A stretch of DNA of 59,278 bases from a virus (lineage: Duplodnaviria; Caudoviricetes): positions 1 to 59,278 of the IMG/VR virus record IMGVR_UViG_3300033405_000018. One strand, given 5' to 3'. Positions within the stretch are counted from its first letter, which is position 1; each line of letters opens with the position of its first letter. Positions 1 to 59,278 of this stretch are shown here, piece by piece. A model generated the notes under the pieces. The model was given only the letters and a program-made list of their open reading frames with translations. It ran no database searches and was not told the DNA's origin. Made by a program: the position numbers and the translations under genes.

Positions 1-270
1 GGCCGTCGCCTTCTGGTAGGCTTCCCATGCCGGGGCCTTCGCCTTCTGGTAGGCTTCCTCAGCCGTGGCCTTCGCCTTCTGGTAGGCTTCCTCAGCCGTG
101 GCCGTCGCCTTCTGGTAGGCTTCCCATGCCGTGGCCATCGCCTTCTGGTAGGCTTCCTCAGCCGGGGCCGTCGCCTTCTGGTAGGCTTCCCATGCCGGGG
201 CCTTCGCCTTCTGGTAGGCTTCCTCAGCCGTGGCCTTCGCCTTCTGGTAGGCTTCCTCAGCCGTGGCCTT
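1..270. repeat. 33-bp coding tandem repeat (left part)
   Basis: Unit of the form gcc(g/t/a)tcgccttctggtaggcttcc(cat/tca)gccg(g/t)g, about 8 copies. Confidence 0.95.
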
Positions 271-441
271 CCATTGGTAGCCGCAAGCATTGAGCAGCCA
301 TTCAAGCCAATCGCCGCGCTCGCAGGTGTCCCAAGTTTCGCGCAGAGTTTTGTTGTGCTGCCACCGTAGATACTCACGGCACGCACCTTCGTCGTTGAGC
401 CATTTTGCGAAAGCGGCTGCTTCCATCGGAGGATATTTCAC
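1..441 (-). CDS. 5' part of an 11-aa-repeat protein spanning the sequence junction (continues 59240..58860)
   Basis: GTG at 441-439 overlaps the stop of the HTH gene. It reads MKYPPMEAAAFAKWLNDEGACREYLRWQHNKTLRETWDTCERGDWLEWLLNACGYQWK, then repeats of A(T/P)A(W/E)EAYQKA(K/T/M). With the 38-nt end overlap the frame joins the 58860..59147 ORF (~273 aa). Confidence 0.8.
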   Translation of the reverse strand, partial: MKYPPMEAAAFAKWLNDEGACREYLRWQHNKTLRETWDTCERGDWLEWLLNACGYQWKATAEEAYQKAKATAEEAYQKAKAPAWEAYQKATAPAEEAYQKAMATAWEAYQKATATAEEAYQKAKATAEEAYQKAKAPAWEAYQKATA

Positions 442-659
442 TACCTCACCTTTCCTTTCGGTGCCCTGACGTAAGCATCGGGCAGTTGAATGAATCCCAC
501 TCGATAGGCAAGATCAAACGTCAGCGCCTTCTTGCCCATCAGGACTTGAGAAATGTACTGCGGGGTGTATCCGAGTCCTGCTGCCACTTGTCTCTGGCTG
601 GACTTTGCAATCATCCCGCGAAGGGCCAGCATCACATCGCCTTTTGCGTATTTCCTCAT
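441..659 (-). CDS. Cro/XRE-like helix-turn-helix protein
   Basis: 72 aa, basic; SQRQVAAGLGYTPQYISQVLMGKK is a typical HTH. Confidence 0.75.
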   Translation of the reverse strand: MRKYAKGDVMLALRGMIAKSSQRQVAAGLGYTPQYISQVLMGKKALTFDLAYRVGFIQLPDAYVRAPKGKVR

Positions 660-666
660 GACCGAA

Positions 667-696
667 ACTGTAACCGAACGGTTGTGAGCGTGTCAA
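667..696 (-). promoter_or_regulatory. Sigma70-type promoter with overlapping inverted repeat
   Basis: Minus strand TTGACA-N18-TACAGT, 7 nt before the ATG at 659; inverted repeat AACCG-AA-CGGTT at 672-683. Confidence 0.6.
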
Positions 697-705
697 GCGG
701 AAAGT

Positions 706-1476
706 TTACTCGCCCCGTTCAATCTCTTGCTCGGCCAGTTGGCAGAAGAACGAGCACGAGAAGTTCGGTTCATGCTGCATATCGCCACGTCCTGCTGGAA
801 GTTCGGCAAGCATCATGCGCTCGCCGATCCGTGGCCCAGATCGGAACCGAAGGAAGTTTGCGCCGGGGCCGATGCCCTCTTGGATGCCTTGGATTGTCAC
901 GAAGCGTTCGGGGAAGTCCTCGCGGATGTTCTGCCAGTATGCTTGTCCACCTTTGACGCATCCGATGCAGTTCGCATTATTGTAGCCGAGCCGGTACATC
1001 ATCGGCAGTTCAATTCCGGCCCGCTCGATCATGGCGAGGCAGTCGTCTTTGCCAAGGTCACGTTCGATCAAAGGGGCGCGAAAGTTCTCATCGGGAAAGT
1101 TCTCGCAAAGCGTATCCATGCGGTCCCACTCTTCACGAGTGAATCCGATCACGTTCATATCGCCGGGTTGCGCGACAGTTGCAAGCAGTGACCGCTTGAG
1201 AGCCAATGAGCATGGCGCACCACGTAGACCCTTCATGAACTGCTTGCGCCGCCAAACCTCATCGGTGGACGCGCCGTACTTTTCATTCCGCAGGACCATA
1301 ATCGAGTGCCCAAACCACTTTTCGCAGTCGGCAAGAAAGCGGCGATTGTCCTCGTGCTCTTCTTTGATGAAGGCATTGACGATGAGAACGTCTTCGGGGG
1401 CATAAGCTGCGAGGATTAGTTTTGTAGCGACTGCCGATGCTGCCCCACATGAGAACTGACAAACCATTCTGCTCAT
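706..1476 (-). CDS. PAPS-reductase-like (PP-loop/adenine nucleotide alpha-hydrolase) phage protein
   Basis: N-terminal FSCGAASAVA PP-loop-like motif, EHEDN, GAPC, YRLGYNNANCIGCVKGG Cys cluster. Confidence 0.65.
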   Translation of the reverse strand: MSRMVCQFSCGAASAVATKLILAAYAPEDVLIVNAFIKEEHEDNRRFLADCEKWFGHSIMVLRNEKYGASTDEVWRRKQFMKGLRGAPCSLALKRSLLATVAQPGDMNVIGFTREEWDRMDTLCENFPDENFRAPLIERDLGKDDCLAMIERAGIELPMMYRLGYNNANCIGCVKGGQAYWQNIREDFPERFVTIQGIQEGIGPGANFLRFRSGPRIGERMMLAELPAGRGDMQHEPNFSCSFFCQLAEQEIERGE

Positions 1477-2198
1477 TCGAAGAACTCCCCTTGTCCATCA
1501 GGCCCCAGACCGGCTACCTTGGGAGTAAGCCACACAATGCCTTTCCCTGTCACGTAGACCTGCGCATAGATACTGCGCTCATCTCCCCGCATGTATGGCC
1601 TCTCTTTAACTACGAAGTACCGCGGGATGTACTGCTGGAGAGGCATACTGTGAATGTCGAAGATGTGATGCTGGCGAAGGAACTGAAACAGACGAGTCCT
1701 GCCGGTGCCGAGAATCTTCGCTGTTTCAGCCATCGTGTGCAGCCCTTCGGCATCGTTGATTCGGTCTACGATCAAAGCCTTGGGCCGCAGGACCCCATTC
1801 TCCGCTTCGAGCTGCTGCTTTGCCTCCACGGTCGCCACAAGCTCTTTGAGCGCGTCCAGGTAGGTGGAGGGAAGCGCCGGCTTCTGGAGCTCCGCTTCGA
1901 GTTGCTGCCAGCGGTCCACCACGCGCGCAGTGAATTCAGGACTCAACTGAGCAACTACGATGAGGCTGCTCCGCTTGTCGAGTCGGTACTCGTGGGCTGG
2001 TCGGTTGAGCGAGTCGAGGTATTCCCCCATTGGGGGAAGATCGATAATCGGAAGTCGTTTGATGGTGATGCCGTCCGGCTGGTACTGTGTGGCTGCCAGC
2101 CGCTCGATTGATTGCTTTACTTTGTCGTGACGCGACTCAAGCAGTTCTGCAATCTCCCTACTACTCATCGTCCTGATGTTCAATGCAAGATCGTTCAT
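1473..2198 (-). CDS. Rha-family N-domain plus KilAC/ANT antirepressor
   Basis: TMSSREIAELLESRHDKVKQSIERL (Rha-like); PKALIVDRI...AKILGTGRTRLFQFLR...VTGKGIVWL (ANT). ATG at 2198 is coupled to the upstream stop. Confidence 0.85.
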   Translation of the reverse strand: MNDLALNIRTMSSREIAELLESRHDKVKQSIERLAATQYQPDGITIKRLPIIDLPPMGEYLDSLNRPAHEYRLDKRSSLIVVAQLSPEFTARVVDRWQQLEAELQKPALPSTYLDALKELVATVEAKQQLEAENGVLRPKALIVDRINDAEGLHTMAETAKILGTGRTRLFQFLRQHHIFDIHSMPLQQYIPRYFVVKERPYMRGDERSIYAQVYVTGKGIVWLTPKVAGLGPDGQGEFFE

Positions 2199-2665
2199 TG
2201 CTCCTCCGGTTGAATCCTGAAGACCACGCCCTTGTCTTTGAGAACCTGCTTCGACAGGACATCGCAAATCTCGTTCTTGTCCCGTGGCACCCAATCAAAC
2301 TTGATGCGGCTTTCATTGCCTTTGAGAAGTTGAACAGCCTCGTCATAGAAAGGCTTATAGAGGCCGCCTTTCATCTTCCATTTGCCCGCATATCCAAGCC
2401 GGCGCGCAGCATCGGCCGACAGATGGCAAATCACCAGACGCGAATCGCCGCGAATATGGATCTTGCCGGGATACTTCAAGGCCTCCCGCAAAGCCGCGCA
2501 AAATCCAGAGTATTCGGCCACATTGTTGCTCATCTTTGGGCCTACTCCGCAATAGCCGTTTCCCTCGTAGACACTTACTCCATCAACGAAAACAGCCGCT
2601 CCCCATGCTGCATGACCACCATGGTTCCTCGGTTCGCAGCAGCCGTCAAACCACGCTTCTATCAT
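2195..2665 (-). CDS. rnhA: Ribonuclease HI
   Basis: Catalytic motifs WFDG, SNNVAEY, RGDSRLV, WVPRDKNEICDVLS. Confidence 0.88.
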   Translation of the reverse strand: MIEAWFDGCCEPRNHGGHAAWGAAVFVDGVSVYEGNGYCGVGPKMSNNVAEYSGFCAALREALKYPGKIHIRGDSRLVICHLSADAARRLGYAGKWKMKGGLYKPFYDEAVQLLKGNESRIKFDWVPRDKNEICDVLSKQVLKDKGVVFRIQPEEQ

Positions 2666-2949
2666 CTGACCGTTCCTTTCGGCGCAATCACTACAATCTG
2701 CGCTGGCATTGTGGATTGTTGAATGGCACCCACTTTGAGATGCGCAAGCGGCTGCCAAGTGTAAGGCTCAACTGCTTCGATTCGCGCCCAAGATATGAGT
2801 TTTTGTCCTGATTCCACGCGCTCTTCCCACTGAACCTTGACGCAAAGTGGCAAATAGTCACGGAGCGCCATCACTCTTCCGAGCCGGCGGTCTGTCTTAT
2901 GCCAAACTTGCTGGCCCAAAGTGAAAGGATTTTTATGCTTTACCCGCAT
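2662..2949 (-). CDS. Hypothetical protein
   Basis: ATG at 2949 after an AGGAG-like RBS; stop overlaps the rnhA start. Confidence 0.55.
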   Translation of the reverse strand: MRVKHKNPFTLGQQVWHKTDRRLGRVMALRDYLPLCVKVQWEERVESGQKLISWARIEAVEPYTWQPLAHLKVGAIQQSTMPAQIVVIAPKGTVR

Positions 2950-3486
2950 TGATAAGGTCTCCTGAGTGAACCATCGGCATCCCCCGGCACAAGGGCCTTG
3001 GCGCATTGTTTATCAGGTATAGACAATCATGGGGTCTTAAATCAGGACACATCAGCTTAGTTTCCTTGAATGTGCCATACGACCGGGACGTAGCCGTTTT
3101 ACAGGATCGAGTACCTGTCCGTTGCCCGGATTTCGCAGTGTGTCTGATTCATCGGTGCCTTTTTCCGTACCCCGCCATGCTCAAGCGACCCGTTATTCAT
3201 TTTGGAGAGAGTGTCGCGAACTCACCAGATTTCGATATTTTGAAATCTTGCCTATACCTAAGCGAATTCAGTGTGGCACATTTGAACGATTTGTGCAATA
3301 ATAATTTTGCGGGGTGGCCTGCCAACACCCTACGTGCCATGCCTAAGCAACCTGCCACGAACACCCCGCACCTTTCCTTGATAAACAGCGCAGTTGAACC
3401 ATCAGAGAGCCCCGAGCCAACCAGCCGGGGCTTTTCTGTTGGGCATCAGGACTCAAAACGCCTACAATGTCCACGAGGTGACCACC

Positions 3487-3993
3487 ATGGACTTCCCATT
3501 CTCCACCGGAGATTATCAAAGCTCAGACGTTGCAGACGGTTTCAGTCCTGTGAACGTTGATAAACTCTCTGAATCGCTGAACGCGCTGCTGGCCGACTGC
3601 TTTGCTTTGTACCTGAAAACAAAAAACTTCCACTGGCATATGACCGGCCCGCACTTCCGCGACTGGCACCTGATGCTAGACGAGCAGGCCGCGCAGATTT
3701 ACGGCATCACCGATGACATTGCGGAGCGCGTGCGGAAGATCGGCGGGAGCACGATCAAGTCCATCGGCCAGATTGCCCGGTTGCAGCAGATTCAGGACTC
3801 AGACGAGCCCGGCCCGGCACCAGAGATGATGCTCAAGGAGCTTCTGGCCGACAACAGGACCCTCATCACCCAACTGCGCAGCGCCCATACAGTCTGTGCC
3901 TTGGCAGACGACTACGCCTCAACTGCAATGATTGAGGTGTGGATCGACGAGGCGGAGCGGCGCGCGTGGTTTTTGTTTGAAGCAACGCGATAA
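3487..3993 (+). CDS. dps: Dps family DNA-protection/ferritin-like protein
   Basis: LYLKTKNFHWHMTGPHFRDWHLMLDEQ, DDIAERVRKIGG, EAERRAWFL; RBS GAGGTG before ATG 3487. Confidence 0.95.
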   Translation: MDFPFSTGDYQSSDVADGFSPVNVDKLSESLNALLADCFALYLKTKNFHWHMTGPHFRDWHLMLDEQAAQIYGITDDIAERVRKIGGSTIKSIGQIARLQQIQDSDEPGPAPEMMLKELLADNRTLITQLRSAHTVCALADDYASTAMIEVWIDEAERRAWFLFEATR

Positions 3994-3996
3994 CCG

Positions 3997-4005
3997 TGGT
4001 ACATT
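3997..4005 (+). promoter_or_regulatory. Extended -10 promoter for the tmRNA
   Basis: TG-G-TACATT directly upstream of the structured RNA. Confidence 0.5.
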
Positions 4006-4011
4006 TATCAA

Positions 4012-4309
4012 CATTGAGTTCACGTCCTCGTTTGACGTGATGGTGGAGGCGCTCCACAAAACACCGTGAAGCCCCAAAAGTAAGCCTGTCAACGCTGTAC
4101 GGATGTGATTTCGGACGTGGGTTCGACTCCCACCGGCTCCACCATGAGGGGCCGTCCAGGTTTCGACGGAATCAAGCAAGTGCAGTCTCAGGCCGGGATT
4201 GATGCTCACCGTAACGAGAATCAAAACCACAATGGCCGACTCTTTTGAGTTGCCAGTGGCGGCCTAAACAACCGTCCGAGTGGCTGGAACTTGGGAACAG
4301 AATCCAGTG
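4012..4309 (+). ncRNA. ssrA: Circularly permuted (two-piece) tmRNA; tag (A)ADSFELPVAA
   Basis: 3' half comes first: GGAC-GTGGG TTCGACT CCCAC-CGGCTCC-A-CCA (to 4144). Then TGA, then 5' end GGGGCCG (4148) giving a G3:U70 acceptor stem, GGTTTCGAC loop, P2 pairings, and tag ORF 4235-4267 ending VAA-TAA. Outer boundaries approximate. Confidence 0.92.
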
Positions 4310-4312
4310 CGC

Positions 4313-4343
4313 GGCGCCTCACTTCGGTGGGGCGTTCGTGTTT
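4313..4343 (+). terminator. Hairpin closing the tmRNA transcript
   Basis: GGCGCCTCAC-TTCG-GTGGGGCGTT (cUUCGg loop); weak U tail. Confidence 0.55.
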
Positions 4344-4535
4344 CAGGACTCAAGATGCTTTATAATCCCGTCATGGTGGTAAATCCAATGGCCGACAGGA
4401 CCCAAAAGACACTCCCCAAGCCCCGAGTCCAGCTCTTCGTACACCTCTTGGTGTGTGAGCATGGCTCGGCCTTGCGTTCGGAGCGCGTCCTGATCCTGCC
4501 GGCGAAGCGGGCGGCGTAGCCGCCGGAGGCAAACG

Positions 4536-4748
4536 ATGAACCTGATCGAAGGTATTCAGCAAAAATGCAAATTCATTCGCGAAGAGATCATCCCCGCCTA
4601 TGACGAGATCGGCGCGGCTGGAATGTTCGGGAAGATGGCATTACAAGCGGACATCAAGAAGGGCGAACAAGCCATTGCTGGCGGCGACACAATTGAGATG
4701 CTGCGCGTATACAAGGAACTCGAAAGCACCTGCGAAACAGCACTATAG
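4536..4748 (+). CDS. Hypothetical protein
   Basis: GGAGG RBS, 70 aa ORF. Confidence 0.65.
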   Translation: MNLIEGIQQKCKFIREEIIPAYDEIGAAGMFGKMALQADIKKGEQAIAGGDTIEMLRVYKELESTCETAL

Positions 4749-4764
4749 AAGGGTTAATAAACTC

Positions 4765-5196
4765 ATGGCAAACCTCGTAAAAGGCCCTCCACCTCGTACA
4801 AATCGCGCCCCTAAAACGCGTGCGAGGTTTCTTGACGCCTTGAAATCGACGGGGAACATCACTAAAGCCTGCAAATTGAGCAGACTCCCGCGGCGCACCG
4901 CTTATGACTGGCGTCGTGAGGATGAGCAGTTCAAACAGGACTGGGATGATGCGCTGGTGGAGGGTGAGGGGCTGCTTGAAGACGAAGCAAAGCGCCGGGC
5001 CTATGAGGGCGTAAAGAAGCCTGTCTACCAAGGCGGCGCGCGGGTTGGCTACGTACAGGAGTACAGCGACACACTTCTGATCTTCCTGCTCAAGGGCACG
5101 AACAAGGCGAAGTATGGTGATCGCACCACGCTGGCCGGCGACAAAGACAATCCCGTCCAAGTGAACGTCCTTGATGCCATAATCAAGGGAGAATGA
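4765..5196 (+). CDS. terS: Terminase small subunit
   Basis: FLDALKSTGNITKACK...RRTAYDWR HTH, LEDEAKRRAYEGV, YSDTLLIFLLKG; overlaps the terL start. Confidence 0.85.
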   Translation: MANLVKGPPPRTNRAPKTRARFLDALKSTGNITKACKLSRLPRRTAYDWRREDEQFKQDWDDALVEGEGLLEDEAKRRAYEGVKKPVYQGGARVGYVQEYSDTLLIFLLKGTNKAKYGDRTTLAGDKDNPVQVNVLDAIIKGE

Positions 5197-6923
5197 AGCC
5201 GCTCACTGTAGTACAGAAGGCCAAAATCCGTAGTACACTCGTGGACCCGATAAAGTTTGTACTACATTGGCTCGGGTCCGACTTGTGGAGCGTGCAAAAG
5301 GCCATCTGCAAGGCGCTGCTCAAGCCACAGGCGAAGGTCAACGTCAAGGCGTGCCACTCGTCCGGAAAGACGTTCCTCGCGGCGCAGATCACCCTCTGGT
5401 GGCTTGCGCGGTATGAGAACGCCATCGTGGTGACCACGGCGCCCACGAAAAAACAGGTTGAGGTCCTGATGTGGGGTGAAATCCACAAGGCCCTCGCCAA
5501 GAGCAAGTATCCCTTCCCTGAAGCAAACCTCACAAAGCTGGAGTTCGACAAGAAGAAGTACCCGATGCGGTACGCGCTGGGCTTCACGACGACCGTCCAA
5601 CAGCAGGACGAGGGCGTAAAGTTCCAGGGATTTCATGCCGGCCACGTGCTCATTATCATCGACGAAGCCCCTGGCGTTGATCCGAAGATCATCGAAGCGA
5701 TTGAGGGCATCCGGGCGGGCGGCGATGTCCGCATCCTGAAGCTCGGCAACCCTACCATTTCGTCTGGCGCCTTCTATGACGAGTTCCACAGCAAGCGAGC
5801 CAGCATCCAGCCGTTCACAATCAGCGCGTTCGACACGCCCAACTTTGAGGGAATCAAGCTTTCCTATGAGGCTCAGGACTCAGAAGGTGCTCCAATCACC
5901 GTAACGCTCGGTGATCCCAACGGCCGCGACCTGATGGACCTGACTGAAGAAGAGCTTGACCAGAACGTGATGCCTTGGCTGACCACCAGGCGCTGGGTGA
6001 AAGAGAGGTTTGAGGAGTGGGGACCGGGAGACTTCCGCTGGGATTCACGCGTGATGGGAGACTTCCCATCTCAGAGTCCTGATGCCCTGCTGTCTCTGGC
6101 ATGGCTGGAGCGTGCGCAGCGGGACACGCGAACGTTCGAGGGCAAGGTAGACATCGGCATCGACGTGGCCGGTCCTGGCGAAGATGAAACGGTCATGGTG
6201 GCCCGCTGTGGATTCCAGATTCTCGAAATCACCGGCTGGGGCAATCCAGATCCCCGCGGCGAACTGGTGAGCGCGTTGCGGAAGTATGGAGACAGAATCG
6301 GGACTCTCAACGTGGACTCGGCCGGTATCGGATACTACCTGCACAAGCACCTGCAAGACCTTGGCTTCCCCTCCAACCCGGTCAACGTGGGCGAGTCGCC
6401 GGCGGACAAAGAGCAGTTCGTGAATCTGAAGGCTGAGCTGTACTGGGGTTTGCGGATGCGGGCAAAGAGTGGAGACTTGGCAGGACTCGAAGACGAAACG
6501 GCCATCTCGCAGCTTGCCAGCATCCGGTGGAAGCCGAACAGCCGCGGGCAAACGGAGATTGAGTCCAAGGAAGCGATGCGAAAAAGGGGTGTCAAGAGTC
6601 CCGACCGGGCCGAGGCAATCATGCTGGCATTTGCCAAGGTGGCAAAGAACGGCGCTGGGCTGTTGGAATACTACCAAGATGCGCTGGCGGTGCAAACTGG
6701 TGGAGATCAGAACTCAAACCCCAAGACTCCCGGGTTTAGACCTGCCCCAACCACCCCCACACCCGTCAAGGCACCAGCCATGACCGCCTACAGCCGTGCT
6801 ATGGCCGCCCTTGCACCCCAAGACCTGTGTGACCATTGCGGCAAACCTCTCGGCGATACGGTGGTTGAAGAAGGCATACGGCGGATGCACCCGGACTGCG
6901 CGAAGCCCTCGTGGGCGTCCTGA
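5193..6923 (+). CDS. terL: Terminase large subunit
   Basis: Walker A ACHSSGKT, Walker B IIIDEA, LGNP, nuclease GIDVA and SPDRAEA. Confidence 0.93.
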   Translation: MKPLTVVQKAKIRSTLVDPIKFVLHWLGSDLWSVQKAICKALLKPQAKVNVKACHSSGKTFLAAQITLWWLARYENAIVVTTAPTKKQVEVLMWGEIHKALAKSKYPFPEANLTKLEFDKKKYPMRYALGFTTTVQQQDEGVKFQGFHAGHVLIIIDEAPGVDPKIIEAIEGIRAGGDVRILKLGNPTISSGAFYDEFHSKRASIQPFTISAFDTPNFEGIKLSYEAQDSEGAPITVTLGDPNGRDLMDLTEEELDQNVMPWLTTRRWVKERFEEWGPGDFRWDSRVMGDFPSQSPDALLSLAWLERAQRDTRTFEGKVDIGIDVAGPGEDETVMVARCGFQILEITGWGNPDPRGELVSALRKYGDRIGTLNVDSAGIGYYLHKHLQDLGFPSNPVNVGESPADKEQFVNLKAELYWGLRMRAKSGDLAGLEDETAISQLASIRWKPNSRGQTEIESKEAMRKRGVKSPDRAEAIMLAFAKVAKNGAGLLEYYQDALAVQTGGDQNSNPKTPGFRPAPTTPTPVKAPAMTAYSRAMAALAPQDLCDHCGKPLGDTVVEEGIRRMHPDCAKPSWAS

Positions 6924-6965
6924 TACTGCTTGCTACTATTGGTAGTTTGCGCTACCATTGGGAGC

Positions 6966-7217
6966 ATGAGCCAGATGACCGTCAAAGCGTGGAAGTGTGA
7001 CCGCGAGTCCTGTGGGCACGTGTGGTACACCGGGAGCGATGAACCTCCCAAGTCGTGCTCAAAATGCAAGAGCAAGAACTGGAACACGGAGACCATCGCA
7101 CCACTTCTCAAATCAGGAGCGGTGAAAGCAGCGAGTAGCGTTCTTCCACCATCGTCTCCCTATGCCCGTCCGGCCCATGCCCCGGGCTGCAAATGCCTGA
7201 TGTGCAAAGGAAAGTGA
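6966..7217 (+). CDS. Small Cys-rich (zinc-ribbon) protein
   Basis: CDRESCGH...CSKCKS; preceded by TTGCTA-N17-TACCAT at 6930-6958. Confidence 0.6.
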   Translation: MSQMTVKAWKCDRESCGHVWYTGSDEPPKSCSKCKSKNWNTETIAPLLKSGAVKAASSVLPPSSPYARPAHAPGCKCLMCKGK

Positions 7218-7223
7218 GGAGCG

Positions 7224-7574
7224 ATGAATCACCAGCACTTGCCACAAGGGACCGCAGATGATCCGTTTCGACTTGATAACCTTCATCAAGCCGTTCGCAC
7301 CGCCCAACAGTTCGACCGTAAAATCTGGTGCAGAATTGCGAGCGACGATAAGCACCTGTTTGAAGTCTTCCCCGGCGGACGCAATATCGCTTGGCCGAGG
7401 GAGATGATTGAGCGGTGCCGCAGACTTCAGGAGCCACTCGCAGAGGGGTATCGGTGCCGACACGATTGGGCTACTCATCAGGACTCTGATCCAACGGCAG
7501 CCGGATTGATTATTGAAGAATGGCGTCAATGCACGAAGTGTGGTCAGATTCGGGAACCCGCATTGATACACTAG
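7224..7574 (+). CDS. Hypothetical protein
   Basis: GAGGAG RBS; C-terminal CRHDW...CTKCG. Confidence 0.6.
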   Translation: MNHQHLPQGTADDPFRLDNLHQAVRTAQQFDRKIWCRIASDDKHLFEVFPGGRNIAWPREMIERCRRLQEPLAEGYRCRHDWATHQDSDPTAAGLIIEEWRQCTKCGQIREPALIH

Positions 7575-7592
7575 ACCACGGGAGCACACACC

Positions 7593-9254
7593 ATGGCCTT
7601 GTGGGATGAACCGACCGAGATCAACGACGATACAGTGTTTGGCAAGCGGCTGAACGACAAGGCATTGCAGAAGATGCCGGATGCTACAGGCGGTTCAATG
7701 ACGCTCCTGAATCCGCGGTATGGACTCTTGAATGCAAGGAATCGCGGCGGCATCCGGCCTTCTCTGCCAAATCGGGACCCGGAGAATGATCGTCCCGGCC
7801 CTGATGACCGCCAACTCCCCTCCGACTTCATCCTTGACGTAGACGAGCAGCGCAACCGATTCAGCCCCTTCCAGCCTGTAGCCCCATTCGGCCCTCCATC
7901 AATTCTGGATGTACGCGAGTGGGACTACCCCACCGGCTATAACCTTGAGATCGTCAATCGGCACATCATTCTTGGGGAGATGCTGCGAGGCATCGTGCGG
8001 GGCTCGGGAATCATCGCCAATGAGCTGAGCGCGCGCGTAGACGAACTGGTGAGCCTCCCGTGGAAGTTCGTCCTGAAGAACCTGGCCAAGGGCGTGAAAT
8101 CGGAAGATGACCCGCGCATCAAGGAACTCAACGCCTTCTTCAAGATGCCAGACCGGAAGATCCCTTACCCGCAGTGGATGGAGATGATCTTCCGAGAGCG
8201 GTACACCATCGACGCCGCCACGGTCTACATCTGGAAGAACAGGACCGGAACGAAGCCCTATGCGCTGGAAGTCATTGATGGGAACTCGATAGTTCCGAAG
8301 ATCGACGACCGTGGCCGCATCCCCGACTGGCCTTCCCTGGCCTACACGCAGATCGTCAAAGGCCTCCCAATGGACAACTTCACCGAGCGCGAGATTGTCT
8401 ACATGCCGCGGCATCGGTGGGCTCAGTTCCCGATCTTCGGCTACTCCGAGGTCGAGCAGATCCTGATGGAGGCCACTCAGCAGGTCCGCAAGACGATGTA
8501 TATGCTTTCGTTCTGGAACGAGGGAACCTGCCCAGACGTGATGGTGTGCTGTCCGGAGAACTGGACGGCCGAGCAGATTGCGCTCTGGCAGGGAACCTTT
8601 GACGCCATGTATTCCGGTAACCTCAAGCTCAAGTCCAAGATGCGGTTCATCCCCGGCGGTGGAAAACCGTTCGAGATGAAGGGCTCGGCCGGCGACCTGC
8701 TCAAGTCGGACTACGACGAGTGGATGGCGCGCATCGTTTGCCGCGCTTTCAGGACCGATCCGAAGCCATACATCAAAGAGCCTGAGCCGCGGGCGAACTC
8801 CGAACAGCTTCAAGAGCAGATGCGCGCCCAAGGACTCAATGGCGAGATGCTTTGGTGGTCAAGCCTGATGGAGCGCCTGATTTTTCTCGGATGGGGATGG
8901 GACGACATCGGCCATGCGTTCGACCAGAACGAGGAAGTAGCGGCGACTGACCAGGCCACTATCGACACCGCCAATACATCTCTCGGTGCCAGAACAATCA
9001 ACGAACTACGGGACCGGGACGGCTTGGACGCGGTAGAAGGCGGCGACGTGCCGATGGTCAAGACGGGCACCGGATGGATGCCGCTGGCGGTCCTGGCGGC
9101 TCAGACTGCTCTCCCTCAGCCGGCAATGAGCGGCACCGGCGGGGCATCAGGACCCGAAAAGAATGCCAACAAGCCCACCCCCACACAAAAGGAGGCCGGG
9201 ACGGAAGCCGGAAACCCTTTAGCAAAGCAGGGAAGTCACTGGAGCAGGTATTAG
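7593..9254 (+). CDS. Portal protein
   Basis: Position after terL; FGYSEVEQI, RTINELRDRDGLDAVEGGD typical of HK97-like portals. Extended -10 TG-A-TACACT at 7564-7572. Confidence 0.88.
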   Translation: MALWDEPTEINDDTVFGKRLNDKALQKMPDATGGSMTLLNPRYGLLNARNRGGIRPSLPNRDPENDRPGPDDRQLPSDFILDVDEQRNRFSPFQPVAPFGPPSILDVREWDYPTGYNLEIVNRHIILGEMLRGIVRGSGIIANELSARVDELVSLPWKFVLKNLAKGVKSEDDPRIKELNAFFKMPDRKIPYPQWMEMIFRERYTIDAATVYIWKNRTGTKPYALEVIDGNSIVPKIDDRGRIPDWPSLAYTQIVKGLPMDNFTEREIVYMPRHRWAQFPIFGYSEVEQILMEATQQVRKTMYMLSFWNEGTCPDVMVCCPENWTAEQIALWQGTFDAMYSGNLKLKSKMRFIPGGGKPFEMKGSAGDLLKSDYDEWMARIVCRAFRTDPKPYIKEPEPRANSEQLQEQMRAQGLNGEMLWWSSLMERLIFLGWGWDDIGHAFDQNEEVAATDQATIDTANTSLGARTINELRDRDGLDAVEGGDVPMVKTGTGWMPLAVLAAQTALPQPAMSGTGGASGPEKNANKPTPTQKEAGTEAGNPLAKQGSHWSRY

Positions 9255-9967
9255 CGGCCTACCTGAAGCGCAAGGGCAAAGAGACGGCAGAGTCACTCAC
9301 TGTCGAGAAACTAGCGAAGGCTGCAAAGAAGAAGCCAGAGGATCAGGACACGATAGACATTCTGGTGGACTGGGGCGACCTGATCCCGGAGATTACGCCC
9401 TATCTTGAGACCGATGCGGTAGCCGGAGCCACGGAGTTTTTGACTGATCGCGGCATTGCCGAAGACAGCGACATATGGACCAAGGTGTTGGACCAAGCGC
9501 GGCAGATGGCCAGAGACCGCGGCGCGGAGCTGGTGGGCAAGCGCGTCACGGACAAAGGCGAGATCGTCAACAATCCCAATGCCAAGTGGGCCATTACGGA
9601 AACCACCAGGGCCAACCTCCGAGATTTGATAAGCAAGTCGGTCGATGAGGGCTGGACGACGACCGAACTCCAGCACAACATCTTGCAGAGCGAAGATTTC
9701 AGCGCGGCGCGCGCCCTGACCATTAGCAGGACCGAAAGCATGTACGCCTACAACCACGGCAAGCATGAGGCAGCCAAGGGAACGGGGCAGAAGTTCAAGC
9801 AGCAGATCGGATCCGGGGACGCCTGCGAGGATTGCATGGCCAACATCGAGGCCGGCCTCATCCCGATAGACGAGCCGTTCCCATCTGGCGACGATTGCAC
9901 GCCTATTCACCCAAATGATCGGTGCGGCGTGGGGTATTCTGAATCTCAAGACGAAGGCGAGGAATAG
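9215..9967 (+). CDS. MuF/SPP1 gp7-like head morphogenesis protein (start unclear, probably entered by -1 frameshift)
   Basis: RALTISRTESMYAYN, ACEDC, PIHPNDRC MuF motifs; frame is -1 relative to the portal. Confidence 0.8.
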   Translation, partial: PFSKAGKSLEQVLAAYLKRKGKETAESLTVEKLAKAAKKKPEDQDTIDILVDWGDLIPEITPYLETDAVAGATEFLTDRGIAEDSDIWTKVLDQARQMARDRGAELVGKRVTDKGEIVNNPNAKWAITETTRANLRDLISKSVDEGWTTTELQHNILQSEDFSAARALTISRTESMYAYNHGKHEAAKGTGQKFKQQIGSGDACEDCMANIEAGLIPIDEPFPSGDDCTPIHPNDRCGVGYSESQDEGEE

Positions 9968-10162
9968 ATGGCGACAACAGGACGCATAAAGATCGACGAA
10001 GAATCAGCCTTGAAGTCTATGCCGGTTACGGCTGAGTCAATCCTGCGCGCCGCCATGGCGCTGAGGCCGATTCTGCCCGAAAAGTTTTACGGCCGGTTCA
10101 TCCTGATATTTGAGGACGGCCGGCCGATTCGTTGGGAAACGCTTCAGAGCGGAAAGATCTAG
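9968..10162 (+). CDS. Hypothetical protein
   Basis: Abuts the MuF stop, GAGG RBS. Confidence 0.55.
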   Translation: MATTGRIKIDEESALKSMPVTAESILRAAMALRPILPEKFYGRFILIFEDGRPIRWETLQSGKI

Positions 10163-10227
10163 CGTACGGTTCCGTCTGCTCGCATTTCCTGTCAACAGAA
10201 AAGTTTAATAAGTGCATAATATTTATG

Positions 10228-10256
10228 TTGATAAACTGTGCCATTGGTGGTTTAAT
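10228..10256 (+). promoter_or_regulatory. Sigma70-type promoter of the accessory block
   Basis: TTGATA-N17-TTTAAT in an AT-rich gap. Confidence 0.6.
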
Positions 10257-10284
10257 AATCCCAGTTTACAGAAAGAGGCTTGAA

Positions 10285-10596
10285 ATGATGGAAACGGAAC
10301 GGATTACCAACGAAGTGATGGACCGGCACCAAATACCCACCCGCCAACAGGTTGAACTTGACCGGCAATGGAGGGAAACAGGATACGAGGAGTTGGGCAT
10401 CGGCTTCGACCATACCGACATTCTCGGAGAAATACCGAACACCAGGGAAATGCCTCCCGATTGCACTGGTGGGGCGCTGATTTTCTTGGTGGGAGCATTG
10501 GGAATTGAACTCATGACGGTGATTATCTGGGGATTGCTGGAGTTGCGTCATTCCATTATGTTCTTGGCGCACTGGCTGGTGAGCCATGCACATTAA
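10285..10596 (+). CDS. Hypothetical membrane protein
   Basis: AGAGG RBS; hydrophobic C-terminal segment. Confidence 0.55.
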   Translation: MMETERITNEVMDRHQIPTRQQVELDRQWRETGYEELGIGFDHTDILGEIPNTREMPPDCTGGALIFLVGALGIELMTVIIWGLLELRHSIMFLAHWLVSHAH

Positions 10597-10837
10597 CCTG
10601 CGGGATGCCTATCTGTGCCCCGACTGCGATGCGATTGGCGACTCTTCAGAGCGGTGCCCGGCCTGTGCAAACCGGTCGGGACTATTGCCGCTAGTATCTG
10701 TCCTCAACAGGACACAGAAGGCCACCGTACTCCCCAAAGATCTAACCCACACAGAAGTACGCGGAGAGTTGGGTGAGTTGCTGTGGAGCGGGTACGCCAG
10801 CGATCAAACCGCTGCCTTGATGGCAGCAAAGGAGTAG
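10586..10837 (+). CDS. Zinc-finger hypothetical protein
   Basis: CPDC...CPAC. Confidence 0.6.
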   Translation: MHINLRDAYLCPDCDAIGDSSERCPACANRSGLLPLVSVLNRTQKATVLPKDLTHTEVRGELGELLWSGYASDQTAALMAAKE

Positions 10838-10839
10838 AT

Positions 10840-11049
10840 GTGTACACAACCAACAGACAAGCAGACGCAGAAGCAATCGTAAGGATTCTGCACGAAACCA
10901 CAGAACGCATGGACTACGATTCAGGCCTTTGCCTCTTGTGCATGGAACGGGAAGACAATGGCCATGGCGAGTCGTGCCCCTTCCAAATGGCAGATGATTT
11001 CATCGCCAAGTACGGGACTCACCCGCCAGAGGAGCCGAAAAAGGCATGA
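10840..11049 (+). CDS. Hypothetical protein
   Basis: AGGAG RBS then GTG; CLLC...HGESC. Confidence 0.55.
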   Translation: MYTTNRQADAEAIVRILHETTERMDYDSGLCLLCMEREDNGHGESCPFQMADDFIAKYGTHPPEEPKKA

Positions 11050-11381
11050 GAATTCCCACTTTGGCCGTCCACCCATTGCGCTACCAGCAGATTATGTCGA
11101 GTCCTGATATTGTCTGCAAGCCTCCAGAGGGCATGAGCGTTGACCTATTGTCTTCGCTCGGTATCAGCATTGTTCAGAGTCCATACGTTCCGCTATCGGA
11201 GACTAAAGTTGTGCCGATCCGGTACACCAAGAAGCATCCATGGCGCAAAGGATGGCCTAAATGTCGGACCATCGAAGAGCCAATTCTAGGGTATTGGCTT
11301 GATAGTGGAGCTGAGCAGTTCAATGCTAAATGGATCGGGACTCCGAATATCGCGGCCTTTGAAAGGCTGGCCAAACTGTGA
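11046..11381 (+). CDS. Hypothetical protein
   Basis: ATGA coupling with the upstream ORF. Confidence 0.55.
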   Translation: MRIPTLAVHPLRYQQIMSSPDIVCKPPEGMSVDLLSSLGISIVQSPYVPLSETKVVPIRYTKKHPWRKGWPKCRTIEEPILGYWLDSGAEQFNAKWIGTPNIAAFERLAKL

Positions 11382-11548
11382 CGCTCCCCGAGATGATTGA
11401 TGAGGTCTACGAGAAGACCCACGTCCCGATGATCGAGATTCTCCGGCTGGTGCTGATCAACTGGCCGGGACGCAAGACCTTCACCCCAACCCAATGCAAC
11501 CTGCTTGTGAGCCTGATTGACCGCAAGAAGAAGGAGATGCAATCTTGA
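11378..11548 (+). CDS. Small hypothetical protein (56 aa, not in ORF track)
   Basis: GTGA overlap upstream and TTGA overlap downstream; MTLPEMIDEVYEKTHVPMIEILRLVL... Confidence 0.5.
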   Translation: MTLPEMIDEVYEKTHVPMIEILRLVLINWPGRKTFTPTQCNLLVSLIDRKKKEMQS

Positions 11549-12174
11549 CCACCATCTACAGTGAACTGCTGACAGCGGCCGGCAAAGGGTTTCTGCCCCA
11601 GGCTGAGGGCGAGCCTGATGCGCACTACCTGCGGCGCCTCGTGCTGGCTGTGTCCAAGTGCTCAGACGAGGCATGGGACGCACTGAGCAAGGCGGCGCAG
11701 GACTGGTACAACGAGCAGGCCAAGCGCGTGAAGGCGCATCAGGACCCGGAGCACTGCCCCGGCTTTGGTGGATCGTTCGCCCAGTGGGAACATGAACACA
11801 AAGACGACCAGATACCTGCCATCGTCGATGCCGTGGTGGATGCTGGCTGGCCGCTCAACCCTGCGATGGTGGGCGAATGTGGGTATCCTGCCGAAGAACT
11901 CAAGAATGCGGCTACAGCGCTCGCCGATGCTGCTCTCGGCCCTATCACCCCAGGGGATCAGGACTCGCCGCACGCTCTTAGCCCCAAGCCAACCGCCACC
12001 GATGCCGTTCGCGCGCTGGTGATGCAGCATCAGGACTGGAACCAATCGCAGATTGCCGCAGAACTCGAAGCCCGCGGCCAGACGGTCAGCCTCGGGACCA
12101 TCGCCACGGTACGCAGCATGACCCTGGCTACCATCGCTGTAGCCAAGGGGCTTGGAAAGTGGGTAGAGGGATGA
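11545..12174 (+). CDS. Hypothetical protein with possible C-terminal HTH
   Basis: AAGGAG RBS; NQSQIAAELEARGQTVSLGTIATVR. Confidence 0.65.
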   Translation: MTTIYSELLTAAGKGFLPQAEGEPDAHYLRRLVLAVSKCSDEAWDALSKAAQDWYNEQAKRVKAHQDPEHCPGFGGSFAQWEHEHKDDQIPAIVDAVVDAGWPLNPAMVGECGYPAEELKNAATALADAALGPITPGDQDSPHALSPKPTATDAVRALVMQHQDWNQSQIAAELEARGQTVSLGTIATVRSMTLATIAVAKGLGKWVEG

Positions 12175-12566
12175 GGAAAATCAACGACATAGAACTCGAT
12201 GGGCATACGGGTCCTGATGGCAAGTTCCACGCTACCGGCGTCTCGATTGTCGAGAACTCAGGTAATCCGCACACTGGCATCTTTGTCGACGATGGCGCAT
12301 CCGATGGCGATGCGACCATTGGCACGTATCCAACTCTCCTGCGTCACGACTTCCTCACGTGGGTTCCAGACAATTTGCTTCGTCAGTGGAAACTTGTCGT
12401 CGAGCCTGAACGCAAGGAGATCGTCGCCACGGTGACAGCGGAAGCGATAGATGCTCATGTCGGTATTGACAGGATCAGTGAGCGCATTGAACTGCAACTC
12501 GGCAAGATCTTTGCGCACGTCCCGTCTCTTTCCGAAGCTATCGAGCATCACTGGAAGCCGCTATGA
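12171..12566 (+). CDS. Hypothetical protein
   Basis: ATGA coupling. Confidence 0.6.
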   Translation: MRKINDIELDGHTGPDGKFHATGVSIVENSGNPHTGIFVDDGASDGDATIGTYPTLLRHDFLTWVPDNLLRQWKLVVEPERKEIVATVTAEAIDAHVGIDRISERIELQLGKIFAHVPSLSEAIEHHWKPL

Positions 12567-12908
12567 ACATCCCACGTCTACCGGGCCGTATGCGGTTTGT
12601 GCGCGGCCCTCGTCACGTCTTGCGAGTCCTGAAGTACATGCAGAGGATTGCGCGGGCGATCAAGAAGCAGAAGAGATAAGGAGTAGTGATGGGAGACTAC
12701 TCATTCGGACCGAGCGCCAAGGGATGGACGGTAATTTTAAGTCTGTGTGTTATCGGGTTGGCGGCTGTCATTGTGTGGTTATCGCAGTTAGCTATTTACC
12801 TCTGGCATCATCTGTTGTGGGTGAAGTGATGCAGCCAACCAATACGCAGCCGCCAGTTGATCCCGTATGGATCGCTGAACAATGGAAGATTTACAAGGAG
12901 TCGAAGCC

Positions 12909-13205
12909 ATGAAGAAACTCACCATCAAGATGTTTGCACCCGGCAACAGGACCCATAAGACTGTCATCCTGGCAGCCGGCAAAGGCAAGGTATTCAAGCC
13001 CGGTGGCGAGTTCGAAGTGCTGTCCAACGTGGCCGACTCGCTCGAAACACAGTTCCCGAACGATGAGTTCCGCATGGTCCAGGTTGGCCCGGCGGCATTC
13101 AACTTCGTATGGGAACGCAAGAAGACGCTCGAAGAGGTAGCCGATAGGGTGATGATCGGCGGGATGCACCTGGGCGAAGTGGCAACCGTGGAAGTAGGGA
13201 GGTAA
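12909..13205 (+). CDS. Hypothetical protein
   Basis: AAGGAG RBS, ATGA coupling. Confidence 0.6.
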   Translation: MKKLTIKMFAPGNRTHKTVILAAGKGKVFKPGGEFEVLSNVADSLETQFPNDEFRMVQVGPAAFNFVWERKKTLEEVADRVMIGGMHLGEVATVEVGR

Positions 13206-13209
13206 CACC

Positions 13210-13587
13210 TTGGAATATGAAGCAGTGGTTTTGATTGCGGACGGCACGGTGGATCAGGACAACGACTCCATCTCAATCGAGAACGTGTCTTTCAAGAATC
13301 CTGTTCCCGTCATCAAAGACTTCGACATCTCGAAGCCCATCGGCGTTGCGGCTCTTTCGGTCGATGGGAACACGGTGAAAGCAAAGATCACCATTCCTGA
13401 TAGTTTAGACCCAACAGGCGAGGCGTTCTGGTACATCCCGGCTATCGGTGGCAGTTGCGATCGGGTCAAGCCCGACGGCAACAAGATCAGGACAATCACG
13501 AACCTGAAAATATATAAGATTTCACTCTCCATGAAGCCCAACAGCGACCCGCGCATCAAGCCGATTGGGGATCGCGTAGATGAGTGA
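13210..13587 (+). CDS. Prohead-protease-like protein, apparently degenerate
   Basis: VDQDNDSI, PVPVIKDFD..KPIG, PAIGG, IYKISLSMKP mirror the HK97-type protease motif order. Confidence 0.5.
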   Translation: MEYEAVVLIADGTVDQDNDSISIENVSFKNPVPVIKDFDISKPIGVAALSVDGNTVKAKITIPDSLDPTGEAFWYIPAIGGSCDRVKPDGNKIRTITNLKIYKISLSMKPNSDPRIKPIGDRVDE

Positions 13588-13981
13588 CCTCCTTCCGATC
13601 CTTCATCCAGCGATGCAACTATGCTCCATCTGCCCGAGCCCTGGAGCGTGCTGCAAGGGGCTGATGCTGAGATACCTAAACAGCAATGGTAAATGGGTTT
13701 ATGAATCGTTTTGGATCGAGAGTTGGCAGCAGGACGCGCAGAAGTGGGTTGATGACCACGGACTCGACTTCAAGGCCGTATCTATTGCAGAAACCTTTCA
13801 TGATGATGGGAGTGGGCGCGATTACGTCACCGTTCGCTATGACTGCCTCAATTTGGCGGAAGATGGGCGTTGCAGCATCTACGATGAACGTCCTAAGCTG
13901 TGTCGCATCTTCACTCCTGGCACTGATCCGCTTTGCGTGTTTGGCAGGACCCCGTTCGTCAACGCTGTAGAATCTCACTAG
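13580..13981 (+). CDS. YkgJ-like CxxCxxCC cysteine-cluster protein
   Basis: CSICPSPGACC and CLNLAEDGRCSIYDERPKLCR. Confidence 0.8.
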   Translation: MSDLLPILHPAMQLCSICPSPGACCKGLMLRYLNSNGKWVYESFWIESWQQDAQKWVDDHGLDFKAVSIAETFHDDGSGRDYVTVRYDCLNLAEDGRCSIYDERPKLCRIFTPGTDPLCVFGRTPFVNAVESH

Positions 13982-14023
13982 ACCGGTGGTACCGGCGACC
14001 TCCTTGGAACACATGGTCCTCCT

Positions 14024-14057
14024 GCCCGGCATCCTGCGAAGATGTCGGGCTCTTTTT
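14024..14057 (+). terminator. Intrinsic terminator ending the accessory block
   Basis: GCCCGGCATC-loop-GATGTCGGGC followed by TCTTTTT. Confidence 0.75.
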
Positions 14058-14084
14058 GTCCTGAAGTGCTTTCCTTCCCTGCTG

Positions 14085-14173
14085 TGGTAATATCTCAATC
14101 GACGGGTACAGAAACAATCTGGCTCGGACGTGACGGCTTATCAAAGCTCAATCGTCCGGGCCATTTTGCGTTT
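14085..14173 (+). promoter_or_regulatory. Promoter plus two-hairpin leader element, copy 1 (head genes)
   Basis: TG-G-TAATAT, 7 nt, GACGGGTA-CAGA-AACAA-TCTG, stem GCTCGGACG/CGTCCGGGC, TTTT. Confidence 0.75.
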
Positions 14174-14184
14174 ACAGGAGCCAG

Positions 14185-15816
14185 ATGGACGATTTCAGCG
14201 TATTTCTCCCGATTGAAAAGGTAGACGCGCAGAGCGGGATGGTCTGGGGCTATGCCTCAACGCCATCGAAGGATCTGCAAGGGGAGATCGTCCCGCTGGA
14301 CGCCATCAAGGCCGCCCTCCCGGACTACATGAAGTGGGCGAACATCCGAGAGATGCACACCTCGTCTGCCGTGGGCGTGACCAAAGAGGCCCACGTTGAC
14401 GCCAAGGGGCTCTACATCGGCGCCAAGATCAGCGATGCCGTCGCGTGGAAGAAATGCAAGGACGGCGTTTATAAAGGTTTCTCGATTGGAGGCTCCAAGC
14501 TGGAGAAGGTTGGCGATGTGGTCAAGGCGCTTTTCCTGCGAGAGATCAGCCTCGTAGACCGGCCGGCGAACTCTGACTGCCGCATCGACATCGTGAAGAT
14601 TGCCGGCGGACTCGCCTTTGGAGGGTCAATGGAGAATCAAACCAGTAACGAAACTTTGATGGAAAAGGCACTTGACACGTTCCGAACGATTCTCGGAATG
14701 GGCAAGATTGCTTTGCCGGAACTCGCTAAGGCCGCTCCAGAAGCCGCTCCGAGTCCTGCCGAGTCCGAGGAACTGACTGCCGACGAGTTGACTGATCTGA
14801 CCAAGATAATGGACTCGGAATTTGAGAAGCGCGAGTTCAGCGACAAACAGCGCAAGCATCTGGCATCCCAGGGCATTGCTCTTCCCGATGGCAGTTACCC
14901 AATTGCCAACGTGAGTGACCTTGAGAATGCCGTCAAGGCCTTTGGCCGCGCATCGGACCCCGAGAAAGCCAAAGCTCACATCATTGCACGCGCGAAAGCG
15001 CTGAACGCCACCCACCTTCTGCCGACCGACTGGCCGGGCAGCACCAAGAAAAAGGAGAGCACCATCATGGACACTGACCTCCAGAAGCGATTTGCGGCAG
15101 GAAAAAAGGCGGCCATCAAGAAGGCTGATGACCATATCAAGAAGGCTTCCGCCTCCCACGGCAAAGCAATCGATGAGATTGAAGCCCTCCACAAGTGCAT
15201 GGGCAAGGCGGCCGACGGCGGCGACGAGTTCAAGAAACACTTGACGGCGCTTTCAGGACACATGAACGACATTGCCGACCACCACGAACTGGCCCACGCT
15301 GCTCTCGGCAAGGCTATGACCGGCTGGGAAGGCGAGAAGTCGGAAACCGACTTGGGTGAAAAGCCTGATTCGGAGAATGTCGAAGAGCTTTCTCCCCGGC
15401 GCATGACTGAGGGCGAAGTGGAAGGCAACAGCTACCGCGGCGCGGGCGACTCGCCCTATTCGGCGGCTGCGATTGCGACGATGGTCAAGGCTGCTGTGGC
15501 CGAAGCTACCGCTCCGCTGATCGCCGACAACGCTTTCCTCAAGGGCCAGATGTCCGTCCTTGAGAATCAGCCCTCTGCTGGCCGACGTCCGAAGCTGTTC
15601 AATGCCAGCTCCACCGGCGATGTGTTCCCGTCCAGCGACGGCAAGCCGGACTTCAACAGGCTTATCAACAAGTCGCTATCGGAAGCCGACCCGAATGACC
15701 AGCGCAGTTCGGAGCAGGCGACGGCGCGCGCTTTCGGCTTGATGTGTACCCCTGGTAGCGGGTTTGCGAAGTCGATCAACGACCCCAACTTCAAGATTGA
15801 TCTTGGCGGCAACTAG
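14185..15816 (+). CDS. Prohead protease-scaffold fusion
   Basis: VWGYAS, DLQGE, IREMH, YKGFSIGG, LREISLVDRPAN; long helical C-terminal region; immediately upstream of the capsid gene. Confidence 0.88.
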   Translation: MDDFSVFLPIEKVDAQSGMVWGYASTPSKDLQGEIVPLDAIKAALPDYMKWANIREMHTSSAVGVTKEAHVDAKGLYIGAKISDAVAWKKCKDGVYKGFSIGGSKLEKVGDVVKALFLREISLVDRPANSDCRIDIVKIAGGLAFGGSMENQTSNETLMEKALDTFRTILGMGKIALPELAKAAPEAAPSPAESEELTADELTDLTKIMDSEFEKREFSDKQRKHLASQGIALPDGSYPIANVSDLENAVKAFGRASDPEKAKAHIIARAKALNATHLLPTDWPGSTKKKESTIMDTDLQKRFAAGKKAAIKKADDHIKKASASHGKAIDEIEALHKCMGKAADGGDEFKKHLTALSGHMNDIADHHELAHAALGKAMTGWEGEKSETDLGEKPDSENVEELSPRRMTEGEVEGNSYRGAGDSPYSAAAIATMVKAAVAEATAPLIADNAFLKGQMSVLENQPSAGRRPKLFNASSTGDVFPSSDGKPDFNRLINKSLSEADPNDQRSSEQATARAFGLMCTPGSGFAKSINDPNFKIDLGGN

Positions 15817-15879
15817 TCCCGGCGCAGTTCACAGCGGTCCCAGTTCGTAGTCAGCAACTCGGCAATAGGAGAATCTGAG

Positions 15880-17472
15880 ATGAATGATTTTGAGAAGTTC
15901 CTGCAAAGTGACGTATTCAAGCAGGCCATTGACGAGCGTGTTGGCACTCTCGCAAAGGCCGACACTGTTGACCAGAACACGGGGCTGGTGTGGTACGACC
16001 TGAGCCGCATCGTTCAGGAAATGCACCCGTTCAAGCAGTTGATTCCGCTGATCTCCAGCCTCCCCCGCGTCCCCGCCGATGGCGGCACGGCGCATCGTTG
16101 GAAGAGGGTCACCGGCATCAACGTCAACAACGTCTCCATTGGTGTACCCGAGGGCGAGCGCGCGGCCGCTTCTGCCATCACGGTTCAGGACCAACTGGCG
16201 AGCTACAAGACGATGGGTCTCGAAGGCTCCGTATCCTGGGAAGCTCGTCTGGCCGCTCTCAACCTCAAGCCCGATGCTCAAGGCGTGACGATTCAGGCCA
16301 CGCTGCAAGGTGTCATGGTGGGCGAAGAGCAAACGCTCATCGGCGGCAACGCCTCCACCCCGCTGGGTATCACTCCCACACCTACCCTTACCGCTGCTGG
16401 CAGTGGTTCGGCTCTGTCGAACGTGCCGTATTACATCGTGGCAGTGGCCCTCAGTCATGCGGGCTGGCGCACCGGCAGTATGGCGAACGGCATCCCCGGC
16501 CAGATCACCCTGACGAGCACCACGGGAACAGTCACCAATGTGGGCGGAGGATCGGCTCAGCCTTCGGCGCAGGCCACCATCACCCCGACGGCTGGCCAGA
16601 TCATCACCGCTACAGTCACCCCCGTTGTCAATGCCGTAGCTTATGCGTGGTACTTCGGGACCACGGCCGGCGCGACCCGCCTCCAGGGCATCACCACCAC
16701 GAACCAGGCGAAGTTCAGCGCCGTCCCGTCCAACACCAATCAACTGATCACCGCTTTGCAGGTCAACGGCGCGTATCAGGACAACTCAACCAACACGCTG
16801 CTGCCTGATGGTATTCTCAGCCAAGTCAACGGTTCTGTCTCCGGCGCCGCTCCTGGCACCGCCATGGCAACCAACCCGAACCTGCCCGTTGTGGCCAGCG
16901 GTACTCTCGGCTATGCGGGATCGGGCGCGCTGATCTTCCAAGGGGCCAGCGGCAATACCGGGCTGACCATTGCCGGTACCAGCATCGTCGAGTTCGATGC
17001 TGTATTCCAGGCTGCTTACGACCAGTACAAGATTGGCTTTGACCGGATTCTCGTCAGCTCCACCGACCTGAACTCGAACATCGCTCAGTTCTTGAACACG
17101 GCCAGCACCAACAACAGCCTCCGCATGGTGTTTGAGGCGGATGAGGGCGGCGGGTCCAAGATCGTGGCCGGGCGCGCGGTCAACGCCTACAAGAACAAGA
17201 TCTACGGCAACACTCTGCCGATTGAAACGCACCCCAACCTGCCTCCGGGCACGATTCTGTTCTGGTCTGACCGTTCGCCCTACCCGTTGAGCGGTGTGGC
17301 CAACATCCTCGAAGCGCGTGTCCGTCAGGACTATGTACAAGTGTCCTGGCCCCTGCGCACCCGGCGCAACGAGTACGGCGTGTATGTTGACGAGACGTTC
17401 GCTTTGTACTTCGCCCCGGCCTTCGCTCTCCTGACCAACATCAACCAGCCGACGGGAACCCAGACGTTCTAA
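15880..17472 (+). CDS. Major capsid protein with internal beta-rich insertion
   Basis: Position, strong AGGAG RBS, 530 aa, IETHPNLPPGTIL, followed by a terminator. Confidence 0.8.
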   Translation: MNDFEKFLQSDVFKQAIDERVGTLAKADTVDQNTGLVWYDLSRIVQEMHPFKQLIPLISSLPRVPADGGTAHRWKRVTGINVNNVSIGVPEGERAAASAITVQDQLASYKTMGLEGSVSWEARLAALNLKPDAQGVTIQATLQGVMVGEEQTLIGGNASTPLGITPTPTLTAAGSGSALSNVPYYIVAVALSHAGWRTGSMANGIPGQITLTSTTGTVTNVGGGSAQPSAQATITPTAGQIITATVTPVVNAVAYAWYFGTTAGATRLQGITTTNQAKFSAVPSNTNQLITALQVNGAYQDNSTNTLLPDGILSQVNGSVSGAAPGTAMATNPNLPVVASGTLGYAGSGALIFQGASGNTGLTIAGTSIVEFDAVFQAAYDQYKIGFDRILVSSTDLNSNIAQFLNTASTNNSLRMVFEADEGGGSKIVAGRAVNAYKNKIYGNTLPIETHPNLPPGTILFWSDRSPYPLSGVANILEARVRQDYVQVSWPLRTRRNEYGVYVDETFALYFAPAFALLTNINQPTGTQTF

Positions 17473-17493
17473 CCGGTGGATGGATTTACAATG

Positions 17494-17534
17494 AGGCAGG
17501 CGGCGGCAATCTAACGCCTCCTGCCTTATTTTTT
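17494..17534 (+). terminator. Terminator after the capsid gene
   Basis: AGGCAGG...CCTGCCT followed by TATTTTTT. Confidence 0.65.
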
Positions 17535-17547
17535 GGAGGGAATGAGA

Positions 17548-17814
17548 ATGGTCAGATTGCAGTGTCCTGAAGGTAATTCGCAAGTTTCTGTCGATGGCAG
17601 GAACTACCAGGCAGATGATACCGGGTTCGTGACCGTGCAAGAGGAGAGCGTCCCGAAGCTGCAGGCTATCGGCTTCAAGATTTCGCCGGTCAGCATGACG
17701 GTGAGCCAAGAGGACTTTGACGCCATCGCCGCGAACGCGAAGGACTTGAATCTTCCAGTTCCGGGAGAAGTGAAGGTCGCCGGCAAGCAGAGCGCGCGCA
17801 TTAAGGTGGAGTAA
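17548..17814 (+). CDS. Hypothetical (head-associated) protein
   Basis: GGAGGG RBS; position. Confidence 0.6.
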   Translation: MVRLQCPEGNSQVSVDGRNYQADDTGFVTVQEESVPKLQAIGFKISPVSMTVSQEDFDAIAANAKDLNLPVPGEVKVAGKQSARIKVE

Positions 17815-17819
17815 CACAG

Positions 17820-18653
17820 ATGCCTCATGCGGTTGATTTGACGACATTGACGGACCTGAAGAACTACATAAGCCCCGCTTTGGGCCAAACAACCGCATCA
17901 GACTCCACACTGGCAAAGATCATCACCGCAGTATCAGACGGAATTGAGCGTTATGTCTCGCGCACCTTGGCCGTGGGGACGTTTTCCGAGGTCCGGAATG
18001 GGAATGGGCGCCGCTCAATGCGTGCTCTGGTCTATCCCATCCTCAGCGTCTCGTCTGTGAACTTGGCGCGGTACGCGGGGGAAACAGGACACACGCTGGC
18101 TGCTTCTGTGAACGGATCACCTTCTTTCTTCTCATGGGATAACTGGTTTATCAATCTCACGCATGAGTATTTCTGGGAAGGCCACCAGAACATCATGCTG
18201 AACTACTCTGGCGGGTTCATGACGCCGGGCCAGCTTGGAGTCCTGACCTTGCCGGGATGGACTGCGGCGTCGGTTACCCTGGCCAACGCGCAGATTCAGG
18301 TTGGCGGCTTCTACTATGAGGCAGTCAACGGCGGCACGACGGGCGCGATGATGCCTGCAGCGTGGGGCCAGACGCGCAACTCCCTCACCAACGACAATGG
18401 CGTCTACTGGCGGTGCGAGGGCGCTATTCCGGTCCTGCCAAGCAATGCAAACATGGTCCCTGACGACTTTCAGATGGCTTGTATGCAGCAGTCGGCGCTG
18501 CTCTTCAAGAACAGGACGCGCGTAGGTGATACCGGAAGCGGCGTAGGACCTGACCGGATCAACTACTTCCTGAAGGACGCGCATCCATCCACGATCTCGA
18601 TGCTCGATAAGCACCGCGAAGTCTTCCCAACTGACGGCATGGGAACCATCTAG
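17820..18653 (+). CDS. Head-tail adaptor (gp6/gp15-like) with inserted domain
   Basis: LTTLTDLKNYI...DSTLAKIITAVSDGIERYVSR N-terminus; VPDDFQMAC...LDKHR C-terminus. Confidence 0.7.
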   Translation: MPHAVDLTTLTDLKNYISPALGQTTASDSTLAKIITAVSDGIERYVSRTLAVGTFSEVRNGNGRRSMRALVYPILSVSSVNLARYAGETGHTLAASVNGSPSFFSWDNWFINLTHEYFWEGHQNIMLNYSGGFMTPGQLGVLTLPGWTAASVTLANAQIQVGGFYYEAVNGGTTGAMMPAAWGQTRNSLTNDNGVYWRCEGAIPVLPSNANMVPDDFQMACMQQSALLFKNRTRVGDTGSGVGPDRINYFLKDAHPSTISMLDKHREVFPTDGMGTI

Positions 18654-18676
18654 CCACCAAAAGGAGAAGTAAAACA

Positions 18677-19486
18677 ATGTCGAATCTCAACATCGTAAGC
18701 ACATCGCCCAACACTGCGGCTGCACAGCAGACAGATCTCGTCAATGCTCTCGTGACGGCGGTCCAAGCTGTGCCCGTAACTCCTCCGGTGGTGACTGTAG
18801 TGCCACTGGCTGCCGCCTCGACCACCTACACCTACGCCGTGATTGCCAAACTCGGGACGCAAACGGTACCCGCGACCGCCACAATTACGACAGGCGCCGC
18901 AACGCTTTCGGCGGCCGCGTCCAACACCATTTCGTGGAACACGATCCCCAATGCGGTCTATGACGTTTACCGCGTGACCGGCGGCGCAAACCAAGGCAAG
19001 ATTGCCTCCAACATCTCCGGCGTGACGCTGAATGCCTATGGCGGTGTGCAGTCCGCTCCGCCCACGTTGAGCTTGGTTGACTCCGGACTGGCAGGCGATT
19101 CAACCATTGCCCCAACGTTCAACACCAGCGGATTCCTCAACCATGGAATCATTGAACCAGTGCAAGTAATATCTGCTACTAGCGGAACAATCGCGAGCGT
19201 CTCAGGAACCGTCATTCTCACAGCTGCTACAGCCGGAGCATATACACTCGGAGCTCCTATTGCTGGTCCAGCATCACAAGGTGGACAAGATGGGTCAGAG
19301 CTTCTGCTCATCTCTGTAAATTCTGCCGCACACACTGTGACTACTCCAGCCAATGCCGTTGTCGGAGGGAAACACATTATCACATTCTCGACCACCGGCA
19401 GTTTGGCAAACACGCAATTGTCGCTCGTTGCTGCTGGCGGTGTTTGGTATATCGCCAATGCAGTGAATGCTGCCACACTCTCTTAA
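18677..19486 (+). CDS. Putative virion decoration/structural protein
   Basis: T/A/G/S-rich beta composition, AAGGAG RBS, located in the head-neck block. Confidence 0.55.
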   Translation: MSNLNIVSTSPNTAAAQQTDLVNALVTAVQAVPVTPPVVTVVPLAAASTTYTYAVIAKLGTQTVPATATITTGAATLSAAASNTISWNTIPNAVYDVYRVTGGANQGKIASNISGVTLNAYGGVQSAPPTLSLVDSGLAGDSTIAPTFNTSGFLNHGIIEPVQVISATSGTIASVSGTVILTAATAGAYTLGAPIAGPASQGGQDGSELLLISVNSAAHTVTTPANAVVGGKHIITFSTTGSLANTQLSLVAAGGVWYIANAVNAATLS

Positions 19487-19538
19487 TAACCATCTCAACA
19501 CGGGGCCTCATCGTAGGCCCCACTCACCGGGGAAGATC

Positions 19539-19901
19539 ATGGCAACAATTGACGTGCAGGGACAGTTTGTAGCAATTACGGCAGTGGCAGGACCCAACGG
19601 AACAATCGGCGCGGCCCCATTCGATAGAACTGGTATTCACACAGTTGTTTTGGTCACCGTCCCAGCCTCTCCCTCTGGAGATTATGGAGTCTTGCTTCCC
19701 GACAGTTCAAACTCATTTATCGGAGATGTAGTTGAAGTCATTACAGTAAGTGACCCTGGGAGTAATGGCAACGTAGTATCTGCATCGCCTTCCGATTCGA
19801 TTGGACTGAATGGAGTTCTCGGAAACTTTGTTTCAGGGAACAATGGTGTAACTCTTCGTCGCACCAGCGCAACAAAATGGTTCATCGTGGCACAAGGGTA
19901 G
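19539..19901 (+). CDS. Hypothetical structural protein
   Basis: Beta-rich ORF in the structural block. Confidence 0.5.
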   Translation: MATIDVQGQFVAITAVAGPNGTIGAAPFDRTGIHTVVLVTVPASPSGDYGVLLPDSSNSFIGDVVEVITVSDPGSNGNVVSASPSDSIGLNGVLGNFVSGNNGVTLRRTSATKWFIVAQG

Positions 19902-19903
19902 TT

Positions 19904-20500
19904 GTGGACATCACCCTAGAAGGCGGCAAGCGGCTCTCTGCACGGTTGGATCATATGGGACCAGCCATCAGAAAGGCCGCGCGCCGCCAACTGGCGAACA
20001 TCGGCGATCAGTTGGTAAGATACGGTCAGAAGCACTTCACAGAATCAGGACTCACGAGACGGTCTGGGAAACTCGCATCTTCAATGGCGACCCTACCTGT
20101 CGAAGAAGATGCCCACGGACTCACCGGCGGTATGATGGCTGGACAGCACCTGAGATACGCTAAAGCCCAGGAGTTTGGTGCAGAGATCGACGCGGCTAGC
20201 GGACACATGCTGGCAATTCCCATGGAAGACGCGCTTACCCCGGCAGGAGTGGCAAGGTTTGCACCGCGGGACGCAATAGAAAAAGGGGATTACGAACGAG
20301 TTTTTTTCTCGAACGTGGGCAATCAGGTCTACATGTTCGGCGTCATGGATGGCATCGTGCATCTGCTTTTTGTGCTGGTTCATCACGTCTCGATCCCGGC
20401 GCGGCCATTCGCGGGGCCTGCGCTGAATGCCAATGTGGCATGGATTGCGGGACGGCTTAAGATGGCAGTTGACGAAGGAATCAAGGAGTCCGGAGAGTAG
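19904..20500 (+). CDS. Neck/tail-completion protein (HK97 gp10 or Mu gpG-like)
   Basis: RRSGKLASS, YAKAQEFG, IPARPFAGPAL. Confidence 0.7.
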   Translation: MDITLEGGKRLSARLDHMGPAIRKAARRQLANIGDQLVRYGQKHFTESGLTRRSGKLASSMATLPVEEDAHGLTGGMMAGQHLRYAKAQEFGAEIDAASGHMLAIPMEDALTPAGVARFAPRDAIEKGDYERVFFSNVGNQVYMFGVMDGIVHLLFVLVHHVSIPARPFAGPALNANVAWIAGRLKMAVDEGIKESGE

Positions 20501-20502
20501 CC

Positions 20503-20685
20503 ATGTTCTACAACGAACCGCAACTCGGAATGGCACAAGGCGATTGCTCCAAACTTGCCAAGACTGGCATCAAACCACATCCGTTTGTAGGCGAAGAAGG
20601 GAAAGAGCCTGATAGACACAGTAGCGCTCCGTGCAAAGAATGCGGGAAGCCTTTCAGCTACGAGGCACATTGGAGAGAGGCTTAA
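20503..20685 (+). CDS. Small hypothetical protein
   Basis: GGAGAG RBS; CKECGK...H. Confidence 0.55.
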   Translation: MFYNEPQLGMAQGDCSKLAKTGIKPHPFVGEEGKEPDRHSSAPCKECGKPFSYEAHWREA

Positions 20686-20687
20686 TA

Positions 20688-21158
20688 ATGGGAAACAGTT
20701 TAGGCCGGGAGGCCATCTATTCGGCATTCTTCGCGCAGTTGAAGGCGGCGCTGGTGACCCCGACAAGTCTCTTCAATTATGCTGGCCGTCGTCCGGTTCC
20801 TGATACTGACTTGGCCGAGGAGCAGTACCCCGCATTCTTCATGATGGAGGCCGGTGAAATCTATGACCGTAGCGTTCTATTTGCGCCTGCGCGGGTATCT
20901 CTACTCTGCACGATTTCAGTTGTTTCCCTTCAAGGCGAAGTTCCAGATGAGACCAATGTCTCAAATCTTAACAACCTTGCGGATGCTGTCGAGAGCGCCA
21001 TACAGGACTCGGTCGGGCCAACGGCAGACTTGACCCTGGGCGGACTGGTGCAAGAGTGCTGGATCACGCATCGGACCTTGACTATCACCGGCTCATCGGC
21101 GCAACGTCTAAGCAAGCAAAACTTCGGCGTAGAAATCGTACTGCCGCATTCGAGGTGA
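20688..21158 (+). CDS. Tail terminator/neck-like protein
   Basis: REAIYSAFFAQL, YPAFF, LADAVESAI, TLGGLVQECWI. Confidence 0.6.
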   Translation: MGNSLGREAIYSAFFAQLKAALVTPTSLFNYAGRRPVPDTDLAEEQYPAFFMMEAGEIYDRSVLFAPARVSLLCTISVVSLQGEVPDETNVSNLNNLADAVESAIQDSVGPTADLTLGGLVQECWITHRTLTITGSSAQRLSKQNFGVEIVLPHSR

Positions 21159-21161
21159 CAA

Positions 21162-21599
21162 ATGTTCTATGAAGACTCCAGAATGGGAATGGCAAAGGCA
21201 GCAACCCCCAACCCATACAACAACCACGGACTCGGCTGCACCTGCTCTATCTGCGGTCAGACGCGCGGACTTGCAAAGCGAGATGCCGGTGCGAGCGAAG
21301 AGAAGATGCACCTGGCCATCGCTCACGGTCTGCACCACTCGCAGATGAGGGATGAGCACCAGCGCAAGGCCTACGGTTGGGGAGGCGTTCAGGATGGGCA
21401 GACAGCGCCAGAACTCACCGTTGAGCAGAAGGCCAAGCATCTGGAAGCGGCTGCCGCTCATAGGCAAGCACATGAGCATTACCGTGAAGCTGCCAACTCC
21501 TACCGCGACAACCTGCCCAAGGGCGCGGCTGAACATCAGAAACTGGCAGAGGAAGCGGCGGCGCGAGCCGAGAAGTTGAGCGCAAAGGCGAATGGGTAA
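21162..21599 (+). CDS. His/Ala-rich hypothetical protein
   Basis: GAGGTG RBS; CTCSIC; HLEAAAAHRQAHEH helical repeats. Confidence 0.6.
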   Translation: MFYEDSRMGMAKAATPNPYNNHGLGCTCSICGQTRGLAKRDAGASEEKMHLAIAHGLHHSQMRDEHQRKAYGWGGVQDGQTAPELTVEQKAKHLEAAAAHRQAHEHYREAANSYRDNLPKGAAEHQKLAEEAAARAEKLSAKANG

Positions 21600-22208
21600 A
21601 TGAGCGACCCCACCTATGGCGAGCTTCCGGTACAGATTGACCCTACGGCATGGGGTGGAAGGACCAATACGCCCGCCGCGTCCCTCACCGTAGACTCGAT
21701 TCAGAACCAGATTGCCGCTCAACTCGTGGCATTCTTTGTTTCCGGTTCGCTGGCAATCCCAGTCTACATCTACCCGGCCTTTGACCTCGATACGTGGTGG
21801 GCAAGTTCGGCGATTGCTTTCGTCCTGATCTCCTACAGCAACACAGGACTATCGAAGCCCCTTGCGACGTCGAGCATGGTCCAAGAGCGGACTCTCCAGT
21901 TCAAGATCCATGTCGAGGCGCGCAAGACGGCGTGGAACCTCAGCGGGGCGGGCTCGGTCTACGCGCTCATTGATGCGATTGAATCGGCACTTGGGGGATT
22001 CCAGCCGACCGGATGCCGCCATGCCTACTTCACCGAGGAAAGGTTCTCAGAACAGGACCCTCAAGGGCGCGTCTGGCTGTACGATCTGACTTTCAACGTC
22101 ATCACCATTCGTCCGCGGCTGTTGCCCTCTTACGCACTGGCGAACTTGCAGCAAGCGATTTTCAATGTCAGTCCGAGCGGGGATCAGATCATCGTCCCAT
22201 CGGAGTAG
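21600..22208 (+). CDS. Mu gp37-like tail terminator
   Basis: VYALIDAIESALGGFQP, VWLYDLTF; directly upstream of the sheath gene. Confidence 0.6.
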   Translation: MSDPTYGELPVQIDPTAWGGRTNTPAASLTVDSIQNQIAAQLVAFFVSGSLAIPVYIYPAFDLDTWWASSAIAFVLISYSNTGLSKPLATSSMVQERTLQFKIHVEARKTAWNLSGAGSVYALIDAIESALGGFQPTGCRHAYFTEERFSEQDPQGRVWLYDLTFNVITIRPRLLPSYALANLQQAIFNVSPSGDQIIVPSE

Positions 22209-22213
22209 TAACC

Positions 22214-22302
22214 TGATACACTTTGTATCGACGGTACAGGAACAACCTGGCCGGGATGAAGAAGGCTTAATAAGCCCGATTCGTCCCGGCCTTTTCACGT
22301 TT
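22214..22302 (+). promoter_or_regulatory. Promoter plus two-hairpin leader element, copy 2 (tail genes)
   Basis: TG-A-TACACT, 7 nt, GACGGTA-CAGG-AACAA-CCTG, stem GCCGGGATG/CGTCCCGGC, TTTT. Confidence 0.75.
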
Positions 22303-22323
22303 GGCGGCAAAGGAGCGGAGAAA

Positions 22324-24633
22324 ATGGCTTTCTTCCACGGCATCACGGTAACCGAGGTCAACACCAACGGCGTAGCGATCCAAGTGGTCAACTCGGCAGT
22401 TATTGGCCTCATCGGCTCGGCTCCGCAATGGTCGGCATCGTCTGGAGCAGGACCCGGAATCAACGTCCCGACACTCATCCAGTCCGCCGCGCAGGGCTCG
22501 AACTTCGGCAAACAGATTGCCGGGTACACGATTCCCGAAGCTCTTGCGGACATTCAACTCCAGGGTGCGGGTGCCGTCATTGTCATCGACGTGTTCAACC
22601 CACTTCTGCACCAGAGCACGTACACGTTGAATCCCCTGACAGGACCCGCATCCAACAGTGTGCCGGTAACACTCGGCCACATGGGCCTAATTGGTCCAGG
22701 CTTGCCCAACACTCCCCTTTCTACCGCTTCGGTTGACACCGTGGCGCAGGCGGGCGGCGCGGCAAGCCACAGTTATGCAACAGGCGATACCGTCACCCTG
22801 GCGGGCGGGACCTACTCCACCGCTGCCGTACTGACTGTGGCGACGACGAAGCTCATCTCGCTGGCCGTGAATGCCCCCGGCGGCGCTACCTCGCACAACT
22901 ACGCGCCCGGCGATAGCATCACGCTCACCGGCGGAACATCGTCGGTAGCTCCACAATTGACCGTTACATCCACTCAGGTGACTGGCGCAACGGTGGCGGC
23001 CGGCGGCAGCGGCGGCACGAACGGGACTCAGACCGTGACCGGCACCACCGGCACCGGGACGAAGTTCCAAGCGTCTGTGACGGTATCAGGCGGCGCAATT
23101 ACCGCGGTCCTGTCGATCACTCTGGCAGGTTCCTACACTGTCAACCCCACCGCCCCGGCTCTTGAGCCTGTGACTGGCGCAGGGCTGGCTGGTGCCGAAC
23201 TGGCTATCACTCTGGGCGTGGCCACCTTCAACATCGTCAACGCCGGAAGCTTCACGGTCAACAGCGCGACGTTCACACAGGCAAGCTCGACAGGACTCGG
23301 CACTGGCGCCACCTTCAACCTTGGAGTCTTTGGTGTCCTGACCGCCACGGTATCCACTGCGGGCAGCTACTCGGCTATTCCGGCGAACCCTGTGGCTCAA
23401 GCCAGCACCTCGGGCGTTGGAACTGGTGCCACCTTTAACGTGACCTTTGCGGGACCGCCTACAACCGTCGTGGTGAAGAACCAGGCCGGCTCGACAACCT
23501 ATGTCGAGGGCACGGACTACACCATCGACTATGTGAACGGTTTGCTCTACACGAAGAGCGGCGGCGCAATCACCTCGGCGCAGGCGCTGCAAGTCACAGC
23601 GGCCTACTGCGACCCATCCAAGGTTGCCTACACCGACATCATCGGGAGCGTGACCGGAAGCACCTACACCGGCATCCAGGCGTTGCAGACCACATTCCAG
23701 ACAATGGGCCTGTTCGCCAAGCTGCTCATCACCCCGACCTTCTACGATGCGTCGACAAGCGCCAACCTGCTAGCCATGGCGACGAAGCTCCGGGCCATCG
23801 CTTTCACCGACGCCCCGCCGAACACTACCGTCGCAACTGCCATCGCCAACCGTGGCGCTGCTGGCAACGCCTTCAATCAGGGCAGCGACCGGCTCGCCCT
23901 CACCTTCCCCTGGCAACTGAAGACGCCAACGTCTATCAGCCCCACCGGCGTAGTGGTGAGCGCGCAGGGAACCATCGGCTACACGACCATGAGCGGCACC
24001 GTAGATACCCCATACAGCACTTGGGTAGCGGGTGCTACAGCATCCAACGACCTTGCGAATGGCTTCTGGTTCTCGCCATCCAACACTGTCATCAACGGGA
24101 TTCTGGGTCCCGATGTCAGCCTCTACATGAGCGCCTACGATCCGACTTCGGACACGAATGCACTGAACGCGGCCGGTATCCTGACAGTCTTCAACGGCTT
24201 CGGGACTGGATACAGGATCTGGGGCAACCGAGCATCGAGCTTCCCGTCGAGCAGCGCAGTCACTACGTTCATCGCCGTGCGCAGGACCCTCGACGTCGTG
24301 GAGCAGAGCATCCAGTACAGCTCGCTCCCCTTCGTCGACAAGCCCATCACCAACGGACTCATCAACAGCATCCTGCAAAGCGTGAATGCATTCCTGAATT
24401 CGCTCATTCAGCAAGGTGCGCTGATAGCCGGGAGCACGGTCACCTATAACCCAGTTGACAATCCTCCGGCCAGTCTGGCGAATGGTCAAATCACTTTCGA
24501 GATTAGCGTCATGCCGCCCCCGCCGGCAGAGCAGATCGTTTACAACTTCTCGATCAACACCAGTCTGCTGGCGAACCTCGGAGCATCTGTAACGAGCACC
24601 AGCACAACCAGCAACGTCAACGTGACGGCATAA
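22324..24633 (+). CDS. Contractile tail sheath protein with large insertion
   Basis: MAFFHGITVTEV...SAVIGLIGSAP, GFWFSPSN, GYRIWGNR, FIAVRRTLD (P2 FI-like). Confidence 0.92.
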   Translation: MAFFHGITVTEVNTNGVAIQVVNSAVIGLIGSAPQWSASSGAGPGINVPTLIQSAAQGSNFGKQIAGYTIPEALADIQLQGAGAVIVIDVFNPLLHQSTYTLNPLTGPASNSVPVTLGHMGLIGPGLPNTPLSTASVDTVAQAGGAASHSYATGDTVTLAGGTYSTAAVLTVATTKLISLAVNAPGGATSHNYAPGDSITLTGGTSSVAPQLTVTSTQVTGATVAAGGSGGTNGTQTVTGTTGTGTKFQASVTVSGGAITAVLSITLAGSYTVNPTAPALEPVTGAGLAGAELAITLGVATFNIVNAGSFTVNSATFTQASSTGLGTGATFNLGVFGVLTATVSTAGSYSAIPANPVAQASTSGVGTGATFNVTFAGPPTTVVVKNQAGSTTYVEGTDYTIDYVNGLLYTKSGGAITSAQALQVTAAYCDPSKVAYTDIIGSVTGSTYTGIQALQTTFQTMGLFAKLLITPTFYDASTSANLLAMATKLRAIAFTDAPPNTTVATAIANRGAAGNAFNQGSDRLALTFPWQLKTPTSISPTGVVVSAQGTIGYTTMSGTVDTPYSTWVAGATASNDLANGFWFSPSNTVINGILGPDVSLYMSAYDPTSDTNALNAAGILTVFNGFGTGYRIWGNRASSFPSSSAVTTFIAVRRTLDVVEQSIQYSSLPFVDKPITNGLINSILQSVNAFLNSLIQQGALIAGSTVTYNPVDNPPASLANGQITFEISVMPPPPAEQIVYNFSINTSLLANLGASVTSTSTTSNVNVTA

Positions 24634-24643
24634 GGAGCGCACC

Positions 24644-25165
24644 GTGGGACAACTTGTCGTTAACAGTTTGAGCAATTGCAATGTCTATCTCAATGGTGTC
24701 GAACTCCTCGGGCGCGCTGCGGAAGTGAAGATCCCCCAGCCCAAGCGCATCAGGACCGACTACAAAGGCCTCGGCATGGCCGCGCGCATCAAGATCCCGA
24801 CCGGCTGGGACATGATGGAGTCCACCATCAAGTGGTCTTCGTTCGATCCCACTACCATCAGCCAAGTAGCGCTCTCCAGCCAGACATGCTTCATCAGTTG
24901 CCTCGGCGACTTGCAGACGCTATCCTCGTCGGGCGAAATCTTCGAGGCGCCAGTCATCTACAACTTCAGCGGCGTTCCGTTCGATGTGGGAGACGTGGAT
25001 TTCAAGTCTCAGGAACTGGTGGAGTTCACTTCGAGCTTCGATGTTTACCATATCGACCTCAGCGTGGCCGGAGTCCCGATTTACCTTTTCGACGCTTTTT
25101 CGAATCAGTATGTCGTGAATGGCGTTGACCAGTTGGCCGGCTATCGCGCAAACATCGGAGGTTGA
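24644..25165 (+). CDS. Tail tube protein (P2 FII-like)
   Basis: NVYLNG...GRAAEVKIP...YKGLGM, VNGVDQLAGYRANIG. Confidence 0.88.
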   Translation: MGQLVVNSLSNCNVYLNGVELLGRAAEVKIPQPKRIRTDYKGLGMAARIKIPTGWDMMESTIKWSSFDPTTISQVALSSQTCFISCLGDLQTLSSSGEIFEAPVIYNFSGVPFDVGDVDFKSQELVEFTSSFDVYHIDLSVAGVPIYLFDAFSNQYVVNGVDQLAGYRANIGG

Positions 25166-25168
25166 TAA

Positions 25169-25465
25169 GTGGCAGCCAACGGATTTTCTCCATCAGCATC
25201 AATCCAAGTTGTGGCGACTGGATCCGCGCAGACCATTGCCAATCCAGGCTCAGGCGCAACGTTGCGGCTCGCCAATGTGGGAGCTGAGCCTGTATATGTC
25301 GCACTGAGCGCATCGAGTCCTGTTGTGGTCACTCCTCAGACAGGACTCGCAATCTTGCCCGGCGCACCGCCCGAATTCCTGACGGCGGTATCAAGCGGGT
25401 TCATCGGCTTCGTGACGGACGGCAACACGTTCAATGTTCGGCTCAACATCTCGCAAGGAACGTAG
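25169..25465 (+). CDS. Hypothetical structural protein
   Basis: Beta-rich ORF between the tube and chaperone genes. Confidence 0.55.
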   Translation: MAANGFSPSASIQVVATGSAQTIANPGSGATLRLANVGAEPVYVALSASSPVVVTPQTGLAILPGAPPEFLTAVSSGFIGFVTDGNTFNVRLNISQGT

Positions 25466-25513
25466 AGACCCCGGACCCCAACCATAGCCAAGCACTGGCG
25501 TGAGGTGATTCAA

Positions 25514-25897
25514 ATGGCAACAGGACCCATCGTACTGACTTCCGACATAACCCCTTCCCCCGAACAGATTCGCCGCGAGTTCGACCTTCCTTCTGGCAAG
25601 CATGTGATCTTGCTGAAAGGGACTGGCCGTGACCAGCGCCTAGCCGCTACGGTCGCCGGTGAGAATGCCGACAGCATCAAGATTCAGGACGCCCTGGCCT
25701 CCCGACTTGCGCTCGTGGACGGAAAGCGCATCCGCATGGAAGACGTGGACGAGATGGACTTCGACGATGCGATGGTGTTTCGCGCCGAGGTCTCTCAGGT
25801 ATTGCGCCCTTTGCTCCAGAGGATTTCCAGTGTCCTGAAACCGACCTCGGAGGCTCCGAACCCCAATCGGGACGCGGCAACAGACCAGTCGTCCTAA
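25514..25897 (+). CDS. Tail assembly chaperone (P2 E-like)
   Basis: Position; GRDQRLA...MEDVDEMDFDD. Confidence 0.7.
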   Translation: MATGPIVLTSDITPSPEQIRREFDLPSGKHVILLKGTGRDQRLAATVAGENADSIKIQDALASRLALVDGKRIRMEDVDEMDFDDAMVFRAEVSQVLRPLLQRISSVLKPTSEAPNPNRDAATDQSS

Positions 25898-26049
25898 GCA
25901 TGGAAGCACTGGGCGCGATGGTGCATGAAGGGGTCAGTCCTGAATCCATCGATGCCATGTCAATAGGTGATTTAGTAGGGTGGTACCAAGTTATGCACTC
26001 CTACTCGAAAGCAGTTGAAAAGCAGATGAACAAGAGGAGGAAACAGTGA
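25807..26049 (+). CDS. Chaperone frameshift extension (P2 E'-like)
   Basis: -1 frame open from C-CCT-TTG (25807-25813); GVSPESIDAMSIGDLVGWY matches the E'-type pattern. Confidence 0.65.
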   Translation, partial: PFAPEDFQCPETDLGGSEPQSGRGNRPVVLSMEALGAMVHEGVSPESIDAMSIGDLVGWYQVMHSYSKAVEKQMNKRRKQ

Positions 26050-26321
26050 ACGAACAGAAACCATCAGTCGGCCGCATCGTGCATTACCAGTCATATGGGA
26101 CGCCCGGTGGCGAGTACACACCGCAGCCACGCGCTGCAATCATCACGGAAATCTACAAACCGGGCGACTCCTCAGTGGAGAATCTCGTGATTGACAGCAC
26201 TGGGACACAGACCACCGTTGGCCTTTGTGTCCTGAATCCGACGGGGCAGTTCTTCAACCGCTATGTCCCGTACTCAGAACAACCGAAGCCGGGACACTGG
26301 AACTGGCCTCCGAGGGTCTAA
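26046..26321 (+). CDS. Phage hypothetical protein
   Basis: KPSVGRIVHY...PRAAIIT...WNWPPRV; GAGGAGG RBS. Confidence 0.7.
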   Translation: MNEQKPSVGRIVHYQSYGTPGGEYTPQPRAAIITEIYKPGDSSVENLVIDSTGTQTTVGLCVLNPTGQFFNRYVPYSEQPKPGHWNWPPRV

Positions 26322-26324
26322 GCA

Positions 26325-28067
26325 ATGGCAGAAGACGATCAGACATCCATACTGAAGGTACTCGTCCAACTCCGCGACGAGGCAACAGAGCCGCTGAAGA
26401 AGGTGAGCGAGAGCTTTGAGCAGTTCTCGGACAGCCTTCACGGCATCTGGTATTCAGCGTTGGAGATCGGAGCGGGCTACGAGATGCTGAAAGGCATTAT
26501 CGAGCCCGCGTCTGCTTTTGAGGATGCCCAGGTCGGTCTGCGGATGGTCACGAACGACAGCGCAGAGGCCCTAAAGCAGTTTCAGGATCAAGCCGAAGAG
26601 CTTTCCATCAAGTTCCCGAAGTCCGCAGAAGACATCACCACAGCCCAAGAGAACATGTACAAGAAGCTCGGGGATGTGGGCGCCACCCTGAAGGCTACGG
26701 AGATCGCCACGCAACTCGCGACGGCCTTGCGGGTGGATGCGACGACAGGATCAAACATCCTCGGCTCAGCTTTTGAGAATCTGAAAATCAAAGGCAAGGA
26801 CACAAATGAGTCCCTTGAGAAACTCTCTGACAACCTGGCGCTCTTGCGGGCCGGATTCCTAAAGTCTGATGCCCCAGTCGGCAACATGGAGCGAGACCTG
26901 CGGCAGTTGGGGCAGGTAGCCGGCAAGACTCATGTAGATGTAGATCAACTCTTCACTGTGTGGGCTGAGTTGAGCAAGCTCGGGCAGGGCGGCCGGGCCG
27001 GGGCTGCAATCGTCGTCAAGGGCATCATTGATAAACTCACCGAATCGAACAAAGAGGGAACGAACGAACTCGCCCGGTATGGTCTACATATCCAGCGGAC
27101 GAAAGAAAAGCATCTCGACCTGATTGCAACTCTTCAGCAAATCGCCAACCTGCCAAGTGCGCAACGCTCGGCCCTCGTGAACCAGATGAAGGGTCAGAAT
27201 GATGCTCTAGGCCTGCTGGTGCAGAACATGGGCGACATGCACGCAGTCCTGGCGCGGTTTAATGCGGACGAGGGGGAAGCGGCCAAGGACGCGCAGAAGG
27301 TCAACGACACTACATCAGCAGCGTTTAAGCGGCTTGGAGACGCTGCGACAAATCTTAGGGTCGCATTAGGTGTAGGGACCAAAGGGCAAATAGATGGAAT
27401 CACCAAAGCTCTGACAGAGATGACTACCGCATTGACTGGGCTCACGAATGCTCATCCCGCTATCGCGAAGATTGGAACAGACTTAGCTATGGCCGCAGCA
27501 GGACTGGTGACATTTGCCGGAATCATGGGAGCCGGAAAAATGTTTCTCCCATTTATGCGCCTTAGTTGGGCTGCATCGGGTATTCCGGCTCTTATTGATA
27601 TGCTCTACTCTGCACGGATCGCCCTTTTCTTGCTTTCGGGATGGGATGCGGCTTCACTTGTAAGCAGCATCGGATCAGTAGTAGCAGCGCTTGGTCCGCT
27701 TATTGCAGCACTGACGGCTGTAGGGGCTCTCGGGGGGTGGTTGGGAGGAAACTTTGGTGCCGGTCATCAGGCTGGTCCTGGCCCCAATGCAACCGAAGTC
27801 GAACCATGGATGCTTAAAATTCCTGGCTATCGCAATTTTGCGAACGCCGATGCGGCAACTATGATTTCAGCGCACTCGGGAGATGTACACTACAGCCCCA
27901 GCATCACCGTAAATGTGAATGGATCATCTGATGCACAAGGTGTTGGCTCTGCCGTTCATGATGTTATGGGTGAGCACGAACGCAGGTTTATGAGATTCCT
28001 GCGTGATTCACAGCATGATGATGCGCGCCGCAGTTTTGGCGATCATTCGTTTGCGGGAGCGCGCTGA
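26325..28067 (+). CDS. Tail tape measure protein
   Basis: Helical Ala-rich, LRDEATEPL, hydrophobic C-terminal segments; position. Confidence 0.85.
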   Translation: MAEDDQTSILKVLVQLRDEATEPLKKVSESFEQFSDSLHGIWYSALEIGAGYEMLKGIIEPASAFEDAQVGLRMVTNDSAEALKQFQDQAEELSIKFPKSAEDITTAQENMYKKLGDVGATLKATEIATQLATALRVDATTGSNILGSAFENLKIKGKDTNESLEKLSDNLALLRAGFLKSDAPVGNMERDLRQLGQVAGKTHVDVDQLFTVWAELSKLGQGGRAGAAIVVKGIIDKLTESNKEGTNELARYGLHIQRTKEKHLDLIATLQQIANLPSAQRSALVNQMKGQNDALGLLVQNMGDMHAVLARFNADEGEAAKDAQKVNDTTSAAFKRLGDAATNLRVALGVGTKGQIDGITKALTEMTTALTGLTNAHPAIAKIGTDLAMAAAGLVTFAGIMGAGKMFLPFMRLSWAASGIPALIDMLYSARIALFLLSGWDAASLVSSIGSVVAALGPLIAALTAVGALGGWLGGNFGAGHQAGPGPNATEVEPWMLKIPGYRNFANADAATMISAHSGDVHYSPSITVNVNGSSDAQGVGSAVHDVMGEHERRFMRFLRDSQHDDARRSFGDHSFAGAR

Positions 28068-28645
28068 TGTTTGCATCGTTTGGCCCAATCTCGTTTCAGC
28101 CTCTTGCGAGTCCTACCAAGCTGGAGGTTGAGAAGAAGTACCACTATGAAGCAATCAATGTAATCGGTGCGCCTCCCGTGTTGCAGTGGATTTACGACAA
28201 CCTGCGCCACGTTGAACTGTCGATCTACCTTCACAATTTCTGGTGCAAGCCCCAGACGGCCATTGATGCTCTGACTCAGCTTGCCGACTTCCATGTTCCG
28301 CAGCAATTCGTCTTTGGCAACAAGAACACCCTCGGGACCTTTGTCATCTCGAACTACCGGCTGAAACAGCGGTGGATGGCCGACGATGGCTCTGCGATCG
28401 CTGCGGAGATGGACCTTGAGCTGACTGAGTACGTCGCACCATCTACGCTCCAGAGCAACACCATGACGGTCGGTACCATTGGCAATTCGACTATCAACAC
28501 CAATCCTCCAGGGCTCACCACTTCACAGAGCGCGGCGGCCGGATCGACGCTTGTCGTGAGTCCTGCCACGGCTTCCCCCTCGGGCATACCGGCACAGACG
28601 CCCTATACGAATATCCCGTTGAGCACGATTGCGAGGGCTGCCTAG
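28067..28645 (+). CDS. P2 GpU-like tail tube initiator
   Basis: MFASFGPISF, PVLQWI, LGTFVI, LELTEY. Confidence 0.8.
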   Translation: MFASFGPISFQPLASPTKLEVEKKYHYEAINVIGAPPVLQWIYDNLRHVELSIYLHNFWCKPQTAIDALTQLADFHVPQQFVFGNKNTLGTFVISNYRLKQRWMADDGSAIAAEMDLELTEYVAPSTLQSNTMTVGTIGNSTINTNPPGLTTSQSAAAGSTLVVSPATASPSGIPAQTPYTNIPLSTIARAA

Positions 28646-28933
28646 ATGCCGAATGTCGTAATTCCAAACGGTGGAAGCGGGGTCCTGACGGCATCACTCG
28701 TCACCACCTATGTCAATCCGGCCGCGCCATCCTCGGGCATCATCTACGTATCCAAAGGGGAGCGCTGGGACTCGATTGCGTGGAAGATGTACGGTGACAG
28801 TACGCAGATTGAGCCGCTGATTCAGAACAACCCAGGCATTCCGATTGGCGATTATGTGGCGCAAGGCACACAGGTCTTTGTCCCGCTGATTACGCCAGCA
28901 ACCAGCACAACCAGCAGCACGCCGTGGGGTTGA
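28646..28933 (+). CDS. P2 GpX-like (LysM-like) tail protein
   Basis: GERWDSIAWKMYGD...LIQNNP. Confidence 0.8.
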   Translation: MPNVVIPNGGSGVLTASLVTTYVNPAAPSSGIIYVSKGERWDSIAWKMYGDSTQIEPLIQNNPGIPIGDYVAQGTQVFVPLITPATSTTSSTPWG

Positions 28934-28987
28934 ATATTCCTCTTGATAAACGCGCTGGAAGGTGTTTAATAAGAGGAGGAGGAGACT

Positions 28988-29428
28988 ATGGAAATGTCAA
29001 ATGATGAACTTTCTCGGCGCGTGGTGAAATTTGTGGAAGACGTGGCCGCTATTAAGGGGAAGAAGCTGAAAAAGAAGGAATTAAAACCAATCGACGAAGA
29101 ACTGATTATGGCGGCACTCTGTGCATACGCCATGGCAGCTCCATCTTGCATGTGTACTCAGTATCCGCTGGAAGATTTGAAAGCCGGCATGGCCGCAGCG
29201 ATTCGCGTGGTGTACGCAGTATTTGAAGCGAACCGTATATGCGCTTTGCTACCGGCGGCGGATCGCATCAAAATCGAATCAAGCAGCCATGGTGACCATG
29301 TAATCCTTGACGGCGACCCGCTTGGTATAAGGTCGGAAAATTTTCACTGTCTAAGGAATGCAGAAATCTACAGAATTGGCCTTATTGAAATGCTCACCGC
29401 TAGGGAAGTGACCGCAAATGCTCCATAG
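28988..29428 (+). CDS. Moron-like hypothetical protein
   Basis: Own promoter-like TTGATA-N16-TTTAAT (28943-28970), GAGGAGGAGGAG RBS; interrupts the X-D gene order. Confidence 0.65.
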   Translation: MEMSNDELSRRVVKFVEDVAAIKGKKLKKKELKPIDEELIMAALCAYAMAAPSCMCTQYPLEDLKAGMAAAIRVVYAVFEANRICALLPAADRIKIESSSHGDHVILDGDPLGIRSENFHCLRNAEIYRIGLIEMLTAREVTANAP

Positions 29429-29651
29429 AAGGAGAAGTTGTTTGATGGGGATGAGTATGGAAGAGAGAGGGCAGGTCCGTGATTGGCCGTGTCACAATCC
29501 TTTGGGCTCGGATTGTCTGCCACTCTCTCGTCTACTCCTAGTTGTCCGCCGTTTACCGTTGAATCCGGGTCTGAGATCGCCGGCCGGTGTCGCTACTAAT
29601 GGATATTCTCCAGGCAGCTCACAGGAGTCCCACAGGTATTATTAAACCACA

Positions 29652-30713
29652 ATGAGCGCATCCGTTCAAATCCCGGCGTGGCAAATCAAGATCGGCGGTA
29701 CTCAAGTCGCCGGCAACCTGCTCACTCATTCCCAGCACATCCACTATGACGAGGCTATTGGTGGCAAGGCGAACGTGCTGGAGATTCAGGTTGAGGACTC
29801 GGCGCGCGCATGGGCAAACAATCCCCCGGTCATCGGCACGGCGCTGAGTCTGTCCATCGGTTATCAAGGCCAATCTCTCGTGTCCTGCGGGAACTTTGAG
29901 GTGGACGAATGGGAGTCGGAGGGACCACCAGACACGTTCTTGATCCGAGCGATACAGGCCGGAGTTACGCACGCCATCAGGACCCCAAAATCAGTCGCCT
30001 ATGAAGGCCAATCCCTCATTTCAATAGCGAACACCATCGCCAACCAGTACGGCATGAGTGTTGACTCTTCAGCGGTGAGTCCTGACGTTCCTTATCAACG
30101 CCTGACGCAGCGACTTGAGACTGATCTCGGATTCCTGCATCGCATCGCCAACGCGCACAACTACGAGTTCACCATCCGCGGGAATCAACTCGTCTTCTAC
30201 AGCCGGCCACAACTCGACGCACAGACCGGCGCGCTGACGATCTACAAGACGGACTCGACGCGCTTCCGCATTCACCAGCAGCACCACGGAGACAAGACCT
30301 ACAAAAAGGCTGTGGTGATGTATTTTGACCCAAACTCGAAGAAACTTCTTCAGGCAACGGCCAACGCCGCCTCCACAACGACTCAGAGCACCGACTTGAG
30401 CCTTCAGGACACTCTACTAGTCCGGGAGCGCATAGAGAACGCACAGCAGGCCACTCTGCGCGCACAGGCCCATCTCCACGCCGCCAATATGCATGTCCTG
30501 AAGGGTGAGGTGATCATTCCTGGCTCGATGGTCTACCGGGCCGGGAATCCGGTCATGCTCTCAGGCTTCGGAACGGCTCTTGATTCGATAAAATGGATCA
30601 TCAACGAAGGCAAGCACCGGCTGGACCGGAATGGGTACAAAACCTCTTTGGAACTCAGGACCACAATAACCGGCGCAGCAACACAGTTCGCCTCAGACGA
30701 CTACGGAGAGTAA
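29652..30713 (+). CDS. Baseplate hub (P2 late control D-like)
   Basis: IGYQG...GNFEVDE, QRLETDLGFLHRIA. Confidence 0.88.
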   Translation: MSASVQIPAWQIKIGGTQVAGNLLTHSQHIHYDEAIGGKANVLEIQVEDSARAWANNPPVIGTALSLSIGYQGQSLVSCGNFEVDEWESEGPPDTFLIRAIQAGVTHAIRTPKSVAYEGQSLISIANTIANQYGMSVDSSAVSPDVPYQRLTQRLETDLGFLHRIANAHNYEFTIRGNQLVFYSRPQLDAQTGALTIYKTDSTRFRIHQQHHGDKTYKKAVVMYFDPNSKKLLQATANAASTTTQSTDLSLQDTLLVRERIENAQQATLRAQAHLHAANMHVLKGEVIIPGSMVYRAGNPVMLSGFGTALDSIKWIINEGKHRLDRNGYKTSLELRTTITGAATQFASDDYGE

Positions 30714-31358
30714 ATGCCAGACCCAGTGCGCGGACCATACACGGAGCAGTTCCACCCGCCCTACAGGACGGGCATTGTCGCGCAGATTGAGTCTGTGCCG
30801 CCCTACCGGGTGCGCGTGCAGTTTCCTGACCAGGGTAATGTTCTGTCGTGGTGGTTGCCAGTCCAAGTCATGAAGACGATGAATGACAAAGACTTCTGGC
30901 AGCCAGACATTGGCGAGCAGGTCTCAGTCGTCATGGATGAGTGGGACGAAAACGGCATCGTGACCGGCGGTGTCCCGTCAACGGTAGATTCGGCACCAGC
31001 AGGACTCACGCCTGCCGACCGCTACACGCAATTCGCGGACGGGACGATCATCCACTACAACACGTCAACACACCAGCTTCAGGTGACGCTCGGGGCCGGT
31101 GGTCAGATGGTGCTTACACAACCATCGGGAGGAAAAGTTGAACTGGATTCGAGCGGCAATGTTGAGATTCAGGCTGCAAGTAGCATTTCGCTTACCAACG
31201 GCGGCGCGGCGGCGGATGCGTTGGCGCTGGTTAGTAAACTGGTGACAGCGTTCAATGCACACACGCACTCCGACCCGCAAGGTGGAGTGACCGGCGCACC
31301 GACAACGCCATGGACGGCAAGCACGATTGAGAGTGTCCTGACGAAGGTTTCAAACTGA
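30714..31358 (+). CDS. Baseplate spike (GpV)
   Basis: RVRVQFPD...WLPV, PDIGEQV, C-terminal HTH metal-binding motif (FNAHTHSD). Confidence 0.9.
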   Translation: MPDPVRGPYTEQFHPPYRTGIVAQIESVPPYRVRVQFPDQGNVLSWWLPVQVMKTMNDKDFWQPDIGEQVSVVMDEWDENGIVTGGVPSTVDSAPAGLTPADRYTQFADGTIIHYNTSTHQLQVTLGAGGQMVLTQPSGGKVELDSSGNVEIQAASSISLTNGGAAADALALVSKLVTAFNAHTHSDPQGGVTGAPTTPWTASTIESVLTKVSN

Positions 31359-31807
31359 TGTCGACGACTTTCCCATATGCGACCCTCACCAATATCCAGT
31401 CCGCCAGCTGGGAGTTGATGCTTGATTCGACGGCTGGAGGAGGACCAGGATCAGGACTCGGACAAGTGTGCCAAGCGCTCTCCGACGTGCATCAGACGCT
31501 CAAGATCATCTTTTCGACAATCCCCGGCGAAGATCCTTTCCGCCCCACGTTCGGCTGCGACCTGACGCAGTTCCTCGACCGGCCGCTTACCGTTGCGATT
31601 CCGGCCATCATTGGTGCCATATCCTCAGCGATTGACGATTGGGAACCGCGCATCACCCTTGAGAGCGTTGATGTTGCCGCCAGCACAACCAACATCGGGA
31701 CTCTCGATGTGACGATCAACTGGAAGCCGAATATGGGATCGAGCAGTTCTACCACGACTACGATAGGCACAGAGAGCACGACAGTACCTGTGGGAGGATC
31801 TTCTTAA
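31358..31807 (+). CDS. Baseplate GpW/gp25-like protein
   Basis: TIPGEDPFRPTFGC, WEPRITL. Confidence 0.9.
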   Translation: MSTTFPYATLTNIQSASWELMLDSTAGGGPGSGLGQVCQALSDVHQTLKIIFSTIPGEDPFRPTFGCDLTQFLDRPLTVAIPAIIGAISSAIDDWEPRITLESVDVAASTTNIGTLDVTINWKPNMGSSSSTTTTIGTESTTVPVGGSS

Positions 31808-33094
31808 ATGCCGGTCATCATTCCAGCGAATACGTTCCCAGCCGCCACCGGCACTCCTCAGACGGTCCCTGTTGATCTGCCTACGCCATCGTTCGTCAAT
31901 GACTCAGACGGACTCGATGCAACACTAGTTCTGAACGACATGGTGAGCAAGTTCGAGACGGACACCAGTAGGACCCTTTACCCGGCCCAGGTCGAGCAAC
32001 TGCTTATCAACCTTTATGCCTACCGCGAGATTTTGGTGCGCAACGCAATCCAGTATTGCGGCCTCCAGAACCTGCTCGCATTCGCCGTCTACCCGATGCT
32101 GGACTACCTTGGCGAGTATCTGGATTGCACCAGGCTCCCCGCGCAGTACGCCACGACGATGTTACAGTTCACGCTCATTGCGGCACAGCCATCTGACACT
32201 ACGATTGCTTCTGGTACGCAGATCGGGACCCAAGACGGCCTCAACATCTTCGCCACGACCTCAGCGCTCACGATTGCTGCTGGACAGACGGCAGGGACCG
32301 TAGCGGCACAATGCACAACAGCAGGACTCAGCGGCAACGGCTATATCGCCGGGCAGGTTAGTGTCCTGCTGGGTTCATTTCCGCTCGTGGCCAGCGTCAC
32401 GAACACGACCACGACAGCCAATGGAACTGACGGAGAACCGGCCGGAACGACTGCGGGAGACAATCACTACAGGATACGCATCCAGGCGGCACCAAACAAC
32501 CTCACGACGGCTGGTCCAAGCAACCAGTACCGCTCTTTGGCACTTGATGTGAGTTCAATAATCGTTGACGCGCAAGTACCAACAACACCAGCAACGCCGG
32601 GCACGGTGCAGGTCTATGTCCTGACAGGACCCGTAACGCAGCCTGCGTCATCGCCAAACAGTGCGGGTATCGCCTCTGGCACCCTGCTTTCCGCCGTTCA
32701 ATCGGCTCTCAGCGCGCAGACTGTGCGACCTCTTTGCGACACCGTATTGGTTTCGGCAGTGACGGAAGTCGATTACACCGTGACCGGAGCGATCACGCTT
32801 TACGCCAATGCCAGTTACTCAACCATTGCCGCTGGAATCACTGCGGCGGCTCAGAACCTTGCTTTGACACTTGCTGCAAACATCGAGCAGGACATAGTCC
32901 TCAGCCAGTGGCAATCTGCCCTCAGCGTTTCGGGGGTCTACGACATGCAATTGACTCTCGCGGCGAACATCGGGGGAACCCTACTCACACCGACTTCTGA
33001 CGGCAGTTTTTTGCTCACAGCAGGACAATGGGCGAACTGCACCGCAATCAACCTGACCATCGTTATGGGAACGAAAAACCAGCCAGTAAGTTAG
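31808..33094 (+). CDS. Baseplate J protein
   Basis: LDYLG, YRIRIQAAP...TAGPSNQY, PGTVQV, VRPLCDTV. Confidence 0.9.
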   Translation: MPVIIPANTFPAATGTPQTVPVDLPTPSFVNDSDGLDATLVLNDMVSKFETDTSRTLYPAQVEQLLINLYAYREILVRNAIQYCGLQNLLAFAVYPMLDYLGEYLDCTRLPAQYATTMLQFTLIAAQPSDTTIASGTQIGTQDGLNIFATTSALTIAAGQTAGTVAAQCTTAGLSGNGYIAGQVSVLLGSFPLVASVTNTTTTANGTDGEPAGTTAGDNHYRIRIQAAPNNLTTAGPSNQYRSLALDVSSIIVDAQVPTTPATPGTVQVYVLTGPVTQPASSPNSAGIASGTLLSAVQSALSAQTVRPLCDTVLVSAVTEVDYTVTGAITLYANASYSTIAAGITAAAQNLALTLAANIEQDIVLSQWQSALSVSGVYDMQLTLAANIGGTLLTPTSDGSFLLTAGQWANCTAINLTIVMGTKNQPVS

Positions 33095-33111
33095 ACCAAG
33101 GAGAAATGTAG

Positions 33112-35424
33112 ATGAAACGAATTGCGCTCTTTCTTTTCCTGGTTCTTTCAGCAGTGGCATGTTTTGCGCAGACGCAGATTGACCCAACTTACCAGATTCA
33201 ATGGAATTTGCTCTCCGGTTCTGGTGCGCCTTTGATCACTTGCACGCAGAATGGCGACTACACCGTCTACCCATACGGTGCCCAGTGGGGTCAGTCCTAT
33301 CAGGACAAGACAAACAATGTCGAGTATAAATGCACAGCGTCTGGGTGGGTGCAGAACGCCACACAAGCAGCACTCAATGCAGTACAGACCACAGCCAACG
33401 CGGCGCTGCCTGCCAATGGCCTCACCACCTCTCCCGGTGGAAATATCAGTGGGGCGGGTACGGCTACATTTGGTAACCTCGCGGCTACGATTACGTCAAC
33501 TGCGCCAAACATCTCTGTTTCCGTTCTAGAGTACGGAGCAGTAGGCAACGGGTCTACCGACGACACTGCGGCTATTCAGGCAGCGCTGAACTCGAAGACA
33601 AACAATCTCACCGTCCATGGAGTCGGAAAGAGCTATCGAACAACTGCTCCGATCTACATTCGCGGAAACTCAAAAATTCTGGACTTCGATGGCGGACAGC
33701 TCGTCTACGACATTACCTCAGTAGCTAAATTCACGATAACGGCCTACTCGTCAGGATCGAACGTATTCACGCTGACAGGATCAAACAGTTTAACGGCAGG
33801 GCAATATGTTGTATTTTCTGTATCCGTCGGGCCTACCGTGCTAAACGGACTAACTCTGCCGGTATTGTCAACTGGCTTGAGCAGCTCACAGTTTGAGGTG
33901 GCGTATACCGGAGCATCCGGTTCTGGGTCTGTAACGGGAACGGCCTCTACGATATCTGCGGCGCTCATCATTGACAATCCAAATGCTACCCCAGCATCCA
34001 CCGCTGGAGCCCCGACTTACTATCAAGGAGCAAAAAACGTTTCAATTTATGCCATCAATAGCACCCCTTTAATCGCGAACACCGCTGGCATTCTTGTTGA
34101 AGATGGATCTTACAACGTGGATACCGAGAATGTCTATCTGCAGGGGTTTGGCTCTCAGTCTTCAAGCGGCTATTGCATGGCAATTTTCGGCGGTCCGAAC
34201 GGCAGCAATGGCGGCGTGAACGATTCGCCGTATTATGGATATTATAAGAACTTCAGTGCCTATGGGTGCTATAAGGGGCTGTTTGTTGGGACCACATCTG
34301 GTCCAGCTCTTGCTAGTGCTCAACTGCTCACCACCCAGAAATTCGAAAATCCCACTGTGCGGGCCAGTGTGAATCACGGATATCATATTTACTATGCGCA
34401 GAACATCACGCTGGATGCACCCGACGCAGAATCCAACGGCGGAGCAAACATGCGTTGGGAAAACAGCGGGAATATTTTTTGCTTTGGAGGATTCATTGAA
34501 GGTGGCCACCCGAATATAGATCCAGTCAATATTCTCGCCAATTTCAACAACGTGAATTTGTGCAATGTTTACCCGGCAAATGGCGATCCAGGCACGACGG
34601 CGTCAACCTACGGTCAAAACCCTGCCATTGGATTGCAGGGAAACATGATTCAGCTCAACCGCATCGGGTCCACTCAGGTTTTGATGAACAACGGGGACAT
34701 CATCCCCAATATTCAACCCGGTACTTTTGAGGTGTATTCGCTGGTCTCAGGAGATTATGGGCGTTTCACGATAGCCAACAACAGCGTTATTTTGGCGGAG
34801 AGCACATCATCTTCGTTGTTCTCGACGATACAGGGGAACGCCAGCACGATCAACGTCTATTGGGATGCGACAAATAGCTATTATGCTGTACAGAACAACT
34901 CGACAGGAGGATACTTCAGGCTCTATCAGAAGTATGGAAGCCCGAATGCTGGCACAGCATTGGCGTCGATGTACATGCCGAACTTGATGGCGCCGCCAGC
35001 GAATCTGGCCGCGAGTGGCAATGGTGGTGTGACTGGTACTTTGCCGGTCTCTAAAGTTGGATTCAACGCATGGTCAACTTGGACACCAACTGATCAGAGT
35101 GGTGGCAGCCTGACGTTTTCCAGCTCTGGACTTTCGTGCACCCAGACGGGACATACAGAGTTCTGTCAAGGGTATATCCAATATCCATCGACATCGGATA
35201 GTCACAACGCGAAGATCGGCGGATTGCCTGTCCAGCCTGTATACAACACTGGAGTAATGGCAATCGGGAGTTCACCATCGATTGCGGCAGGATCTCCGGG
35301 AATCCAAGCATTAGGCAGCACAAACAACGCGGCGTTCTATACACTCAACGGAGGTGTCAACTTGACAAACGCCAACCTTTCAGGCGTTACGCTTTACTTG
35401 GCGTTTTTTTATCAGACAAACTGA
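33112..35424 (+). CDS. Tailspike/depolymerase-like beta-helix protein with N-terminal signal peptide
   Basis: MKRIALFLFLVLSAVACFA|Q; VSVLEYGAVGNGSTDDTAAIQAAL (pectate-lyase-3-type cap); fibre-like C-terminus WSTWTPT...IGGLP. Confidence 0.75.
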   Translation: MKRIALFLFLVLSAVACFAQTQIDPTYQIQWNLLSGSGAPLITCTQNGDYTVYPYGAQWGQSYQDKTNNVEYKCTASGWVQNATQAALNAVQTTANAALPANGLTTSPGGNISGAGTATFGNLAATITSTAPNISVSVLEYGAVGNGSTDDTAAIQAALNSKTNNLTVHGVGKSYRTTAPIYIRGNSKILDFDGGQLVYDITSVAKFTITAYSSGSNVFTLTGSNSLTAGQYVVFSVSVGPTVLNGLTLPVLSTGLSSSQFEVAYTGASGSGSVTGTASTISAALIIDNPNATPASTAGAPTYYQGAKNVSIYAINSTPLIANTAGILVEDGSYNVDTENVYLQGFGSQSSSGYCMAIFGGPNGSNGGVNDSPYYGYYKNFSAYGCYKGLFVGTTSGPALASAQLLTTQKFENPTVRASVNHGYHIYYAQNITLDAPDAESNGGANMRWENSGNIFCFGGFIEGGHPNIDPVNILANFNNVNLCNVYPANGDPGTTASTYGQNPAIGLQGNMIQLNRIGSTQVLMNNGDIIPNIQPGTFEVYSLVSGDYGRFTIANNSVILAESTSSSLFSTIQGNASTINVYWDATNSYYAVQNNSTGGYFRLYQKYGSPNAGTALASMYMPNLMAPPANLAASGNGGVTGTLPVSKVGFNAWSTWTPTDQSGGSLTFSSSGLSCTQTGHTEFCQGYIQYPSTSDSHNAKIGGLPVQPVYNTGVMAIGSSPSIAAGSPGIQALGSTNNAAFYTLNGGVNLTNANLSGVTLYLAFFYQTN

Positions 35425-35482
35425 CCCTTGCTGTATGCACTACGGTAGTTCATTTAATAGGCCAAAGGAGGGCCTGAGCAGC

Positions 35483-36619
35483 ATGGCAAACAATCTCAGG
35501 CCCGCATCATCAATCAACGACCTCAGAACGACGGCTCACATGGCTCTATCGGCGCGCCTGCAAGCTATCGACTTGACTCCTCTACTCATCAGGACTCTCG
35601 GAACCAACCTCCCATCCTCCATCTTGCCGTACTTGATATGGGAACTCGACATGATGGTTCCCAGTGTCCCGATGCAAGCGTTGGGCGTTACCTCACAGAC
35701 CATCATCCAGAACGCCCTTCCATTGCACAAGATCATGGGCACGCCGGGAGCTATCAGCCAAGCACTATCCCTCTGCGGATTCAACGCCACTATGTACGAG
35801 GGGCAGGCATCATGGGGAGGATCTTCTTATCCTGCCAACCAAGGATGGGCTGTATTTCGCGTGGGAGTCGCAGGATCTGGACAATCGCCTATCGGAGTCA
35901 TAGACGGCACAAATAGATCATTCAATCTTCCCGCGGTCCCGGTCGGAAACTCCCTGCGTGTCTTCTACAACGGACTATTGCAGCTTCCTGGCGTTGGCTA
36001 TACAACGTCGGGAACAGGACTCGAAATGTCTTTTACCCCGGCCCTTGGCTCTGCGCTTTGTGTCCTGATGCGCAAATCCACGGACGGCACTCCCCTCTAC
36101 TTTGATGCTGTTGTGCCTATGGTATCGGGATCGAATCTAATCCTTCCTGAAGCGCCAATATCGATTGAACTCTACCGCAATGGGATGTTTCAAAGCATGG
36201 GGGCTTCCCCGGCACAACTCGAATACATGGCCACGATCATCAACTTCTTTAAGCCGGCGCGGTGTCTTCTCGATTCCGTCTTTGCGGAGGGCGGCAAAGA
36301 TTACTACATCCTCGACGGGAACACAATCATTCCATCTGTGCCGATCGGCAGCGCATCCTTCCTCGCATGGGGAACCTACGCGGGAACTGGAACGGCTCCA
36401 AACTTTGCTGACTGGATCACGCCGACAGGAACGCTGAATGGGACCAACAAGATTTTCACCCTTCCACAAGCCCCGAGCCCGGCTGCCAGCCTACGCCTCT
36501 ACCGCGGATGGCAAGTCCTCAAGTCGGGAGGAGTTGACTACACGTTGAGCGGTGCCACAATCACCTACACGATTGCCCCGCCGCCCACAGCCACGCATAT
36601 GGCCTTCTACCGATACTAG
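35483..36619 (+). CDS. Baseplate protein I (P2 gpI-like) with added beta domains
   Basis: LPYLIWE, LHKIMGTPGAISQAL, WAVFRV, INFFKPARCLL. Confidence 0.8.
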   Translation: MANNLRPASSINDLRTTAHMALSARLQAIDLTPLLIRTLGTNLPSSILPYLIWELDMMVPSVPMQALGVTSQTIIQNALPLHKIMGTPGAISQALSLCGFNATMYEGQASWGGSSYPANQGWAVFRVGVAGSGQSPIGVIDGTNRSFNLPAVPVGNSLRVFYNGLLQLPGVGYTTSGTGLEMSFTPALGSALCVLMRKSTDGTPLYFDAVVPMVSGSNLILPEAPISIELYRNGMFQSMGASPAQLEYMATIINFFKPARCLLDSVFAEGGKDYYILDGNTIIPSVPIGSASFLAWGTYAGTGTAPNFADWITPTGTLNGTNKIFTLPQAPSPAASLRLYRGWQVLKSGGVDYTLSGATITYTIAPPPTATHMAFYRY

Positions 36620-36626
36620 GGTGAGG

Positions 36627-36708
36627 TACAATCGCTTTGACGGGTACAGAACCAGTCTGACTCGCCACAGGACCTTGATAATAGGCTCAGTGGCGAGTCT
36701 TTCACTTT
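36627..36708 (+). promoter_or_regulatory. Promoter plus two-hairpin leader element, copy 3 (fibre/lysis genes)
   Basis: TACAAT, 6 nt, GACGGGTA-CAGA-ACCAG-TCTG, stem ACTCGCCAC/GTGGCGAGT, TTTCACTTT. Confidence 0.7.
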
Positions 36709-36721
36709 GGAGGGAACACCG

Positions 36722-37006
36722 ATGGAAACGAAGATTGAACCGAACGAAACTGCTATTGTGACTCCTGTCATGTTGCCAGCCTGCCCATATTGCGCAGACG
36801 ATCCGGCCCGACTCTCGATCATGAACCAAGTCTTCCCTGGCGGCATGATCGGCGCCATCATCTTCTGCGGCAACCCCGACTGTCGGAAGATCATCTCGAC
36901 TCAGATCATTGGCCGTATTGATCAACAGGCACCAAATCAGGACTCAAACCCCCAAGATGCCGCAGTTGCCGGCCCGCAGTTGGTAAAGTCTCCGGAGGCA
37001 TTGTGA
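36722..37006 (+). CDS. Zinc-ribbon hypothetical protein
   Basis: CPYC...CGNPDC; GGAGGG RBS. Confidence 0.6.
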   Translation: METKIEPNETAIVTPVMLPACPYCADDPARLSIMNQVFPGGMIGAIIFCGNPDCRKIISTQIIGRIDQQAPNQDSNPQDAAVAGPQLVKSPEAL

Positions 37007-38103
37007 ATCGATCAGTGAAGCGCATCATCGCCCTCACCGCTCTCTGGCTGGTTGCCGCGGCGGCGTTCGCCCAAGCTCCGATTGGAGTTTGCTTGAACAA
37101 CGTCGCGCAGACCATCTCAAACGGCGTCATTGCTCCGATCCCCTTTGCCACCGTGGCGCTCTGCACATTGGGATCGACCGCTTCAAACTGCGTGGCGAAC
37201 AAGGTCAACATCTACACGTCGAACGCCCTCAGCACCGCCACCCCGACAAATCCATTCACGACAGACGCTGGCGGAAACTACTTCTTTTGCGCGGCGGTAG
37301 GGCATTATGGGGTCCTGATTTCATCGTCCTACGGGAATTATTTTGTTCCTGATTTTGCGTTGGTAGACGACTGGTCAAAGGGCGGAACAATGACCGGGGC
37401 GCTCACGGACGCCGCCGGTTTTATCGGCCCTCTGTCCGGCAACGCCAGCACGGCCTCTGCCTCTAACTATTCGCCTACGCAGTGCGGATCAGGACTCTAC
37501 TCACAGGGCGATACGACGAGTTGGGCTGCAAACTGCGCCCAGGTGAATTGGAGCCAGCTTGGGAGTGTCCCATCCTTCTACTACCAGAACGTGCAGGAGG
37601 CGGGATCAGGACTCACGCAACAACCGATCCTGAACTTCGATGGAACTGTGGTTGCTACCAATAGCACCGGTAAAACAAGCGTGGGACTCCCGGCGGTCGG
37701 GACGTCCGGAATGTATTCGAATCCCACCAGTATCACCACCGATGCAAATGGCCGTGTTACGAATGTCAGCAGCGCATCAACTCAGACGAACTGCTTAACC
37801 ACCTCTTGTGTAGGAGGGTCTACCTATTCATCGGGAACTACATACACAAATACAAGCAGTCATGCGGTGCTGGAAGAAGTCACCATGTCCTATGAAACCT
37901 ACAGTACCCAAGGTTGCGAATACGAATTGATAGCCATTGTGAATGGACTTACTGTAGGACAAAATGGCGTACATAATGACTGCGGCGGCGCTGCCACGGA
38001 TACATTTAAGGTTCCTGCGGGAGCCACTTTTTCTGCGACTGTCACGCATGTTAGCGGCGGCAGTTCAAGTTTTTCGATCACATCCTGGGCTGAATTGAAT
38101 TAA
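37003..38103 (+). CDS. Fibre/spike-like protein with N-terminal signal peptide
   Basis: MNRSVKRIIALTALWLVAAAAFA|Q; NPFTTDAGGNYFF, KGGTMTGAL, ITTDANGRVT fibre-type motifs. Confidence 0.65.
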   Translation: MNRSVKRIIALTALWLVAAAAFAQAPIGVCLNNVAQTISNGVIAPIPFATVALCTLGSTASNCVANKVNIYTSNALSTATPTNPFTTDAGGNYFFCAAVGHYGVLISSSYGNYFVPDFALVDDWSKGGTMTGALTDAAGFIGPLSGNASTASASNYSPTQCGSGLYSQGDTTSWAANCAQVNWSQLGSVPSFYYQNVQEAGSGLTQQPILNFDGTVVATNSTGKTSVGLPAVGTSGMYSNPTSITTDANGRVTNVSSASTQTNCLTTSCVGGSTYSSGTTYTNTSSHAVLEEVTMSYETYSTQGCEYELIAIVNGLTVGQNGVHNDCGGAATDTFKVPAGATFSATVTHVSGGSSSFSITSWAELN

Positions 38104-38113
38104 GGGAGAAACA

Positions 38114-38440
38114 ATGGCAGAGCGCGAAACGAACATCAATCAGTTCGCAGGAGTGAATGCGCTAGCAAAGCGCATCGAGGAGCTGACCAAGCAGCGGGAC
38201 GAGCTTACCAAAGAACGGCAGGACTCTCAAACAAGGCTTTTAGAAGAGCACGGTGTGGCCCTGGCTAGTTTGGAAAAGTCAGTCGCGCTCCTTGTTGACA
38301 GGACCAAAGACCTTGGGGAGATGTCCAAGCGCATCACGCGTCTGGAATCATGGAAGGTCTATTTGGCTGGCATCGCATCAGCGTTCACGTTCATCGGGAC
38401 GCTTATTGGCGGCGGACTGACTTTGATGTTTCGGAGGTGA
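38114..38440 (+). CDS. Coiled-coil protein with C-terminal TM helix (lysis module)
   Basis: RITRLESWK followed by a hydrophobic helix; upstream of the endolysin. Confidence 0.55.
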   Translation: MAERETNINQFAGVNALAKRIEELTKQRDELTKERQDSQTRLLEEHGVALASLEKSVALLVDRTKDLGEMSKRITRLESWKVYLAGIASAFTFIGTLIGGGLTLMFRR

Positions 38441-38442
38441 CT

Positions 38443-38955
38443 GTGAACAGTTTTCCAAAAGCAGATGTACTGGAAGCCTGCGCAAAGTATGGGCAGCTCT
38501 TGAAAGTGCCAGCAGGACTCGACGGTGAGCGTGTCTTGGCAGCGCTAGCGTCGAACGAGAGCAGCACTGGGAATGATTGCGGACCGCGCCATGAGCCTGC
38601 ATATGATGTAGGCGGATCAGTATGGGCTTCGAGTCCTGCGCAGCGTGCGCTTGTTGCCCAGTATGGCCGTGACGGGGCTTCCAGTTTTGGCCCATGGCAG
38701 CTCATGCTTATCAACTATCCAGGGTTCTCGCCGGCCGAACTTGAAGTCAGCCTTGATGATTGTGCCCGTGGATGTGTCATACACTTCAATTCCTATGTGG
38801 CGCACTTCCAGCCCCAGAACCTGACAGAGATCGGGCAAATCTGGAACCTCGGCCACAAGACCGTCAATCCCCCTACTGGCGTTATCAAATACTGCGCCGA
38901 TTTGCAAAAGGCGTACGATTCTTCTGTGAAGCAACCCGCTACGGCGGTATCCTAA
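38443..38955 (+). CDS. Endolysin, lysozyme/transglycosylase-like fold
   Basis: ALASNESS (catalytic E), SSFGPWQLM, IWNLG; GGAGG RBS before GTG. Confidence 0.7.
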   Translation: MNSFPKADVLEACAKYGQLLKVPAGLDGERVLAALASNESSTGNDCGPRHEPAYDVGGSVWASSPAQRALVAQYGRDGASSFGPWQLMLINYPGFSPAELEVSLDDCARGCVIHFNSYVAHFQPQNLTEIGQIWNLGHKTVNPPTGVIKYCADLQKAYDSSVKQPATAVS

Positions 38956-38970
38956 AGCGAAGAGGGCAGC

Positions 38971-39216
38971 ATGAAGCTACCTGAGCCCTTCTGGGCAGTT
39001 CTACTCGCAGTTCTGGGGGTGATCGTTGCATTGGCCGTCCTTTTTCACCCGGACCCGGTCGCAGTCGGAACCGCAGTCCTCGCAATCGCGAGCAACCTCG
39101 TCAGTGGAGCCCTCGGAGCCTTTGCCGGTCATGCAAGTGCAACCAGCAACTCCACAGGACCCAACGCCACAATTAACAACCCAAGCGCCACCTTTCCCGG
39201 TGACGCAACCAAGTAG
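38971..39216 (+). CDS. Putative holin
   Basis: 81 aa, two hydrophobic helices, follows the endolysin. Confidence 0.6.
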   Translation: MKLPEPFWAVLLAVLGVIVALAVLFHPDPVAVGTAVLAIASNLVSGALGAFAGHASATSNSTGPNATINNPSATFPGDATK

Positions 39217-39235
39217 CGCCAAGGAGGCGCAGAGC

Positions 39236-39697
39236 ATGTTCTCTATCAAAGCAGTGATCGGTGAAATCGAACAGGCCGGGAAGAGCTTTGTCAGCTTTCT
39301 GGTCAAAGAGTATGCCGCGTTCTACAAGAACGAACCAACGCTGATTCAGACCATCGACACCACGGTCAGTTATGCGGAGGACGGACTCGCCATCGTTCTT
39401 CCCTTGGCCGGCGCGGGCGCGGCAGTAGGCCCCATCGATGCCATTATGCAGGAAGCTGTGACGGATCTCAACCGAGCTTCGGCTCTCGTGTATGATTTCG
39501 GCCCGAGTCCCAATGCGGCTTCAATATTTGCTGCCGTTCAGTCCAATCTCGCGACTCTGGAAACGGCAGGGCATATCACGGACCCTGCTACCGTTGCCAA
39601 GGTCAAGCTGATCATCAACGCCATCGGGACAGTTGCCCAGCTTATTGCTAAGGCGGTTGCGGCGGCTTCGGCTCCCGTGACAGCATCCGCAGCCTGA
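39236..39697 (+). CDS. Hypothetical protein
   Basis: AAGGAGG RBS; Ala-rich helical. Confidence 0.6.
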   Translation: MFSIKAVIGEIEQAGKSFVSFLVKEYAAFYKNEPTLIQTIDTTVSYAEDGLAIVLPLAGAGAAVGPIDAIMQEAVTDLNRASALVYDFGPSPNAASIFAAVQSNLATLETAGHITDPATVAKVKLIINAIGTVAQLIAKAVAAASAPVTASAA

Positions 39698-39698
39698 C

Positions 39699-40397
39699 AT
39701 GAACACCACCATCAAAGTCACAATCGCCGCGGGAGCCATCACTCTCGCGGCGCTTTCTGTTTGGGGATGCTTCGGTCTTACCAGACACATCATCGTCGCC
39801 GTAGACCGCTGGGGAGCTGCCGCGCCCTCCTCTGGCAAGACAGATGCCGTTCTTGACCACCTGACCAGGCCATGCAAGGGAGCATCAGGACCCGACGCGT
39901 GCGGAACCCTGGCGCAGATCAACAAAACAGCCATTGATGCCGGTGATGCCATCGTGCGCACCCAGATAATCGAGCGCTCTGCTGAGCCACATATCACTGC
40001 CGCAATGGATCAGTTCGGGACGGCTGCCATTCACCTGAGCAGCACGGCGGATTCTATCTCAGGAACCGCGCACGCCGCTACAGGGACGCTCACCAGCGCG
40101 ACGGGGGCCATAGACGAAGGTAAACGTACCATCGCCGCCGCGCAGCCGCTCCTGAGCCAACTGACGGCGAACGGAGCAGCTCTCCAGACCACCACGGACA
40201 CGCTGAACGACGTTCTTAAACGGCAGGCAATCGGCAAGTTGCTTGACAACGCGGCAGGAATCTCGGGTGACTTCAGGACCATCGCAGACAAGGCAACTGC
40301 CGACTTTATCCGGCCAGTCCCATGGTGGCAGCAGCCGATCAAAAAGAGCGGCCAGATCATTGACATTGGAGCCGCTATCGCGCGGCACACCCCTTAG
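39699..40397 (+). CDS. Membrane-anchored helical protein (possible spanin-like)
   Basis: N-terminal TM segment, long amphipathic helices, last gene before the terminator. Confidence 0.5.
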   Translation: MNTTIKVTIAAGAITLAALSVWGCFGLTRHIIVAVDRWGAAAPSSGKTDAVLDHLTRPCKGASGPDACGTLAQINKTAIDAGDAIVRTQIIERSAEPHITAAMDQFGTAAIHLSSTADSISGTAHAATGTLTSATGAIDEGKRTIAAAQPLLSQLTANGAALQTTTDTLNDVLKRQAIGKLLDNAAGISGDFRTIADKATADFIRPVPWWQQPIKKSGQIIDIGAAIARHTP

Positions 40398-40447
40398 GAG
40401 TCAAATTTATTCAAAGGAGAATATGCGGTAGTAGCCAGAGCATAAAG

Positions 40448-40479
40448 AGGTCAGTCTTTCGAGGCTGGCCTTTTTATTT
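40448..40479 (+). terminator. Intrinsic terminator ending the late region
   Basis: AGGTCAGTCT-TTCG-AGGCTGGCCT-TTTTATTT. Confidence 0.85.
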
Positions 40480-40524
40480 GATAAATAGTTAAAAGTGAAG
40501 CAAAATCTGATTTATAATGGTGCG

Positions 40525-43500
40525 ATGATCGAATTATCAACTCGCCTCCTTCTACTCAACCGCAGGACCAGGATTCAGCGTCCTGTCGAGAATCTGAACG
40601 CTTATCAAGAGGTCTACACCTCGCTTTCCAGCCTTCAAGACGAAGCGGTGATGTGCCCGCGGTCGATGAAAGAGCCGATGCGGGAGGCTATGGAGCGCGT
40701 CCGGTCGGAGGTTGGCGACTTGGACGAGTTCGTAACCCAAGAGTTGCAGTATCGCACCGTCGAAGAGATGCAGAGCTACTTCATGGGCCTTCAGGTCGAT
40801 TCCGTTGCCCTGGCCATCTGGCAGATTAGGAAGCAGAAGTCGCTTATCAATGCGGATCAGACCGGCGTTGGCAAGGGGCGCGTTGCGGCGGCCGTCTGCC
40901 GGTGGACCATCATCCACGGCCTTTTGCCAATCTTCGTTACCTACTCGGACACGCTTTTCACCGACTTCCAGCGCGATCTTGACGACGTTGGATTCGGTTC
41001 AGACGTCTGGCCGCTGCTTTTCAATGCCGGGGCGTCCATAACCGAGCAGGCAACAGGACGCAAGATATTTGCCAACAAGAGCAGCATGAAGGGAGTCCTG
41101 ACCCGCATAGCAGAGTCTGGCGAACTGCCCCGTACGCGGAATGCCGTATACCTGACCTACTCGCAGATCAACACGACCAACATCCAGCAGGAGGCTTTGA
41201 GCCGGTTGGCGCCGAAATCGGTTTTCATCTTGGACGAGTCCCACAATGCCGGAGGCGACGAGTCGAATACCGGAACCTTCTTCCAAGAGGTTCTTCCAGC
41301 AGCCCGCGGCGTGATGTTCCTGTCGGCAACATGGGCAAAGCGGCCAGACAATATGACGCTCTACGCGACCAAGACGGACATCTCGATTGCTATTCCTGAC
41401 AACCAACGCGTCTCTGACGCCATCCGCGCCGGCGGACCACCCCTACAGACCGTCGTCAGCCATCAACTCTCCCAGACCGGCCAACTCGTGCGGCGGGAGC
41501 GGTCCTTTGAGGGCATCAGCATCCTGAACTTCATTGATGATCGGAATCAGGACACACAAGAGGTCGTCTGTGACCAAGTGACAGAAGTCCTGCGCGCCAT
41601 CTTCGATGCAGACATGGCCTACCATCATGAGGACTTTGAGACGCTCCGACTTTGGTATAAGCGCCATCGTCGCATCAAGGTCTACCACCACAAGTTCAGC
41701 GCCATCGTCCACAACATCGTGAAGCAGTTCCTCCTGGCCTTGAAGTCGGACGCCGCGGCAGATTGCGCCATCGAAGCGCTCGGACGCGGAGAGAAGCCGA
41801 TTGTGGCCCTTGAGAGCACGATGGGCGCATTCCTCGATAGCTACGTGAGCGCGGCGAACCTGAGCGAGGGAGAATTCCTTGATAAGCTCTCATGGTCCAC
41901 TCTCCTCAGACGCGCGCTCGACAGGACCCTCCACTACACCATCAAGACGCCAATGGGCAATGACCGCCAAGAGTTCCCGCGCCATCGGCTGTACGTCGAG
42001 ACAGAATCGAAGTACCGGGAGGCTGAGAGGCTGCTGGAGGCGCTTGCTGTAACGCTGCCAGTGTCGCCTATCGATTGGATCAGGACTCGCATCACGCAAG
42101 CTGGCTACACCGTGGCAGAGATCACCGGCCGATCCTACCGAATCAACTACGCGGGTCCCGTCCCAGTCTTGTCTTCAGTCCCGGCCGGCGAGAAGAAGGA
42201 TCGAGTCCTGACCGGAAGTCTGTTTAATAACGGCGGCGTCGATTGCCTCATCCTGAACCAGGCCGGATCGACGGGGATCAGCCTTCACGCCTCAGAGAAG
42301 TTCAAAGACAAGCGCCAGCGGCACATGATCATCGCTCAACCTGCTGGCGACGTCAACGTCTTTATGCAGGTGCTCGGCCGTTCAAACAGGACCGGCCAGA
42401 TGGTCCTGCCGCGGTACACCATGCTTTCCCTGGCCATTCCGGCCGAGATTCGTCCCGCCATCAGCCTGGCGAAGAAACTGAAGAGCCTGAACGCTAACAC
42501 CTCTAGCAACACCCGGTCGGCAATGTCGATTGAAGCTCCGGACATGATGAACAAGTACGGCGATAAGATCGTCGCTGAGTGGCTGCACGAAAATGAGCAG
42601 ATTGCCAGACTCATGGGCCTGACGATGGACAAGTCGGAAGAGGAAGGCGGAACTCCAGAGGAGGACCTGGCGCGCACGGCAACAGGACGCTCAGCATTGC
42701 TTCCCGTCAAAGAGCAGCGAGAGTTTATGGAGACGATCACCGAGAGCTACACGGACTACATCGCATACCTCGACGAAACCGGGCAGAACGACCTTGAACC
42801 CAAGACTTATGACTTCGATGCAGAACAGAAAACCTCGCACGTCATCTATGTTGGTTCGGACCCTTCGTCGCCGTTTGGAGAAGATGCCATCTTCGGGACC
42901 TACTCAATCAAGCGTCAAGGGAAGTCATACACCCCGGAAGAGGTTGAGGAACTGATTGCACAGACTTATGGTCCTGAACTCATGAAGTACGAGCCATGGC
43001 AGCGGGACACGTACCACGCGCGGGCGTTGAGCGCACATCTTGAAGGCATGTTCAAGCCGTACATCGCATCCGTTGAAGCGCCACACATCATTGAGCGGGC
43101 AGAGCGCATCCGGGAATGGTCGCGGGCAATCCTGAACGACTTCCGAATGGGAACAGGACTCAGAATCGAAATCAACGGTGACACCTATAACGGCATCATC
43201 TACGACATTCGCGGTCGCAAGAAGGTGAGCGGAAACCCCTACGCGCCCAGTTCGCTGAAGTTCTACATTGCCGTCAACGGACCTTTGCGCGAGGTGCGCG
43301 TCCCTGGCTCTCAAATCAAGAAAATCACGCTCTCGAACCTTGGCCGCAATGCAGATATTGCCGATCTTTTTCAGGACTATCTAAGTGACACTCGGCAGCG
43401 CGCGAAAATCATTGTTGGGAATTTGTTGGGAGCTTATGGGCAGTTGAAGCCGGGGAGCAAGGGACGAATCATCACGTTCACAAAGCATGAGGGCGGTACA

Positions 43501-43569
43501 GAACAAGGTATTTTACTCCCGGCTAAATTCGATTGGGAGAAAGACGTAACCCCGCAGAAGCTCGGTTGA
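40525..43569 (+). CDS. Strawberry-notch-type SF2 helicase
   Basis: ADQTGVGKGR, TYSQI, ILDESHNAGG, LSATWAKRP, AEITGR, STGISLHA, QVLGRSNRTGQ; start uncertain (TATAAT at 40513). Confidence 0.85.
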   Translation: MIELSTRLLLLNRRTRIQRPVENLNAYQEVYTSLSSLQDEAVMCPRSMKEPMREAMERVRSEVGDLDEFVTQELQYRTVEEMQSYFMGLQVDSVALAIWQIRKQKSLINADQTGVGKGRVAAAVCRWTIIHGLLPIFVTYSDTLFTDFQRDLDDVGFGSDVWPLLFNAGASITEQATGRKIFANKSSMKGVLTRIAESGELPRTRNAVYLTYSQINTTNIQQEALSRLAPKSVFILDESHNAGGDESNTGTFFQEVLPAARGVMFLSATWAKRPDNMTLYATKTDISIAIPDNQRVSDAIRAGGPPLQTVVSHQLSQTGQLVRRERSFEGISILNFIDDRNQDTQEVVCDQVTEVLRAIFDADMAYHHEDFETLRLWYKRHRRIKVYHHKFSAIVHNIVKQFLLALKSDAAADCAIEALGRGEKPIVALESTMGAFLDSYVSAANLSEGEFLDKLSWSTLLRRALDRTLHYTIKTPMGNDRQEFPRHRLYVETESKYREAERLLEALAVTLPVSPIDWIRTRITQAGYTVAEITGRSYRINYAGPVPVLSSVPAGEKKDRVLTGSLFNNGGVDCLILNQAGSTGISLHASEKFKDKRQRHMIIAQPAGDVNVFMQVLGRSNRTGQMVLPRYTMLSLAIPAEIRPAISLAKKLKSLNANTSSNTRSAMSIEAPDMMNKYGDKIVAEWLHENEQIARLMGLTMDKSEEEGGTPEEDLARTATGRSALLPVKEQREFMETITESYTDYIAYLDETGQNDLEPKTYDFDAEQKTSHVIYVGSDPSSPFGEDAIFGTYSIKRQGKSYTPEEVEELIAQTYGPELMKYEPWQRDTYHARALSAHLEGMFKPYIASVEAPHIIERAERIREWSRAILNDFRMGTGLRIEINGDTYNGIIYDIRGRKKVSGNPYAPSSLKFYIAVNGPLREVRVPGSQIKKITLSNLGRNADIADLFQDYLSDTRQRAKIIVGNLLGAYGQLKPGSKGRIITFTKHEGGTEQGILLPAKFDWEKDVTPQKLG

Positions 43570-43587
43570 GTCCTGCGGGGTGTTGGG

Positions 43588-45849
43588 TTAGAAGTCCATT
43601 TCGGCGGGCTCTTCCGTTTCCTGATCTTCTTCAGATTCGTTTTCCTGTTCTGCAAACAGACCGGCATTGCTTGCCAGCGCCCGGTCAAGGTTGCGGCACG
43701 CCTGATTGTAGTAAGACCTCTTCAATTCAGATCCAAGGAACCGCCGCCCCATCTCCAAAGCAACAAACCCTTCAGAACCGATACCAGCAAACGGACTCCA
43801 AACTACATCGCCGGGATTCGTCCACAGTTTGACAGCGCGGCGGATAACTTCGAGCTGGAGCGGGCAGATGTGGCGTTCGTCGTTATGTTCCCGAGCCGAA
43901 CGATATTGCAGCGTGTCTGACGGATTTATGTCCATCCATATCGGACTGGCGTACTGCTGCCAAAGCTGGACGGGAAACTGTTCCGATGTATGTTCGCAGC
44001 GTTCGGGATTCTCTCCCGGCTTGCGCATGGTCACCAGATAGTCAGGAACTCCCTGGCGGCTCATGGTCGAGTCCTTGCGAATCTGCTTATGGAGTAGGCC
44101 GAGAGCCTTCGTACGCTGCATGGCGGTCACTGGGTCTTTCCAGATGCATACCTCAGAGTGGTAGATGAATCCCACTTCCTCAAATGCGCGTATGATCTCG
44201 CCCCTGAAGTCGCGGAGGCCGATGTGACCATCACGCACTTTTGACGTAGGCAGATTCATGCAGTGGATGGAAACGAGTCTCCCTGGCATGATGGCGCGGA
44301 ACTGCTCTTTGATGAGGAAACGATAATGGTGCCAAAACTCGTCATGGTCCTTGCTGTTGCCAAGGTCCCGCTCAGAATTGGAATAGGTGTATAGACTGGC
44401 GAACGGAGGCGAGTAAACCGAATAGTGGATTGAATCGTCGGGAAGCTCTCGCGCAAGGTCAACGCAATCGGCCAGGTGCATCGTCCAGTTCTCGGTGGTC
44501 TTCACTTCGCGCTCATAGGTTGATTCGCTGCGCACAGTTCCTATCAGATTCATGCGCGTCAAGTCCTGCATGTTTTCCTGCATCTCTTCTGCCATTTGCT
44601 CCGCATCCCTTTCTTTCCGCTTCAGGTTCTCAAGTACGTTTCCCTCGGTCGATGCCGCGATGATGTGAACGTGGACGGGTTGGGTTTGGCCGAATCTCCA
44701 GCAACGGCGAATTGCCTGAAAGAACTGCTCCCATGAATCATTCACGCCGGCAAAGATCATGTGTGAGCAAATCTGATAGTTGACGCCGAATCCAAGTATG
44801 GAAGCCTTGCTCACCAGTCGCGGAATCCCGCCTTGCGCGAACTTGAGGGAGATTTCGGCCTTATCATCTGGCGAATCAGATCCAGTCAGTTCCACACAAT
44901 CCACTGCGGCTTTGATTGCTTCACTCTCTCGATTGAGATTGCACCAGATCAGCCATGTCGCGTCCGGCTCAGCCTCAACAATTGCCTTTACCTCTGCCAC
45001 CCGATCATCGACAGTGGACCGCCGCGCCGCCAGTCGTTCGCTCAATGTCTCAGCAGGCATAGCGAACAGCATCCCTTCGCTTGGAGTTTCCACGTCCACA
45101 ATATGCTCGTGGTAGATCAGTTCCGGCAAGATGAAAGGACCGTCGTCGTATCCCACATCGGACGGCTTGCGGATGTTCACAGCCCATGAGCAAACCCACT
45201 TCCAGAACTCAATCCGCGCATGTCCCTTGAGCCTCCACTTCTGCGTCTCGCCGCCGTCGTGCGTGAAGAACATGGACAGCATCTCAGTAGCCGTCATGAC
45301 GCCCAGGAACTCCGCATGGTTGCCAAGCTCCATGTGATCGTTCGGAGCCGGTGTGGCCGTAGCAGCAAGCCGGTACGGTGTATCTTTGAACGCTTCAATG
45401 AGCGCGGAACGAGTAGCCCCATCGAAAGACTTCAGTATGCTAGATTCATCGAGCACCACCCCCGCAAAGTCGGAAGGTTCGAAGTTGTCCATGCGCTCGT
45501 AGTTTGTGACGATGATGCGAGAATCGCCCATCGTTGACGAGTCTTTGCAATACTTCACTTCGATGCCGAACTTCGTTCCTTCAGTGACCATCTGGTAAGC
45601 CACAGCCAGTGGTGCGAGAATCAGGACCGGCATCTGGGTATGCTCTGACACGACGCGCGCCCACTCTTCTTCAATGAGCGTCTTCCCCATGCCCGTGCCA
45701 AGGAATGCGGCTGCCCGGCCCAGTCGGAGAGCCCAAGAGCACACATCGCGCTGGTGCGGGAACATGGAGGAATTCAGTGGAGGAACGGTAGTCAAACCGG
45801 AGACAATCGGCGTAAACCTCTTCGCCTCCAGAAACTCTTCATAGTTCAT
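43588..45849 (-). CDS. SNF2-like helicase fused to N4C/N6A DNA methyltransferase
   Basis: GTGMGKT, LDESS, TATPAPND, QAIRRCWRFGQ; then YSPPF catalytic motif and SPFAGIGSEG SAM motif. Confidence 0.9.
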   Translation of the reverse strand: MNYEEFLEAKRFTPIVSGLTTVPPLNSSMFPHQRDVCSWALRLGRAAAFLGTGMGKTLIEEEWARVVSEHTQMPVLILAPLAVAYQMVTEGTKFGIEVKYCKDSSTMGDSRIIVTNYERMDNFEPSDFAGVVLDESSILKSFDGATRSALIEAFKDTPYRLAATATPAPNDHMELGNHAEFLGVMTATEMLSMFFTHDGGETQKWRLKGHARIEFWKWVCSWAVNIRKPSDVGYDDGPFILPELIYHEHIVDVETPSEGMLFAMPAETLSERLAARRSTVDDRVAEVKAIVEAEPDATWLIWCNLNRESEAIKAAVDCVELTGSDSPDDKAEISLKFAQGGIPRLVSKASILGFGVNYQICSHMIFAGVNDSWEQFFQAIRRCWRFGQTQPVHVHIIAASTEGNVLENLKRKERDAEQMAEEMQENMQDLTRMNLIGTVRSESTYEREVKTTENWTMHLADCVDLARELPDDSIHYSVYSPPFASLYTYSNSERDLGNSKDHDEFWHHYRFLIKEQFRAIMPGRLVSIHCMNLPTSKVRDGHIGLRDFRGEIIRAFEEVGFIYHSEVCIWKDPVTAMQRTKALGLLHKQIRKDSTMSRQGVPDYLVTMRKPGENPERCEHTSEQFPVQLWQQYASPIWMDINPSDTLQYRSAREHNDERHICPLQLEVIRRAVKLWTNPGDVVWSPFAGIGSEGFVALEMGRRFLGSELKRSYYNQACRNLDRALASNAGLFAEQENESEEDQETEEPAEMDF

Positions 45850-46201
45850 GATCTTTCCTTTCGATGTGTGGTTTGCTTCCGTGCTGGTGTGCGTACTGGT
45901 GGCATCTCCAACAACTCCAGCGATGCTTCTGGCCTGTCTCTTCCGACTCAAGCCATCCGAACCGTTGCTTCGACTTCAGATGGCTCAGTTGACCTTGATG
46001 CTCATCGCCTTCCGTTGCGTTGAGCGGCGCATAGCCTAGGCAGTGAGGCCCGTTGTGAAGCTCGCACATGCCATCGGCGCGCGTAAAGCAGATTACCCTG
46101 GCAGCTTGCTTCTCTTCGCTGGTCGGATACCCCTTGCGTACTTCTGGCCGCTTCTTGCGTACTGGATAATTCCGCTTCATTGGAGTCCTGCGGGGGATCA
46201 T
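45839..46201 (-). CDS. HNH-like zinc-binding protein
   Basis: RADGMCE...HC...LSH...CWRCHQYAH. Confidence 0.55.
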   Translation of the reverse strand: MIPRRTPMKRNYPVRKKRPEVRKGYPTSEEKQAARVICFTRADGMCELHNGPHCLGYAPLNATEGDEHQGQLSHLKSKQRFGWLESEETGQKHRWSCWRCHQYAHQHGSKPHIERKDHEL

Positions 46202-46490
46202 TCATCCACTTCTTTCCGGCTAACCCCCAACAGCAACCGGCGCGCCTCATCGCTACGGCAAAGGGATACCTGGGAGATGTGTATCTTGAGCATCCTCTTT
46301 TTCTTTTCGGTGTTGAGTCCGAAGCGCTCGCCGTAGGTGTCCACTGCCGATGAATCATTCATCCTTATTCCCTTGAGTGTTGTTATCGTCTTTTTGAATG
46401 GCATCTTTCTTTCTCCATACATTTGCCTTCAGATATTCAGTGATGGTGGACAATTGCTTACGGATGAGGTTCAAATCAACTCCAGGACGA

Positions 46491-47852
46491 TCAGGCATAG
46501 TAGTCATTCCCCTCGTACTCAAGTTCCGCCTCAGCCTCGAAGCAAAGATTCTGCACGTTGAAATTGCCTTTCGTTGATCCTGTTGATCCGCCGGTGCGGA
46601 GCTTTGCCAAGTTAAGTTCAACGGTGCGCGACATGCGCTTTGTTTCTCCGTCAATTGCCCGGTGGATGATGAGTGCTGCGAAGGCGTCTTCCCACGCATT
46701 GCTAGATCCCTTTACGTCGTCAGGGACAGGAGCCTTGTCTGCGAACTCTCGGCCTACTTTCCTGAGCTGCCGCAAGATCATGATTGCACTATTTGTTTCT
46801 TTGATCGTGTCGCGTATTGCTCCCGATGTAAGGTTATCACGATCAATTGCATCTTCTCCTTGTCCTGATCCTTTAACCATTCCAAAGTGGTCCAGTCCAA
46901 AGAGAACTTCCTGCCTGTCTTTCGATTCGCGTTTGATCGCCCAGCAAATCTGCTCACGGTCCATCTTCTGGTCGTAAATGCTGAGCAGGTGGCTACATTC
47001 CGCAAGTCTCTCCATTCCCTCGTGGATAAGCATGTTCTGCTCTGGAGTCTGCATCCATGCGTTGCTTACTACCCGGTTCGGTACATTAGCAAAATACGGA
47101 ACCAGGTCGCGGAGGATTGACTCTTTCTTCTTTTCCAGAGAAAACAGGACACACTTGCGGCCCAACTTGAGATTGTGAGCGATGCTCATGACGGCCCATG
47201 GAGTTTTTCCAACGTTCGGCCGAGCGCAGATGAGAGTGATGTTTGCTTGCCTGTAACCTCCTCCGGTCTTGTCATCGAACCATGCATTTCCAGACGGTAT
47301 GCAAGGGCTTGTCTTTGTCTGATACTCCCGGTCAATGTTCGCCATAGTTTGGACGATAAATGTGCTCGCTAGCGAGCTGTTCGATTGCATTGCAGGTTCT
47401 GCCAACTTCTCAATCTTGCTGGCCAAATCTCCGGTGATCTCCAGCGCCGTTTCGCTTTGGTCCTGAGCCCGCTGGATTGCATCGCTCGACAGGACTATCA
47501 AACTCCGAAGCATCGACTTGTCTTTGACAATCCGGATGTACTCGTCAATCACTGGCCGCCGCGGCAAACCTTCCGTGAGTGAGGCCAGATACGCCACTCC
47601 TCCTATCGCTTCGATCTCATGAGTCATGTTGAGTTCATTGGCCAGGGTCACAATGTCGATGGCCGAGTTGGCGTCTGCCAGCCGCTTCATTGCCGAGCCG
47701 ATGCGCCGATGTGAGTCAAGGCTAAAGTCCGCAGGACGCAAACGAATGGCGATCTCTGGCCACGCAGCATTGTCGAGCAAGCACGCCCCAAGCAAGGTGC
47801 GCTCTGCATCGATGTTCGCCGGCAGTGTGTCTATTTGGATGTCCGCTTTCAC
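46491..47852 (-). CDS. dnaB: DnaB-like replicative helicase
   Basis: PANIDAERTLLG, ARPNVGKT, FSLE, LDHFG, LAKLRTG; GTG overlaps the MTase stop. Confidence 0.9.
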   Translation of the reverse strand: MKADIQIDTLPANIDAERTLLGACLLDNAAWPEIAIRLRPADFSLDSHRRIGSAMKRLADANSAIDIVTLANELNMTHEIEAIGGVAYLASLTEGLPRRPVIDEYIRIVKDKSMLRSLIVLSSDAIQRAQDQSETALEITGDLASKIEKLAEPAMQSNSSLASTFIVQTMANIDREYQTKTSPCIPSGNAWFDDKTGGGYRQANITLICARPNVGKTPWAVMSIAHNLKLGRKCVLFSLEKKKESILRDLVPYFANVPNRVVSNAWMQTPEQNMLIHEGMERLAECSHLLSIYDQKMDREQICWAIKRESKDRQEVLFGLDHFGMVKGSGQGEDAIDRDNLTSGAIRDTIKETNSAIMILRQLRKVGREFADKAPVPDDVKGSSNAWEDAFAALIIHRAIDGETKRMSRTVELNLAKLRTGGSTGSTKGNFNVQNLCFEAEAELEYEGNDYYA

Positions 47853-49408
47853 TTGACCGCCTTTGCGATTCTCTCGCCTATCCACCGAATGCACGGCACA
47901 GCGAATCCGTTCCCAAGCATCTTGTAACGCGGCCCGTCTGCGAGGAACTTTTCTTGCGTCCCGAACTTGTCTCCTTTGTTGACGTATTTCGGATGCTGGA
48001 TTCTCGTATAGTCGTCTGGGACTCCCTGCAATCTTTCGCACTCGCGTGGGGTCAGGCGCCGCACAGCCATCCCCTGCTGCGCGATCGTCGTCGAACTGTT
48101 CTCGATGCTGCCTGGAGGTTTCGTGCGAACGCTTCCCGCGACGTCGGTCGGTGTGGCCGTACTCGCGGTGCCGTCGCTGCCATGCAAGGTGAAAGCGACA
48201 GCTACTTGTCCACCGCCATTGGCATGACTGTTGTCGTGCCCCATGCCGCGTAGCGTGGGCGCAATGTCGCTGGCGTCGGTGCCGTGGCCTTTCGCGGAGA
48301 ACGCAACATAGCTGTTGCTGCTACCGCCGGACGCGGCACGTACGCTGGCGGCATCTGCCGGTTCTGGCATGGCTCCGCCATCGCGTCCACGCAGGTTGAA
48401 GGCTAAGGGCAGCAGCGCGGAACTGTCAGAGAGATCCCGGTCGGAGGAAGCTCCATACCGCGTGCTCAGTGTTCCCGCGATCAGCGGCACGCCGCGCCCA
48501 GTTCCATCTTCGCTGGCATCGAAGCCATCGGCCGAAAGCGAATGTGTGACCAGCAGCGATTCGCGGCACTCGTTATCTGCGTAGGGATTCTGAGTCAAAG
48601 GAGCGGTGATTATCGGCGACTCATGATTGCAGTTGAGCGTTGTCCCGATCCCGATCCCGATCTCCGCTGATCCTTGGCCGGTGCTCATGCAAACTTCTAT
48701 TGCCCCCCCATCACAGTCGAAGTCTGATCCAAGGCCACCGCCTCCAAGGCTTCGCGCAGGGATGGTGGGAGCGACTTGCCCCGATTCGCGGCGCGGCGGA
48801 GGATACCCCGACAGGCTTTCGGGCTCAAGAAGTATCGGCGGTCTACTGGCCCAGTCTCCAGAATCTCTGAGAGCGAAGACGCGACGGCGCCGCTGCGGAA
48901 CTCCGAAGAATTGCGCATCCAAAACTGCCCACTCGACAAGGGCGTCTGAGCCGAGGAGAAAACCGGAGTTTCGCCATCCACTTTTCGGTACGTCAACGTG
49001 TATCCCTGCCATTTCTCCAACCACTGAAGCAAAGCCTCTCCCTTGGTGGTCGCTGAAGACTCCAGGGACGTTTTCCCAGAGAGCGAATCTTGCTCCTGAC
49101 CACCGAACAACTCGCATTGCTGTAAAGAAAAGTCCACTTCGTGATCCTCCCATTCCTTCGCGCTTGCCGGCGATTGATACGTCCTGGCATGGACTGCCAA
49201 AAACTACGATGTCGATGTGCCCGAGGTCTTTGATCTGCTGTTCTGTGACCTTGGATATGTCGCCGAGGTTAGGAACATCAGGATAGTGAGCAGCAAGAAC
49301 TGCGCACGCTGCCGGTTCAATCTCAGCGGTAGCTACGCATTCCCAGCCGAGATGATGCCATGCGAGGGTTGCACCCTCAAGGCCGCTGAACAGGGAGAGA
49401 TACCTCAT
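47849..49408 (-). CDS. C5-cytosine DNA methyltransferase
   Basis: LSLFSG, GSPCQ, ENVPG, PQRRRRVF, LTPRECERLQG, LGNGFAVP. Confidence 0.93.
   Translation of the reverse strand: MRYLSLFSGLEGATLAWHHLGWECVATAEIEPAACAVLAAHYPDVPNLGDISKVTEQQIKDLGHIDIVVFGSPCQDVSIAGKREGMGGSRSGLFFTAMRVVRWSGARFALWENVPGVFSDHQGRGFASVVGEMAGIHVDVPKSGWRNSGFLLGSDALVEWAVLDAQFFGVPQRRRRVFALRDSGDWASRPPILLEPESLSGYPPPRRESGQVAPTIPARSLGGGGLGSDFDCDGGAIEVCMSTGQGSAEIGIGIGTTLNCNHESPIITAPLTQNPYADNECRESLLVTHSLSADGFDASEDGTGRGVPLIAGTLSTRYGASSDRDLSDSSALLPLAFNLRGRDGGAMPEPADAASVRAASGGSSNSYVAFSAKGHGTDASDIAPTLRGMGHDNSHANGGGQVAVAFTLHGSDGTASTATPTDVAGSVRTKPPGSIENSSTTIAQQGMAVRRLTPRECERLQGVPDDYTRIQHPKYVNKGDKFGTQEKFLADGPRYKMLGNGFAVPCIRWIGERIAKAVK
48697..49200 (-). 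CDS. Nested alternative-frame ORF, M.EcoHK31I beta-polypeptide-like
   Basis: SSLSEILE...YFLSPKACRGILRRAANRGKSLP within the MTase gene in another frame. Confidence 0.6.
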   Translation of the reverse strand: MAVHARTYQSPASAKEWEDHEVDFSLQQCELFGGQEQDSLSGKTSLESSATTKGEALLQWLEKWQGYTLTYRKVDGETPVFSSAQTPLSSGQFWMRNSSEFRSGAVASSLSEILETGPVDRRYFLSPKACRGILRRAANRGKSLPPSLREALEAVALDQTSTVMGGQ

Positions 49409-49926
49409 TCTGGCCTCGTCCCATCCCGGAAGACTTTCGGAACCCCGCACGCGGCAAGGAACATGGCCGGCGTTGGCATTCTCTTCAGCGTTTCATCCTG
49501 GCTCAGGACCCGATAAGCCGTGTCCATGTCCTGATCTGTCCGATGGCCGACCCGCTCTTCGTACAGCGAGAGCAGTTCCTCGTCTACCGTCACGCCAAAG
49601 ATGCGCGCCAGTTTCGCCACAATGCCCCTCAGATGCCTTTGCGGGTGCCGGATGGACCGGATGGCCACCAGAAGCGTACCGAAGTCAGGACACGCAGTTT
49701 CCCGGTCACGCCGCGGGCTCTCTGCAATCGTCTTCAGGACTCGAAGAACATCCTCAAACGGTTCCTTCGATAGTCCTTCCGAAAAGGCCGTCAGTGTCGG
49801 TTGGCTGTACTCGCCGCCCCTCATCAATGCTAGTGTCCCGAGTGCGACTATGATCTGCTGCTTGGGAGACAGCGGCTCTGACTGCATCAACTGTCCGGTC
49901 TGCTTTCGTGCCAGTCTGCTTTCCAT
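49405..49926 (-). CDS. Putative helicase loader/replication accessory protein
   Basis: Follows the initiator-like ORF; two similar helical halves ending CPDFGTL and MPTPAMF. Confidence 0.5.
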   Translation of the reverse strand: MESRLARKQTGQLMQSEPLSPKQQIIVALGTLALMRGGEYSQPTLTAFSEGLSKEPFEDVLRVLKTIAESPRRDRETACPDFGTLLVAIRSIRHPQRHLRGIVAKLARIFGVTVDEELLSLYEERVGHRTDQDMDTAYRVLSQDETLKRMPTPAMFLAACGVPKVFRDGTRPE

Positions 49927-50224
49927 TGCTTGCTCCGTTCGGTTTCTGCCACTCGACAGGATCATCAAAATAGCGCTCTTGGTTAAACCATGTTGCGGGA
50001 TGAGGGCGGAAGTCTTCGCGTCCTGATGGCTTTTGGCCTGCTGGAGAGCGCGCGTAGAGCGTGGCCTGTTTCCAGAGGAACCTCCTGGCCGCTTCTGCAT
50101 CATGGCACTTGCCCGACTTCACCAGCCGCTCAACTGCCTTCTGGATAGCCTTCATCGCGGCGCGTGGGGCGACGTGGCGAGGATATGCAAGATAGCAGGC
50201 TCTCTCCTGCTCGGAGTCTGTCAT
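49754..50224 (-). CDS. Replication-initiator C-terminal-domain-like protein
   Basis: YLAYPRHVAPRAAMKA...PHPATWFNQERYFDD. Confidence 0.65.
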   Translation of the reverse strand: MTDSEQERACYLAYPRHVAPRAAMKAIQKAVERLVKSGKCHDAEAARRFLWKQATLYARSPAGQKPSGREDFRPHPATWFNQERYFDDPVEWQKPNGASNGKQTGTKADRTVDAVRAAVSQAADHSRTRDTSIDEGRRVQPTDTDGLFGRTIEGTV

Positions 50225-50514
50225 TGCACATCTCCAGAATTGGCGTTCAGGCTCTTGATGTATGCTGTGATCCGATCTCGAACAGCTTGGCAGGCGTCTA
50301 TGTCTCCATAGCCTATGTCGTCGCCCGCTTGGCAATTGTCTTGCCAATCCTCATAACATTCGGCGTGCATGTAGAAGGCACCAAATTCTCCTTCATAGAC
50401 TCCCGAGTGGTAGTGCGCATTTTCGCCGGGAGGGATTGACCCTCCGCATCCCCAGCAATGATGATGCTTGCGCGTCTTTACCCACTTTCTTTTTCCGTAA
50501 AAGTCCTGGCTCAT
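50221..50514 (-). CDS. Zinc-finger hypothetical protein
   Basis: KTRKHHHCWGCG...HAEC. Confidence 0.6.
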   Translation of the reverse strand: MSQDFYGKRKWVKTRKHHHCWGCGGSIPPGENAHYHSGVYEGEFGAFYMHAECYEDWQDNCQAGDDIGYGDIDACQAVRDRITAYIKSLNANSGDVQ

Positions 50515-50516
50515 AG

Positions 50517-50726
50517 CTATCCCCTCCTGAATCCGTCGCGGGCAGGACATGTCACGAAGTGAGCAACGGCAGGACTCGATCCACGGAGCATGAGGTTGAA
50601 AGGCATCTTCTTGCCTTTGGGGCTGGTGTACCACTCAATCTCGTCGTGGCAACCCCGGCATACGCCATGATCTTCAAAGCGGTATCCGGCTGCAATGAGA
50701 GCATCTCTGTCTTGCGGAAATGGCAT
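50517..50726 (-). CDS. Zinc-binding hypothetical protein
   Basis: CRGCHDEIEW...GKKMP...HFVTCP; AAGGAGG RBS. Confidence 0.65.
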   Translation of the reverse strand: MPFPQDRDALIAAGYRFEDHGVCRGCHDEIEWYTSPKGKKMPFNLMLRGSSPAVAHFVTCPARDGFRRG

Positions 50727-50833
50727 CCTAAACCCTCCTTCAAGGGGTCGGGGGCAGCAGTGAAGGACTACCGCCCCCTGACTCTGGGAGCTACCCAGAG
50801 GTTGCGTCCGTTGCTGGCGCGCGGGACTTATTA

Positions 50834-50862
50834 AAGGTAATTCCGGCCAGTTCGGGAGTCAA
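50834..50862 (-). promoter_or_regulatory. Sigma70-type promoter of the replication/modification genes
   Basis: Minus strand TTGACT-N17-TACCTT. Confidence 0.55.
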
Positions 50863-50902
50863 GAAAAATCAGATTTAAGTCTGTCAAGTTGGCGAGTTTG
50901 GT

Positions 50903-51592
50903 TCAATCTGTGTTGTGGTTCAGGTGGTAGGCAGCCAGTTCCTTGGGTCCTGATTTCGCTGGCTTTCCATCGGATGAAGGCGTCTCGAACGGAATGTCCT
51001 GCTCGGCGTCCGGGTCAAGCTCTGGCTCTTCTTCGCCATCCTCTTCAGGACCCTCGCTCTCTTCCGGCTCCTCTTCCGAAAACTCCGTTTCATCTGCCGT
51101 TGCGAAAGCCAGTTTCGATTCCGAGTTAGAGTACACCGTTTCGATGTAGAAGTCTTTGTGCAAGTGGATCGCCGCCCATTCCATCATCTCTTTCGTGAAC
51201 GGGACATAGATCGCCATGTGCAGGTTGACTTCCTTCTTCTCGCCCTCGCCAACCGTTGCCAAGTAAAGCTTCATAAGCTTGGCGCCAGTTGTCGAAACCC
51301 AGTGGTCTTTGCTGGAGTCAGTCGAGAAGATGTCCAGAGTCATCCCTTCAATCTCGACGTTGATTGCTGAGCGCTCGGTCTTGCTGTCGTTCTTCGCCAT
51401 CAGGCTGAACGGTTCACCGATCTCCTCGTTCATGCCTATGAGTGACTGGTTGAGCAACGGGAGACGCATATCGAGCTTGATCGTTGAGACGCCGGCACGG
51501 TTGCAGTGCTGAATCCACTGGGACAGGAAGCACTTGCGACGGTGCCCGTCAAAGAAGGTCTTCAATTTTGTTGGTTGCACTTTTGCTGCCAT
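50903..51592 (-). CDS. Hypothetical protein with acidic tail
   Basis: GAGGTG RBS; E/D-rich C-terminus. Confidence 0.65.
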   Translation of the reverse strand: MAAKVQPTKLKTFFDGHRRKCFLSQWIQHCNRAGVSTIKLDMRLPLLNQSLIGMNEEIGEPFSLMAKNDSKTERSAINVEIEGMTLDIFSTDSSKDHWVSTTGAKLMKLYLATVGEGEKKEVNLHMAIYVPFTKEMMEWAAIHLHKDFYIETVYSNSESKLAFATADETEFSEEEPEESEGPEEDGEEEPELDPDAEQDIPFETPSSDGKPAKSGPKELAAYHLNHNTD

Positions 51593-51612
51593 GAATCACC
51601 TCTTTCGGTTGG

Positions 51613-52074
51613 TTACAGGTTGAGCGGGATGCGAAGCCAAAGTTCTATCGAATCCCAACTGTTTGTGATGTGTCCTGCCATCTTGAGCATCAGGTCTGGC
51701 TCGCGAATAGCCGGGCACCATGCGGCAGTCAGTTTTCCTGCTCCGGCCGCCCATCCCAGTTCAGCATGTGCGCTCTGTCCGCAGGGATTGACGAGAATGC
51801 AGGCGTCCGCGCGCTTCAGTGCGTCCATGTCCCTTTTGAACCCTTCTACAGCGCGGGGATGCTCAAGTCCTGCCAGATAGCGGGGGATGTGATTCGGCCA
51901 TAGTTGCCAGTTGGGGTCAATTTCGGACCAAGCGAATCCGCCGCCGCCAAGTTCAGGACTCCAACCGTCACCCGCTCCCCGGAAGTCATACACCTCATGC
52001 CCGAGAGCGCGAAGTTTCTGAACCGCCTCCGGCTGGTACGGGCATCTCCAACTGCTTGCAACGTAAATCTTCAT
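51613..52074 (-). CDS. Nucleoside 2-deoxyribosyltransferase/N-glycosidase-like protein
   Basis: KIYVASSW, DMDALKRADAC, SAHAELGWAAGAGK. Confidence 0.75.
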   Translation of the reverse strand: MKIYVASSWRCPYQPEAVQKLRALGHEVYDFRGAGDGWSPELGGGGFAWSEIDPNWQLWPNHIPRYLAGLEHPRAVEGFKRDMDALKRADACILVNPCGQSAHAELGWAAGAGKLTAAWCPAIREPDLMLKMAGHITNSWDSIELWLRIPLNL

Positions 52075-52601
52075 CAGAACTCTCCCAGTTCGGCGAAGTA
52101 GAGAGGTTCTTGCTTCGCTGGTTTCTTGACACCCTTCGCGTCCTTGCGAGGGAAGTTTCTCATCATGTTCCCGATGCCGCCGTTCCTCATCACGCCTTCC
52201 AATCGCTGCCGGAATGGAGCACCAGGTCCTTGCATAAATTTCACGATCTCCGCATACTCCTCGTGCGTGAAGTCGCCTTTACTGCCGTTGCACTTGCGGC
52301 ATATGCACTGCTTGTTGGCTAGTTCAGGACCCCCTTTGCGCCGCAGTGGCGTCTTGTGATCCAGTTCCATGCTCAGGATGTCAATCGGCGCGCCACAGTA
52401 AGGGCAGAGAATCGCGCCGAATTGAATTTGAGTCCATAGCCACTTGCCGAACTGCGCTTGAGTGTAGGGCAGAACATCGGCCGGCGCGATGTCCAACAGG
52501 ACTCCCTTGGGAGCGCCGCGCTGCATCACCTTCCGCCAGCGCTCCCGGTCGTTGTTGTAGAGCTGCGCTACGCGCTTCTGGTACTGCTTCAGTTCGATCA
52601 T
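52074..52601 (-). CDS. HNH endonuclease
   Basis: CPYCG...ELDHKTPL...NKQCICRKCNGSKG. Confidence 0.85.
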   Translation of the reverse strand: MIELKQYQKRVAQLYNNDRERWRKVMQRGAPKGVLLDIAPADVLPYTQAQFGKWLWTQIQFGAILCPYCGAPIDILSMELDHKTPLRRKGGPELANKQCICRKCNGSKGDFTHEEYAEIVKFMQGPGAPFRQRLEGVMRNGGIGNMMRNFPRKDAKGVKKPAKQEPLYFAELGEF

Positions 52602-53125
52602 AGAGTCCTGATGTCCACTGGATCTGTGGTGAGGTCGTACTTTTTCAAGTCGTCCCGCGTATAGCGCATCGGCATCACTAAAGCGACGATGCCGAGCCCA
52701 TGGAAGATTGCCAGCGGCTCAACGTCATACTTCGGCCCTTCGCTTATATGGACCTCATCGCCCTTGACGGATGACAAAGCGAACTTCAGGATGTAAGGAT
52801 CGACGATTAGGATTCGACCGTTGTCGTCGCGGATAACGGCAACAAGGCTTTCCATTTCTCCAGGGTGCCCGCATCCGATGAAGTGCGCATGGACTGTCTT
52901 CCTGTCGTTCGCGGCATCCCAACAGGTCTGCATACCGGAGAGCGCGGGAGAACGATGAAGTCCTTCGTCTGGAAGCTTGATCTCAAAACCATCGCGGACG
53001 GCAGATGCCAAGATCATCGAATGACCATCCGTGATGAATTTTTCGTGCTTGCTGATGTTGCCGAGAAATCCCTTGTCGGCAATCTCCTTCACGTCTGTTG
53101 GCAGTGCTGGCCTCAGTGTCTTCAT
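52598..53125 (-). CDS. Hypothetical protein (beta-clamp-like hints)
   Basis: ITDGH and C-terminal ALVMPMR resemble sliding-clamp-fold motifs; weak. Confidence 0.45.
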   Translation of the reverse strand: MKTLRPALPTDVKEIADKGFLGNISKHEKFITDGHSMILASAVRDGFEIKLPDEGLHRSPALSGMQTCWDAANDRKTVHAHFIGCGHPGEMESLVAVIRDDNGRILIVDPYILKFALSSVKGDEVHISEGPKYDVEPLAIFHGLGIVALVMPMRYTRDDLKKYDLTTDPVDIRTL

Positions 53126-53529
53126 GGCAGTCTCCTCAGAAAATCATCTGGTACGTTGAAGAATCCGAGCTTTCCTTTGAACGGTATGGGAGTCCTGAAC
53201 TCGATGGGATCGGCAAGCAGGAACCCGAACTTTCCCTGAAAGAACGCACTTGGATGCTTGGTCACGCAATCGGTGATGACGGCAGAGCCAATGATGCATC
53301 CTCCTGCTGATCTGATAGCGTCAATATCGAACTCAGGCAGAGTAATGTTGTCCTCGTCCGCCATGTCGAAGATGTCGTCAAAATCGCAAGCTATCTCCTC
53401 GGGATTCCAAAACTTGCTGGCATGGAGATAGAAGCGACCGCGAAAGTTGGTAGGCTAGTCCCGATTCTCGACCGGCTTACCGTGTAGGATGACCCACCAC
53501 CACGGAGCGCGCACACTTAGAGCTTTCAT
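53122..53529 (-). pseudogene. ASCH-domain gene interrupted by an in-frame TAG
   Basis: MKALSVRAPWWWVILHGKPVENRD*PTNFRGRFYLHAS...GCIIG...PIPFKGKLGFF; TAG at 53457-53455. Confidence 0.85.
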
Positions 53530-55448
53530 GACAGTCTCTCGACCTTCCCTTTCTCCACTAGGTAGAACCCAACTCCTTCTTGCTTCGGAGCCTCATGCCG
53601 CTTGTCAGCGACAAAGATGAACGCCTTCTCCAGCAGACCGGTATCGAGCAGATGCTTGACCCCAGCGAAGAGCTTGCCGCGGTGCGCATCAATGAGAATG
53701 TCGGCCTTGTCGATCAGGACCATCTTGATCTTGGAGTAGACAGCGATTGCGCACTGGAGAGCCACGAGGAACCGGAACAACTCGGAACCGCTCAGCTCCT
53801 TGACCGGAAGCGTCTTCGGTGCCGTCTCTGGCGTCACAACATCGAAACTGTAGGGCTCAAAGGAGAGAGTTGCCGAGTAACCCCACCAGTTCAGGACTCG
53901 ATTCACGGACTCATTGAATCCGCCGATGTGCTTCTGCAAAAGAGTGGCCTTGATGCCTTTGGGGCCGAAGTGTTCGCAGAGAGTTTCCAGTTCATCGACA
54001 TCGTTCTTTTGGTCCTGCCACCGCTGTGAACTGGTCTCAATCTGTTTGATGGTTGACTCGTACTGAACGGCCGGCGCAAGGCGCGCCTCCCACTCGCTGA
54101 TCTCGGCATTGACCGCATCGATTGCCGTCGTGTCTACCGGCTCGGACTCAGCAGCTTTGGCGGTTGCAAGATTGGACTCCAGTTCCTTGATGGATGTTTC
54201 CAGAGTCCTGATCTTCTCGACCAGCGATGTGATTTCCTTGACGTTTTCCAGTTTGCGGCCGCTGGCAATCTCCTGCTGGGAAAGGGTAGACTCAGCTTTC
54301 CCAATGTCGCCAAGCGCCTTCTGCTGCTGGATGAGTTGCGCGCGTTTCTCGGCCAAACCTAGTTCATGCCCTTTGTGCTCGGCAATCTTAGCGTTGATGA
54401 ACTCTGGCTTGATGGTCTGCTTGCATGTTGGGCAAAGGCAATCGCTGCGGAGTCCTTCGTAAATCTCCTGGGCGTCCTTCATGTCCTGAATCTCGCCGTC
54501 GAGTGCGTCGATGGCCGTCTGGAGTGTGGCGAACGCCGACCGCTGGGCAGCAATCTGCTTAATACCGGAAAGCGCTGCACCGTCAAGAATCAGCGCGTCG
54601 ATCTCGTCACGGCTTTTGAGAGCCGCCGAGTAGTCGTTGCGAGTAACAAACAGTTCGCTTTGTTTGGTTTCAATGTCGCGCTCGATGCGCCCGATCTGAG
54701 CCGTTCCGGAGCGCTTGACCTTCTTCGCTTCCTGCGAGGCTTTCTCGCGCAAGGTCAGTAGCTTCTGCTGAACCAACTCGGCAGGATACTGAGGCTGTTC
54801 CGGCTTCTGGGGAATGTAGATGGCTCCGAGCGCCGCCTTGGCTTGCGTTCTGGCGTTGTAGACGCCGCTGCTCTTGTCGCCAAACACCTTGTCGATGACG
54901 GTAACAGGACTCGCATTCCAATCGATGATCTTGCCGAGATGCTTCTCAACCAATGCGACCATCTTTGCGTCGAAGTCATGATGTATAGGCAGTACCAGCG
55001 ATGCGAGGATAGCGCGCTGATCTGTGCCAGGACGCGTGAAATATTCCGAGTCCAGGACACAAGAGAAACGCTCTTCGCTGCGCTGGAGGTACTGCTCGAA
55101 TCCAGCTGCCAGATTCACCGCGTTGTTGCCCTCTCCTGCAATCACAACAGAGTCGCGCCCCTTCTTGCCCGGGCCGTAACTGGTCCTGATCTGGATGGCC
55201 CCCTGTGCTGTCTCCAGTCCAGTCGTGATGATGGCCTTGTCTGCCCCGAGACGGATCTTGTCGCGGAATCCTGAGCCTTTGCCGTCGATGCCAGCGCAGA
55301 TGCTTGCAAAGCTGAGTTGAATGGCCTGGGATAGCTTCGTCTTGCCCTGCGCAAGATCGCCGCGGACGATGTTGAGTGGCTGGTCGAAGTTGACGGTTTG
55401 GTCCACGTATGGGCCGAAGTCCTCAAGACGGATGGTGCTGAGTTTCAT
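53526..55448 (-). CDS. SbcC/Rad50-like SMC ATPase
   Basis: GDLAQGKT, coiled coils, CPTC zinc hook, LSGSE signature, VLIDKAD. Confidence 0.85.
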   Translation of the reverse strand: MKLSTIRLEDFGPYVDQTVNFDQPLNIVRGDLAQGKTKLSQAIQLSFASICAGIDGKGSGFRDKIRLGADKAIITTGLETAQGAIQIRTSYGPGKKGRDSVVIAGEGNNAVNLAAGFEQYLQRSEERFSCVLDSEYFTRPGTDQRAILASLVLPIHHDFDAKMVALVEKHLGKIIDWNASPVTVIDKVFGDKSSGVYNARTQAKAALGAIYIPQKPEQPQYPAELVQQKLLTLREKASQEAKKVKRSGTAQIGRIERDIETKQSELFVTRNDYSAALKSRDEIDALILDGAALSGIKQIAAQRSAFATLQTAIDALDGEIQDMKDAQEIYEGLRSDCLCPTCKQTIKPEFINAKIAEHKGHELGLAEKRAQLIQQQKALGDIGKAESTLSQQEIASGRKLENVKEITSLVEKIRTLETSIKELESNLATAKAAESEPVDTTAIDAVNAEISEWEARLAPAVQYESTIKQIETSSQRWQDQKNDVDELETLCEHFGPKGIKATLLQKHIGGFNESVNRVLNWWGYSATLSFEPYSFDVVTPETAPKTLPVKELSGSELFRFLVALQCAIAVYSKIKMVLIDKADILIDAHRGKLFAGVKHLLDTGLLEKAFIFVADKRHEAPKQEGVGFYLVEKGKVERLS

Positions 55449-55465
55449 GGCTTCCTCTTTCTGAA

Positions 55466-55702
55466 TTACTCTTGTCCGTGTCCGAAGTATCCACTTTCAA
55501 ATGGATGACCTAGATAGTCATCTTCGTCCACTCGTTCAAAATGATTGGCATGTTGGTGAGTTCTACTTTCTTGTTCGGCAGCCTTGCATGACTTCGAGCA
55601 GAATCTCCCCCATCCACGCTTGCGGTCAGCCACGCGAGCCATAAACTTGACGCGGCAACCCTTGTTAGCGCATATGACTTCGACTTTTGCTCCATGTGTC
55701 AT
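55466..55702 (-). CDS. Zinc-finger hypothetical protein
   Basis: CANKGC...GRFCSKSC. Confidence 0.65.
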   Translation of the reverse strand: MTHGAKVEVICANKGCRVKFMARVADRKRGWGRFCSKSCKAAEQESRTHQHANHFERVDEDDYLGHPFESGYFGHGQE

Positions 55703-57072
55703 CAGAACTCCAACTCATCAGGACCAGCAGCATCCCAAGGTTTCTTCTCTTCCACCCCGTCATCGACTTCAGCATCCCGCGTGATTCCGTATTCTACGGT
55801 TGTCTTGACGGTTATGAGGTCTTTGATCCTGTTGTGAATGATCTCGCGTTTGTCGGCTTTGATGTAGCTTTTGAGTTGGCTCCAACCAATTCGGAGATTG
55901 CAGAACCATGGCCGACTTCCACGGCGCGGGATGAGATCCTTCGGATTGGCTTTGGCCCAATCAAGCAACGCATCCAGTATCGGGCTACGTCTCTCGATCT
56001 CTGCTGAGAACAGATTGCTGATGGCGATAATATCGGCGATGAAATCCCCTTCTCCATCATCCACAAACAGCGGTGCGGTCGTTTCTTCGGATGACTTCGG
56101 GCCGTACTTATAGACCTTGCCATTGGCATCCTGGGAGTAGATTGATAATTCTGATCCATCCACCAACTGGTGCAGAACTTTGTCATTCACCGCCTCCATC
56201 GCGCCGTAAACCAGTTTCCAATTCAGCCGCTCTTCCGGCCTCATGTTGAGATTTGGATTGAGCTTCATGATGGGGCATGGATAGGCAACTGGATTCAAGG
56301 TGCAAGGGCAGTATGTACAGTGAGCGCCACCGTGCGCACGTAACGGCTCTTGATTTGCCACTTTCTCATGGATGGCAACTTGGCGCGCACGCGCTCTGCG
56401 CATGTTGTCCATGAGGTCAGGCACGTCTGAGCGGAAATACTTCTTGGTAGTCACTGCGTTAGCGTAACGAACGAAGCGGAGAGAGAACTCGCTCTCTGTC
56501 AGTTCGGGCAAGTGCATCATCACTGCAAGGTCATAACGCTTTCCCTGCACAGTATCGGCGGGAAACGGACGAGGGTGAGTTTTCCAGTCAGGAACAAGTG
56601 CCACCCGGCCGCCGGGCATCACGTACAACTGGTCGATGATGCCGCAGTAGATGGGCTCTTTTCCAGAGTCCTGAATTCCCCATCCTGGCCAGATCGGGAC
56701 TCGCTTTCCGTCGTGGTCATAACTCCATGTCGGCCGAAAGTCTTCGTCAAGTCCGAAGGAGATTTCGGCTCCCATGAAGTTCTGCCAGTCGATGGTTAGA
56801 TTGTCGCGGAAGGACTCAAGGATGCCCCATGCTTCATCACCGATAGCCCTGCAAAGCGATTCGAGATAAGCGAAGTCCGCCGACACCTTCTTGCGCGTGC
56901 AATGCTCGGCGTATGGTGCCAGAACCGCGTGAACGTCCTGGCCGCGCTCGCTTGGCTCAGTGGAGGGAAACTTGACCCCGCCGATCTGCACGAGGTCTGT
57001 ATGAGCGAGTGCGTATCCGTACTCGCAAGCCATCTTGTCTTCTACTGATTGACGCAGTGCAGGGATGTTCAT
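55702..57072 (-). CDS. PD-(D/E)XK (RecB/Cas4-like) nuclease
   Basis: RGQDVH, GIID, PDWKT, HCTYCPC...C cluster. Confidence 0.78.
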   Translation of the reverse strand: MNIPALRQSVEDKMACEYGYALAHTDLVQIGGVKFPSTEPSERGQDVHAVLAPYAEHCTRKKVSADFAYLESLCRAIGDEAWGILESFRDNLTIDWQNFMGAEISFGLDEDFRPTWSYDHDGKRVPIWPGWGIQDSGKEPIYCGIIDQLYVMPGGRVALVPDWKTHPRPFPADTVQGKRYDLAVMMHLPELTESEFSLRFVRYANAVTTKKYFRSDVPDLMDNMRRARARQVAIHEKVANQEPLRAHGGAHCTYCPCTLNPVAYPCPIMKLNPNLNMRPEERLNWKLVYGAMEAVNDKVLHQLVDGSELSIYSQDANGKVYKYGPKSSEETTAPLFVDDGEGDFIADIIAISNLFSAEIERRSPILDALLDWAKANPKDLIPRRGSRPWFCNLRIGWSQLKSYIKADKREIIHNRIKDLITVKTTVEYGITRDAEVDDGVEEKKPWDAAGPDELEF

Positions 57073-57074
57073 CG

Positions 57075-57278
57075 CTATCCCTCCACTGTTACGTTGGCAG
57101 CCTGCAAGCCGTTCGGTCCCTGCTCTTCTTCAAACGAGACCTTCTGGCCTTCCTTGAGTGACTTGTAGCCATCGTGTTGAATGGCTGAGTAGTGGACGAA
57201 GATGTCTTTCTCTCCGTCCTCGCGGCTGATAAAACCGTAGCCTTTTTGGTTGTTAAACCAGATTACCGATCCTTGCAT
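57075..57278 (-). CDS. cspA: Cold-shock protein
   Basis: [17 protein letters not shown]...DIFVHYSAI...GLQAANV (RNP1/RNP2); GAAAGGA RBS. Confidence 0.95.
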
Positions 57279-57299
57279 GACGTTCCTTTCTGTGTCCTG

Positions 57300-57590
57300 A
57301 TGTTGTAGTGCGCGAACCAGGTAGGCCCTTGTCGCTCGGCATCGCCATCGAAGATGCTCGGGAGTCACGGTTAAGCGATCAGGTCGCTCCATCTGATTCG
57401 CGCACTTTCCGGCCAGCTTACCCACTGGGTATGGCCGAAACTTATGCCGGTCTTTCCCGGCTGCCATGCCCCTGCCACCATTGCAGGATGTGAACCCGAG
57501 CGGGCCTAAGACCCGAACAGGAAGGGATTTGAACCCTATTTGCTCACCCGATCTCGGCAGGCGAGGCGGAGTCGAACCGCACCACACTCA
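57300..57590 (-). ncRNA. Highly structured intergenic RNA with three T-loop-like hairpins
   Basis: GCGG-TTCGACT-CCGC, AGGG-TTCAAAT-CCCT, GGG-TTCACAT-CCT plus several further stems. Confidence 0.5.
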
Positions 57591-57591
57591 A

Positions 57592-58860
57592 TTACCATTC
57601 ATTGAAGCTATCGCTCACCGGAAGCGCACTCTTCTTCGTCTCGACTGGCTTCTCTTGCTCAACAGGACTCGACTGCTTTGCGTCCTGCTGCGGCTCCGGT
57701 TCAGCCGACTCGCGGTGAGTGGGCTTCTGCTCAGTTTGCGCCGTCTTCTGTCCCGTTGATTGGGAAGTCGAAGTCTCTGTCGTACCAGTCTTCGACGTGT
57801 CGCCCTCCTGAGTCTTGCTCTCGCGCTTGCCGCCGTCGTTGCGTTTCTTGGCAACTTCTCCCTCAAGCCATTCGATCAGTTCCTTGGGACGGCCGGCATA
57901 CTTCGCCTTCTTTGTGCGCACCTGCGCCGGGGTGTACTCCAATTCCTTCACCAGGGCCTCAATACGCTCGGCTGAGCCGTCATCCTTTCCTTCGCCCTTG
58001 CTGGCCACGATCTCTGCCCATGTGGTATAGCCTTCCTTGATTCCACCGTACAAGCTGCGCAACTCGTCAAGCTCGGCAGGACTCAAAGCATTTGTGTGTC
58101 CGATGTAATCGTTCAATTGAACCGCAGAAACGCCGATGGAAGCAAAGGCGTCGAAGATTCCAGTTTTCGCCGCGCCTGGGTCTTGTGCATCCTTTTGCGC
58201 TGCGGTCTCGCGAATCTTCGCCTTGCATTCTTCGACGAGCCACCCGTCGATGCAAGCCATAATGACATTGCGCCGAGCCTTTGAAAGTAGAGCATTCCTC
58301 TTCATCAATAGCTCATCATCAGTTGGGACAATGGTAAAGGTTGATTCTCCGTTAGTGTTGGTTCGCTTTGACAGTACAATATCCGAATCTTTCGCATAAC
58401 TGCGCTCAATGCGCTTCGTGACAATCACGATCTCGCTTCCGCCATCGTTGTTTTGATAGTCAGTCGCCTCAACCTGATAAATCTGCTGAGTCTCATCTTC
58501 ACCGAGCGGAGTTACCTCCACGAAGATGTGCCCATAGCAGCGCTTGGCCATCTCGGCAAACCGGATTGTAACGCCCTCGATGTAAACCCTCTTGTTTCCA
58601 CTTCCACGAGGGATTCTGTAGATGGCCACACTGGAGCCGTTTTTGCTCATGTCGGGAGCGCAGAAAGACGGACGGCTGCACTCTCGTATCATCTTCTGCC
58701 GAACCTCTTGTAAGTCAGGTGATCGCGGGGTTCGCAGCGCCATGATGTAGCGGGATTCGATCTTGGCCTTTTCCCGCTGCTGCACCATGGAGATGCTTTG
58801 CTCTTGGTACTCGGCCAGTTTGTCGGCGTCCTGAACTTGCAATGCGTTGGTGTTGTCCAC
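57592..58860 (-). CDS. Phage protein, possibly recombination-associated
   Basis: YRIPRG...IEGVTIRFAEM; lies upstream of the nuclease and SMC ATPase. Function inferred from context only. Confidence 0.55.
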   Translation of the reverse strand: MDNTNALQVQDADKLAEYQEQSISMVQQREKAKIESRYIMALRTPRSPDLQEVRQKMIRECSRPSFCAPDMSKNGSSVAIYRIPRGSGNKRVYIEGVTIRFAEMAKRCYGHIFVEVTPLGEDETQQIYQVEATDYQNNDGGSEIVIVTKRIERSYAKDSDIVLSKRTNTNGESTFTIVPTDDELLMKRNALLSKARRNVIMACIDGWLVEECKAKIRETAAQKDAQDPGAAKTGIFDAFASIGVSAVQLNDYIGHTNALSPAELDELRSLYGGIKEGYTTWAEIVASKGEGKDDGSAERIEALVKELEYTPAQVRTKKAKYAGRPKELIEWLEGEVAKKRNDGGKRESKTQEGDTSKTGTTETSTSQSTGQKTAQTEQKPTHRESAEPEPQQDAKQSSPVEQEKPVETKKSALPVSDSFNEW

Positions 58861-59278
58861 TACTTGCCTTCTTTCTCGAACGGATAGGGGATGATCTCGC
58901 GGATGCCCGTGGCCGTCGCCTTCTGGTAGGCTTCCTCAGCCGGGGCCTTCGCCTTCTGGTAGGCTTCCTCAGCCGGGGCCGTCGCCTTCTGGTAGGCTTC
59001 CCATGCCGGGGCCTTCGCCTTCTGGTAGGCTTCCTCAGCCGTGGCCGTCGCCTTCTGGTAGGCTTCCCATGCCGGGGCCTTCGCCTTCTGGTAGGCTTCC
59101 TCAGCCGGGGCCTTCGCCTTCTGGTAGGCTTCCCATGCCGTGGCCATCGCCTTCTGGTAGGCTTCCTCAGCCGGGGCCGTCGCCTTCTGGTAGGCTTCCC
59201 ATGCCGGGGCCGTCGCCTTCTGGTAGGCTTCCTCAGCCGTGGCCGTCGCCTTCTGGTAGGCTTCCCATGCCGGGGCCT
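58860..59278 (-). CDS. 3' part of the 11-aa-repeat protein
   Basis: Repeats followed by GIREIIPYPFEKEGK*. Confidence 0.8.
   Translation of the reverse strand, partial: APAWEAYQKATATAEEAYQKATAPAWEAYQKATAPAEEAYQKAMATAWEAYQKAKAPAEEAYQKAKAPAWEAYQKATATAEEAYQKAKAPAWEAYQKATAPAEEAYQKAKAPAEEAYQKATATGIREIIPYPFEKEGK
58911..59278. repeat. 33-bp coding tandem repeat (right part); last 38 nt identical to bases 1-38
   Basis: About 11 copies of the same unit. Confidence 0.95.

Follow-up and report, generated by a model that had tools for sequence, protein, structure and literature searches.

The stretch of DNA analysed here (the window) is 59,278 bp long, carries direct repeats at its ends and forms a complete virus record. 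Just upstream of its terminase genes, it contains a sequence in which the two halves of a tmRNA appear in permuted order, separated by three nucleotides. Two questions are raised by this locus: whether it is a genuine phage-encoded gene for a two-piece tmRNA, and whether so short an intervening segment points, as suggested in a preliminary description, to an independent permutation with an unusual route of processing.

Identification and layout of the permuted tmRNA gene

ARAGORN reported a permuted tmRNA (tmRNA*) at positions 4052–4358 of the plus strand, with the tag ADSFELPVAA*, and this was its sole call in the whole window. The Rfam model tmRNA_permuted (RF04321) matched over its full length (model positions 1–213) at 4084–4267, with a score of 97.7 bits versus a cut-off of 47, and the model beta_tmRNA (RF01850) matched over 4052–4338 with 84.2 bits versus a cut-off of 84. 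No Rfam riboswitch model found a match in the window. According to these scores, the gene is classed as a permuted tmRNA (RF04321) and, with the RF01850 score lying at the cut-off, it is not assigned to either the alpha or the beta subtype.

The whole accessory cassette, as delimited by blastn against related phages, extends over 3994–4353 of the plus strand, on which all the features described below are located, and comprises a promoter-like region, the two tmRNA pieces and a terminal hairpin. The acceptor piece (4084–4144), defined by Rfam alignment, fold and covariation, contains the 3′ strands of the P2 helices (GCCTG, GCTGTAC and TGATTTCG), the T arm (GTGGG-TTCGACT-CCCAC) and the acceptor 3′ strand CGGCTCC, followed by the discriminator A and an encoded CCA at 4142–4144. 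The intervening segment TGA (4145–4147), read from the sequence and from a Logan contig, is presumably removed in maturation. The coding piece (4148–4338), defined by the RF01850 and RF04321 alignments and by the fold, contains the acceptor 5′ strand GGGGCCG, which provides the G3 of the G3:U70 pair, then GGTTTCGAC, the 5′ strands of P2, a small hairpin and the tag frame, as well as the terminal hairpin. The acceptor 3′ half with T arm and CCA thus precedes the intervening segment and the 5′ half, which is the permuted order. The tag frame (4235–4267) consists of the resume codon GCC, which lines up with the GCa of the Rfam consensus, the codons for ADSFELPVAA and the stop codon TAA, so that an alanine resume codon, a stop and a non-polar C-terminus (...VAA) are all present.

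The junction CCA-TGA-GGGG was also found in a separately assembled Logan contig from a peat run (X2, possibly the source sample), which spans 3700–4251 with 0 differences from the window; the junction is therefore not confined to one assembly. The earlier claim of a circularly permuted, phage-encoded tmRNA with a 3-nt segment is upheld by the ARAGORN call and the RF04321 score, and the tag that had been read is the same when obtained from ARAGORN or by translating 4235–4267. The locus is a real phage-encoded gene for a permuted two-piece tmRNA, functional-looking, with processing, charging and function predicted from its sequence.

Secondary structure, covariation and flanking signals

The minimum free energy fold of 4084–4338 contained the three P2 helices that had been proposed, with 5, 7 and 8 bp (GCCUG/CAGGC, GCUGUAC/GUGCAGU and UGAUUUCG/CGGAAUCA, respectively), a 5-bp T stem and the 3′-terminal hairpin. 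The 7-bp acceptor stem GGGGCCG/CGGCUCC was formed with G3:U70 intact and was closed by the 7-nt loop ACCAUGA (ACCA plus UGA), in agreement with the loop anticipated for the precursor. The energy of the fold was modest in comparison with shuffled sequences (z-score −2.46, with 5 of 200 shuffles folding equally well), so by itself the fold is a weak argument, and the weight falls on the covariance-model score and on the comparative data. In an alignment of eight sequences, formed by the window gene and seven viral relatives, 15 of the 31 base pairs were changed on both sides and G3:U70 was kept in all eight. Such compensatory changes, which extend to the P2 helices, argue for selection acting on the structure.

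Concerning transcription, a possible sigma-70-like promoter can be read by eye at 3977–4005, with a −35 element TTGAAG (3977–3982), a 17-nt spacer, TG at 3997–3998 and a −10 element TACATT (4000–4005). A relative (L266) has TTGACA, 16 nt and TACATT in the homologous place. The extended −10 formerly attributed to the unit is present as a sequence, TGg-TACATT, with a counterpart in that relative, but the −35 element is weak and a consensus scan called 0 promoters and 0 terminators, so that the promoter remains a putative one, read by eye. The G+C-rich hairpin at 4312–4335 (GGCGCCTCAC-TTCG-GTGGGGCGTT, followed by CGTGTTT) fared similarly: it corresponds to the hairpin at the 3′ end of the beta_tmRNA model and appears in the minimum free energy fold, but it lacks a run of 5 T and received no terminator call.

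The phage genome and the optional cassette

The window encodes the structural proteins of a tailed phage: small and large terminase subunits, portal, head-morphogenesis protein, protease-like protein, tail sheath, tape measure and baseplate, which together indicate a contractile-tailed (myovirus-like) phage. Helicases, a primase-like protein and methyltransferases are encoded as well. A search of the window for a tyrosine integrase found none. SmpB (PF01668) was also without a match in the window, in keeping with what had been noted before, the control search being positive in 10 of 14 genomes; host SmpB would thus be needed. The sequencing runs that contain the stretch are peat metagenomes. 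Two of them contain 98% or more of the words sampled, and both are marked as potential sources; runs with a small share (pond, freshwater, plant and soil) were left out of the habitat assignment.

Upstream of the tmRNA lies a gene for a Dps/ferritin-like "DNA binding protein" (3394–3993, plus strand; PHROG 3636, E = 4.4e-35; Pfam PF00210 Ferritin-like, E = 3.1e-24), the stop codon of which adjoins the cassette. Downstream, a perfect TATAAT (4361–4366, plus strand) stands just beyond the cassette, followed on the same strand by the genes for the small (4600–5196) and large (TerL; 5193–6923) terminase subunits, matched as a pair by PHROG 4044 and PHROG 2. The tmRNA locus is thus flanked by phage genes, and it is common to related phage contigs, both of which speak for its being located on a genuine phage genome.

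The relatives considered were 44 viral contig loci whose TerL has an identity of 93% or more to that of the window, a number which indicates a large population of close relatives. They were compared by blastn with positions 3394–4600. The interval from the Dps-like stop codon to the conserved TATAAT behaved as a slot for optional cassettes before terS. A tmRNA occupied the slot in eight loci (L237, L242, L245, L251, L253, L257, L266 and L272), and two more, at contig ends, showed only the 3′ part of one (L249 and L263). Nine loci had a cassette of about 194 nt with a 66-codon ORF (L246, L254, L258, L260, L264, L265, L267, L271 and L274), and one had an insert of about 1.3 kb (L240). In eight loci, with both flanks covered, the slot was empty (L234, L235, L236, L241, L243, L244, L247 and L261), and the flanks, at about 3983–3989 and 4347–4354, directly adjoined each other. 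The remaining 16 loci did not reach the site. Since at least eight close relatives with both flanks covered do without the gene, the tmRNA is dispensable.

The eight complete tmRNA genes of the relatives differed from that of the window in spacer and in tag. The spacer measured 4 nt in L251, 65 nt in L237, L242, L245, L253 and L272, 80 nt in L257 and 120 nt in L266. The long spacers start with AAG and finish with CTTTGGT, ACCAAAG being able to pair with CTTTGGT. The tags of the relatives had 27–28 residues, in intact frames (AKNTDSAKNAKVLAFPARPAVALQMAA and ATLKSVGTKFAKLLTFPVSEPVALPMAA).

Three observations were made in peat metatranscriptomes, the RNA libraries of which may contain DNA. One contig of run X24 joins position 3972 to 4354 with 19 other letters between them, which corresponds to the form without tmRNA. 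Other contigs of the same run show a different short spacer after the CCA. In a contig of run X23, 136 letters stand in place of 42 in the window, which points to a relative whose spacer is long.

A presence so variable among near-identical phages could also be that of a decaying passenger: a cassette gained or recombined not long ago and no longer used, either a pseudogene in the making or a mere recombination or attachment sequence. The window tag, 17–18 residues shorter than those of the relatives, and the lack of promoter or terminator calls in the consensus scan would fit with this. On the other side, none of the defining helices is disrupted, G3:U70 and GGUUCGA are preserved, the tag frame is unbroken, the compensatory changes mentioned above argue for structural selection, no integrase that could use an attachment site was found in the window, and a second viral lineage (L029, L084 and L108) has retained a 10-residue tag, AVPFELPMAA, that resembles the one in the window. 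Taken together, these data make a decaying passenger improbable.

Predicted mode of action

The explanation that best accounts for the data, and which we hold to be quite probable, is that of a functional-looking two-piece tmRNA gene, carried as an optional cassette between the Dps-like and terminase genes of a complete, 59-kb, contractile-tailed peat phage, and working as in the known family. By analogy with that family, a single precursor would be transcribed, possibly from TTGAAG-17 nt-TGgTACATT at 3977–4005, and the three P2 helices would keep the two halves joined. Host RNase P would cleave on the 5′ side of G4148, and host 3′ exonucleases would remove the 3-nt UGA trailer back to the encoded CCA. 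Alanyl-tRNA synthetase would then charge the RNA by virtue of G3:U70, and host SmpB would bring the charged RNA to stalled ribosomes, which would resume translation on GCC and append ADSFELPVAA; the non-polar ...VAA end of this tag is like those recognised by proteases. What the phage would most likely gain, as host mRNAs are degraded in the course of the infection, is a greater capacity for ribosome rescue, or a change in tagging. The functions suggested in the preliminary description, namely control over rescue and tagging or substitution for a host tmRNA cleaved by a defence nuclease, are speculative, the present data speaking neither for nor against them.

Length of the intervening segment

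The frequency of short spacers was estimated by scanning viral contigs for TCCACCA followed, after 0–30 nt, by GGGGNNGNNNNGGTTTCGAC. This gave 112 matches, 106 of which had a tRNA-like domain directly upstream and are therefore taken as permuted genes. Spacers of 3–6 nt occurred in 27 of the 106 (3 nt in one, 4 nt in 15, 5 nt in eight and 6 nt in three). The same pattern, with a spacer of 0–12 nt, gave at least 120 matches in bacterial and archaeal genome contigs, including at least 70 permuted genes, at least 58 of them with 3–4-nt spacers. Among the bacterial matches listed, these 3–4-nt spacers belonged nearly all to Accumulibacter, Dechloromonas, Azonexus, Propionivibrio and other Rhodocyclaceae, most with the tag ANDERFALAA; spacers of exactly 3 nt (TGC or TGG) were seen in three loci (L116, L163 and L220). 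Permuted genes with a spacer shorter than 3 nt were found neither in the viral scan nor among the bacterial and archaeal matches listed.

The short-spacer genes of Rhodocyclaceae are canonical beta two-piece tmRNA genes, as judged from beta_tmRNA scores of 243.6 bits (L177), 234.8 bits (L163) and 222.4 bits (L134). A complete Accumulibacter genome (G001) and a Dechloromonas MAG (G005) gave one RF04321 match each, with spacers CTGC and CAGG, respectively, and no match above the cut-off to standard tmRNA (RF00023). As the short-spacer permuted gene is the only tmRNA found in these two genomes, a 3–4-nt spacer must be matured there by ordinary cellular enzymes.

In a sample of Rhodocyclaceae taken independently of the sequence pattern, permuted tmRNA was found in 56 of 151 genomes. 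Counted from match lengths, 17 of the 56 had the size of the short-spacer form (183–185 nt), the others being longer. Among the best 30 of the 56 loci, five had the CCA followed by a 4-nt spacer, and at least 16 lacked an encoded CCA and had a spacer in the form of a hairpin, ACC(C/T)AAG...CTT(G/A)GGT. The coexistence of short and long forms indicates that spacer length is labile in the bacterial lineage too. A search of the accessible literature found no treatment of spacer length in two-piece tmRNA.

So, it can be said that a 3-nt spacer is unexceptional: to judge from these sequences, it is the shortest state of a highly changeable spacer, for which a special processing route is unneeded. 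The proposal of an independent permutation with unusual processing is not supported, given the occurrence of the same short-spacer, encoded-CCA architecture in the sole tmRNA of Accumulibacter and Dechloromonas and of spacers of this size in 27 of the 106 permuted viral matches.

The very short spacer has a bearing also on a different function, in which the RNA would act as a decoy or inhibitor of SmpB: perhaps as an uncut precursor with its CCA locked in the 7-nt loop, it would stay uncharged and titrate the host SmpB, thus shutting down host trans-translation. The closed loop that holds the CCA in the fold and the lack of an SmpB of the phage itself are in line with this idea. There is, in addition, a precedent in mycobacteriophage DS6A, which has a tmRNA reduced to the tRNA-like domain; a molecule of this sort is described as an inhibitor of tmRNA, perhaps through titration of SmpB (PMC4131195, PMC11915505). 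A decoy, nevertheless, would have no need of the complete tag frame that is kept here, with its resume codon, stop and non-polar ...VAA, nor of the intact 27–28-residue frames of the relatives, and the short-spacer design is evidently matured in the bacteria that have it as their sole tmRNA. An action as decoy is hence improbable, and a tmRNA working as in the known family is the preferred reading in what follows.

Relationship to other tmRNA lineages

When 3990–4360 was searched by blastn, nothing was matched among 50,697 phage records, a result that is uninformative on the novelty of this kind of gene. Among the viral contigs, alignments were obtained with L052, on the same contig as L251 (85% identity over 149 nt and a further 50 nt at 96%), and with L029 (77% over 241 nt). 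Bacterial genes aligned with the tmRNA of the window at about 78–86% identity over 55–71 nt, corresponding to the tRNA-like core; beyond this core, only viral contigs aligned. Near identity to a bacterial two-piece lineage, which would have meant simple capture, was thus not observed. From these comparisons, the gene is a dispensable modular cassette with a remodelled spacer and tag, not recently copied from any of the bacterial genes sampled.

Several features point to the beta type. The gene measures 307 nt, with the tag at 184–216, versus 305–306 nt and 183–215 in Rhodocyclaceae; the encoded CCA and the short spacer are as in Rhodocyclaceae, and the terminal hairpin fits the beta model. The ACCAAAG...CTTTGGT arrangement of the relatives follows the design of the long spacers of Rhodocyclaceae, which argues for shared descent with a beta-type gene. 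The elements by which the beta subtype (RF01850) is defined are a promoter block, details of P2 and two 3′ hairpins, and the window gene has a 19-nt gap in the promoter block. Moreover, the closest viral relatives (L237, L029, L046 and L031) match alpha_tmRNA with 50.6–63.5 bits versus a cut-off of 50. With the RF01850 score at the cut-off and the relatives matching the alpha model, descent from the beta lineage is not secure, and the alignable core of about 70 nt is too short to separate alpha from beta descent by means of a tree.

An independent new permutation with its own unusual processing route, to which the distance from all sampled bacterial tmRNAs outside the tRNA-like core and the subtype scores at the cut-offs might point, is highly improbable in view of the close agreement in gene length and in the place of the tag, the 3–4-nt spacer after an encoded CCA, the spacer design that the close relatives have in common with the beta long form, and the 3′ hairpin. 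It seems reasonable to conclude, from the shortness of the bacterial alignment together with the shared architecture, that the gene was neither simply captured in recent times nor invented independently.

A further group of permuted genes was found in a subset of Acidobacteriaceae (for instance, L283 and L292), with a 30-residue tag, ANTASVASRKSNLLTFAPRNTSAVAFAAAA, and the pattern ANTASVASRKSNLLTFAPRN.SAVAFAAAA. In a sample of this family, permuted tmRNA was above the cut-off in six of 151 genomes, four of them at about 80 bits, and standard tmRNA was not found above the cut-off in five genomes examined (G004, G032, G053, G110 and G260). In G004, the permuted gene is located among ordinary-looking genes, such as those for a COX3-like protein and a metallo-beta-lactamase-fold protein. 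Compared with the window gene, the Acidobacteriaceae genes have an identical acceptor stem (GGGGCCG/CGGCUCC), are 78–80% identical over 68–69 nt and come, like the phage, from peat; their tags resemble the long tags of the close relatives of the phage in the pattern K..(L/V)L(A/T)FP...A..(M/A)AA. They differ from the window gene in their spacer of 11–12 nt, in the 30-residue tag and in that the tRNA-like core is the only alignable part. The apparent dependence of these Acidobacteriaceae on a permuted gene with so long a tag may widen the range in which two-piece tmRNA is known to occur.

With regard to the host, a TerL homologue of 61% identity was present in one of 301 Acidobacteriaceae genomes (G260) and in none of 301 Rhodocyclaceae genomes. 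When 14 window proteins were compared with the 16 kb around the G260 TerL, TerL alone was matched, and no tmRNA was found in that 16-kb stretch. From these sequence data, an Acidobacteriaceae host is a reasonable guess, about as likely to prove right as wrong.

A wider interpretation can be put forward tentatively. The clade of the peat phage, the viral contigs with tags ending ...LP(M/V)AA or with long K..LLAFP... tags, and the small Acidobacteriaceae group that has permuted tmRNA only might possibly constitute a further two-piece lineage, beyond the three textbook ones. It would have moved between phages and hosts as a cassette, with repeated remodelling of the spacer (3 to 120 nt) and of the tag (10 to 30 residues), and the window gene would be its most stripped-down member, at the lower limit of a cleavable loop.

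Comparison with known systems

The experimental paradigm of two-piece tmRNA is reportedly that of Caulobacter, described by Keiler, Shapiro and Williams in 2000. As in the organisation predicted here, its precursor is said to be cut into an acceptor and a coding piece held together by pairing, and its tag to end in ...VAA. The Caulobacter molecule, by contrast, is said to be of alpha type, to have a longer spacer and to be experimentally proven, whereas the window gene is known from its sequence.

The closest match in architecture is the beta short-spacer ssrA (RF01850) of Candidatus Accumulibacter phosphatis (L134) and of a Dechloromonas MAG (L177). Both systems share the order of acceptor piece, CCA, 3–4-nt spacer and GGGG, a near-equal gene length and tag position, a 10-residue tag ending in AA and a 3′-terminal hairpin. 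They differ in that identity is about 80% over a core of 55–71 nt, in the beta_tmRNA score (222–244 bits versus 84.2 bits here), in the tag (ANDERFALAA versus ADSFELPVAA), in the promoter part of the model, which is gapped here, and in being located on a chromosome versus a phage genome.

Concerning phages, a two-piece ssrA was described by Buchholz et al. (2022) in the OM43 phage Melnitz (PMC9004378). That paper reports that, in 18,146 phage genomes, 53 of 133 unique tmRNA structures were two-piece according to ARAGORN, and suggests that phage tmRNA may either keep the hijacked translation apparatus at work or mark proteins for degradation. Like the window gene, the Melnitz ssrA is complete and permuted, and belongs to a phage without integrase. 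Melnitz, however, is a 141-kb, marine, T4-like phage with an ssrA described as alpha-like and linked to a riboswitch (PMC9004378), while the window is a 59-kb peat phage genome with a 3-nt spacer. A list of ssrA-bearing phages appears in Hudson et al. (2014) (PMC4131195), and the paper on the 2025 tmRNA database, which describes the RF04321 model, gives totals of 79 sequences from bacteriophages and 11,946 in permuted form (PMC11915505).

Phage-borne two-piece tmRNAs and 3-nt spacers are thus both already known to occur elsewhere; in this sense, the case adds one more phage with a two-piece tmRNA and corrects the notion that a 3-nt spacer is exceptional. What is new here, as far as the sequences indicate, is the tmRNA as a cassette that may or may not occupy the slot before terS, with variation of spacer and tag among near-identical phages. 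These phages form a natural allelic series, with no gene, with spacers of 3, 4, 65, 80 or 120 nt, and with tags of 10 versus 27–28 residues, which could serve to test the role of the spacer, the role of tag length and the benefit of tmRNA to the infection.

Locus of the tmRNA cassette and its surroundings

The gap between the Dps-like gene (3394-3993) and the promoter region of the small terminase gene terS is a cassette slot, which corresponds to positions 3994-4353 of the window and to the homologous site in the loci of its close relatives (L234-L274). The slot was found empty in eight relatives, and in eight others it holds a tmRNA. Nine carry a cassette of about 194 nt with a 66-codon ORF that starts with ATGAACCCTGCC, and one (L240) an insert of about 1.3 kb. 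Just 3′ of the tmRNA cassette, about 240 nt 5′ of terS, the sequence contains a perfect TATAAT (4361-4366), which was kept in every relative examined. It probably serves the packaging genes as a promoter element.

Elsewhere in the window, the minus strand (706-1476) contains a phosphoadenosine-phosphosulfate-reductase-like gene (PHROG 424, E 1.4e-41), a type of auxiliary gene frequent in phages.

Permuted tmRNAs of other viruses and of bacteria

Concerning the tags of other viral permuted tmRNAs, the short one most similar to that of the window was AVPFELPMAA, encoded by the viral contig L029. In this contig, five tRNA genes adjoin the tmRNA (14-1187), and a Twister-P5 ribozyme match was obtained at 7310-7367 (42 bits versus a cut-off of 37.6). 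In many of the viral permuted tmRNAs (L041, L043, L046, L069, L090, L099 and L008), the tag is long, with 21-33 residues, and these long tags have the mid-tag motif K/N-(V/L)-(L/I)-(A/T)-F-(P/A/V) in common.

Two bacterial genomes, Hydrogenophaga G002 (locus L164) and Dyella G003 (locus L169), contain a second, permuted tmRNA in addition to a standard one (about 200 bits). These additional genes encode EAKPRTANESTFLKAA and GAKPIDANDNVYDQAIAA, respectively, the same tags as in the viral contigs L057 and L039. Because of this identity, the second copies are probably prophage-borne.

In Rhodocyclaceae (L293-L322), two forms of the permuted gene occur side by side within the family: one with an encoded CCA and a 4-nt spacer between the acceptor and coding pieces, the other with a non-encoded CCA and a 24-45-nt hairpin spacer, ACC(C/T)AAG...CTT(G/A)GGT.

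A subset of Acidobacteriaceae genomes also contains a permuted tmRNA (L283 in G004, L280-L282, L292 in G260, L133, L150, L170 and L209), scoring about 79-82 bits on the Rfam model RF04321. No standard tmRNA above the cut-off was found in the Acidobacteriaceae genomes G004, G032, G053, G110 and G260. In the permuted gene, the spacer is 11-12 nt long, and the tag, ANTASVASRKSNLLTFAPRN.SAVAFAAAA, comprises 30 residues. It may represent a two-piece lineage beyond the three textbook groups (Alphaproteobacteria, some cyanobacteria and some Betaproteobacteria), and its tag shares the internal motif of the long viral tags.

Follow-up and report, generated by a model that had tools for sequence, protein, structure and literature searches.

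A small covarying hairpin abutting a predicted intrinsic terminator at the head of late operons in uncultured peat phages

The stretch of DNA analysed here (the window) is a complete phage genome of 59,278 bp with terminal repeats. Three copies of one module lie on its plus strand, at 14085-14173, 22214-22302 and 36627-36709, and they share a -10 box, about 7 nt, the 5' segment GACGG(G)UA, a first hairpin (H1), an abutting second hairpin (H2), a U tract, a ribosome-binding site (RBS) and an ATG. In all three copies H1 has four base pairs and an A-rich loop of 5 nt, and H2 is a long GC-rich hairpin. What does such a structure do at the start of a transcript? A preliminary description had read it as an RNA-based late-gene switch, either an antiterminator resembling the put RNAs of phage HK022, an attenuator or a protein-binding leader.

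Copies of the module and the genes behind them

The three copies were confirmed in the window with the positions and sequences first described (Table 1). The sequence GGTACAGNANCANNCTG, at no more than one mismatch, gave three matches in the window against 0.09 expected, and none of 100 shuffles reached three. A covariance model, R1, was built from the three copies and their orthologues, and its own training sequences match it by construction. In a search of the genome with R1, the only full-length sites were the three copies, and the next full-length match scored at most 10 bits. A structure-only scan of five genomes showed no site besides the modules, while its shuffled controls (n = 20) gave 0 or 1 site each, with one site in five of the 20.

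Exactly three modules were present in each of the genomes G000, G001, G002 and G003, one in front of the head protease gene, one in front of the sheath gene and one in front of the zinc-ribbon gene. In G004 and G005 the sheath position lacked a module and just the other two positions had one, and the sheath-position copy is therefore taken as a later duplication. The modules had been said to head the head, tail and fibre/lysis blocks. However, copy 3 does not head the fibre genes but comes after them, and no lysis block is shown behind it. The block after copy 3 opens with genes for a Cys4 zinc-ribbon protein of 94 aa and a protein of 366 aa, both lacking a PHROG family match, and closes with a Sno-type helicase. 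Just 5' of module 1, a canonical terminator closes the preceding block (terminase, portal and small ORFs), and in G005 a separate terminator likewise stands ahead of the module 1 orthologue; termination of the upstream operon therefore does not depend on H2. The phage clade probably infects Betaproteobacteria, because it has its own beta-type tmRNA gene and its sheath is nearest to those of Burkholderia and Ralstonia phages.

Table 1. Features at and around the three modules of the window
Feature	Position	Strand	Sequence or product
Gene for 209-aa protein	11545..12174	+	conserved N domain, hypervariable linker, C-terminal three-helix HTH
Canonical intrinsic terminator	14024..14060	+	10-pair stem GCCCGGCATC..GATGTCGGGC, then TCTTTTTGTC
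Module 1 extended -10 box	14085..14093	+	TGGTAATAT; hexamer TAATAT 14088-14093; conserved in orthologues
Module 1 5' segment	14101..14108	+	GACGGGTA; purine-rich, conserved
Module 1 H1	14109..14121	+	CAGA-AACAA-TCTG; stem covaries; loop pattern A-N-C-A-N
Module 1 H2	14122..14161	+	arms GCTCGGACG / CGTCCGGGC; outer stem GCUCGGACG/CGUCCGGGC, internal loop, apical GGCUU-AUCA-AAGCU
Module 1 U tract	14162..14173	+	CAUUUUGCGUUU; predicted termination zone
Module 1 RBS	14176-14180	+	AGGAG; ATG 14185
First gene behind module 1	14185..15816	+	543-aa head maturation protease-like protein
Second gene behind module 1	15880-17472		530 aa; phrog_13692 (PHROG family without assigned function)
Module 2 extended -10 box	22214..22222	+	TGATACACT; stop codon of upstream gene 22206-22208
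Module 2 5' segment	22230..22236	+	GACGGTA
Module 2 H1	22237..22249	+	CAGG-AACAA-CCTG; orthologues CTTG/CAAG, CTCA/TGAG, CCAA/TTGG
Module 2 H2	22250..22290	+	GCCGGGAUG.../...CGUCCCGGC; apical GGCUU-AAU-AAGCC
Module 2 U tract	22291..22302	+	CUUUUCACGUUU
First gene behind module 2	22324..24633	+	tail sheath, 769 aa; phrog_23, E 4.5e-74; ATG 22324
Module 3 -10 box	36627..36632	+	TACAAT; stop codon of upstream tail-protein gene 36617-36619
Module 3 5' segment	36639..36646	+	GACGGGTA
Module 3 H1	36647..36659	+	CAGA-ACCAG-TCTG
Module 3 H2	36660..36698	+	ACUCGCCAC/GUGGCGAGU; apical part CCUUGAUAAUAGG
Module 3 U tract	36699..36709	+	CUUUCACUUUG
First gene behind module 3	36722..37006	+	94-aa Cys4 zinc-ribbon protein, CX2C-X24-CX4C; ATG 36722

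Conservation of the RNA structure

The folding energy of each copy was better than that of all 200 of its own shuffles (z -4.1 to -4.9). Covariation was analysed in 27 distinct sequences, taken from 74 model matches in 94 sources. In this set 88.0% of pairing cells paired, compared with 72.1% in shuffles, and the observed value was reached by none of 500 shuffles; when the partners were slid by 1-3 columns, pairing was only 25-53%. A MAFFT alignment of 11 sequences, which is independent of the model, gave 92.6% pairing against 80.2% (0 of 500 shuffles). These results bear out the selection on RNA structure that had been proposed for the module. Rfam 15, searched with the whole window at gathering thresholds, returned the tmRNA only, and its E-value mode with 3 kb around each copy returned one unrelated match elsewhere in the locus (MIR1223, E 2.9); as previously supposed, no known RNA family matched the module.

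In the 27 sequences, 99% of the H1 cells paired, three of the four pairs changed on both sides, and there were no wobbles. When divergent modules were added (13 sequences), all four pairs changed on both sides and the covariation score of H1 was 0.712 versus 0.238 (0 of 500). Ten distinct H1 stems were read, every one Watson-Crick, and the loops were AACAA, AGCAC, ACCAG, AAAAA, AAAAC and AACAG. In the closer relatives the flanks were nearly unchanged, but both stems were replaced with pairing preserved; the apical part of H2 of copy 3 was inverted in orthologues L121 and L123. Wobbles were frequent in H2; columns 24-63, for example, had them in 12 of 27 rows and columns 29-58 in 11 of 27. The fold is that of plus-strand RNA, because these U-G and G-U pairs would be A-C mismatches on the other strand.

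The lack of wobble in H1 and its fixed distance from the -10 box would also suit an inverted-repeat operator or an unusual promoter part, with the RNA fold incidental. However, the half-sites differ within G002 (CAGA/TCTG, CTCA/TGAG and CAGA/TCTG) and between near-identical phages, so no single DNA-binding protein could recognise every one of them, and the adjoining H2 is clearly strand-specific RNA. Such a DNA-level element is therefore extremely improbable.

H1 is thermodynamically marginal (dG +1.3 to -4.5 kcal/mol), and in equilibrium folds its pair probability was at most about 0.02 in seven of 12 modules. In the energy minimum of copy 3 the 5' segment pairs with ACC..GUC, as an alternative to H1. 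Because H1 is invariant among the copy-3 orthologues, H1 of copy 3 is assigned solely by homology with copies 1 and 2. The spacer between H1 and H2 was zero in 11 of 11 scan sites. In every lineage read, the nucleotide after H2 was able to pair with the last nucleotide of H1 (G-C; A-U in L070; C-G in copy 3 of G004; G.U in copy 3 of G005), a covariation that could be due to chance because only two lineages changed. According to ViennaRNA, the closing pair of H1 forms with a probability of 0.31-0.36 and the inner pairs with one of 0.52-0.92 (w_c2, G005_c1 and L070).

Predicted promoter, second hairpin and leader RNA

The distance from the end of the -10 hexamer to H1 was 14-17 nt in all eight lineages read, in agreement with the fixed spacing noted earlier, and relatives have a full promoter at the same place (TTGACT-17-TAATCT, TTGACA-17-TAGGGT and TTGACA-17-TAACAT). 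Full consensus promoters of the form TTGACA-17-TAnnnT preceded the module in G004, L070/L273 and L281. The -10 boxes are thus predicted to act as promoters, and transcription would start at G14101, G22230 and G36639, of which G14101 is placed from spacing only, 8 nt past the -10 box.

Where the head protease of a relative is 50-64% identical, the module still has H1 and no spacer at the junction, but H2 has lost its shape and become an ordinary terminator hairpin of 7-10 bp, followed by a U tract. In copy 1 of G005 a 10-bp stem precedes CCUUUUCUUU; in L070 the stem is short, about 7-8 bp, and leads into UAUUUUAUU, beyond which there is a second terminator. The GC hairpin and U tract were also kept in L281 and in both modules of G004, and a U-rich tail was present in all relatives. 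A GC-rich hairpin with a U-rich tract within 1-2 nt, the pattern of an intrinsic terminator, was found at 11 of 11 scan sites and also in L070, L281 and copy 1 of G004, and dG of H2 with its tail was -16 to -35 kcal/mol. The U tracts are interrupted (UUUUCACGUUU). A consensus terminator scan did not list the H2 sites, because its rule accepts no loop outside 3-8 nt and H2 contains internal loops. Since all that the distant relatives keep is H1 and a short hairpin of classical form with its U tract, H2 is read as an intrinsic terminator and not as a put-type stem, and the conserved unit is a small hairpin plus a predicted intrinsic terminator. RNA-library contigs from peat samples crossed module 1 (X23, 13992-14666) and module 2 (X19, 22023-22671; X23, 21917-22541); therefore either read-through molecules exist or these contigs derive from library DNA.

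In HK022 the put RNA, about 70 nt long, is made of two long bulged stems and forms a triplex; it binds the zinc-binding domain of beta', and putL contains a -10-like NANNAT (+23 to +28) that causes a sigma-dependent pause (PMC9378689). By that account the module (70-73 nt) resembles put in size, in its conserved RNA structure, in its place just past the promoter, as in putL, and in its several copies per genome (HK022 has putL and putR), with no dedicated protein known; the profile searches described below also found no protein antiterminator. A leader of this kind would itself bind the polymerase, without any protein, and render it resistant to the leader's own terminator and to those further along the operon. 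However, stem I of the module is a 4-bp hairpin and stem II in relatives is a plain 7-10-bp terminator hairpin, so that they keep a 13-nt hairpin and a generic terminator in place of two long bulged stems. NANNAT was absent from the three copies, in which +22 to +28 reads GCUCGGA, GCCGGGA and ACUCGCC. A built-in terminator overridden in every round would be purposeless, and H1 by itself would be a very small RNA to bind polymerase. The put analogy of the preliminary description found no support, given the structure in relatives and the absence of NANNAT, and we consider a factor-independent antiterminator improbable.

The irregular H2 of the window's clade, with about 16-20 pairs and an internal loop, could instead be an RNase III site or a protective 5' stem-loop of late mRNAs. 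Phage T7 has RNase III sites similar to such a hairpin, and H2 stands ahead of very highly expressed genes. However, the module is still kept in copy 1 of G005 and in L070, where hairpins of 7-10 pairs are too short for RNase III. A protective 5' hairpin would not be expected to follow 8 unpaired nucleotides, and the U tract is conserved though needless for processing. A role in mRNA processing or stability is accordingly very unlikely.

A promoter followed by about 70 nt of structured RNA, a terminator and a U tail is also the anatomy of a small-RNA gene, in which a constitutive partial terminator would release a fixed fraction as small RNA and leave the rest as mRNA, H1 and H2 being mere scaffolds. 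The single-stranded 5' end is the most conserved stretch and would be free to serve as a seed, and the stems are free to drift while pairing holds. However, the 5' segment was not conserved in distant modules (GACAGCA, AGACAGCUA, AAGAGCAA and AAGGAGUA), and its perfect complements in the phage were the modules' own antisense only. At no more than one mismatch, GTACCCGTC had 18 sites against 8.2 expected, none noted at a start codon. The conserved loop pattern of H1 and the invariant zero spacer would be left unexplained, and we hold this explanation to be unlikely.

Candidate factors and a proposed late switch

Profiles for Q of the lambda type (PF03589), Q of the 21 type (PF06530), Ogr/Delta and NusG (PF02357) gave no match at E<=1 in six frames, and sigma profiles gave no match in the phage genome; the earlier statement that no Q or Ogr homologue is seen was upheld and now extends to NusG and sigma factors. 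About 70 ORFs were also scanned against Pfam and PHROG, and none was named as an antiterminator candidate. No N-like protein was recognised, and an arginine-rich-motif scan yielded off-frame ORFs only. Two phage proteins without assigned function were modelled, and neither matched a structural Q21-like protein. Such a protein may be hidden from profiles, as is BrrG of the Bartonella gene transfer agent, a distant structural relative of lambda late control (bioRxiv 10.1101/2024.11.20.624540). Two candidates can be named. The 94-aa zinc-ribbon protein, conserved at the same position behind module 3 in G002-G005, is a candidate trans-factor, and the 209-aa HTH protein, whose gene lies upstream of the head module in five of five complete genomes, is a candidate regulator.

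The PR'/qut/tR'/Q system of lambda likewise has a constitutive-looking late promoter and a leader terminator giving a short RNA, with the late structural genes behind, and this order of promoter and terminator was found here by prediction. However, lambda has one such site whereas the phages have three or two modules per genome, and the terminator of the module lies at about +70 and is abutted by a covarying RNA hairpin. Q reads DNA, whereas the conserved feature of the module is RNA structure, and there was no Q profile match. No conserved -10-like pause element was found in the early transcribed region of the three copies. The nut sites of lambda and P22, at which the N protein acts in early operons, consist of boxA and a boxB hairpin with a 5-bp stem and a GNRA-like pentaloop. 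The module similarly has a single strand and then a small purine-rich pentaloop hairpin near the 5' end of the transcript, with terminators downstream. In contrast to nut, its stem is 4 bp, its loop begins with A (A-N-C-A-N, AAAAA, AAAAC) rather than following the GNRA-like G...A, its hairpin touches the terminator, and it serves late operons; a boxA-like CGCUCUUA was absent from the 5' segment, which is GACGG(G)UA. In the LoaP system, the dfn leader of Bacillus velezensis requires a small hairpin with about 10 nt before it, the hairpin is a UNCG tetraloop with a pause site between it and the terminator, the leader intrinsic terminator is the first checkpoint, and LoaP is a NusG paralogue (PMC12691694). 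On that description the small hairpin, preceding segment and leader terminator are alike, an analogy that speaks for the reading given below, but the module has pentaloops, the phage gave no NusG profile match, and the LoaP host is a Firmicute. The module also differs from RAT/ANTAR systems, in that H1 overlaps the terminator by at most one nucleotide.

We give an even chance to a reading in which the late operons have a sigma70-type promoter and an approximately 70-nt leader ending in a terminator, with H1 as the site for a read-through factor; the start site, termination itself, control of read-through and the factor are inferred from sequence. Each module would be the start of one late transcription unit, transcribed from the G of GACGG by a sigma70-type promoter that has a -35 box in some relatives. 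The leader would consist of an 8-nt purine-rich single strand, the marginally stable H1 (4 bp, A-rich pentaloop), and the terminator (H2 and U tract) stacked on H1 without a spacer. By default most polymerases would halt at the U tract and release an RNA of about 70 nt, for which the 6S RNA of lambda PR'-tR' is the nearest analogue. On the nascent RNA a factor, most likely a phage protein, would recognise the H1 loop (A-N-C-A-N) together with the 5' segment, the terminator would be suppressed, and the late genes would be made. Stabilised H1 would leave the terminator stem one pair short and its base crowded. A local mechanism is favoured because every terminator has its own H1 at zero distance and the last H1 nucleotide can serve as the bottom terminator pair. 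A processive modification of polymerase, of the N-nut or LoaP type, may also apply, and three copies would then be redundant. Of the earlier alternatives, attenuator or protein-binding leader is thus the one now favoured, and the put-like reading is held to be less likely. A further reading, which is speculative and unlikely, is that H1 on the terminator forms a new self-contained nascent-RNA switch, acting alone on RNA polymerase (minimal put-like or NusA-antagonising) or recruiting a new family of small phage antiterminators, with autoregulation by the zinc-ribbon protein and one-nucleotide competition between the hairpin and the terminator stem.

Late timing in tailed phages is understood in few models, namely Q, N, Ogr/Delta, Mu C and the T4 sigma factor. 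In this clade the late regulators of those models were not found by profile search, and every late operon opens with a clearly selected RNA module. Should this module prove to be a conditional terminator, an RNA-hairpin-guided late switch would join the short list of phage antitermination systems, as a compact part (about 90 bp), well delimited through covariation, testable in a reporter and usable as bait for its factor. Even if the leader terminator is simply leaky, the module represents an RNA motif missing from Rfam, with 10 independent stem variants available for a family description.

The modules in their genome

The sequences read at all three sites confirmed the three copies of the preliminary description, with the layout it gave them, and the copies could be aligned over about 95 nt. 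The order of parts common to the three is a -10 box, a spacer of 6-7 nt, GACGG(G)TA, hairpin H1, hairpin H2, a T-rich tract, a Shine-Dalgarno sequence and ATG. H1 has a 4-bp stem and a 5-nt loop, and the long GC-rich H2 comes next with a spacer of 0. The core pattern occurred three times in the window, against 0.09 occurrences expected, and the folding of each copy was better than that of 200 of 200 of its own shuffles.

Features of the window discussed in the text
Feature	Coordinates	Strand	Remarks
Module 1	14085-14173	+	-10 box TGGTAATAT
Module 2	22214-22302	+	-10 box TGATACACT
Module 3	36627-36709	+	-10 box TACAAT
Head maturation protease-like gene	14185-15816	+	first after module 1
Tail sheath gene	22324-24633	+	first after module 2
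94-aa protein gene	36722-37006	+	first after module 3; no PHROG or Pfam match
Canonical terminator	14024-14050	+	closes the terminase/portal/small-ORF block
Small HTH_3 (Cro/CI-like) protein	441-659	-
Rha/KilAC antirepressor-type protein	1473-2294	-
Ferritin/Dps-like gene	3394-3993	+	PF00210, E 3e-24; directly upstream of the tmRNA gene
Permuted (two-piece) tmRNA gene	4052-4358	+	betaproteobacterial type; tag peptide ADSFELPVAA*
209-aa protein	11545-12174	+
107-aa protein	12882-13205
Strawberry-notch-type helicase	40495-43569	+	1024 aa
Helicase fused to N6/N4 DNA methylase	43588-45951	-	787 aa
C5 cytosine methylase	47849-49450	-
Cold-shock-domain protein	57075-57587	-	PF00313, E 1e-29; domain at residues 104-168
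95-aa ORF	58860-59147	-	EAYQKAKAPA-like decapeptide repeats; adjoins terminal repeat

The record, 59,278 bp long, covers an entire virus and has direct terminal repeats. Its + strand carries, in order, the Dps-like gene, the tmRNA gene, terminase, portal, a Mu F-like protein and small unknown ORFs; the three module-headed blocks come after the canonical terminator and extend to 43569, and the - strand carries replication and modification genes. The tmRNA gene scored 97.7 bits with the Rfam model tmRNA_permuted and 84.2 bits with beta_tmRNA; since it lies in an entire viral genome with terminal repeats, it does not represent a host attachment site. The window ORFs that were scanned included no recognisable integrase. 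Among GenBank phages the head protease had no match covering at least 80% of the protein and module 2 had no DNA match, so no close cultured phage was found; the sheath was about 40% identical to that of Burkholderia and Ralstonia Mu-like phages.

The window sequence was present in sequencing runs labelled peat metagenome. Two of these, X1 and X2, are possible sources of the record, and for X3 and X4 the fractions of sampled words found were 0.46 and 0.28. Relatives 88-99% alike were present in four RNA runs labelled peat. The RNA-library contigs bridge modules 1 and 2; such contigs are uninformative about transcript ends, and their origin may be DNA. Contig cover started at 13967-13992, and the uncovered part (13600-13966) proves nothing about the transcription start.

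Four readings of short elements in the module were rejected. As an antiterminator, the 5' GACGG could form at most 4 bp with the H2 3' arm in the sequences read, and this pairing was missing in copy 3 and in the related locus L001. A sigma-dependent pause element was considered for the -10-like AACAAT of copy 1, the T of which is missing in copies 2 and 3 and in the orthologues. GACGGTAC was a poor fit to the ops consensus, with no NusG paralogue present, and the H2 apex fitted the IHF and DnaA box consensus sequences poorly. The motif CTTATCAAR was over-represented (4 sites against 0.57 expected), with just one site within a module.

Spread of the module and conservation of its pairing

In IMG/VR, 40 loci were related to the sheath, 36 to the head protease and 29 to a 366-aa gene. 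Upstream of sheath genes 81-95% identical to that of the window, the promoter, GACGG(G)TA, T tract and RBS were nearly letter-identical; in these same relatives H1 and H2 were replaced and the pairing was retained. The H1 stems before the sheath gene were CAGG/CCTG, CTTG/CAAG, CTCA/TGAG and CCAA/TTGG, with loops AACAA or AGCAC. For copy 1 there were two forms, CAGA-AACAA-TCTG and CAAA-AGCAC-TTTG, and the H2 hairpins of the two differed. In modules 1 and 2 of loci L001-L020 and L041-L069, the flanking proteins were 89-95% identical and the promoter and RBS flanks identical, and H1 and H2 were swapped together as whole cassettes; recombination between modules and diversifying selection are both possibilities for this exchange. 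The apical part of the copy-3 H2 was found in both orientations, CCUUGAUAAGAGG versus CUCUUAUCAAGG (related loci L121 and L123, 1137-1207, versus L103 and the window, 36660-36698), a hairpin-tip inversion.

RNAalifold analysis of 11 distinct sequences gave 20 pairs, of which 8 showed compensatory changes, and the covariance model R1 was built from this alignment. The search with R1 over 94 sources returned 74 sites, 27 of them distinct. In the model-fitted alignment 88.0% of cells were paired versus 72.1% in shuffled alignments (reached by 0 of 500), and slid controls gave 25-53%; a MAFFT alignment independent of R1 gave 92.6% versus 80.2% (0 of 500). Two further measures, 'change on both sides' and 'further pair types', were not above shuffles, at 223/500 and 355/500 in the model-fitted and 185/500 and 465/500 in the MAFFT alignment; because the sequences are related, the shuffle counts are not probabilities. 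It is the cell-level measures, together with the slid controls, that support the structure. H1 was the cleanest helix (99% paired, with three of its four pairs changed on both sides), and H2 contained many U-G and G-U pairs, so that H2 is an RNA of the + strand. The data thus bore out the earlier claim that H2 changes in sequence with its pairing kept, which the stem replacements in relatives also support, and the model search that had been proposed found covariation in homologues.

Three related genomes, complete or nearly so (G001-G003), each carried exactly three modules in the same three places as the window. In two more distant genomes, G004 (head protease 55-59% identical by tblastn and alignment) and G005 (50% identical), modules preceded the head-protease and zinc-ribbon genes; no module was found before the sheath gene, which directly adjoins the preceding gene. 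The copy-1 module of G005 has CAGG-AACAA-CCTG, a 10-bp hairpin and then CCTTTTCTTT, and its copy 3 has CTAG-AAAAC-CTAG. In G004, copy 3 has GCGG-AAAAA-CCGC and copy 1 is less regular; the tip motif UUGAUAA/UUAUCAA of the copy-3 hairpin recurs at the apex of each G004 module. Locus L281 (64% identity) has CTGA-AACAG-TCAG, and the L070/L273 lineage (55%) has TCCG-AACAA-CGGA followed by a short terminator. In this lineage's head-operon leader (L070 1447-1481, also L273), a second terminator-like hairpin, GCGCTCGACACC..GGTCGGGCG and then TTTTTCATT, stands directly after the first, which makes it a leader with tandem terminators. Relatives at 48-49% had a consensus promoter at the corresponding position, with the terminator absent.

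A scan for the bare architecture (4-bp stem, A-first T-free pentaloop, gap of 0-2 nt, stem of at least 6 bp, T-rich tail) found, in five genomes, no sites other than these modules, with a spacer of 0 throughout, and 0-1 sites per shuffle in 20 shuffles. It missed the third G003 module, which R1 finds, because the tail of that module is below the T threshold. Among the matches listed from an IUPAC pattern scan of IMG/VR, 9 of 42 new loci were real by the model, all in the same clade. The species genomes held three distant prophage-like head-protease matches, none with a module (0/3).

The hairpin junction and the predicted leader terminator

The shape of H2 varied across lineages, and the GC-rich hairpin with its immediate U tract was conserved. 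Such a pair of features fits the definition of an intrinsic terminator, which H2 with its U tract is predicted to be. A separate terminator lies upstream of the promoter at module 1 and its G005 orthologue, so terminating the preceding operon is not the role of H2. Promoters in the window clade were extended -10 boxes that lack a -35, those in relatives included TTGACT-17-TAATCT, TTGACA-17-TAGGGT and TTGACA-17-TAACAT, and the -10 box always ended 14-17 nt before H1. The arrangement resembles lambda PR'-tR': a strong, constitutive-looking promoter, a predicted terminator 70 nt on, and structural genes behind it.

H1 was weak (dG +1.3 to -4.5 kcal/mol) and often outcompeted by other pairings in equilibrium folds. 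It covaried perfectly over ten stems, and its loop was A-N-C-A-N in the window clade and A-rich elsewhere. The H1 half-sites differed between copies within one genome, which makes a DNA operator unlikely. As a marginal hairpin with a conserved loop and a conserved single strand beside it, H1 looks like a protein or polymerase binding site.

H1 and H2 were in contact in every case, and in every lineage read the last nucleotide of H1 could pair with the nucleotide after H2 (G-C, A-U, C-G or G.U). The energy model favoured this junction pair over the closing pair of H1; the pair was changed in just two lineages. We infer that the junction is a one-nucleotide overlap of H1 and the terminator stem. 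A factor that held H1 closed would shorten the base of the terminator stem and crowd it.

Candidate factors and relation to known systems

Six-frame profile searches of the window gave no match to NusG, to either Q family or to Ogr/Delta, and the sole signal with the sigma70 region 2 profile was noise of 11.8 bits from a repeat ORF. A search for an N-like protein by its arginine-rich motif yielded off-frame ORFs only. The earlier statement that no Q, N or Ogr homologue is recognisable thus held in these searches. The BaGTA preprint (bioRxiv 10.1101/2024.11.20.624540) reports a Q21-like antiterminator detectable by structure only, so missing profile matches are weak evidence of absence.

By crude ORF calls, three unknown proteins of 64, 209 and 107 aa were encoded upstream of the head module in five of five genomes, and a Cys4 zinc-ribbon protein was the first gene product after module 3, also in 5/5. 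Four small conserved proteins matched nothing in Pfam at E<=10. The 209-aa protein was modelled with a mean pLDDT of 70.7, a disordered linker and a C-terminal domain that is a three-helix HTH; its best PDB folds were sigma-4 or winged-helix like (E ~1). Among its homologues (P0001-P0071) the N- and C-terminal domains were conserved, and the linker differed in length between close homologues, with extremes of about 20 and 170 residues. For the 94-aa zinc-ribbon model (pLDDT 68.4) the best matches, among them the NrdR zinc ribbon and the C-terminal domain of RIG-I, were not significant (E 0.6-1). Neither predicted model had a significant structural relative, and the 107-aa protein had no usable match in the ESM Atlas.

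The cold-shock-domain protein could be an RNA chaperone or antiterminator; given the position of its domain, translation probably starts at the internal Met, residue 104. The protein was present in G002 and G003, but tblastn found no match to it at E<=1e-4 in either G004 or G005; since both of these carry modules, it was rejected as a general factor.

The module failed when tested for membership of the put, Q/qut, nut and LoaP systems, and the put-like identity first proposed is unlikely. It had no match in Rfam 15, which agrees with the earlier view that it is not a known family, and word searches of open-access main texts found no description of such a module. The build of its recognition element is like that of a nut site. 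In its predicted working it comes closest to leader terminators controlled by antitermination, such as lambda Q with 6S RNA or LoaP with the dfn leader. We rate the module as a new RNA motif within familiar regulatory logic, possibly served by a new factor.
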